DNA of 32,000 nt from positions 2,700,001 through 2,732,000 of the forward strand of contig NZ_LN831039.1 in NCBI RefSeq assembly GCF_001457595.1, written 5' to 3'. This document shows positions 1 to 32,000 of this stretch, in pieces. Each line of letters opens with the position of its first letter. The first letter of the stretch is position 1. The notes under the pieces are model-generated. The model was not told the origin of the DNA. It did not search any database and saw only the letters and a list, made by a program, of their open reading frames with translations. Position numbers and translations under genes: made by a program. This DNA comes from Mycolicibacterium smegmatis (lineage in GTDB: Bacteria; Actinomycetota; Actinomycetes; Mycobacteriales; Mycobacteriaceae).

Positions 1-99
1 GGCGTCTGTGCCGCCTGGCTGTGAATCATATTCCCGCCTTCCAGCCGAAAACCTGCAGATTCTGAGGGCAGATCGGGAAAACGTAGGCACTTTCTGCCA

Positions 100-136
100 T
101 TGACGCTGCCATCACCTATACCTATATCCTATAGGA
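100..136 (+). promoter_or_regulatory. Candidate promoter (TTGACG-17 nt-TATATC) overlapping a triple CCTATA repeat and the perfect 10-bp palindrome TCCTATAGGA, upstream of the SDR-MFS-dehydrogenase operon
   Basis: TTGACG lies at 100-105 and TATATC at 123-128. CCTATA occurs at 115, 121 and 128. TCCTATAGGA at 127-136 is self-complementary. This is an AT-rich island in a high-GC window. Confidence 0.35.
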
Positions 137-275
137 ACTGGTGTTATCCAGATCACTTCGGAGAAGTATTGTCAGCTGCGCCAAAGTCGGCGACCGGTTT
201 GCCCCGGTGATGGTGGTTCAACCGCTCGTCCACCTGCCGACCGCTACCTCGACCCGCCCACGTCACCGAAAGAAG

Positions 276-1058
276 ATGCACATGACAGCTCTGCACGCGT
301 TTCCACCGCAGCGGACCGCAGTGGTCACCGGCGCCGGCTCGGCACGCGGGATCGGGCGCGCGACAGTTCAGCGCCTCGCCCGGGCCGGGTGGCACGTCGC
401 GGCCCTCGACGTCGACGAGGCGGCCGTCGCCGAATTCGCGCGAGAGGTCGACAAGGATTCGCGCACCACGGTTTTCGGTTACGGCGTCGACGTCGTGGAC
501 GCCGAATCGGTCGATCGCGCATTCACCGCGATCGAGGCCGAACTCCCGCCGGTCGTCGGACTGGCGCACGCGGCAGGTGTCGCCTCACCCGTTCCGTTCC
601 TGGAACTGACGCTCGCCGAATGGAACCGGGTGCTCGACATCAACAGCACCGGCACCTTCATCGTCAATCAGCGTGCGGTGCGCGGCATGGTGCAGCGCGG
701 CGTCGGGCGTGTGGTCAACCTGTCGTCTGCATCGGCCCAACTGGGCGGCGGTACCTACAGCAAGGTGCCGTACTCGGCATCGAAAGCTTCCGTCATCGGC
801 CTCAGTCGAGCCGTTGCACGCGAGGTCGGCAAGTTCGGGGTCACCGTCAACGTGGTGAGTCCCGGTCCCATCGACACCGACATCATGGGTGGCACTCTCA
901 CCGAGGAGCGCAAGGCCGAGATGGTCGAGGGCCTGCTAGTCGATCGGGTCGGCCGAACCGAGGACATCGCCGCAACCATCGAGTTCCTGCTGTCCGAGGA
1001 CGCCGGCTTCATCACCGCGGCTGTCTACAACGTCAACGGTGGCCTGGTCGTCAATTGA
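276..1058 (+). CDS. Short-chain dehydrogenase/reductase (FabG-like 3-oxoacyl reductase family)
   Basis: In-frame ATG at 276 (or 282) inside ORF 141..1058, preceded by purine-rich gaaagaag. Codons upstream are not GC3-rich. Motifs: Rossmann VVTGAGSARGIG, catalytic YSASK, SPGPIDT. Confidence 0.85.
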   Translation: MHMTALHAFPPQRTAVVTGAGSARGIGRATVQRLARAGWHVAALDVDEAAVAEFAREVDKDSRTTVFGYGVDVVDAESVDRAFTAIEAELPPVVGLAHAAGVASPVPFLELTLAEWNRVLDINSTGTFIVNQRAVRGMVQRGVGRVVNLSSASAQLGGGTYSKVPYSASKASVIGLSRAVAREVGKFGVTVNVVSPGPIDTDIMGGTLTEERKAEMVEGLLVDRVGRTEDIAATIEFLLSEDAGFITAAVYNVNGGLVVN

Positions 1059-1102
1059 GTTCGGCCCCAGTACGAATCCCCGCTCACGCACAAAGGAGTG
1101 CC

Positions 1103-2431
1103 ATGGATCTGAAGTCCGACTCGCCGCGCCAGGCTCGTCGTCAGCGTGACGCCAAGAAGGTGAAGAACCTGCGTTACTGGATTCTCGGTTGGTTGCTGCT
1201 GGCCGGGATCCTCAACTACATGGACCGCTCGTCGGTCTCCATCGCCGCTCCGCACATGATCGCCGAACTCGGGCTGACCAAGACCGACATCGGGCTCATG
1301 GGTGCGGTGTTCTCGTGGACCTACGCGTTGTGTCAGCTGCCCGCCGGCTATCTGATCGACAAACTTGGTGCTCGCAGAATGTATTTCGCGGCGGTCGGTA
1401 TCTGGTCGGTCGCGACCGCGCTGATGTCCGTCGGGCAGACCATGGCGCACTTCCTCACCTTCCGCTTCCTCCTGGGCGTCGGCGAATCGCCCAACTCACC
1501 GAACTCCAGCAAGATCACCACGGAATGGTTCCCCCGCGAGGAACGTGGCCAGGCCGCGGGCATCTGGGACTCCGGGTCGAAGTGGGGTTCGGCGATCGCT
1601 CCTCCGGTTCTCACCGTGTTGTCGCTGGCATTCGGGTGGCGCGCGATGTTCCTCATCATCGGCTTGGCGGGTCTGGTTCTGGCACTGGCCTTCTGGGCCT
1701 ACTATCGTGCCCCTGAGTCGTCCAGGCGCCTGTCGGAGGAGGAGTACCGGTACATCGTCGCCGGCCGTGACGACACCACGCAGCCGAAGGCCCACCTGCC
1801 CTGGGGCAAGTTCTTCACCTATCCGCAGACGTGGGGCATGATGCTCGGCTTCTTCAGTTCGATCTGGATCTGGAACATCTTCATCACGTTCCTGCCGCTG
1901 TTCCTCCAGGACACCCTGGATGTCTCGATCGCGCAGACCGGCTGGGTCGCCGCGATCCCGTATCTGGCCTCGGCGATCACCGGGATCTACGCAGGCCGGC
2001 TCACACTCACCCTGGTGCGCCGTCGCGGGATGAGCGCTTTCGGGTCGAAGAAGACGGTCCTGATCGGCGGGTCCGTCGGCCTCGGAATCCTGCTTGCAGT
2101 GGTGCCGCTCGTACACAACCCCGTCCTGGCGATCGTGGTGCTGTGCGCAGCCCTCGGTCTGGTGGCTGCGGTCCAGTCCCAGTCATGGGCGCTCACAAGC
2201 GATATCGTGCCCGACACGCACGCCGCGCAGTTCGGTGGGATCATGAACTTCGGCGGTTACTTCGGCGGTGCGCTGGCCCCGCTGGTCACCGGCGTCATCG
2301 TCGACAAGACCGGTTCCTACACACCGTCCTTCCTGGTGTCCGGTGTGATCGCCGTGCTGGGTGCCTGCGTCTACGGGTTCATGGTCCGTCGTCCCGTCCA
2401 CGAATCTGCCGCCGCCATCTCGGAAAGGTGA
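1103..2431 (+). CDS. MFS transporter, anion:cation symporter type (hexuronate/galactonate/phthalate permease-like)
   Basis: ATG at 1103 is in frame within ORF 389..2431, with RBS aaaggag 6 nt upstream. Twelve-TM-like hydrophobic pattern. LNYMDRSSVS and GARR motifs are typical of ACS-family MFS. The upstream 238 codons are Arg-rich shadow sequence overlapping the SDR gene. Confidence 0.85.
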   Translation: MDLKSDSPRQARRQRDAKKVKNLRYWILGWLLLAGILNYMDRSSVSIAAPHMIAELGLTKTDIGLMGAVFSWTYALCQLPAGYLIDKLGARRMYFAAVGIWSVATALMSVGQTMAHFLTFRFLLGVGESPNSPNSSKITTEWFPREERGQAAGIWDSGSKWGSAIAPPVLTVLSLAFGWRAMFLIIGLAGLVLALAFWAYYRAPESSRRLSEEEYRYIVAGRDDTTQPKAHLPWGKFFTYPQTWGMMLGFFSSIWIWNIFITFLPLFLQDTLDVSIAQTGWVAAIPYLASAITGIYAGRLTLTLVRRRGMSAFGSKKTVLIGGSVGLGILLAVVPLVHNPVLAIVVLCAALGLVAAVQSQSWALTSDIVPDTHAAQFGGIMNFGGYFGGALAPLVTGVIVDKTGSYTPSFLVSGVIAVLGACVYGFMVRRPVHESAAAISER

Positions 2432-2434
2432 ACC

Positions 2435-3499
2435 ATGAGCGACGATTACGTGGTGGGTCTCACCGCCGACGGTGCGGACGCCACCGGTGCCACGATATTC
2501 GGCGACATCGGTCTGCACCGGTTGGAGGACGCCGGCATCTCCTGGCGCCTGCTGCCGCCGATTCCCGTGCACGGTCCGGTGGATCCGGCCGCGCTGGCGG
2601 GTGTCGACGCGGTGGTCTCGTTCGGCCATATCCCGTTCAGTGCCGAACTGGTGCGACAGGTGCCCCGGCTGCGGCACATCGCGCGGTTCGGTGCGGGATA
2701 TGACGGAATCGACCCGGTCGCGCTGGCCCGTGAGGGGGTGGTGCTCACCAACACCCCCGCAGCGGTGCGACGGCCGCTCGCGTTGTCGGGGCTCACGCTG
2801 CTGCTGGCGTGCGCACATCGCCTGCTGGAGAACCATCGCGTCACCGTCTCCGGAAAGTGGGCGCTCCAGCGGGGTGCCTATCGAGGCACAGGGGTGGACG
2901 GCAGAACGGTCGGGATCCTGGGATTCGGGTCGGTCGGTTCCGAACTCGCCGGGATGCTCGCACCTTTGGGTGTCGAGGTGATCGCGACCACCAGGTCGGG
3001 GCGTTCGGAACGGGCGGCACAACTGGGTGTCGAACTCGTCGATCGCGAAACGCTGGCCGCACGATCGGATTTCGTCGTGGTGACCGCGGCTCTGACCGAG
3101 GAGAATCGCGGCATGCTCGACGAGTCGTTCTTCGCGGAGATGCGGTCGAGTGCCTACTTCATCAACATCGCCCGCGGCGGGCTGGTCGACCAGCCGGCGC
3201 TGATCCGGGCGCTGCGCGACGGTGGGATCGCCGGGGCGGCGCTGGACGTATACGATCCGGAACCCCCAGCGGCCGACGACCCCCTGTTCGCGATGGACAA
3301 CGTGATCTGCACACCGCATGCACTGTGCTGGACCGCGGATTTCACCCGTGACGTCTCCCGATCAGTCATAGATGCCCTGATCGCGGTGTCCCGCAACGAG
3401 ATCCCCGAGACGGCACTGGGGCGCGATGCGCTCGACGAGCGGACATGGCGGGGGAGGGCCACCGCCGAGGCGTGCGGGCAATTGGCGGCCGAGGGCTGA
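2435..3499 (+). CDS. D-isomer-specific 2-hydroxyacid dehydrogenase, NAD-binding
   Basis: ATG lies 3 nt after the MFS stop, with RBS ggaaagg. Motifs: GILGFGSVGSELA nucleotide-binding, NIARGGLVD, and CTPH catalytic His region. Confidence 0.85.
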   Translation: MSDDYVVGLTADGADATGATIFGDIGLHRLEDAGISWRLLPPIPVHGPVDPAALAGVDAVVSFGHIPFSAELVRQVPRLRHIARFGAGYDGIDPVALAREGVVLTNTPAAVRRPLALSGLTLLLACAHRLLENHRVTVSGKWALQRGAYRGTGVDGRTVGILGFGSVGSELAGMLAPLGVEVIATTRSGRSERAAQLGVELVDRETLAARSDFVVVTAALTEENRGMLDESFFAEMRSSAYFINIARGGLVDQPALIRALRDGGIAGAALDVYDPEPPAADDPLFAMDNVICTPHALCWTADFTRDVSRSVIDALIAVSRNEIPETALGRDALDERTWRGRATAEACGQLAAEG

Positions 3500-3570
3500 T
3501 TTTCTCCGGCACGAACGTGGGCTTGTGGTCGAACTATCGGCGAGAACACGCACACAAGCCGACGTTCGAT

Positions 3571-3594
3571 GCCGGCCCGCGATGGCGGGCCGGC
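3571..3594. terminator. Perfect 10-bp GC stem / 4-nt loop hairpin between convergent genes; likely bidirectional intrinsic terminator
   Basis: GCCGGCCCGC gatg GCGGGCCGGC. It sits between the dehydrogenase stop (3499) and the aldehyde dehydrogenase stop (3656). A second 8-bp inverted repeat GGCTTGTG/CACAAGCC lies at 3520-3560. No U tract, which is common in mycobacteria. Confidence 0.5.
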
Positions 3595-3655
3595 AACGCC
3601 GAGATCTCCAGTTGATCGGCCAGATGGCGCAGTTCGGAAAGACCGAAGTCAATGC

Positions 3656-5140
3656 TCATTCGGGCATGCCGATGGTCTTGGCCTCCAGGTATTCCTTGTA
3701 ACCCTCTTCACCATTGCGGTAGCCCAGACCGGACTGCTTGGTGCCGCCGAAGGGACTGGTGATCCCGAAGTGGCTCTTGCCGTTGATGGTGACGTTGCCG
3801 GTGCGCATGCGGCACGCGATCGCGAAGGCACGGTCGAGGTCGCCGCCGGAGACCTCGCCGGACAGTCCGTAGATGGTGTTGTTGGCGATCGCCACTGCGT
3901 CGTCGTCGGTGTCGTACGGGGTCACCGTGAGCACCGGCCCGAAGATTTCCTCCTGCGCGACTTGCGAATCGGGGTCGACGTCGGCGAGCAGGGTGGCCTG
4001 CGTGTAGTAGCCGACCGGAAGGTTTTCCGGGACGCCACCTCCGGTGACCAGACGCGCGCCGGAGTCGATGCCGCTGCGGATGAGCCCCAGCACCTTCTGT
4101 CGTTGCGTCTCGCTGATCTGCGGGCCCTGCATGACGCCGGGCGTCCACGGGTCACCGACCGGGAAGTTCTCCATCATGTTCTTGAGTATCTCGATACCCT
4201 CGTCGTAACGGCTGCGCGGCAACAGGATCCGGCTGGGCAGGATGCAGGACTGCCCGCTCATGACGCACGCCATCATCGCGGCCATCGACAGCGCCGAGTT
4301 GAAGTCGGCGTCGTCGAGCACGATGTGCGCCGACTTGCCGCCCAGCTCCAGCAGAGTCTTCTTCACGGTCGGCGCGCCGGCGGCCAGGATGGCCCGCCCG
4401 GTCGCGGTCGACCCGGTGAAGGTGATCATGTCGACGCGGGGGTCGGCCGAGAGCGCCGCGCCCACCTCGTTGGCGTTGGAGACGACGACGTTGAACACGC
4501 CCGCGGGAATGTCGGTCTCCTCGGCGACGATGCGGCCGTACTCCGTTCCCGACCATGGCGTGAGCTGAGCGGGCTTGAGCACCACGGTGTTACCCGCCAT
4601 CAGCGCGGGCACCGTCTCGGCGATGTTGAGATAGAACGGCACGTTCCACGGCGTGATCGCGCCCACCACACCAACGGGTTCGTAGTGGATCTTGCGGCGG
4701 GCCGGGCCGAGTTGGGTCGGGTGCACCCCGGTGTCGACCAGGTAGTCGAAGTTCCTGCCGTGCTCGGCCCAGTGCCTGACCTCCTCGATGGGGCTTTCGA
4801 TCTGGCTGCCCGAGACCGTGACCGGACAGCCGACCTCGGTGATGAGGATGCGCCGCAGGCGCTCCTTGTTGCGTTCGAGTGCCTCGTGCAGCTGCGTCAG
4901 ACAGTGGTACCGGAAGTCCAGATCGCGTGACCAGTCCGTCTGGTCGAACGCCCGCCGGGCCGCGGCCACCGCGCGTGACATGTCCTCGACGGTGCCGTCG
5001 GTGGCCTGCCCGGCAACCTGTTCGGTGGCCGGGTGGATCACGTCGAATGTGGAACCGCTGCCGGTGGTTTGCAGTTCTCCGTCGATGAGCATGCGCTCGT
5101 CGCCCGCGAGAACACCGGTCTCGTCCTGCACAGAAGTCAT
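3656..5140 (-). CDS. NAD(P)-dependent aldehyde dehydrogenase
   Basis: 494-aa ORF. Motifs: ELGGKSA, FTGSTATG, and the catalytic Cys region GQSCILPSR. The ATG at 5140 lies 8 nt downstream of the TAAAGC element of motif copy A, so it is probably leaderless. Confidence 0.9.
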   Translation of the reverse strand: MTSVQDETGVLAGDERMLIDGELQTTGSGSTFDVIHPATEQVAGQATDGTVEDMSRAVAAARRAFDQTDWSRDLDFRYHCLTQLHEALERNKERLRRILITEVGCPVTVSGSQIESPIEEVRHWAEHGRNFDYLVDTGVHPTQLGPARRKIHYEPVGVVGAITPWNVPFYLNIAETVPALMAGNTVVLKPAQLTPWSGTEYGRIVAEETDIPAGVFNVVVSNANEVGAALSADPRVDMITFTGSTATGRAILAAGAPTVKKTLLELGGKSAHIVLDDADFNSALSMAAMMACVMSGQSCILPSRILLPRSRYDEGIEILKNMMENFPVGDPWTPGVMQGPQISETQRQKVLGLIRSGIDSGARLVTGGGVPENLPVGYYTQATLLADVDPDSQVAQEEIFGPVLTVTPYDTDDDAVAIANNTIYGLSGEVSGGDLDRAFAIACRMRTGNVTINGKSHFGITSPFGGTKQSGLGYRNGEEGYKEYLEAKTIGMPE

Positions 5141-5148
5141 GCTGTACA

Positions 5149-5176
5149 GCTTTACAAAAATGCGCCTCAGTGTCAG
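5149..5176 (-). promoter_or_regulatory. Regulon motif copy A (gene sense cTGACACT-N10-TTTGTAAAG) immediately upstream of the aldehyde dehydrogenase ATG
   Basis: Minus-strand read: ACTGACACTgaggcgcattTTTGTAAAGctgtacagcATG. There are 8 nt between TAAAGC and the ATG at 5140. Confidence 0.55.
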
Positions 5177-5205
5177 TAGCTTGCGTGAAATTTTTGGGCG
5201 ATCGA

Positions 5206-5784
5206 TCAGTTTGTGTCGGTCTGCCTGATGCCGACGGCGTGACGCAACTGCGCGAGGAACTGATCGGCGTCGTCACTGCGCACGATGTAGTGCGAGATCG
5301 CGACCCGGATCGCGGTCGCCGCCTTGACCGCCGCGTTGGGACCGGACAGCAGCTTGAGCAGGCGCGCGCGCATGATCGGGATGACGTGTGCCAACTGGGC
5401 GATGACCACCTCGGGTTCGATGTCCACCAGGCGCACGCCGGAATACGACTGCTGGTACTGCACGATGAACCGCAGCGCCGCATCGAGTTTCTCGTTGCCC
5501 CGCAGGCCCGCGGTCGCGCGCCCGATCCCGTTGTCGAACATCTCGCGCTCGTAGTTGCCGAACGCCTCGAGCAGTTCCTGCTTGTCGGCGAACCACCGGT
5601 ACAGCGTCGGCCGCGAGACCCCTGCCTGCAGCGCCACCTCGGACAGGCTCAACTTGGTCTGACCGCTGCGAGCGAGCACCTCGGCGGTGGCCACCAGGAT
5701 CCGGTGGCGGGTCGAGGTGTCCGCACCCGCTCCCGCGGGCAGAGCTTCATTCACAGTCGAGCCTCGGTTGGTCGTGGTTCTCAA
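5206..5784 (-). CDS. TetR-family transcriptional regulator (paralog 1)
   Basis: HTH region LSLSEVALQAGVSRPTLYRWF. Clear paralog of the TetR at 9984..10544. The start is uncertain: TTG at 5784, or GTG at 5754 with a GAGG RBS. Confidence 0.85.
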   Translation of the reverse strand: MRTTTNRGSTVNEALPAGAGADTSTRHRILVATAEVLARSGQTKLSLSEVALQAGVSRPTLYRWFADKQELLEAFGNYEREMFDNGIGRATAGLRGNEKLDAALRFIVQYQQSYSGVRLVDIEPEVVIAQLAHVIPIMRARLLKLLSGPNAAVKAATAIRVAISHYIVRSDDADQFLAQLRHAVGIRQTDTN

Positions 5785-5796
5785 ATCCTAGGGTCA

Positions 5797-6936
5797 TCAC
5801 AAGAGTTTCTTGAGTAAAGCCACGGTTTCCAGGTCCGCCAGCGCCGCGACGCCGCGCCGAGCCCCCTCCACCGCGATGCCGTCGTCCTGCATGCCGCCCA
5901 GCCCCGCGGTGATGACCGGCGCGGTGTACGCATAGACCGCGCCGAGGCGGTAGCGCTCCCACAACTCGTCGGCGTCCAGCCTGGGGCCGCCTGCCGCGGC
6001 CAGCGCGCGACGGTACTCGTCGAGGAGGTCTTTCTCCGCGGCTTGCCGGTCGGTGGTCGTCATGCTGGTGATCAGCGTATACGCGAGCTCGCGTCCGGGG
6101 TGGCCACGGCGCACCGCCTGCCAGTCCAACAGGCCCGCCTCGCCGTTGCGGAAGAAGAGGTTGCCGGGGTGTGCGTCACCGTGCATCACGGTGTGCGGCG
6201 GACGGTCGAGCAGTTGTGCGGCCGCACGGTAGTTCTCGTCGATGAACCGGCCGTCGGCCACCGGGATGTCGGTACGCTCGGCGAGCCGCCGGGTCGAGGT
6301 CTTCAGGAGCGTCCCGGTCAGCAGCGAGGTGTCGTCCCCGGACGCCGAATACAGCCACCCGAGTGGGCCGCGGCCGCTGCGCTCGGGCAGCCGGCCCCAG
6401 AACGCGGCGTGCACACGGGCGAGCAGTTCGACCGTGAGCGCCGCGCGGTCCTTGTCGAGTGGATGCAGCGTGTCGGGAAACTCACAGGGCTCCTGCGCGA
6501 GGTCCTCGAGCACCAGCACGAAGCGCCCCGTGAGCGCGTCGAACGCCGAACCGTGGGCGCGGGGGACGCCGGGCAGGCCCGCCGCGAGCTGCTGGTAGAA
6601 CCGGACCTCGGTGTGCGCGAGCCTGCCGAGCTCACCCATCAGCCGGGTCGCGGCGGTCTCGGCGGGCAGCTTGACGAACACCGTCTCGGGAACGCCGTCG
6701 CCCGAGAGCGCCAGCCGGGCCCGTGACGACGTTCCGGCGTCGCCTCCGAGTACTGATAACGTGCGTACCGTCCGTCCCATGATGGTGCTGAGGCAACCGG
6801 CGTCGAGATCGGAGATGCGACGCGGGAACCGCCGCAGTCCGCCGAGCGCGGCGTCGGCGGCGACGCGCTGCACACCGTGGCCGATGTGGGCGGCCAGCGC
6901 AAGAGCGGGTGGGATGCGACGGACCGTCGAGAGCAT
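5797..6936 (-). CDS. Phosphotransferase-family protein (APH / ecdysteroid-kinase-like small-molecule kinase fold)
   Basis: Brenner-type catalytic motif HGDAHPGNLFF followed by LLDWQ. N-terminal Lys region FVKLP. The ATG at 6936 is 6 nt downstream of TAAACT of motif copy B. Confidence 0.8.
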   Translation of the reverse strand: MLSTVRRIPPALALAAHIGHGVQRVAADAALGGLRRFPRRISDLDAGCLSTIMGRTVRTLSVLGGDAGTSSRARLALSGDGVPETVFVKLPAETAATRLMGELGRLAHTEVRFYQQLAAGLPGVPRAHGSAFDALTGRFVLVLEDLAQEPCEFPDTLHPLDKDRAALTVELLARVHAAFWGRLPERSGRGPLGWLYSASGDDTSLLTGTLLKTSTRRLAERTDIPVADGRFIDENYRAAAQLLDRPPHTVMHGDAHPGNLFFRNGEAGLLDWQAVRRGHPGRELAYTLITSMTTTDRQAAEKDLLDEYRRALAAAGGPRLDADELWERYRLGAVYAYTAPVITAGLGGMQDDGIAVEGARRGVAALADLETVALLKKLL

Positions 6937-6944
6937 CAGTCAAG

Positions 6945-6970
6945 TTTACAAATAACTGCGCTTTTGTAAA
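6945..6970. promoter_or_regulatory. Regulon motif copy B: perfect palindrome TTTACAAA-N10-TTTGTAAA between divergent genes
   Basis: TTTACAAA at 6945-6952 and TTTGTAAA at 6963-6970 are exact reverse complements. Minus strand reads TTTACA-16 nt-TAAACT-6 nt-ATG(6936). Plus strand reads TTTACA-16 nt-TAAATG-10 nt-GTG(6983). Confidence 0.6.
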
Positions 6971-6982
6971 TGCAAACGCGCA

Positions 6983-7681
6983 GTGTTGGCACGCGGGAGT
7001 GAAGCGGACAAAGGGCGCGGAGCGTTTGAGGTTGGTGAAGTGCGGTTAGACACAAACGTGTCCGCGAGTGGCGCCTGGTGCGCCGGCGGGCGTGTGGTGA
7101 GCTTGGATTTCGATGGGTTGCATGTGAATTCGATACGTAAGGGTTTGCCGGGCGAGGGCGGGCAGGTGCCGGTCGACGGCGCCGAGATCGTCCTGTTCCC
7201 CGGCAGGCTGCCGGTGCCCGCGCCGCAGCTGGCGAGGGTGGCCGCGCACGCGCGCACGCTGGCTGCGGTGGCCTATGAGGACATCAGCGCCAACGGCGAC
7301 AACCCCGTGACCGCACACGCACACTGGGGAGTGTTCCAGCGCTTCCCGGTGGTGACCCGCACGATGACCGCGGTGTGGCGCATGATGGCGGCCCGCTCGT
7401 TCGACGACCTGGCCGACGAGTTGGAGATCGGCTTCGTCCATCCCCGCACGATCGGCGAGCATGTGACCCTGTCGCTGATCATCGGTGACGCCCACGGACT
7501 ACTCGATGCCGTGGCGACCCAGGCCCTGCGGGGTTCGCTGATCGACACCACGCTCGTGCGGGATCTGCACGATCCGGCGTCCAGCGTGGCGCGCCGCGTC
7601 GCCGACGAACCCGACATCTGGTTCCAGCCGTTGATCGCGGGCTTCGAGCGGGATCCGGGCCGCGGGTTCCGCAGGTGCTGA
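6983..7681 (+). CDS. Hypothetical protein (no recognisable domain)
   Basis: The 232-codon ORF has high GC3 from about 7150 onward. The first 50 or so codons are compositionally atypical (tta, ata, agt, aca), so the true start may be downstream. GTG 6983 lies just after the plus-strand promoter half of palindrome B. Confidence 0.5.
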   Translation: MLARGSEADKGRGAFEVGEVRLDTNVSASGAWCAGGRVVSLDFDGLHVNSIRKGLPGEGGQVPVDGAEIVLFPGRLPVPAPQLARVAAHARTLAAVAYEDISANGDNPVTAHAHWGVFQRFPVVTRTMTAVWRMMAARSFDDLADELEIGFVHPRTIGEHVTLSLIIGDAHGLLDAVATQALRGSLIDTTLVRDLHDPASSVARRVADEPDIWFQPLIAGFERDPGRGFRRC

Positions 7682-7696
7682 CGCACGCCGCGGCGG

Positions 7697-9946
7697 TCAC
7701 GGACGCACGGCGTTGAGCGCCGCGAGCAAATCGTCGAGACGTTCAGGGGTCACCTTGCCCCCGGAGAGCGCGACCATCCGCTCGATCGGCACGGACTCCA
7801 GCATCCGCAACAGATCGGTTCCCATGGCGGGTGCGTCCTGCGCGGCGGTGCCCAGTGTCTCGAAGAGCAACGGCGCGGCGGCCGGGTCGGCGAGGATCTC
7901 GCCCAGTGTCGACTCTCTGGTGAACACCGCCCTGGGGACGTCTCCCTCGACGGTGACGGTCGCATGCAGGCGCAGATCCCGGCTCGATGCGCCCACCGAC
8001 ACCGTGTAGTCACCGGGCTCGACGCCCCACTGTCCGCTGCGAATTTCCCAGAACGCGAGATCGGTTCGGCGAATGGGGATTTCAAGGGTGCGACGCTCAC
8101 CGCTTTCCAGGCTGAGGCTGCCGAACCCGGCCAGCCAGCGTGGTGGCCGGCTGATTTGGGGGTCCGGTTTGGACACGTACACCTGGACCACCTCGCGACC
8201 GGCCCGCGGACCGACGTTGGCCACCACGACGCGCACCGTGGGTCCGTCGGAGTCGACCTCCAGATCGGAAAACGCGAACGCCGTGTAGGACAGGCCGTGA
8301 CCGAACGGGAACGTGACCTCGAGAGCGCGCGCGTCATACCAGCGGTAACCCACGAAAACGCGCTCACCGTAGACGGTGTGGCCGTTCTCGGACGGGAAGT
8401 TCAGGAACGCCGGGCAGTCCTGCAGGCGTACGGGCACGGTCTCGGCCAGGCGCCCGGACGGGTTCACGGCCCCGAACAGCACGTCGGCGACGGCGCCGCC
8501 GCCGGCCTGCCCGAGCAGTGCTCCATCGAGGATCGCCGGGGCGTGTTTCGCGACCTCGTCCAGGCGTACGACGCCACCGTGGGACAGCACGACCACCGTG
8601 CGGGGTTGCACCTCGACCACCGCACGCAGCAGCGCCAACTGCGCCTGCGGCAGGTCGATGTGCTCACGGTCGTAGCCCTCGGATTCCTCGTCGGCGGTCA
8701 GGCCGAGGAACAGCACCGCGGCCTCGGCCTCGGCCGCGCCACGTACCGCCTCCGCGCGCACCTGCTCGCTGTCCTGTCCGGAATCGGTTGGCAGGCCGGG
8801 GAAGTGGGTGGCAGCCTGATCACCGTTGCGGGCACGGATCTCGTCGAGCGGGATGTCGAGGCGCGTGGGGTTGACGTGTGAGCTGCCGCCGCCCTGATGG
8901 CGGGGTTCCTCGGCGAACGGCCCGATGACCGCGAGCCGCGACGGGGCCAGCGGCAGGATCGGTTCTCCGTCGCGCAGATCGTTCTTGAGCAGCACCACGG
9001 CCTGTGCGGCAGCCTCACGCGCAAGGCGATGATGGGCCTCGGTCAGCTCGCCGATGTCGAAATGACCGGCAGCGCTGTGGCTTTCGTACGCGCGCACCGC
9101 CAGGCCGGCCACCCGTTCGGCGGCCGTGGTCACCGCACGCGCGTCGAGTGCGCCCGCGGTCACCGCGGCCACCACCTCGGCGTCGCCGAAACCGCCCGAT
9201 GACGGCATCTCCAGGTCCAGGCCGGCCGCCACGGCCGCGACACGGTCACGCACCGCGCCCCAGTCGCTGACCACCACGCCGTCGAAACCCCATTCGCCGC
9301 GCAACACGTCGGTGAGCAGCCAGGTGTTCTCGGAGGCGTACACGCCGTTGATGCGGTTGTACGAGCACATCACGGTCCACGGCGCGGCCTCGCGCACCAC
9401 GTGCTCGAACGCCCGCAGATAGATCTCACGCAGCGTGCGGGCGTCGACGTCGGAACTGGCACGCATGCGGTCGTGCTCGGAGTTGTTGACCGCGAAGTGT
9501 TTCAGCGACGCACCGACACCGCGGCCCTGCACACCGCGTACCCACGCCGCGCCGAGCACGCCGGACAGCAGCGGATCCTCCGAGAAGTACTCGAAGTTGC
9601 GGCCGCAGCGCGGGTCCCGCTTGATGTTGACGCCGGGGCCGAGCAGCACGTGCACTCCCAGCGCACGGGCCTCGGCGCCCAGTGCGGCGCCGACGCGTTC
9701 GACGAGATCCGGGTCCCACGTCTGGCTCAGCGCGACGGCCGGAGGAAAACATGTCGCGGGTTCACTGCCGCCGACACCCAGGTGATCTGACGCCCCGCTC
9801 TGCCTGCGCACGCCGTGCGGTCCGTCGGTGAGCACGATCGACGGGATGTGCCCGACAGCCTCGGTGGTCCAGAAACTCGCGCCGCTGCCCAGTGCGGCCT
9901 GCTGGGTCAGCGTCAGGGTCGGGGCATGTGCGAGTGGGTCCGTCAC
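7697..9946 (-). CDS. Glycoside hydrolase family 3 beta-glucosidase (BglX-like, with C-terminal FnIII-like domain)
   Basis: GH3 nucleophile motif VVSDWGAV and KHFAVNNSE. Preferred start is the GTG at 9946 with RBS GGGAAGG. An alternative ATG at 10012 would overlap the TetR 3' end. The rest of ORF 7697..10282 is an out-of-frame shadow of the TetR gene. Confidence 0.9.
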   Translation of the reverse strand: MTDPLAHAPTLTLTQQAALGSGASFWTTEAVGHIPSIVLTDGPHGVRRQSGASDHLGVGGSEPATCFPPAVALSQTWDPDLVERVGAALGAEARALGVHVLLGPGVNIKRDPRCGRNFEYFSEDPLLSGVLGAAWVRGVQGRGVGASLKHFAVNNSEHDRMRASSDVDARTLREIYLRAFEHVVREAAPWTVMCSYNRINGVYASENTWLLTDVLRGEWGFDGVVVSDWGAVRDRVAAVAAGLDLEMPSSGGFGDAEVVAAVTAGALDARAVTTAAERVAGLAVRAYESHSAAGHFDIGELTEAHHRLAREAAAQAVVLLKNDLRDGEPILPLAPSRLAVIGPFAEEPRHQGGGSSHVNPTRLDIPLDEIRARNGDQAATHFPGLPTDSGQDSEQVRAEAVRGAAEAEAAVLFLGLTADEESEGYDREHIDLPQAQLALLRAVVEVQPRTVVVLSHGGVVRLDEVAKHAPAILDGALLGQAGGGAVADVLFGAVNPSGRLAETVPVRLQDCPAFLNFPSENGHTVYGERVFVGYRWYDARALEVTFPFGHGLSYTAFAFSDLEVDSDGPTVRVVVANVGPRAGREVVQVYVSKPDPQISRPPRWLAGFGSLSLESGERRTLEIPIRRTDLAFWEIRSGQWGVEPGDYTVSVGASSRDLRLHATVTVEGDVPRAVFTRESTLGEILADPAAAPLLFETLGTAAQDAPAMGTDLLRMLESVPIERMVALSGGKVTPERLDDLLAALNAVRP

Positions 9947-9983
9947 CCTTCCCGAGGGTAGCCCCGCATCGGAGGTTGCCGGT

Positions 9984-10544
9984 TCACTCCCGGCGCCTCG
10001 GCCGCGCCACATGGCGCAGTTGTGCCAGGAAGTCGTCGGCGTCGTCGCTGCGCACCAGGTAGTGCGATATCGCGACGCGCACCGCGGTCGCCGCCGCGAC
10101 GTCGCTGTCGGGCCCGGTGGTGAGGCGTTGCAGGCGTTCGCGCAGCAGCGGCATGATCTGGGACAGCCGCCGGATGACGTGCTCGGGTTCGATGTCGACC
10201 ATGCGCAGGCCCGGGTAGGACCGCTGGTACTCGGCGATGACGCGCAGGGCCGCGTCGAGGCGCTCGGATGCAGGCAGTGCACCGGTGGCCTGTGCGACGG
10301 CCTGCTCGTAGCCGCGACGTTCCCACACCACGAACGCGTCGAGCAGATCCTGCTTCGACGAGAACCACCGGTACAGCGTGGGTCTGGAGACGCCGGCCTG
10401 CGACGCGACGTCGGACAGGCTGAGTTTCGTCGTCCCGTTGCTGCCGAGAACCTCCGCGGTGGCGGCGAGTATGCGCTCGCGGGTGCTGCTCGCCTCGGTC
10501 CCAGCGTCGGTCCCAGCGTCGGTCCCAGCGTCGGTCCCAGCCAT
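9984..10544 (-). CDS. TetR-family transcriptional regulator (paralog 2), N-terminal (AGTD)n repeat
   Basis: HTH region LSLSDVASQAGVSRPTLYRWF. Collinear similarity to the 5206..5784 product. The ATG at 10544 lies 7 nt downstream of TAAAGC of motif copy C. Confidence 0.85.
   Translation of the reverse strand: MAGTDAGTDAGTDAGTEASSTRERILAATAEVLGSNGTTKLSLSDVASQAGVSRPTLYRWFSSKQDLLDAFVVWERRGYEQAVAQATGALPASERLDAALRVIAEYQRSYPGLRMVDIEPEHVIRRLSQIMPLLRERLQRLTTGPDSDVAAATAVRVAISHYLVRSDDADDFLAQLRHVARPRRRE
10497..10541 (-). repeat. In-frame 12-bp tandem repeat, about 3.75 copies (plus strand GGTCCCAGCGTC), encoding AGTD-AGTD-AGTD-AGTE at the TetR N-terminus
   Basis: Units at 10497-10508, 10509-10520 and 10521-10532 are identical. 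A partial fourth unit runs 10533-10541. Confidence 0.9.
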
Positions 10545-10551
10545 GGGACAA

Positions 10552-10581
10552 GCTTTACAAACTATCGAGTAAGTGTCACGC
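10552..10581 (-). promoter_or_regulatory. Regulon motif copy C upstream of TetR paralog 2, in the divergent intergenic region shared with P450-ferredoxin
   Basis: Minus-strand read: GCGTGACACTtactcgatagTTTGTAAAGcttgtcccATG. Confidence 0.55.
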
Positions 10582-10629
10582 TAAATCTCGGCGTGGCCCA
10601 CCGCGGCACGCCTGTAGGAGGACAGGAAC

Positions 10630-11886
10630 GTGACAGTTGCCATCTCAGCGCAGGCACGCGAATACAGCCCGTTCGACATCACGTCACACGAGTTCTGGAG
10701 CCGGCCGTTCGCGGTGCGCGACGAGACGTTTGCGCAGTTGCGTGCCGCCGAGGGGCTGAGCTGGCACCAACCGCTCTCGACGCTGTTCGACGTCGAGGAG
10801 CCCGGGTTCTGGGCGCTGACCCGGCGCGCCGACATCCAGTTCGTCAGCCAGCATCCCGAGCTGTTCACCTCGGCGCAGGGCGTGGCGCTGGACCCGATGC
10901 CGGCCGACGTGCAGAAGTTCGCGACGTTCTTCCTGATGATGGATCCGCCCGAACACACGGTGTACCGCAGGCTGATCAGCTCGGCCTTCACACCGCGCAA
11001 CGTCCGGCGGATCGAAGAGCAGATCCACGCCAACGCAGTCGATGTCGTCGACCAGCTGATCGGCGTGGGCAACGTCGACTTCGTCGAGGCGTGCTCGGCG
11101 CAACTTCCGATGCGCACGATCTCGGACATGCTCGGCGTGCCCAAGGCCGATCAACCCGCGCTGGCCAAGGCCGCCGAGAAGCTGTTCAGCATGAGCGACG
11201 ACGAATACTCGTCGCTCGAGGAACGGGCCGTGGCCACCATCAACGAGATCATGCTGATCTCGAACACCGGTGTCGAGCTCGCGAAGTTCCGGCGCGCCAA
11301 CCCCGGTGACGACCTGATGACCAGCATCGTCAACGCCGAGGTCGACGGACACCGACTGACCGACGAGGAGATCGGCGCGTTCCTCATCCTGCTGGCGTCG
11401 GCGGGCAACGACACCACCAAGCAGACCACCACGCACGCGATGATGGCGCTGGCGGCACATCCGGACCAACGCGACTGGCTCATGGCGGATTTCGACGGCC
11501 GCATCGGTTCTGCCGTCGAAGAGTTTGTGCGGTGGGCCACCCCGGTGATCCAGTTCGCGCGCTTCGCCACCGAGGACGTCGAGGTGGCCGGCCAGACCAT
11601 CAGGGCGGGGGAGAAGGTGGGGCTGTTCTACTGCTCGGCCAACCGCGACGAGGCGGTGTTCACCGACCCGCAGCGCTTCGACCTGAGCCGCTCACCCAAC
11701 CCGCATCTCGGATTCGGCGGTGGCGGCCCGCACTTCTGCCTGGGCAACCAGCTGGCCAAGACCGAGCTGCGAAACCTGTTCCGCGAGTTGCTGACCCGCC
11801 TCAAGACCATCGAGTTCGGCGAGCCCGAACTGCTGCACAGCAGCTTTGTCCACGGCATCAAACGAGTCCCGGCCTACATCCGGTAG
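10630..11886 (+). CDS. Cytochrome P450
   Basis: GTG start with RBS ggagga 7 nt upstream. ExxR motif (EEFVRW). Heme-thiolate loop FGGGGPHFCLGNQLA. Confidence 0.9.
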   Translation: MTVAISAQAREYSPFDITSHEFWSRPFAVRDETFAQLRAAEGLSWHQPLSTLFDVEEPGFWALTRRADIQFVSQHPELFTSAQGVALDPMPADVQKFATFFLMMDPPEHTVYRRLISSAFTPRNVRRIEEQIHANAVDVVDQLIGVGNVDFVEACSAQLPMRTISDMLGVPKADQPALAKAAEKLFSMSDDEYSSLEERAVATINEIMLISNTGVELAKFRRANPGDDLMTSIVNAEVDGHRLTDEEIGAFLILLASAGNDTTKQTTTHAMMALAAHPDQRDWLMADFDGRIGSAVEEFVRWATPVIQFARFATEDVEVAGQTIRAGEKVGLFYCSANRDEAVFTDPQRFDLSRSPNPHLGFGGGGPHFCLGNQLAKTELRNLFRELLTRLKTIEFGEPELLHSSFVHGIKRVPAYIR

Positions 11887-11899
11887 CGAAAGAGGTGAC

Positions 11900-12091
11900 A
11901 TGCGCGTAGAGGTCGACCTCGCCAGGTGCACCGGTCACGGCATCTGCGAGACCATCGCCGAGGACGTCTTCGAGGTGCAGGACGACGGGACCGTGCTGAT
12001 CCACGGCAACGAACGTCCCGAGCACGACCGGGATCGCATGCGCCAGGCAGTCGTCCAGTGCCCGGCCGCGGCGCTGCGCATCGAGGACTGA
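11900..12091 (+). CDS. Small ferredoxin (3Fe-4S type, P450 redox partner)
   Basis: ATG at 11900 with RBS aagagg. 63 aa. Cluster motif CTGHGIC ... CP, typical of actinobacterial P450-linked ferredoxins. Confidence 0.8.
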   Translation: MRVEVDLARCTGHGICETIAEDVFEVQDDGTVLIHGNERPEHDRDRMRQAVVQCPAAALRIED

Positions 12092-12910
12092 TCAGGAGCG
12101 CGGCGGGCGGGGGCGCACGAGCACGGACTGCTGGATCGCGCCGACGGCGCCCGAGGAGTCGAACAGTGTGCCGACCGTGGTGCCGATCCCGTCGGGGCCG
12201 TAGCTGGTCTCGGCGCGGATCCCGATCCACTCGCCCTCAGGGATGCGGTGCACGTGCACCACGAGATCGGTGTTGAGGAACGTCCACTTGCGGATGTCGA
12301 GCTTGCTGCCGATGCCGTTGGCGTCGTCGGCGACCGCGAACAACCGCTGCAGCGGCGTCATGGCCTCACCTTTGACCAGATCGACCGTGGGCCGCAGCCA
12401 CGACTCGCCCGGTCCGGGTGCCAGTGGCACGGTGAGCCAGCGCCAGTCGATGCTGTGCACGTAGTTGGGCTCCCAGTTCTTGGCCATGTCGTGACTGCGC
12501 GCGTTCTCCAGAGGCCGCAGCGGTGACACCCCGGTGTGCTGCAGTGTCGATGTGTCGAGCGTGAGCATGCGCCAACCCGACGCGCGCGCGACCGTCCGCG
12601 GTTCACCGTCGGGGGCCGTCGCGAGCATCTCGGCACCGACGAGTTCGATCTGCTTGCCGGGCCGCTGCACTTCGGCGCGCACCCACAGATCGCCCTCGGA
12701 CGGCACGCCGCCCATCAGATCGATGGCCACCCGGGCCAGCCGAGTCTCGGCACGCGGCTCGCAGTGTTCCAGCGCGCGCACCAGCAGCGCCGAGGCCGGC
12801 GCGGCGTGCTGGATGGCGGCCGACCACGTGCCGCGCACCATGTCGGTGGCGGCGAACCTCTCGCCCAACGTGTCTGCCGCGTCGAGCAATTCGTAGTAGG
12901 AGTCCGACAT
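12092..12910 (-). CDS. Thioesterase-like superfamily protein (TesB-like double hot-dog acyl-CoA thioesterase family)
   Basis: 272 aa. The N-terminal pattern ERFAATDMVRGTWSAAIQHAAPASALLVRALE resembles mycobacterial thioesterase-family proteins. Its stop abuts the ferredoxin stop (TGATCA). The start is 9 nt after the SMP-30 stop. Confidence 0.6.
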   Translation of the reverse strand: MSDSYYELLDAADTLGERFAATDMVRGTWSAAIQHAAPASALLVRALEHCEPRAETRLARVAIDLMGGVPSEGDLWVRAEVQRPGKQIELVGAEMLATAPDGEPRTVARASGWRMLTLDTSTLQHTGVSPLRPLENARSHDMAKNWEPNYVHSIDWRWLTVPLAPGPGESWLRPTVDLVKGEAMTPLQRLFAVADDANGIGSKLDIRKWTFLNTDLVVHVHRIPEGEWIGIRAETSYGPDGIGTTVGTLFDSSGAVGAIQQSVLVRPRPPRS

Positions 12911-12919
12911 GTCCGCCTG

Positions 12920-13804
12920 TCAGTGGTGATGATGGTCGCCGACGGCGAAATCGCCGGGCGCGGGCACTGCGACGTCGAGTGCCTCGATGCGGGACAGCTT
13001 GGTGCCCACGAGCCGCTGCGGATAGGCGTCGGTGGTGGTCACGAGGAACAGCGTGCGGCCCTCGGCGCCGCCCAGCGCACACGCGATCGCGGTGCGCCCG
13101 CCGGCGTCGATGCGGTCGGTGACCGTTGGCGTGCCCGGTCCGCTGTCGACGATGCGCTGGAACTCGTGTGCGAGCGTCAGCGCGGTCCACACGCCGCCCT
13201 CGAGATCGATCGCGATGCCGTCGGGCGGGCCGTCGAGACCCTCGGCGAAGATCCGGCGGTCCGACAGGTCACCGTCCTCGTCGACGGTGTAGGCGGTGAG
13301 CCGGCGGGCCGTCGACTCCGCGACGATCAGGGTTTCGCCGTCGGGCGTGATCGCCATGCCGTTGGGGAAGTCCAGACCCTCGGCGACCACGCGGATCGGT
13401 TCGACGGGGTCGTCGGGGTCGATCCGCACGATGACGCCGCCACCGCGGGCCTGGGATCCGACGTAGGCGCGTCCGCGCTCGTCGAGCACCATGTCGCCCA
13501 GCGGTGCCGGGGCCACCTGGTGCAGGTCGGCAAGCAGTTCCACCGTTTCGCCGTCGTAGCACAGCACCTGCCGCTTCTCGGTGGACACGATGTACAAGGT
13601 CCCATCGGGGCGAAAACCCAAGCCGGACGGCGCATGTCCGGGCAGCGGCAACGTGGTCATGGATCCGCCCAAGGTGACGGTGTGCACGGCCTCGCCGAGC
13701 ATGTCCGAGAACCACAGCAGGCCCTCGAACCACCGCGGCCCCTCACCGAAGCAGAACCCGGTGGCGAGTTCGGTCGTCCGTTCGGGTCCGGCTTCCGTCG
13801 TCAC
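12920..13804 (-). CDS. SMP-30/gluconolactonase/LRE-family protein (lactonase-like beta-propeller), native C-terminal HHHH
   Basis: FGEGPRWFEGLLWFSD signature. Repeated beta-propeller-like segments. The GTG at 13804 lies 9 nt downstream of TAAAGG of motif copy D. Confidence 0.8.
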   Translation of the reverse strand: MTTEAGPERTTELATGFCFGEGPRWFEGLLWFSDMLGEAVHTVTLGGSMTTLPLPGHAPSGLGFRPDGTLYIVSTEKRQVLCYDGETVELLADLHQVAPAPLGDMVLDERGRAYVGSQARGGGVIVRIDPDDPVEPIRVVAEGLDFPNGMAITPDGETLIVAESTARRLTAYTVDEDGDLSDRRIFAEGLDGPPDGIAIDLEGGVWTALTLAHEFQRIVDSGPGTPTVTDRIDAGGRTAIACALGGAEGRTLFLVTTTDAYPQRLVGTKLSRIEALDVAVPAPGDFAVGDHHHH

Positions 13805-13813
13805 GGCGACGTA

Positions 13814-13843
13814 CCTTTACAAAACACGCCTTGAGTGTCACGC
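13814..13843 (-). promoter_or_regulatory. Regulon motif copy D, in the divergent region between the SMP-30 gene and the 7-gene operon
   Basis: Minus-strand read: GCGTGACACTcaaggcgtgtTTTGTAAAGgtacgtcgccGTG. An extra TGTCAC copy lies at 13852-13857 on the plus strand. Confidence 0.55.
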
Positions 13844-13879
13844 TCGCAAGGTGTCACTGTCAACCACCGGAGCACCGTG

Positions 13880-14584
13880 ATGAAGAAGTACTACAGCCAC
13901 ACGTTGCTGTATCTCCACGAGACGATCGACCTGGGATCGGGCCGCACCGACACGTTCACCGAGGTCTTCGGCGAGGTCTACCGACCGATGATGGAGGACC
14001 TCGGGGCGCGGTTGTTCTCCGTGTGGGAGACCACGCCGTACAACGGTCACTGGCCGCAGGTGACGATCATCTGGGAGATCGACGCGTTCGCCGACTATGC
14101 GCGGATCGGCAGGGCGCAGGCCGTCGGTGGCAGCCACGAGAAGCAGGCGCTCCGGTGGTCGTCGTACCTCTCGGAGACCGGGGCCCGCGGCGAGGGCCGA
14201 ATCATGTACGCGGGCAGGTACAACCGCACGCTCGCGCAACTCCGGCAGGACGACGTCAAGGCCGGTCTGGTGATCCAGGAGGTCATGCAGACCAAGCCGG
14301 GCCGCCAGGACGACTACATCCGCGAACTCGAACGCCTCTACGTGCCGTGGTCGGAGCGCACCGGTAAACGCTGGCTGGGATCGTTCATCACGACATTCCG
14401 GTTCAACGAGGTGATCCACTACTGGGCCCTCGACGACGACTGGGACTGCTTCGAGAACCACTACCCGTCGTGGAAGGACAGCCCGCCGGCCGAGATCGTC
14501 ACGTGGATGAGCGTGGCACCCGCGTTGCGTGACGGTTGGGAGGACTCGATCCTGCAGGCCCTGCCCCCGTCCCCGCTGCGATGA
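13880..14584 (+). CDS. NIPSNAP-like / dimeric alpha-beta barrel tandem-domain protein
   Basis: ATG at 13880 (GGAG 8 nt upstream) within ORF 13835..14584. Two internal half-repeats with W..T.....W/IW patterns typical of NIPSNAP domains. This call comes from pattern memory only. Confidence 0.5.
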   Translation: MKKYYSHTLLYLHETIDLGSGRTDTFTEVFGEVYRPMMEDLGARLFSVWETTPYNGHWPQVTIIWEIDAFADYARIGRAQAVGGSHEKQALRWSSYLSETGARGEGRIMYAGRYNRTLAQLRQDDVKAGLVIQEVMQTKPGRQDDYIRELERLYVPWSERTGKRWLGSFITTFRFNEVIHYWALDDDWDCFENHYPSWKDSPPAEIVTWMSVAPALRDGWEDSILQALPPSPLR

Positions 14585-15831
14585 CCACGACGGTGAAACC
14601 GCCTGTGACGGAGGCGGTCACGGGAGAGTTCAGCTACGACCCGTTCGATCCGGCCGTGATGGCCGACCCGACTCCGTACTACCGTGTGCTGCGCGAGAAG
14701 TATCCGCTGTACCACATCGAGAAGTGGGACACCTGGGCGCTGTCGCGGTTCTCCGACATCTGGGAGGTGCTCGAGGTCAACGACGGCACCTTCGTCGCCT
14801 CCGAGGGAACCCTGCCCGCGGCAACGGTTCTCGCCGAACACAACGACGGCGCCGTACCGGATCCGCCATGGCATCCCATGCCGTTTCACGCCAACTTCGA
14901 CACCCCGATCTACGACAGCGTGCGGCGGTGCACCTCGCCGCAGTTCCGCCCACGCTCGGTGACCAAACTGGCCGACCGCATCCGAACCCTGGCCAACGAA
15001 CGTCTCGACGAACTGCTGCCGCGTGGACAGTTCGACCTCACACAGGACTACGGCGGCATCGTCGCGGCCTCGGTGGTGTGCGAACTGGTCGGGCTGCCGG
15101 TGGATCTGGCGGCTGACGTGCTGGCCACCGTCAACGCGGGGAGCCTCGCCGAACCGGGCAGCGGTGTCGAGGTGGCCAACGCACGCCCGGGTTATCTGGA
15201 GTACCTGACGCCGGTGGTGCAGCGGCGCCGCGCCGGTGAAGGCCGCGAACTGCCGATCGTCGACAACCTGCTGCAGTACCGGTTGCCCGACGGATCGGCG
15301 TTCAGCGATCTCGAAGCCGCCGTGCAGATGCTCGGCGTCTTCATCGGCGGCACCGAGACCGTGCCGAAAATCGTCGCGCACGGACTGTGGGAACTCACAC
15401 GACATCCCGAGCAACTCGCGGCCGTGCGAACCGACCTCGACGCCAACGTGCCGATCGCGCGCGAGGAGATGATCCGCTTCTGCGCGCCCGCACAGTGGTT
15501 CGCACGCACCGTGCGAAAGCCGTTCACGCTGCACGGCACCACGCTGCAACCCGGACAGCGCGTCATCACACTGCTGGCATCGGCCGGCCGTGACGAACGC
15601 GAATACCCGGACCCGGACTCGTTCATCTGGGACCGCCGCATCGAACGGCTACTGGCGTTCGGCCGCGGGCAGCACTTCTGCCTCGGCGTCCACCTGGCGC
15701 GTCTGGAGATCACGATCATGGTGACCGAATGGCTCAAGCGTGTCGGCGAGTTCCGGGTCGACGAGCGGGCGGCCCGGCGCCCGCCGTCGAGCTTCCAGTG
15801 GGGCTGGAACAACGTGCCGGTCGAGGTGTGA
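14581..15831 (+). CDS. Cytochrome P450
   Basis: ATG at 14581 overlaps the preceding stop (ATGA). ExxR motif (EEMIRF). Heme loop FGRGQHFCLGVHLA. Confidence 0.9.
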   Translation: MTTTVKPPVTEAVTGEFSYDPFDPAVMADPTPYYRVLREKYPLYHIEKWDTWALSRFSDIWEVLEVNDGTFVASEGTLPAATVLAEHNDGAVPDPPWHPMPFHANFDTPIYDSVRRCTSPQFRPRSVTKLADRIRTLANERLDELLPRGQFDLTQDYGGIVAASVVCELVGLPVDLAADVLATVNAGSLAEPGSGVEVANARPGYLEYLTPVVQRRRAGEGRELPIVDNLLQYRLPDGSAFSDLEAAVQMLGVFIGGTETVPKIVAHGLWELTRHPEQLAAVRTDLDANVPIAREEMIRFCAPAQWFARTVRKPFTLHGTTLQPGQRVITLLASAGRDEREYPDPDSFIWDRRIERLLAFGRGQHFCLGVHLARLEITIMVTEWLKRVGEFRVDERAARRPPSSFQWGWNNVPVEV

Positions 15832-15832
15832 C

Positions 15833-16801
15833 GTGTGGTCCTACCGTCTGGTCGCGCCGTATGTGTTCGAACGCTCCGACCTGCGGGCGCCGTCACCGGA
15901 TGCGCTGACCGACGGTCAGGTGCTGCTGAGCTTCTCGGCCGCAGGCATCTGCGGCAGCGACATTCCCGGGTTCCGCGGCACGCAGGGCAAGCTGCCGGGG
16001 GACACCGGCGCGAGTGCCGCGCAGATGCCGGGCTTCCCGATCCACGAGATCGCCGGTGAGGTACTCGCGAGCAGACATCCGGACCACCGCGTGGGCGACC
16101 ACGTCGTGGGCTGGGCCTCGGGATTCGACGGCCTGATGGAGCAGGTGATCGCCGACGGCGACGGCCTCGTCTCGTACGACCCGGCGTTGCCGCCGCGCCT
16201 GGCGGTCGGATTGCAACCCCTGGCCTGTGTGCTCTGTGCCGTCGAACAGTTGCCCGACCTCGACGGCCGGCACGTCGCGGTGATCGGACAGGGTTCGATC
16301 GGTCTGCTGTTCTCCTATGTGGCAAAGGCTCTCGGCGCCGCACGCGTCACCGGTGTCGACCCCCTCGACCGTTCCGCCATCGCCGCGCGCTGCGGCATCG
16401 ACACCCCGGTGCGCGCCACGAGCGACCGCTGGGTCACGCACCTGGACCCGGACGACCGGGCCGACGTGGTGATCGAGGCCGTCGGCCACCAGGTCGCCAC
16501 GCTCAACCACGCGCTCACCGCGGCGGCATTCGGCGGCACGGTCTTCTACTTCGGCGTCCCCGACGACGACAGCTACCCGATCAGCATGCGCACCATGCTG
16601 CGCAACAACCTCACGCTGAAATCCGGTGTGACAACCGACCGGCAACGCGTGCTGCGCCGCGCCGACACGTTCGCCCGCGAGCATCCCCACCTGTTGCCCG
16701 GCTACGTCACGCACACATTCGGCGTCGACGACGTACAGGCCGCTTTCGAACTGGCGTGCCGTCCGGTGCCCGACCGCGTCAAGATCGTGGTGGCGCGATG
16801 A
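15833..16801 (+). CDS. Zinc-type medium-chain alcohol dehydrogenase
   Basis: GTG lies 1 nt after the P450 stop, with GAGG RBS. Motifs: GICGSD and HEIAGEV zinc-ligand motifs, GQGSIGL nucleotide-binding motif. Confidence 0.8.
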   Translation: MWSYRLVAPYVFERSDLRAPSPDALTDGQVLLSFSAAGICGSDIPGFRGTQGKLPGDTGASAAQMPGFPIHEIAGEVLASRHPDHRVGDHVVGWASGFDGLMEQVIADGDGLVSYDPALPPRLAVGLQPLACVLCAVEQLPDLDGRHVAVIGQGSIGLLFSYVAKALGAARVTGVDPLDRSAIAARCGIDTPVRATSDRWVTHLDPDDRADVVIEAVGHQVATLNHALTAAAFGGTVFYFGVPDDDSYPISMRTMLRNNLTLKSGVTTDRQRVLRRADTFAREHPHLLPGYVTHTFGVDDVQAAFELACRPVPDRVKIVVAR

Positions 16802-17580
16802 CCGCGAGCAGGCTGCAGCAGGCCCTGGCCGACCGGCAGACCGTCTGGGGCGGCTGGGTGGTCGGCCCGACCATCCTGGGTCCCGAGGAGTTCGCCGCCG
16901 CCGGATACGACTACGTCGGATTCGACGTCCAGCACGGGTATCTCGACGACGCCGACGTGGCACTGCTGCTGCGCCGCCTCGAACACGTGCCGATCGCCAC
17001 TGCGGTGCGCCTGCCCTCGCCCGACCCGGCGCCCATCGGACGGGTGCTCGACGCCGGCGCCGACGCGGTGATCATCGCCATGGTGGAGACGCCCGAACAG
17101 GCCGCGGCCGCCCTGGCCGCCACCCGGTACGCCCCCGAGGGCGTGCGCAGCTTCGGGCCGTTGCGCGCAAGCCTCGGTCACGACACCGTCGCGCTGCAAG
17201 AACGCGCGAGCGTGATCGCGATGATCGAGACCGCCACAGGCGTTGCGGCAGTGCAGGATATCGCCGCGGTGGCCGGCCTGACGGGTCTCTATGTCGGACC
17301 TGCCGACCTGGCGATCTCGATGGGAAACCAACCCACCGACGCCTGGACACATCCCGACGTCCTCGCGGCGTTCGTGACCGTGCGGCAGGCCGCCGACGCG
17401 GCCGGGCTGGCCGGCGGGATACACGCCGGGACCGGACGCGCCGGTAAGGCCGCGGCAGACATGGGATTCCGGATGATCACGCTGGCTTCGGAATCCCAGG
17501 CGCTGCGCCGCGGTGCGGTCGAACACCTCGACGAGGCCACCGGCGCGGGTGGTGGCCATGAACAAAGGGGATACCTCTGA
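16798..17580 (+). CDS. HpcH/HpaI-family aldolase (2-keto-3-deoxy acid / 4-hydroxy-2-oxo acid aldolase-like)
   Basis: ATG overlaps the ADH stop (ATGA). Family-like segments GYDYVGFDVQHG, VRLPS and MIETA. The TIM-barrel aldolase call comes from pattern memory. Confidence 0.7.
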   Translation: MTASRLQQALADRQTVWGGWVVGPTILGPEEFAAAGYDYVGFDVQHGYLDDADVALLLRRLEHVPIATAVRLPSPDPAPIGRVLDAGADAVIIAMVETPEQAAAALAATRYAPEGVRSFGPLRASLGHDTVALQERASVIAMIETATGVAAVQDIAAVAGLTGLYVGPADLAISMGNQPTDAWTHPDVLAAFVTVRQAADAAGLAGGIHAGTGRAGKAAADMGFRMITLASESQALRRGAVEHLDEATGAGGGHEQRGYL

Positions 17581-17594
17581 GTCCAGGGAGTGCA

Positions 17595-18332
17595 GTGAGT
17601 CCAGTGACCGTCGACCGCGTAGCGCTCGTGACCGGCGCCGCGCGTGGCCAGGGTGCGGCCATCGTGGCGAAACTGGTCGCCGACGGGTTCCGGGTTGCCG
17701 CAACGGATCTCATGATCGACGACCTCCGTATGTCGACCGCGGACCTGGGCGGCGCCGTGATCGCGCTCGAGCTCGACGTCACCTCCGCCGAACAGTGGCA
17801 GTGGGCCGTGCACGCCACGGTCGAGGAGTTCGGCTCGCTGGGCGCCCTGGTGAACAACGCGGGCGTCCTGCACCGCGCCTCGCTCGACGACGAGACGCCG
17901 GACGGTTTCGAGGGCAGTTGGCGGGTGAACTGCCTGGGCCCGTTCCTCGGCATCCGCACCGCCCTGCCGCATCTGCGCCGCGTCGACGGGGCCGCGGTGG
18001 TCAACACGTGCAGCACGGGCGCGATCCGCCCGTTCCCGAACCATGCCGCCTACGGCTCGTCGAAATGGGCGCTGCGGGGGCTCACCCAGGTGGCCGCGGC
18101 CGAGCTGGCCCCCGACGGAATCCGCGTCAACGCGGTCTTTCCCGGACCGGTCGCCACCCCCATGCTCGACGAGAGCACCCAGGAAAGGCTCGCGGCCAGG
18201 GCCGCGGCGGGGCGCCTCGCCAGACCGGCCGAGATCGCCGACGCCGTGGCATTCCTGCTCTCCGAGCACGCGTCGTTCATCACCGGATCCGAGCTCGTCG
18301 TCGACGGCGGGCAATGTCTGCAGATCGGATGA
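17595..18332 (+). CDS. Short-chain dehydrogenase/reductase
   Basis: GTG start after RBS gggag. Motifs: VTGAARGQGAA, NNAG, and catalytic YGSSK. Confidence 0.85.
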   Translation: MSPVTVDRVALVTGAARGQGAAIVAKLVADGFRVAATDLMIDDLRMSTADLGGAVIALELDVTSAEQWQWAVHATVEEFGSLGALVNNAGVLHRASLDDETPDGFEGSWRVNCLGPFLGIRTALPHLRRVDGAAVVNTCSTGAIRPFPNHAAYGSSKWALRGLTQVAAAELAPDGIRVNAVFPGPVATPMLDESTQERLAARAAAGRLARPAEIADAVAFLLSEHASFITGSELVVDGGQCLQIG

Positions 18333-19828
18333 GCATGTCCATCGGGATCATCGGCGCCGGACCGGGTGGTCTGGCCCTCGGAATCTTTCTGAAAAAGGCC
18401 GGTTTCCGCGATTTCACGATCTTCGACAGGGAAGACGGCGTCGGCGGGACGTGGCGCATCAACACCTACCCTGGGCTGGCGTGCGACGTGAAATCGCACC
18501 TGTACTCCTACTCGTTCGACCTCAACGCCGACTGGACGAGGTTGTGGTCCTCGCAGCCCGAGATCCTCGCGTACTTCGAGCGGTGTGCCCAGCGGCACCA
18601 GCTCGAATCCCACCTGGTGCTGGGCACCGAGATCACCTCGGCGCGCTGGGACACCGACGGCTGGGTGCTCACCACCTCGGGTGGGGACGAGCAGCGGTTC
18701 GACTTCGTGGTGTCCGCGGTGGGACTGTTCACCCAACCGCTGCTGCCCGACCTCGTCGAGGAGGAACCGTTCACCGGAACCGTGCTGCACACCGCGCGCT
18801 GGGACCACTCGATACCGCTGGCGGGCAAGAAGATCGCGGTACTGGGTACGGGGTCCACGGCCGCGCAACTGGTCCCGGAACTGGCGAAAGTCGCCGACAC
18901 GGTCTACTCGGTGCAGCGCTCGCCCACGTGGATCCTCCCCAAACCCGACCGCCCCTACACCGACCGTGAGCGGTGGGTCTTCGCACACGTGCCGCTGGCC
19001 AAGAAGATCTACCGCACCCGGCTGTGGCTGCGCAGCGAGTCGAACATCTCGGTCATCGAACACGGCAGTGACAAGACGCAGGAGTTCAGGTCGATAGCAC
19101 TGAACATGCTGCGGTCCACCGTGACCGACGACGAGTTGCGCGAACGGCTCACACCCGATCATCCGCTGGGTTGCAAGCGGCTGGTGTTCTCGTCGGACTT
19201 CATCCCGACCCTGACCCGCCCGAACGTCGAGGTGGTGTCGAGTCCCGCGCGGGCACTGCGGTCGAGGTCGCTGGTCACCGAGGACGGCCGCGAACTCGAC
19301 GTCGACATCGTCGCGTGCGCAACCGGATACGCCGCGGCCGACTATCTGGGCCAGATCGAGGTGACGGGGGAGGGCGGGATCCGGTTGCACGATGTGTGGC
19401 GCGACGGGGCCTACGCCTACCTGGGGATGACCGTGCCCGGGTTCCCGAACTTCTTCATGCTCTACGGGCCGAACACCAACGTCGGATCCAACAGCGTGAT
19501 CTTCGTCCTGGAGGCGCAGGCCCGCTACGTCGTGCGTGCACTGAAACACCTACGGCGCAGACGGAAGTCGTATGTGGCGGTGAAACCCGAGGTGATGGCG
19601 CAGTTCATCGCCGACATCGACCGGTGGATGCAGGGCACGGTGTGGCTCACCCGGTGCAGCAGCTACTTCCGTGCACCCAACGGCCGGGTGGTCACGCAGT
19701 GGCCCCGTAGCGCCCGCGCGCTGTGGGCCATGACGCGGCGGTTCCGCGCCGCGGACTACCTGTTCAGCGCACCCGTCGACGGCCAGGCGCAGGTGGTCGA
19801 GGTGGCGGCCCACGAAACGGTCGGCTGA
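18329..19828 (+). CDS. Type I Baeyer-Villiger (flavin-containing) monooxygenase, EthA-like size class
   Basis: ATG 18329 overlaps the SDR stop (ATGA). Motifs: FAD motif GAGPGG, GGTWRINTYPGLACD, BVMO fingerprint FTGTVLHTARWD, and second Rossmann GTGSTA. The upstream part of ORF 17513..19828 is Arg/Pro-rich shadow. Confidence 0.85.
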   Translation: MSMSIGIIGAGPGGLALGIFLKKAGFRDFTIFDREDGVGGTWRINTYPGLACDVKSHLYSYSFDLNADWTRLWSSQPEILAYFERCAQRHQLESHLVLGTEITSARWDTDGWVLTTSGGDEQRFDFVVSAVGLFTQPLLPDLVEEEPFTGTVLHTARWDHSIPLAGKKIAVLGTGSTAAQLVPELAKVADTVYSVQRSPTWILPKPDRPYTDRERWVFAHVPLAKKIYRTRLWLRSESNISVIEHGSDKTQEFRSIALNMLRSTVTDDELRERLTPDHPLGCKRLVFSSDFIPTLTRPNVEVVSSPARALRSRSLVTEDGRELDVDIVACATGYAAADYLGQIEVTGEGGIRLHDVWRDGAYAYLGMTVPGFPNFFMLYGPNTNVGSNSVIFVLEAQARYVVRALKHLRRRRKSYVAVKPEVMAQFIADIDRWMQGTVWLTRCSSYFRAPNGRVVTQWPRSARALWAMTRRFRAADYLFSAPVDGQAQVVEVAAHETVG

Positions 19829-19829
19829 C

Positions 19830-20762
19830 ATGGCTCACAGGTCCGGATGGACCGAGCGCCTGGATCCCGCGCTGCGCGAATTCGCCGGTGCCCGCACCGA
19901 TCTGTCGCCCGAAACCCTTGCGGTGGTGCGGGCCTCGATCGACCGGCGTCGCCGTGAATCGGCGCAGACGCTCGACACGTTCGGCGTGGCCATCGCAGGC
20001 GGCCGGGCCGCGCTGGGCCGGCGCAGTGTGCCGGTGCGCATCTACCGTGGCGGCCCGTCGCCTGCACCCGTGGTCGTGTACTGCCACTCGGGCGCGTTCG
20101 TGCTGGGCAACCTCGACGTCGACCAGCGGCAATGCGTCGAACTGGCGCGGCGTGGGCAGTGCACGGTCGTGGCCATGGACTACCGCCTCGCCCCCGAACA
20201 TCCGTACCCCGCAGCGCTCGACGACGCCGCGATGGTGCTGGCCTGGGTGGCCGCGCAGGCCGGTGAACTCGACGTCGACCCGGATCGGATCGCGGTCGCG
20301 GGCAGCAGTGCCGGTGGTGCGCTGGCCGCGTTGCTGGCACAGCGGTCCGCGACGGGCGCCGCGCCTCCAATCGTGTTCCAGTTGCTGCACCAGCCGGTGC
20401 TCGACGACCGCCCGACCCGCTCCGAGCGCGAATTCGTCGACACACCCGGTTTCGACGGCCCCGCGACGGTCGCGATGTGGCGTCACTGGCTGGCCGGCCG
20501 CGCGGCGCCCGACGGCGCCGTACCGGCCCGCGCCACCGAGATCTCGGACATGCCTGCGGCTTTCATCAGCTGCTCGGAACTGGACCCGCTGCGCGACGAA
20601 GCACTCGACCATGCGCGCAGGCTGATCGACGGCGGCGTGTCCACCGAGCTGCACGTGTTCGCGGGTACCTGCCACGGATTCGACTCACTGCTGCCCGAGT
20701 GGGAGGTCAGTCAGGAACTGTTCACCCTGCAGGGGGCGGCACTGCGCCGGGCCCTGCGCTGA
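19830..20762 (+). CDS. Alpha/beta hydrolase, family IV (HSL-like) esterase/lipase
   Basis: ATG lies 1 nt after the BVMO stop. Oxyanion-region variant CHSGAF, nucleophile elbow GSSAGG, DPLRDE, and catalytic His in CHGF. Confidence 0.85.
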   Translation: MAHRSGWTERLDPALREFAGARTDLSPETLAVVRASIDRRRRESAQTLDTFGVAIAGGRAALGRRSVPVRIYRGGPSPAPVVVYCHSGAFVLGNLDVDQRQCVELARRGQCTVVAMDYRLAPEHPYPAALDDAAMVLAWVAAQAGELDVDPDRIAVAGSSAGGALAALLAQRSATGAAPPIVFQLLHQPVLDDRPTRSEREFVDTPGFDGPATVAMWRHWLAGRAAPDGAVPARATEISDMPAAFISCSELDPLRDEALDHARRLIDGGVSTELHVFAGTCHGFDSLLPEWEVSQELFTLQGAALRRALR

Positions 20763-20871
20763 ACGGCTGCTCGACTGCGCCGGTGACCTGCTGAACCCGC
20801 GGGGTGCTGGCGACGGCCAGACGCTGTCGGACGACTTCGAGAACCAGGTGCCCGGTTGACCCGCGCAGCGA

Positions 20872-21846
20872 TCATCCGAAGTTGGCGGCGATCCTCCGGC
20901 GGAGATATTCGGCCGCGGTGATCGGCGGGTAGGTGCCCTTGGGGCTCTCGATGAGCACGTCGGTGTTGGCCTGTGCGAAATAGGCGACGCTGTAACGCGG
21001 ATCGAGACTCTCCCCGGGCCGCGGCGCCCGGACGCGGTGGAAGTTGGACGGCAGCAGATCGTCGGACCAGCGCATCAGCATGTCACCGATGTTGCACGTG
21101 ATCGCGTCGTCCGACGGATGAACCGGAGTCCACACCTGCTGATCGGCCTCGGCGCCGGGCAGGACCTGCAGTCCCGGCTGACACGAGCGCTGGAACAGCA
21201 GCGTCAGTGCATCGAAGTCCGTGTGCGCACCCGCGCGCCACACGTCATCGCGTCCCACGAGTTCGGCCGGGAACGCGTAGTAGTGCAGCAGGCGCAGCGT
21301 GCTCTGATAGGTCGGGGCGTCGGGATCGTGTGCCCGCGTGAAGAACTCGCGGTCGAAACCCAGCCGGACCGCGAAACAGCTGAGGATGTCCATCGCCAGC
21401 CGCCAGCACCGCCGTTCGAAGTCCTCGATGGTGTCGCGGAATCCGTCGAGTTCGTCTGGCGCCGGCCACAGGCCGTCCATGCGCGGCCGGGTGAACTGGT
21501 AGGACTCCTTCTCGTCCGCGGTCCCGACAGACGGACGGACCTGACTCTTGTACTCCCAGCCGACGTTCTGACCTTTCTTCAGCGGATACTTCTCCTTCAC
21601 CGCGGTGGGCAGAGCGAAGAACCGCTGGGCCACGTCGAACACCCGGTCCACCTCCGCGAGGTCGATGCCGTGCTCGACCACCTGGAAGAAACCGATGTCG
21701 GTCGCTGCGGCCCAGAGTTCGTCGGCGATCTCGTCGAACCGCGAACCGAAGTCGGCCAGGCTGATCTGGCGCACCTCGCGCGCATGCGATTCGGTGCCGA
21801 GAGCGCCCATACGGGATTCGCGGAGCAGTTCGGTCATCTCGTTCAT
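20872..21846 (-). CDS. 2-oxoglutarate/Fe(II)-dependent oxygenase (IPNS-like family)
   Basis: ATG at 21846 with RBS GAGGA, 7 nt after the permease stop. Facial-triad region HTDFDALTLL ... NFHRV and RYSVAYF. Confidence 0.8.
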   Translation of the reverse strand: MNEMTELLRESRMGALGTESHAREVRQISLADFGSRFDEIADELWAAATDIGFFQVVEHGIDLAEVDRVFDVAQRFFALPTAVKEKYPLKKGQNVGWEYKSQVRPSVGTADEKESYQFTRPRMDGLWPAPDELDGFRDTIEDFERRCWRLAMDILSCFAVRLGFDREFFTRAHDPDAPTYQSTLRLLHYYAFPAELVGRDDVWRAGAHTDFDALTLLFQRSCQPGLQVLPGAEADQQVWTPVHPSDDAITCNIGDMLMRWSDDLLPSNFHRVRAPRPGESLDPRYSVAYFAQANTDVLIESPKGTYPPITAAEYLRRRIAANFG

Positions 21847-21853
21847 GAGGTCC

Positions 21854-23311
21854 TCACGAAAGTCGGTCGGAGACCGGCACCTTGAGCGGGCGCCGGGCGT
21901 GGAACAGGATGTTGAGGAGCACCGCCACGCAGATGCCCGTGGCGACACCGCTGCTGAGCAGTTGCCGGGCTGCGTCGGGGAACTGGGAGTAGAAACCGCT
22001 CACCGTCGTGGGCAGCAACGCGACGCCCAGCGCCGCGGCGACGATGATCACGTTCGCGGTGTCGGCGAAGTCGACCTGGCCCAGGATCCGTATCCCGACG
22101 ACGGCGATGGTTCCGAACATGACCACCGCGGCCGCTCCGAGCACCGGACGCGGTATCGCAGCGACGATCTCACCGACCACCGGGAAGAATGCCAGCGACA
22201 TCAGCAGCACGCCCGTGGTGGCCGTGACGTACCGGCTGAACATCCTGGTGATGGTGAGGATTCCGACGTTCTGCGCGAACGTCACGTACATGAACGACTG
22301 GAACACGCCGCCGCCAAGCGCGGTGACCACACCGTCGGCGCGCACTGCCGCAGCGAGCCGTCGGTCGGAGATCTTTTGGTCCACCACCTCTCCCACGGCG
22401 TTGACCTGTCCGGCGAGTTCGACGACCAGCACGATCTGGATGATCGCCAGCGAGCAGATCGCGAGCACGTCGAACCGCGGTGCGCCGAAGTGCAGCAGAT
22501 CCGGGAACGAGATCGCCTGGGTGTCACCGATTCCGGAGAGATCGAGGAATCCGGTGGCCGCCGCGATGATCGTCCCGGCGATCATGCCGATCAGGACCGC
22601 GAGTGATCGCAACAGCCGCGGCAACAGCCGATAGCCCAGCAGGACCGCAAGTGCCGTCACAGCAGCCAGGCCGATGGCGGCCGGTGATCCGAAGCCGGAC
22701 GCGTCCGGGTCGGTGCCGACGATCATCTTGGCGCCGGCCGGGATGAGCTGGATACCGATCAGCAGGATCGTCGTGCCGATCACCACGGGCGGGAAGAACC
22801 GCATCATCTTCCCGACCAGTGGCGCGACCGCGATGGTCGCCAGGCCGACGACGAGTACGGCTCCGTACATGGTCTGCAGGCCGCTGCCCTGACCGATGAT
22901 CAGCATGGGCGCGATGCCGGTGTACGACGCGCCGATCACCATCGGCAGTCGCACCCCGACCCGCCAGATCCCCAGAGACTGCAGCAGGGTGCCGAAGCCG
23001 CACAGCAAGAGGTCCGCGGTCACCAGGTACACCAGGTCCTGCTGCGAGAGGTCGAGAGCCGATGCCACGACCACGGGCACCGTGATGGTGCTGGCATACA
23101 TGACGAGTAGGTGCTGCAGTCCGTACACCAGCAGCTTCCAGGCGGACGGCACCTCGTCGACCGGGTTGGGGGCCGGGCCGCCGCCGTCGTTCGACGGTGC
23201 CGGGCCGTCCGGTGTGACGGTGTGTTCCGCGGTGCCGGGCCGCCGCCGGCCCCGTATGGCAGAAGGACCCCGTATGGCAGAAGGACCCCGTATGGCAGAA
23301 GGAATGGTCAT
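21854..23311 (-). CDS. NCS2-family nucleobase (xanthine/uracil) permease, N-terminal (PSAIRG)3 repeat
   Basis: ATG at 23311 inside ORF 21854..23506. Multi-TM profile. FAQNVGILTITRMFSRYV is a typical NCS2 signature region. Confidence 0.85.
   Translation of the reverse strand: MTIPSAIRGPSAIRGPSAIRGRRRPGTAEHTVTPDGPAPSNDGGGPAPNPVDEVPSAWKLLVYGLQHLLVMYASTITVPVVVASALDLSQQDLVYLVTADLLLCGFGTLLQSLGIWRVGVRLPMVIGASYTGIAPMLIIGQGSGLQTMYGAVLVVGLATIAVAPLVGKMMRFFPPVVIGTTILLIGIQLIPAGAKMIVGTDPDASGFGSPAAIGLAAVTALAVLLGYRLLPRLLRSLAVLIGMIAGTIIAAATGFLDLSGIGDTQAISFPDLLHFGAPRFDVLAICSLAIIQIVLVVELAGQVNAVGEVVDQKISDRRLAAAVRADGVVTALGGGVFQSFMYVTFAQNVGILTITRMFSRYVTATTGVLLMSLAFFPVVGEIVAAIPRPVLGAAAVVMFGTIAVVGIRILGQVDFADTANVIIVAAALGVALLPTTVSGFYSQFPDAARQLLSSGVATGICVAVLLNILFHARRPLKVPVSDRLS
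23250..23303 (-). repeat. In-frame 18-bp perfect tandem repeat x3 (plus strand CCCCGTATGGCAGAAGGA) encoding PSAIRG x3 just after the permease start
   Basis: Units at 23250-23267, 23268-23285 and 23286-23303 are identical. Confidence 0.9.
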
Positions 23312-23550
23312 GACCGTCCTGTGCTCGTCTGTGCCGGCGAACCGGCACTGATGGCACGGGAACCCTGATCCCGTTCGGCGCGATGTGCTTTGGTGCCCAG
23401 CGTGCCGATGCGGAGGATTCCCGCGAGATCGCACGCACTTTTCGAGAGCGAGGGACGCGCGTGGCGCCCCGCCACGCAACGATGTGGGCAACACCGTTAC
23501 GTGCAATCCTTACTTGCAGACACGAGTACATCCAACGCGTGTTATCTCGC

Positions 23551-23580
23551 TGTGAACTCGGCGAAAAACAGTGTGAACTC
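23551..23580. promoter_or_regulatory. Two identical 9-bp direct repeats TGTGAACTC spaced 21 bp start to start, in the permease/cupin divergent region
   Basis: Copies at 23551-23559 and 23572-23580, separated by gcgaaaaacag. They sit in the lowest-GC part of a 368-bp intergenic region. Confidence 0.4.
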
Positions 23581-23679
23581 ATCCTCTCGGCATGCCCGCG
23601 GCACCGGAGGTGCGACGCCGCCGGGCAGATAGGCTGACACCGGCGCGGCCCTCACGGGCCCCGAGTCGCGGAGGGCATT

Positions 23680-23976
23680 TTGGACAAGCTGGACACAGGA
23701 TCACACGGCGACCTGCAACTCGACGACGGGCGGTTCCGCGTGACCCGCTGGACCATCGAACCCGGCGGCGCCATCCCCATGCACCGGCACGAACACGACT
23801 ACGTCGTCGTGCCGCTGGTCAACGCCACCATGCACGTCGTCGCCCCCGACGGCACCGACACCGTCGCGGAACTGCGGATCGGTGAGAGCTATTCGAGGAT
23901 CGCAGGCGTCGAACACCGCGTGGAGAACCGCGGGACCACCGACACCGTCGTGTTCGTCGAGGTCGAGCGGCTCTGA
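23680..23976 (+). CDS. Cupin-domain protein (98 aa)
   Basis: TTG start with RBS ggaggg. Cupin metal-motif-like segments PMHRHEHDYVVV and GVEHRVEN. Confidence 0.7.
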   Translation: MDKLDTGSHGDLQLDDGRFRVTRWTIEPGGAIPMHRHEHDYVVVPLVNATMHVVAPDGTDTVAELRIGESYSRIAGVEHRVENRGTTDTVVFVEVERL

Positions 23977-23988
23977 CGGTCCGTCAGA
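23972..23988. repeat. 17-nt perfect palindrome TCTGACGG-T-CCGTCAGA containing the stop codons of both convergent genes
   Basis: TGA of the cupin gene (23974-23976) and TCA, the minus-strand stop of the SRPBCC gene (23984-23986), are placed symmetrically in the palindrome. Confidence 0.8.
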
Positions 23989-24457
23989 CGCCTGCGAGTT
24001 CGCGCGCGACCGCGGCGTGGTACCTGTCGATGTTGGCCGGGTTCACGATGCGGAACAGCGCATCGGGCAACGGGGATTCCTTGTAGGCCTCGATGGTCAT
24101 GGTGCGGCTGAACAACGTGACGTCCGGGCCTGGACGCGTGAACTGGTACTGCACGGTGATCCGGCCGTCCATGCCGCCGTTGCCGTCCCGATCGTGCCCG
24201 AGCCGGCCGACGGAGTTGAACACCCACAACCGCGGACGCATCGCGATCGCGAGATGCCACGTGTAGATTTGCTGGCCGTCCGGGCCTGCCTCGCTCCAGG
24301 TGTCCCCGACCTGCAACGGCAACCGGTCCGGCAGGCCCTCGATGTGCGCGCTGCCAGGGTAGGTCTTGGTCCAGTTCGCCGGGTTGGTCACGAAATCGTA
24401 GACAGTTTCCGCCGATTGGGGGAATGCCGTCTCCGAGCTGGTGGTCACGATGCCCAA
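23984..24457 (-). CDS. SRPBCC (START/polyketide-cyclase-like) ligand-binding domain protein
   Basis: The C-terminal 157 codons of ORF 23984..25228 have normal composition. TTG 24457 (RBS agaaagg) or GTG 24448 could be the start. The pattern AETVYDFVTNPANWTKTYPG is typical of the SRPBCC N-terminus. The upstream part of the ORF is Arg-rich shadow of the DUF427 gene. Confidence 0.6.
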   Translation of the reverse strand: MGIVTTSSETAFPQSAETVYDFVTNPANWTKTYPGSAHIEGLPDRLPLQVGDTWSEAGPDGQQIYTWHLAIAMRPRLWVFNSVGRLGHDRDGNGGMDGRITVQYQFTRPGPDVTLFSRTMTIEAYKESPLPDALFRIVNPANIDRYHAAVARELAGV

Positions 24458-24477
24458 CTGTGTTGCCTTTCTTGTGA

Positions 24478-25185
24478 TCACACGGAGCAGCCGCAGGCCG
24501 CGGTGCTCGCGCCTGCGGGGAGTTCGGCGACGACGTCCACCCGCGCCGGGTCGAAGCTCAGATGCCCACGCAGCGGTTCGGCCTCGGGCGGGGTGTCCGG
24601 GTAGCTCCACGCGACGTCGCTGATGACGGTGTCCGCGACGACGGCCGCCCAGTAGGTGGCGACGCCCTTGTAGTTGCAGTAGGTGGTGGTGTCGGTACGG
24701 TGCAGCAGATCGGTGCGGACCAGTGCCGGGCTCACGTACAGGCGGGGTTCCAGGGCCGTCTCGAACACGATGATTGTGTCGTCGGTGTCGACGAGCACGG
24801 TGTCGCCCACCGCGACCCGCAGCCTGCGCTTGGTGGGCCTGCAGTCGATGCGGTGATACGGGTTGGGGGGATAGTGCACCAGACGGCGGCCCTCTTCCAT
24901 CCACACCTCGACAGCGTCCCACGGCACCGTGACGTATCCGGGCGCTTCCGGTACCGCCACGGCGGGCAGGCCGCCGACCTCGTCGACCGGAAAGGCGTAG
25001 CTCAGCGGGCTCCCGGCCCGGTGCACCATGAGGGCGCACTCGGTGTCGATCAGCGCGTCGCCGCCGACGAAGGCCTGGACGCGCCGGGGATGTGGCTCGA
25101 TGTAGACGGCCGGTGCGGGCAGCGGTGGCGAGAACCAACCGGCCGGCCGGTTGCTCAGGGGCCCGTGGCCTGCGACGAGACTCAT
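24478..25185 (-). CDS. DUF427-domain protein (tandem)
   Basis: 235 aa. YCNYKGVATYW matches the DUF427 C.YKG.A.Y signature. ATG 25185 is preceded by RBS ggaggtgg and overlapped by the stop of a 23-codon uORF. Confidence 0.7.
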   Translation of the reverse strand: MSLVAGHGPLSNRPAGWFSPPLPAPAVYIEPHPRRVQAFVGGDALIDTECALMVHRAGSPLSYAFPVDEVGGLPAVAVPEAPGYVTVPWDAVEVWMEEGRRLVHYPPNPYHRIDCRPTKRRLRVAVGDTVLVDTDDTIIVFETALEPRLYVSPALVRTDLLHRTDTTTYCNYKGVATYWAAVVADTVISDVAWSYPDTPPEAEPLRGHLSFDPARVDVVAELPAGASTAACGCSV

Positions 25186-25253
25186 TGCGCCACCTCCGGT
25201 TTGACGACCGCACCGCGGGGCTGTGCACCGACGGGAGGTTGTGATCGCGTCAC
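25182..25253 (-). CDS. Candidate leaderless 23-codon uORF (VTRSQPPVGAQPRGAVVKPEVAQ) translationally coupled to the DUF427 gene
   Basis: GTG at 25253 lies 8 nt after TAAAGC of motif copy E, the same geometry as the four leaderless genes. Its TGA (25184-25182) overlaps the DUF427 ATG (25185-25183) as ATGA. Confidence 0.3.
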   Translation of the reverse strand: MTRSQPPVGAQPRGAVVKPEVAQ

Positions 25254-25261
25254 GACAAGGA

Positions 25262-25291
25262 GCTTTACAGATTCTTCAACAAATGTCACGC
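25262..25291 (-). promoter_or_regulatory. Regulon motif copy E upstream of the uORF-DUF427-SRPBCC unit
   Basis: Minus-strand read: GCGTGACATTtgttgaagaaTCTGTAAAGctccttgtcGTG. An extra TGTCAC copy lies at 25306-25311 on the plus strand. Confidence 0.5.
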
Positions 25292-25326
25292 GGTTCTGCG
25301 ACGGGTGTCACAGCGGAGGTGGCGAC

Positions 25327-25989
25327 ATGACGACCAGTGGTTTGAACGCACGAGCGCTCCTCGGCGGGGACGGCCGGGCGGTCCTGCCGAAACCCCGGCC
25401 CACCGAACCGGATCGGAACCACATGCCGCCTTCGGAGAACCTGCGGGTCCTGCAGTACGAACTCGACGTCGTGGCGTCGGACGTTCTCGACGTGGTGTCC
25501 CGGGTCGGCGGCTGGCTCTTCGACATGCGGATGGCCGGTTGGAACGTCGGGGTGGCGTTCGCCGTGGCGCCGACGGGACCGGACGATCACCGCGCCCTGC
25601 GGGTGCTGGGCCTGAAAACCGTTGAGCTGACCGAGTTGTGGCCCACCGCGACGGGCGGCCCGCGGCGGGGTGCCGAACGCGCCGCGCTGACCGCGATCGC
25701 CGCCGAGCGTTTCGAGAACGATCCCGCGCTCCGGCGCCGCGCGCTCGACGATGCGATGCGCGCGGGTGAGATCGCGCTGTGGGGCCGTGGCTGTCCCGGC
25801 GTGCTGGGCGGACAACTTCGCAGGATCGAATACCGCCCGAGCGCGGCGGCCCGTGCCTTCAAGGCGCATGCCCTGGCCGCCGTGGGTGCGCACGACACTG
25901 CGCACGACACCGGGAGCGTGGCGGCGGAGACCGTCTACTGCGGCGCAGAGACGGTGCGCGCGCTGGGCGCCGCTTTGGTCAACTGTTGA
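25327..25989 (+). CDS. Hypothetical protein (220 aa)
   Basis: ATG 25327 with RBS ggagg, within ORF 24562..25989. GC3-rich. No domain recognised. Confidence 0.55.
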   Translation: MTTSGLNARALLGGDGRAVLPKPRPTEPDRNHMPPSENLRVLQYELDVVASDVLDVVSRVGGWLFDMRMAGWNVGVAFAVAPTGPDDHRALRVLGLKTVELTELWPTATGGPRRGAERAALTAIAAERFENDPALRRRALDDAMRAGEIALWGRGCPGVLGGQLRRIEYRPSAAARAFKAHALAAVGAHDTAHDTGSVAAETVYCGAETVRALGAALVNC

Positions 25990-26026
25990 GCACGGGGCGG
26001 AACACCGGCCCGCTCAGCGTGTTCGG

Positions 26027-27722
<1,696 letters not shown>

Positions 27723-27728
27723 GTGCCC

Positions 27729-27914
27729 ATGCTGCCCGCCCTGCTCGACCCGCCGTCGCCGGATCTCTACAGACGCGCCGAGGATCTCGGCATCACCGCG
27801 GTGATGGTCGCCCCGTGGCTCACCGCCGGCGCCGCACCGGGCTCCTCCGTCGACGACCGCTTCCGGGCGCCCATCGAGCGGTTCGCCGAGACGGTCATGG
27901 CGCGGGTGCGCTGA
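27729..27914 (+). pseudogene. Orphan 61-codon coding-like fragment, head to head with phr (possible 3' remnant of a truncated oxidoreductase gene, or a small CDS)
   Basis: All but 3 third positions are G/C, a strong coding signature. It reads [30 protein letters not shown]...ETVMARVR*. Its ATG is only 6 nt from the phr ATG on the other strand, which leaves no room for an N-terminal domain. Confidence 0.3.
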
Positions 27915-27978
27915 CACGGACCGACACGGCAACCGGCGCGGCTTAGGTCCGCCGACGCCGGCGCGGCACAATGAATCA

Positions 27979-29175
27979 GTGACCACCTCAGCCGCATCCG
28001 GCGAACCCGGGCGTCAACGGGTGCTGATCCTCGGCAGCACCGGATCCATCGGTACCCAGGCGCTGGAGGTGATCGCCGCCAACCCGGACCGGTTCGAGGT
28101 CGTGGGTCTGGCCGCGGGCGGCGGTAATCCGGAGCTACTGGCCGCGCAGCGTGCCCAGACCGGTGTGGCCGCCGTCGCGGTGGCCGATCCGGCGGCAGCC
28201 GAGGCGGTCGGCGACGTGCGCTATTCGGGGCCGGACGCGGTGACGCGTCTCGTGGAGGACACCGAGGCCGATGTCGTCCTGAACGCGCTGGTGGGGGCGC
28301 TGGGACTGCAGCCGACACTCGCGGCGCTGGCCACCGGCGCGCGGCTGGCGCTGGCGAACAAGGAGTCCCTGGTGGCGGGCGGGCCGCTGGTGCTCAAGGC
28401 CGCCGCGCCCGGACAGATCGTGCCGGTGGATTCCGAACACTCGGCCATGGCGCAGTGCCTGCGCGGCGGGACCAGGGCCGAACTGGACAAGATCGTTCTC
28501 ACGGCCTCCGGCGGCCCGTTCCTCGGCTGGTCGGCCGAGGACCTCAAGTCCGTGACGCCCGAGCAGGCGGGCAAACACCCGACCTGGTCGATGGGCCCCA
28601 TGAACACGCTCAACTCGGCGACGCTGGTCAACAAGGGCCTCGAGCTCATCGAGACCCACCTGCTGTTCGGCGTCGACTACGACGACATCGACGTCGTGGT
28701 GCACCCGCAGTCGATCGTGCATTCGATGGCGACGTTCACCGACGGGTCCACGCTTGCGCAGGCCAGCCCGCCGGACATGAAACTGCCGATCGCGCTGGCG
28801 CTGGGCTGGCCCGACCGGATCCCCGGCGCCGCGGCGGCCTGCGACTTCTCCACGGCCTCGACCTGGGAGTTCCTGCCGCTGGACAACGCGGTCTTCCCCG
28901 CGGTCGAACTGGCGCGGTTTGCCGGTAAGCAGGGCGGGTGCCTCACCGCGGTCTACAACTCGGCCAACGAGGAGGCCGCCGAGGCCTTCCTCGACGGCCG
29001 CATCGGCTTCCCCGACATCGTCGAAACAGTGGGTGACGTGTTGCACGCCGCCGACCGGTGGGCCGCCGAACCGGCTACCGTGGATGACGTACTCGACGCA
29101 CAACGCTGGGCCCGCGAGCAGGCCCGCGGTGTCGTCGAGCAGAAATCCGTCAGAAGAGGGCTCGTCACCAAATGA
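27979..29175 (+). CDS. dxr: 1-deoxy-D-xylulose 5-phosphate reductoisomerase
   Basis: GTG start. Motifs: NADPH motif [20 protein letters not shown], and [12 protein letters not shown]. Followed by the rip1 and ispG orthologs, as in mycobacteria. Confidence 0.95.
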
Positions 29176-30392
29176 TGTTCGGAATCGGCATCGTGCTGTT
29201 CGCACTGGCCATCCTGGTCTCAGTGGCACTGCACGAATGTGGCCACATGTGGGTGGCCCGTGCCACCGGGATGAAGGTCCGCCGCTACTTCGTCGGGTTC
29301 GGTCCCACCCTGTGGTCCACGCGCCGGGCCAACCGTCTCGGTTCGACCGAGTACGGCATCAAGGCGATCCCACTCGGCGGGTTCTGCGACATCGCGGGCA
29401 TGACCTCGGTCGACGAGATCGCACCCGAAGACCGGCCGTACGCGATGTACAAGCAGAAGGTGTGGAAGCGCGTCGCGGTGCTCTTCGCGGGCCCCGCGAT
29501 GAACTTCGTCATCGGCCTGGTGCTCATCTACGGCATCGCGATCGTATGGGGCCTGCCCAACCTGCATCAGCCCACCACCGCCATCGTCGGCGAAACCGGT
29601 TGCGTCGCACCGCAGATCACCCTCGAAGAGATGGGGGAGTGCACGGGCCCCGGTCCCGCGGCGCTGGCGGGCATCCAGGCCGGCGACGAGATCGTCAAGG
29701 TCGGTGACACCGAGGTCAAGGACTTCGCAGGCATGGCCGCGGCCGTCCGCAAGCTCGACGGCCCCACCCGCATCGAGTTCAAGCGTGACGGGCGTGTCAT
29801 GGACACCGTCGTCGACATCACCCCGACGCAGCGCTTCACCAGCGCCGACGCGTCCGCCCCCAGTACGGTCGGTGCGATCGGTGTCAGCGCGGTGCCGGTC
29901 CAACCGCCCGCGCAGTACAACCCGATCACCGCGGTACCCGCGACGTTCGCGTTCACCGGCGATCTCGCGGTCGAGCTCGGCAAGTCGCTGGCGAAGATCC
30001 CCACCAAGATCGGTGCGCTCGTGGAGGCCATCGGTGGCGGCGAGCGGGACAAGGAGACCCCCATCAGCGTCGTGGGGGCCAGCATCATCGGCGGTGAGAC
30101 CGTCGACGCCGGGCTGTGGGTTGCGTTCTGGTTCTTCCTGGCGCAGCTGAACTTCGTGCTCGGCGCCATCAACCTGGTGCCGCTGCTGCCGTTCGACGGC
30201 GGCCACATCGCGGTGGCCACCTACGAGAAGATCCGCAACATGATCCGTTCCGCGCGCGGCATGGTCGCCGCGGGGCCGGTCAACTACCTCAAGCTCATGC
30301 CCGCCACGTACGTGGTGCTCGCGGTGGTGGCCGGCTACATGCTGCTGACGGTGACCGCGGATCTGGTCAACCCACTGAGCATCTTCCAATAG
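29172..30392 (+). CDS. rip1: M50 site-2 zinc metalloprotease with PDZ domain (Rip1/RseP-like)
   Basis: ATG overlaps the dxr stop (ATGA). Motifs: HECGH (HExxH) in TM1 and [11 protein letters not shown]. Multi-TM. Confidence 0.9.
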
Positions 30393-30408
30393 TTTTCGAG
30401 GAGACACT

Positions 30409-31575
30409 GTGACATCCATCGGTCTGGGTATGCCGGCACCTCCGGCGCCCACGCTTGCGCCGCGGCGCAAGACCCGTCAGCTCAATGTGGGCGGCGTCGG
30501 CATCGGCAGCGAGCACCCGATCGCGGTGCAGTCCATGTGCACCACCAAGACCCACGACGTCAACTCCACACTGCAGCAGATCGCCGAGCTGACCGCGTCG
30601 GGCTGTGACATCGTGCGTGTGGCGTGCCCGCGTCAGGAGGACGCCGACGCGCTGGCCGAGATCGCGCGGCACAGCCAGATCCCGGTGATCGCCGACATCC
30701 ACTTCCAGCCCAAGTACATCTTCGCCGCGATCGACGCGGGCTGTGCGGCGGTGCGCGTCAACCCCGGCAACATCAAGGAGTTCGACGGCCGGGTCAAAGA
30801 GGTCGCCAAGGCCGCCGGGGATGCGGGCATCCCGATCCGCATCGGCGTCAACGCGGGTTCGCTCGACAAGCGGTTCCTGGAGAAGTACGGCAAGGCCACA
30901 CCCGAGGCGCTCGTCGAGTCGGCACTGTGGGAGGCGTCGTTGTTCGAGGAACACGGCTTCGGCGACATCAAGATCAGCGTCAAGCACAACGACCCGGTGA
31001 TCATGGTCGCGGCCTACGAGCAGCTCGCCGCGCAGTGCGACTATCCGCTGCACCTCGGCGTCACCGAGGCGGGCCCGGCGTTCCAGGGCACCATCAAGTC
31101 GGCGGTCGCGTTCGGGGCGTTGCTGAGCAAGGGCATCGGCGACACCATCCGCGTCTCGCTGTCGGCGCCGCCGGCCGAAGAGGTCAAGGTCGGCAACCAG
31201 ATCCTGGAGTCGCTGAACCTGCGGCCGCGCGGGCTGGAGATCGTGTCGTGCCCGTCGTGCGGACGCGCCCAGGTGGACGTCTACACACTGGCCAACGCCG
31301 TCACCGCGGGCCTCGACGGTCTCGACGTGCCGCTGCGGGTCGCGGTGATGGGCTGCGTGGTCAACGGACCCGGCGAGGCGCGCGAGGCCGACCTCGGTGT
31401 GGCCTCCGGCAACGGCAAGGGCCAGATCTTCGTCAAGGGCGAGGTCATCAAGACCGTGCCCGAGGCCCAGATCGTGGAAACGCTCATCGAAGAGGCCATG
31501 CGGCTCGCCGAGGAAATCGGCACGGCGCGAGGTTCAGATGATGCGAGCGGTTCGCCCGTGGTGACCGTAAGCTGA
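30409..31575 (+). CDS. ispG: 4-hydroxy-3-methylbut-2-en-1-yl diphosphate synthase
   Basis: GTG start with RBS gaggag. Fe-S cysteines in SCPSCGR and [10 protein letters not shown]. Conserved IADIHF and RVNPGN. Confidence 0.95.
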
Positions 31576-31603
31576 TTGCTGACCCTGTGAGCCGGGTCAC
31601 CAC
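31558..31603. repeat. 9-bp inverted repeat GTGGTGACC/GGTCACCAC spanning the ispG stop, with a nested TGACCC/GGGTCA hairpin (possible terminator)
   Basis: Outer arms at 31558-31566 and 31595-31603. Inner arms at 31580-31585 and 31594-31599. Confidence 0.25.
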
Positions 31604-31631
31604 ACCCTCGGGTTGAGCAGAGAGAGTCTCG

Positions 31632-32000
31632 ATGTCGGCGCCACCCCTATTCCGCCTGGTCGATGAGCGACGGGTGTCCGTGGTGCGCGACACCGCGGCG
31701 GTGATGCGTGTCCTGGACGAGGATCCGGTCGCCGGATGCATGGTGGCCGCCAGGGTTGCCGAGTTCGGCGCCGAACCCGGGGCCATCGGCGGCGAGCTGT
31801 GGACGCGCCGCAAGCCCAGCGAATCGCTGTGTTACGCCGGGCCCAACATGATTCCGCTGCGCGGCAGCCTCGACGATCTGAAAGCCTTCTCCGACAAGGC
31901 CATGAGCATGGCGCGACGGTGCTCGTCCCTGGTCGGGCGGGCCGAGTTGGTGCTGCCGATGTGGGAGCGCCTCCAGTCGTTGTGGGGACCCGCGCGCGAC
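31632..32000 (+). CDS. Conserved protein downstream of ispG (Rv2867c-like by synteny, GNAT-associated); 5' partial, runs off the window
   Basis: ATG at 31632. 123 GC3-rich codons remain open to the window end. It is absent from the ORF track only because there is no stop in the window. Confidence 0.5.
   Translation, partial: MSAPPLFRLVDERRVSVVRDTAAVMRVLDEDPVAGCMVAARVAEFGAEPGAIGGELWTRRKPSESLCYAGPNMIPLRGSLDDLKAFSDKAMSMARRCSSLVGRAELVLPMWERLQSLWGPARD

Follow-up and report, generated by a model that had tools for sequence, protein, structure and literature searches.

In the tetA/tetR system of Tn10, TetR binds to the operators tetO1 and tetO2 over overlapping divergent promoters, and the repressor controls both itself and its target. 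The locus described here resembles this system in that a TetR gene and a divergent target share one short control region, in which two conserved blocks about 20 bp apart recall adjacent operators. Unlike in Tn10, however, the blocks differ from each other and are weakly palindromic, leaderless transcripts are predicted, and the control region, a cassette of unrelated sequence, is reused at no fewer than five promoters of a catabolic cluster. KstR and KstR2, the TetR-type regulators of cholesterol catabolism, are also comparable, as their operators are repeated before lipid-catabolic genes (including CYP125/CYP124-group P450s), show family-wide conservation and serve autoregulation. Yet those operators are compact 14-bp palindromes that match none of the five sites, whereas the element described here is 32 bp long and appears to be itself the promoter. 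The earlier note on this DNA had claimed a difference from KstR, KstR2 and CRP, and none of these consensus patterns indeed fits the sites. The TetR proteins of the cluster are not close to KstR (E ~1e-4 to solved KstR chains).

Longer or less regular sites have been described for QacR (IR1, 28 bp), EthR (55-bp site) and Mce3R (non-palindromic site) (PMC4482099). Long operators of this kind, with more than one dimer or a double-domain repressor, would suit the distance of ~21 bp between the cores of the present element. Mce3R is the best-scoring solved relative of TetR2, one of the two TetR paralogs of the cluster, with similarity in the HTH region only (E = 6e-11). TetR1 and TetR2 are ordinary single-domain proteins of ~185 aa and, unlike in QacR IR1, the centre of the cassette (positions 12-19) is not conserved.

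As to promoters, bacterial bidirectional promoters have been described (Warman et al.; PMC12825309) whose two starts flank one shared -10, mostly 18 bp apart, distances of 10 and 23 bp being also common. The cassette is similar in that pseudo-symmetric DNA would engage RNA polymerase in either orientation, with divergent transcription as the outcome. It differs in having its own -10 for each direction, at opposite ends, in that each -10 plus its TGT overlaps the -35 of the other promoter, and in that the predicted starts are ~45 bp apart. Mycobacteria are documented to have leaderless mRNAs as well as short ORFs that lack a leader (Shell et al. 2015, PMC4633059; 10.1101/834739); the cassettes resemble this class in the distance of 6-8 nt from an A-N3-T -10 to the start codon and in short, putatively leaderless ORFs that open operons, but these studies deal with a genome-wide leaderless class and not with the cassette motif. 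No published description of the element was found in the literature searched. For a TetR regulon, the proposed two-way layout would be unusual.

Occurrence and conservation of the element

The window (the whole stretch of 32,000 nucleotides that was analysed) comprises genes MSMEG_2552 to ~MSMEG_2575 of Mycolicibacterium smegmatis. The five bipartite copies reported by the earlier note are all present in minus-strand orientation, every one with a spacer of exactly 10 nt. The pattern TGACAYT-N10-TYTGTAAAS matched four times (minus strand, 5150-5175, 10553-10578, 13815-13840 and 25263-25288) and not once in 100 dinucleotide-preserving shuffles of the window. In the fifth copy, at 6945-6970, both arms are occurrences of TTTGTAAA, accounting for two of the five found in the window against 0.02 expected. 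The motif is real and far beyond chance. The gaps between the right-hand 9-mer and the start codon had been given one nucleotide too short and amount to 9 (A), 8 (C), 10 (D), 9 (E) and 7 nt (B). Furthermore, the conserved element is longer than first described and extends over 32 bp:

5148..5179, minus strand: cassette A, putative forward promoter towards an aldehyde dehydrogenase gene; 22.5 bits
6942..6973, minus strand: cassette B, symmetric subtype TTTACAAA-N10-TTTGTAAAC; -9 bits
10551..10582, minus strand: cassette C, full consensus AGCGTGACACTT-N9-TTTGTAAAGCT; 47 bits
13813..13844, minus strand: cassette D, exact pattern; 45 bits
25261..25292, minus strand: cassette E, TCTGTAAAG variant; 39 bits

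The scores were obtained with a weight matrix built from ~190 sites of other species; the best shuffle reached 1.9 bits. The five copies had been treated as one type, a view that the score of B contradicts: this copy represents a distinct symmetric subtype, with the core TTTACAAA-N10-TTTGTAAA. The inverted repeat that had been proposed is a partial dyad, with 6 of ~11 conserved half-site positions symmetric; B is indeed a symmetric variant, though not of the same type as the others. In about ten loci of other species the B-type form recurs before the kinase gene, with CoA-transferase or uncharacterised genes on its other side. Cassette C is conserved in M. goodii, an M. wolinskyi-like strain and M. 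duvalii, and the T-to-C variant of cassette E recurs in other species. Comparison of the window with Rfam families gave no match.

Scanning one genome per species with the exact pattern (M. smegmatis was not among the genomes listed) yielded at least 145 further exact sites in at least 120 loci, nearly all in Mycobacteriaceae, these counts not being phylogenetically independent. At orthologous sites in three other species the flanks were identical while the 10-nt spacer varied. Among the sites listed, several positions that the search did not impose were conserved (A0 in 130/144, C9 in 115/144, T10 in 142/144, T11 in 125/144 and T31 in 114/144). A set of 56 imperfect sites had the invariant core TGACA-n-T ... 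TGTAAAG, with G29 and A26 in 56/56 and T10 in 53/56. We know of no role of T10, A26 or G29 in sigma-A recognition, and their invariance therefore points to a sequence-specific protein.

Nearly all of the further copies occupy orthologous positions, before genes for SMP-30 lactonases and TetR proteins and before divergent operons with P450 or BVMO genes. SMP-30 genes are the commonest genes behind the exact sites listed (47 of at least 145); 41 sites precede homologues of TetR1/2, and among the matches listed, 30 of these 41 also have a divergent P450 or ferredoxin gene. A cis-regulatory link to the cluster, as put forward earlier, is borne out by the promoter distance and by the position directly before putatively autoregulated TetR genes and in TetR/P450 divergent regions in well over 100 mycobacterial genomes.

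Promoter anatomy and start codons

Numbered 0-31 in gene sense, the full element is A0-GCGTGACAC-TT-N8-W-TTTGTAAAG-N-T31. It reads as two overlapping, opposed sigma-A-type promoters placed head to head. The forward promoter would consist of a -35 GTGACA (3-8), a 17-bp spacer ending in an extended -10 TGT (23-25), and a -10 AAAGnT (26-31), and the reverse one, on the opposite strand, of a -35 TTTACA (28-23), 17 bp with an extended -10 TGT (8-6), and a -10 CACGCT (5-0). The parse xTxACA-14 nt-TGT-hexamer works on both strands of all five window copies. Measured against E. coli, the -10 hexamers are poor, and a simple sigma-70 scan found B as the sole site. Of 11 positions in the conserved halves, 5 differ between left and right; from centre to centre the symmetric cores, CnTKACA, are ~21 bp apart, and the symmetric positions are mostly explained by the two promoters alone. 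The genes concerned are the following:

3656..5140, minus strand: aldehyde dehydrogenase (Pfam Aldedh, E = 3e-140; annotated start at the ATG at 5140), proposed target of cassette A
5206..5754, minus strand: TetR paralog 1 (TetR1), MSMEG_2553 (Pfam TetR_N; cluster members named TetR/AcrR), second gene behind cassette B
5797..6936, minus strand: APH/EcKL-type kinase-like gene MSMEG_2554 (Pfam APH, EcKL), proposed target of cassette B
7697..9946, minus strand: GH3 glycosidase (Pfam Glyco_hydro_3 N and C domains, Fn3-like; 749 aa in public calls), downstream of TetR2
9984..10544, minus strand: TetR paralog 2 (TetR2), MSMEG_2557 in our own numbering (Pfam TetR_N, E = 1e-15), first gene behind cassette C
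10630..12091, plus strand: CYP268-type P450 (10630-11886) and 63-aa ferredoxin (11900-12091) (Pfam p450 and Fer4 families)
12092-12910, minus strand: acyl-CoA thioesterase (Pfam 4HBT_3, 4HBT_3C), proposed target of cassette D
12920-13804, minus strand: SMP-30/gluconolactonase-like lactonase MSMEG_2561 (Pfam SGL), proposed target of cassette D
13851..13880, plus strand: 9-codon uORF VSLSTTGAP, whose start follows the reverse -10 of cassette D at 6 nt
13880..20762, plus strand: seven-gene operon (Pfam; gene calls in other strains)
23984-24481, minus strand: SRPBCC, weak (Polyketide_cyc2, E = 0.006), proposed target of cassette E
24478-25185, minus strand: DUF427 (Pfam NTP_transf_9/DUF427, E = 9e-32), proposed target of cassette E
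25182..25253, minus strand: 23-codon putatively leaderless uORF behind cassette E, whose stop overlaps the DUF427 ATG (ATGA)

The codons behind A, B, C and D are also the annotated public starts (aldehyde dehydrogenase, 494 aa; kinase, 379 aa; TetR, 186 aa; SMP-30, 294 aa). Among the cross-species sites listed, the forward -7 T is followed at 5-8 nt by an ATG or GTG in 74/136 and the reverse -7 T at 5-6 nt in 109/146, against a chance expectation of about 3% per position. This geometry fits leaderless mRNAs in both directions. The -10-like element suggested earlier stands as far as its leaderless start-codon geometry is concerned, which holds across species, but its phasing is better described by AAAGnT (A at -11, T at -7) than by TAAAGC. 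The suggestion of an element shared with the divergent P450 and BVMO units has gained strength: the reverse strand has its own -35/-10 pair, and sites with a divergent ORF are enriched in A0, the base behind the reverse -7 T (128/18 vs 25/25, odds ratio 7.1, p = 2e-7).

In M. smegmatis the reverse promoter looks intact at C and D only. The putative forward promoter of cassette C leads to TetR2 and the GH3 gene, and its reverse counterpart, TTTACA-17-TGT-CACGCT, faces the P450/ferredoxin pair, which we propose as its target. On that side a 41-nt leader containing a Shine-Dalgarno sequence precedes the P450, which would thus not be leaderless. The forward promoter of cassette D would serve the lactonase and thioesterase genes and the reverse one the 9-codon leaderless uORF and the seven-gene operon (NIPSNAP-like, P450, Zn-ADH, HpcH aldolase, SDR, Baeyer-Villiger monooxygenase, esterase). 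The stop codon of this uORF overlaps the next ATG (TGATG), and its GTG start is kept in D-type sites of other species. Cassette E would drive the 23-codon uORF, followed by DUF427 and SRPBCC, and its reverse -10, CACGCG, has no -7 T. Two of the start codons of the window thus belong to uORFs, one coupled to DUF427 and the other to the BVMO operon. The left flank of cassette A is degenerate (CTAC, not AGCG), so that it has neither a reverse -10 nor a divergent gene; at orthologous aldehyde dehydrogenase sites elsewhere the left flanks are equally variable. The putative forward promoter of cassette B, TTTACA-16/17-TAAACT/AAACTT, leads to the kinase-like gene and TetR1, with an uncharacterised divergent gene at 6983-7681. 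Among the rows listed for MSMEG_2557-2570 in the operon table of Li et al. 2017 there is no TSS-defined unit, which would fit a cluster that is silent in laboratory culture.

Candidate repressors and alternative explanations

The two TetR paralogs are the obvious candidates for binding the cassette, as judged from their association with it. They share 63% identity and a near-identical HTH, with the common helix GVSRPTLYRWF, and TetR2 has more than 2000 homologues, mostly mycobacterial. The locus tag MSMEG_2553 for TetR1 is taken from PMC6292918. Our preferred reading, to which we assign a probability of roughly 0.6, is that each copy is a 32-bp quasi-palindromic two-way promoter-operator cassette and a candidate site of both paralogs. 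The stoichiometry would then have to be unusual, or two operators would have to be assumed, since the symmetric cores are too far apart for one TetR dimer; arms that are about two helical turns apart are a poor fit to a single dimer.

We considered the possibility that the element consists of overlapping divergent sigma-A promoters without a dedicated repressor, its conservation resulting from four promoter elements being squeezed into 32 bp. This would account for every symmetric position but C2/G29, all the others being known RNA polymerase contacts (-35 ACA, extended -10 TG, -11 A, -7 T), and for the start-codon geometry on both sides. Yet outside A(-11) and T(-7) mycobacterial promoters are known to vary widely, whereas here the same non-consensus hexamers and the non-contact bases T10, T21-22, A26 and G29 are kept at paralogous sites within a genome and in more than 100 species, forward and reverse promoters have different hexamers, each strictly kept, and the element is limited to one functional gene set with its own regulators. 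We consider this explanation improbable. A similarly low probability is given to an operator or activator site for another protein, encoded elsewhere or corresponding to an uncharacterised protein of the cluster. A TetR1/2 homologue is present in just 63 of the 120 8-kb loci listed, half-sites as widely spaced as these are not typical of TetR dimers, and a conserved 195-aa protein without a Pfam family adjoins many copies. Against this, 41 of the 145 exact sites listed are directly upstream of TetR1/2 homologues, mostly with TetR and target genes divergent in the classic manner, in the remaining loci a TetR gene may lie nearby but outside the 8 kb, and Pfam revealed no further DNA-binding domain in the cluster of the window.

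Recognition by an alternative or ECF sigma factor is most improbable. Such a factor would suit a bipartite element whose spacer is fixed and whose hexamers are strongly conserved though off the sigma-A consensus, but the hexamers differ by direction (GTGACA/AAAGnT vs TTTACA/CACGCT), whereas with one sigma factor both directions would follow the same consensus; the cluster had neither a sigma nor an anti-sigma gene at any locus examined, and the element fits the sigma-A pattern in A(-11), T(-7), TGn, xTxACA and the 17-bp spacer. To our knowledge, it is also unlike the SigF, SigH/E, SigD, SigL, SigK and SigJ consensus sequences. Multiple short copies in intergenic DNA could, finally, have represented a dispersed MITE- or REP-like repeat, or a chance similarity, with no regulatory role. 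This explanation is effectively refuted by the shuffles, the orthologous sites, the genomic context and the start-codon distances: only the arms are conserved, not the spacer or the surrounding flanks, the distance to the start codon is fixed, the same orthologous promoters carry the element family-wide, and neither the shuffles nor Rfam provided a match.

Proposed regulation of the cluster

If the cassettes are promoter-operators for the TetR paralogs, transcription from each promoter would begin ~6-7 nt beyond the cassette, right on the ATG or GTG, and thus give rise to leaderless mRNAs. Minus-strand starts are predicted at the first base of the codons at 5140, 6936, 10544, 13804 and 25253, and plus-strand starts at ~10589 and 13851. 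These mRNAs would open with the main gene or with a short uORF coupled to it by overlapping stop and start codons. MSMEG_2553 and MSMEG_2557 would bind the cassette, cover both -35/-10 pairs and shut off transcription in both directions, including that of their own genes, until a ligand released them and caused derepression. The enzymes make a methyl-branched lipid or a compound of terpenoid type the probable ligand, or else a CoA ester of such a compound. The cluster seems to consist of lipid/terpenoid-oxidation genes. The P450 at 10630-11886 has CYP268A2 (6bld) as its best solved relative (E = 2e-136), followed by CYP124 and CYP125, and the BVMO of the seven-gene operon resembles steroid and cyclohexanone monooxygenases.

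The 32-bp cassette and its conservation

The cassette is a real, strongly conserved element and the probable promoter-operator of an uncharacterised mycobacterial TetR regulon, with an unusual and testable architecture, and we put the probability that it is a cis-regulatory promoter element at about 90%. The earlier note had described five copies with a constant 10-nt spacer, and this spacing was borne out in every copy. A four-site pattern matched the window 4 times as against 0 times in 100 shuffles, and TTTGTAAA matched it 5 times where 0.02 were expected. The distances from motif to start codon, previously given as 6-9 nt, were each 1 nt short, the true values being 9 (A), 8 (C), 10 (D), 9 (E), and 7 nt (B). 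The start codons behind cassettes A to D are the annotated ones.

Genes and cassettes of the window (protein families from Pfam)
plus strand: MFS transporter, 2-hydroxyacid dehydrogenase
3656-5140, minus strand: aldehyde dehydrogenase (ALDH)
5148-5179, minus strand: cassette A, facing ALDH
5206-5754, minus strand: TetR1
5797-6936, minus strand: APH/EcKL kinase
6942-6973, minus strand: cassette B, facing the kinase and TetR1
6983-7681, plus strand: gene without a Pfam family, divergent from cassette B, coding-like (third-position GC 0.84)
minus strand: GH3
9984-10544, minus strand: TetR2
10551-10582, minus strand: cassette C, facing TetR2 and GH3
plus strand: P450, ferredoxin
minus strand: thioesterase, SMP-30 lactonase
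13813-13844, minus strand: cassette D, facing SMP-30 and the thioesterase
plus strand: NIPSNAP-like, P450, Zn-ADH, HpcH aldolase, SDR, Baeyer-Villiger monooxygenase (BVMO), esterase
20872-23506, minus strand: 2OG oxygenase, xanthine/uracil permease (MSMEG_2569, MSMEG_2570)
plus strand: cupin
minus strand: SRPBCC, DUF427
25261-25292, minus strand: cassette E, facing a short upstream ORF, DUF427, and SRPBCC
photolyase, then dxr, rip1, ispG

Locus tags were anchored on papers naming single genes (MSMEG_2553, TetR; MSMEG_2561, gluconolactonase; MSMEG_2569, 2OG oxygenase; MSMEG_2570, permease) and numbered outward from there (ALDH 2552, TetR1 2553, kinase 2554, TetR2 2557, P450 2558, SMP-30 2561). 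ALDH is identical in M. smegmatis mc2 155 and further M. smegmatis strains; the window belongs to a strain other than mc2 155, with slight differences in TetR2 and the P450. An ORF of 99 aa at 25327-25625 (+), divergent from cassette E, has no Pfam family but a coding-like third-position GC (0.85), and GGAGG stands 8 nt ahead of its ATG.

With TetR2 homologues as the entry point, orthologous clusters were retrieved from M. goodii, a M. wolinskyi-like strain, and M. duvalii. The motif was found at the same promoters in all three, with identical arms and with spacers that differed in sequence, though never in their length of 10 nt. The pattern GCGTGACA-N12-TTTGTAAAG was then scanned against a 596 Gb collection with one genome per species, which gave at least 145 exact sites in at least 120 loci. 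Almost all of the matches listed belonged to Mycobacterium or Mycolicibacterium, including the slow growers M. gordonae, M. kyorinense, and M. parascrofulaceum; a single Aldersonia site was also among them, and two further listed matches, in Solibacter and Limisphaerales, look random, as they lack the extra conserved bases. M. smegmatis itself has no record among the listed loci. About 70 random matches to a pattern of 17 bases would be expected in the whole collection, yet the sites listed were nearly all mycobacterial, which indicates a very strong taxonomic enrichment.

Alignment of 144 of the sites listed gave the 32-bp consensus A-GCGTGACAC-TT-N8-W-TTTGTAAAG-N-T (bases numbered 0-31 in gene sense). 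Several of its positions were not imposed by the search pattern, namely, among these listed matches, A0 (130/144), C9 (115/144), T10 (142/144), T11 (125/144), T31 (114/144), and the W at position 20. In 56 imperfect sites of the same loci, the invariant core was T4 G5 A6 C7 A8. T10 ... T23 G24 T25 A26 A27 (A28) G29, while bases 0-3 and 31 depended on context. Each half contains an internal palindrome (GTGaCAC and TTTgtAAA), too short to be decisive. Location within coding regions was flagged for 24 of 140 sites, but all of these were known promoter sites lying under spurious open frames, as are typical of GC-rich DNA, and this criterion was discarded. An Rfam search of the window gave no match.

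Two opposed, predicted promoters and their start codons

A mycobacterial sigma-A promoter is recognized by a -10 element of the form A-N3-T (A at -11, T at -7), an optional TGn, and a TTGACA-like -35 about 17 bp upstream; its transcript begins 6-8 nt downstream of the -10. All five copies in the window share, on both strands, the layout xTxACA, 14 nt, TGT, hexamer. On the forward strand (gene sense), the -35 is GTGACA (CTGACA in A, TTTACA in B), and TGT is followed by AAAGCT, AAAGGT, or AAACTT, which places an A at -11 and a T at -7; the sequence xTxACA-14 nt-TGT-xAxxxT is thus present in the forward direction of all five copies. It is also present in reverse in C and D, where TTTACA is followed by TGT-CACGCT. 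In A (CAGTAG), B (AAATGC), and E (CACGCG), the reverse hexamer is without a -7 T. The -10 hexamers occupy positions 26-31 (forward) and 5-0 (reverse), with predicted starts about 45 bp apart. Seven transcript starts are predicted for the window, namely 5140, 6936, 10544, 13804, and 25253 on the minus strand and about 10589 and 13851 on the plus strand. The interleaving of the two promoters explains most of the dyad, because the closing ACA of one -35 reads, on the opposite strand, as the TGT of the extended -10.

A simple sigma-70 scan of the window detected no cassette but B. The others are missed because AAAGCT matches TATAAT at only 2/6 positions, and we did not hold this outcome against promoter function since mycobacterial -10 elements require only A-N3-T.

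Three observations support a working reverse promoter. The presence of A0, the source of the reverse -7 T, was associated with a divergent ORF (128/18 vs 25/25, odds ratio 7.1, p = 2e-7, the sites being non-independent). ALDH-type sites, which have no divergent gene, vary in their left flank (GGGG, GTGG, CTCC, etc.) while TGACAC is fixed. Finally, in 109 of 146 sites the -7 T of the reverse promoter is followed after exactly 5 or 6 nt by an ATG or GTG, a spacing that recurs in several unrelated site classes (gtccgGTGAGC, aaatctGTGACA, cgcaggGTGTCA). We predict that the cassette is probably active in both directions where A0 is present. Only 26 of the 109 reverse codons open long ORFs, so that most open short ones.

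In the forward direction, an ATG or GTG is found 5-8 nt past T31 in 74 of 136 sites, and for 65 of these 74 the ORF that follows runs to 100 codons or more. The corresponding distances in the window are 7 (A), 5 (B), 6 (C), 8 (D), and 7 nt (E). Judged by geometry alone, the start codon would coincide with the predicted first transcript base and leave no room for a Shine-Dalgarno sequence, as expected of leaderless transcripts.

Two of the start codons at predicted leaderless positions in the window open short unannotated ORFs. The reverse GTG of D opens one of 9 codons (13851-13880, +), the stop of which overlaps the ATG of the NIPSNAP-like gene that heads the BVMO operon (TGATG), and the forward GTG of E opens one of 23 codons (25182-25253, -), the stop of which overlaps the DUF427 ATG (ATGA). 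These overlaps suggest that translation may be coupled. An additional GTGACAC upstream of D is that reverse GTG and the codons following it, on the opposite strand. Behind the reverse -10 of C, the M. smegmatis CYP268-type P450 is preceded by a leader of about 41 nt that includes a Shine-Dalgarno sequence, GGAGGA (10583-10629, +); in many other species, the orthologous P450 begins with GTGACAG just 6 nt past the reverse -10. By this comparison, the leader looks like a lineage-specific insertion.

Candidate binding proteins and comparison with described systems

To our knowledge, T10, T21, T22, A26, G29, and C2 are not read by sigma-A. Because T10, T21, T22, A26, and G29 (and C2 where present) are nevertheless kept, a bound protein is probably needed to account for the cassette. 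The forward and reverse hexamers, which are unlike each other and deviate from the consensus, are each kept in paralogous sites and family-wide. The element is confined to one gene set, and this set carries two TetR genes behind the element. Both TetR_N proteins are encoded next to a site in the window, and the cassette lies in their own promoter or divergent region, the TetR2/P450 intergenic region measuring 85 bp. TetR1 and TetR2, which are 63% identical, do not differ in their recognition helix. These features make the two paralogs our candidates for the proteins that bind the cassette, an assignment that we consider somewhat better than even. Among solved structures, none was close to them, the best being the Mce3R HTH (E = 6e-11).

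How such proteins would sit on the cassette is less straightforward. The half-sites had been read as an imperfect inverted repeat that is perfect in B, and the dyad is indeed perfect in that copy only. Symmetry holds at A0/T31, C2/G29, T4/A27, A6/T25, C7/G24, and A8/T23 and is absent from a further five conserved positions. The distance between the symmetric cores, CnT(G/T)ACA, is about 21 bp, the middle of the cassette is unconserved, and the halves are unlike. This geometry fits no simple model; the cassette may take two dimers, each on its own 12-bp block, or some larger assembly.

Codons 2-17 of TetR2 (10495-10541, -) consist of a perfect in-frame 12-nt tandem repeat (3.9 copies, unit TCGGTCCCAGCG) encoding the tetrapeptide AGTD at the N-terminus. 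TetR2 is 178, 182, or 186 aa long among M. smegmatis strains, which is consistent with variation in repeat copy number.

The consensus sequences compared are TnnAACnnGTTnnA and AnCAAGnnCTTGnT for KstR/KstR2 and TGTGA-N6-TCACA for CRP. The motif had been described as distinct from all of these, and we agree: the five cassettes contain no convincing match to these sequences, and the window as a whole has about as many matches as chance would give. The sole overlap with a cassette is a CRP-type match with 2 mismatches at 10544-10559, which runs into C. A CRP-like TGCGACGGGTGTCACA with one mismatch to TGTGA-N6-TCACA lies just upstream of E (25297-25312, +); such matches occur at chance level.

By analogy, the cassette would work like the tetA/tetR control region and is alike in concept to the KstR regulons. 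Together with its TetR genes, it would fit the classic arrangement of an autoregulated TetR with divergent targets (PMC3511530, PMC4482099). In the shared -10 type of bidirectional promoter, divergent starts flank or lie within a single -10 and are mostly 18 bp apart (PMC12825309); the cassette differs in having two separate -10 hexamers with widely spaced predicted starts. It belongs to no described operator family. Literature searches by sequence string, locus tag, and CYP268A2 found no description of the motif or the regulators, and nothing on the targets of the two regulators or on most of these locus tags.

We also entertain a bolder, rather unlikely model, in which the 32 bp form a self-contained module of two opposed, interleaved leaderless promoters with divergent start codons about 45 bp apart, and the unlike halves (GCGTGACACTT and TTTGTAAAG) are read differently by the TetR paralogs or their heteromer, so that the two directions are switched separately. 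If true, this architecture would be undescribed for TetR systems or bacterial bidirectional promoters and would offer a compact two-way inducible part for mycobacterial genetics. 

If confirmed, the two-way leaderless layout of the main reading would by itself provide a clear case from nature of two promoters, together with their control, fitted into about 45 bp between divergent genes, and the promoter pair would be a candidate for tightly repressed, inducible expression in M. smegmatis. The main reading is precisely testable, with seven predicted starts, two candidate proteins, and three bases.

The proposed regulon in M. smegmatis and other species

With these assignments, a large uncharacterised catabolic regulon, conserved across environmental and opportunistic mycobacteria, would have its operator, its promoters, and its likely regulators defined. 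It comprises a CYP268-type P450 with its ferredoxin, a second P450, a BVMO with an esterase, a lactonase, a thioesterase, a CoA-transferase, an aldehyde dehydrogenase, SRPBCC, and DUF427, and in some species also wax-ester synthase and thiolase-like genes. The P450 beside TetR2 is a CYP268A2 orthologue (6bld, E = 2e-136), and its next relatives, CYP124 and CYP125, are described as methyl-branched-lipid and steroid hydroxylases. This kinship suggests that the regulon serves to oxidize branched lipids or terpenoids.

The MSMEG_2569/2570 pair is under GlnR control (PMC3662644, PMC4222082). It is flanked by cassette-controlled units, yet has no cassette, and appears to be an insertion unconnected with the rest of the cluster.

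Two TSSs listed by Martini et al. 2019, NC_008596 2638865 and 2638874 (plus strand), lie opposite the MSMEG_2554 coding sequence; a cross-check of six rows against Table S2 showed that the list is one of antisense starts, not primary ones. Both CP001663 and NC_008596 are mc2 155 records of near-equal total length, and their positions seem about 0.6-1.8 kb apart here, as judged by two landmarks, the GlnR ChIP peak at MSMEG_2570 and the antisense TSSs, which have to fall within MSMEG_2554. Because of this difference, the two TSSs can be placed only approximately in the window, and any overlay of published coordinates depends on which record was used. The operon table of Li et al. 2017, in the part available, gives units for MSMEG_2553-2551 and MSMEG_2556-2555 and none for 2557-2570, which weakly suggests that the cluster is not expressed in culture.

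In other genomes, an SMP-30 gene is faced by 47 of the 145 exact sites listed; at 24 of these 47, the divergent gene is a NIPSNAP-like one, the first of the BVMO operon. A TetR1/2 homologue lies directly downstream of 41 of these 145 sites, with a divergent P450 or ferredoxin at 30 of the 41, and is present in 63 of the 120 motif-bearing 8-kb loci listed. In further classes, the site lies between thioesterase and SRPBCC genes; other neighbours are DUF427, wax-ester synthase, thiolase-like, acyl-CoA dehydrogenase, SDR, and SnoaL genes.

In yet another class, the cassette comes right after the stop codon, at the 3' end, of a family III CoA-transferase gene. Downstream of the CoA-transferase, a conserved protein of about 195 aa without a Pfam family, with the motif LRYRLDVVAASAADVV.SAGGWLYDR.MAGWEVTVLLP, is encoded in one locus at 641-1219 (-) (L121) and in 22 other loci (e.g. 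L077 and L010); the reverse side of the cassette points to its gene via a possible leaderless uORF. Tandem sites occur in two Mycobacterium species (loci L045, 3936-4060, and L048, 5374-5500), in which a full cassette before a TetR gene is followed about 30 nt later, immediately before the start codon, by a second, degenerate copy, CGCGTGACACC-N-CCTGTAATCCT.
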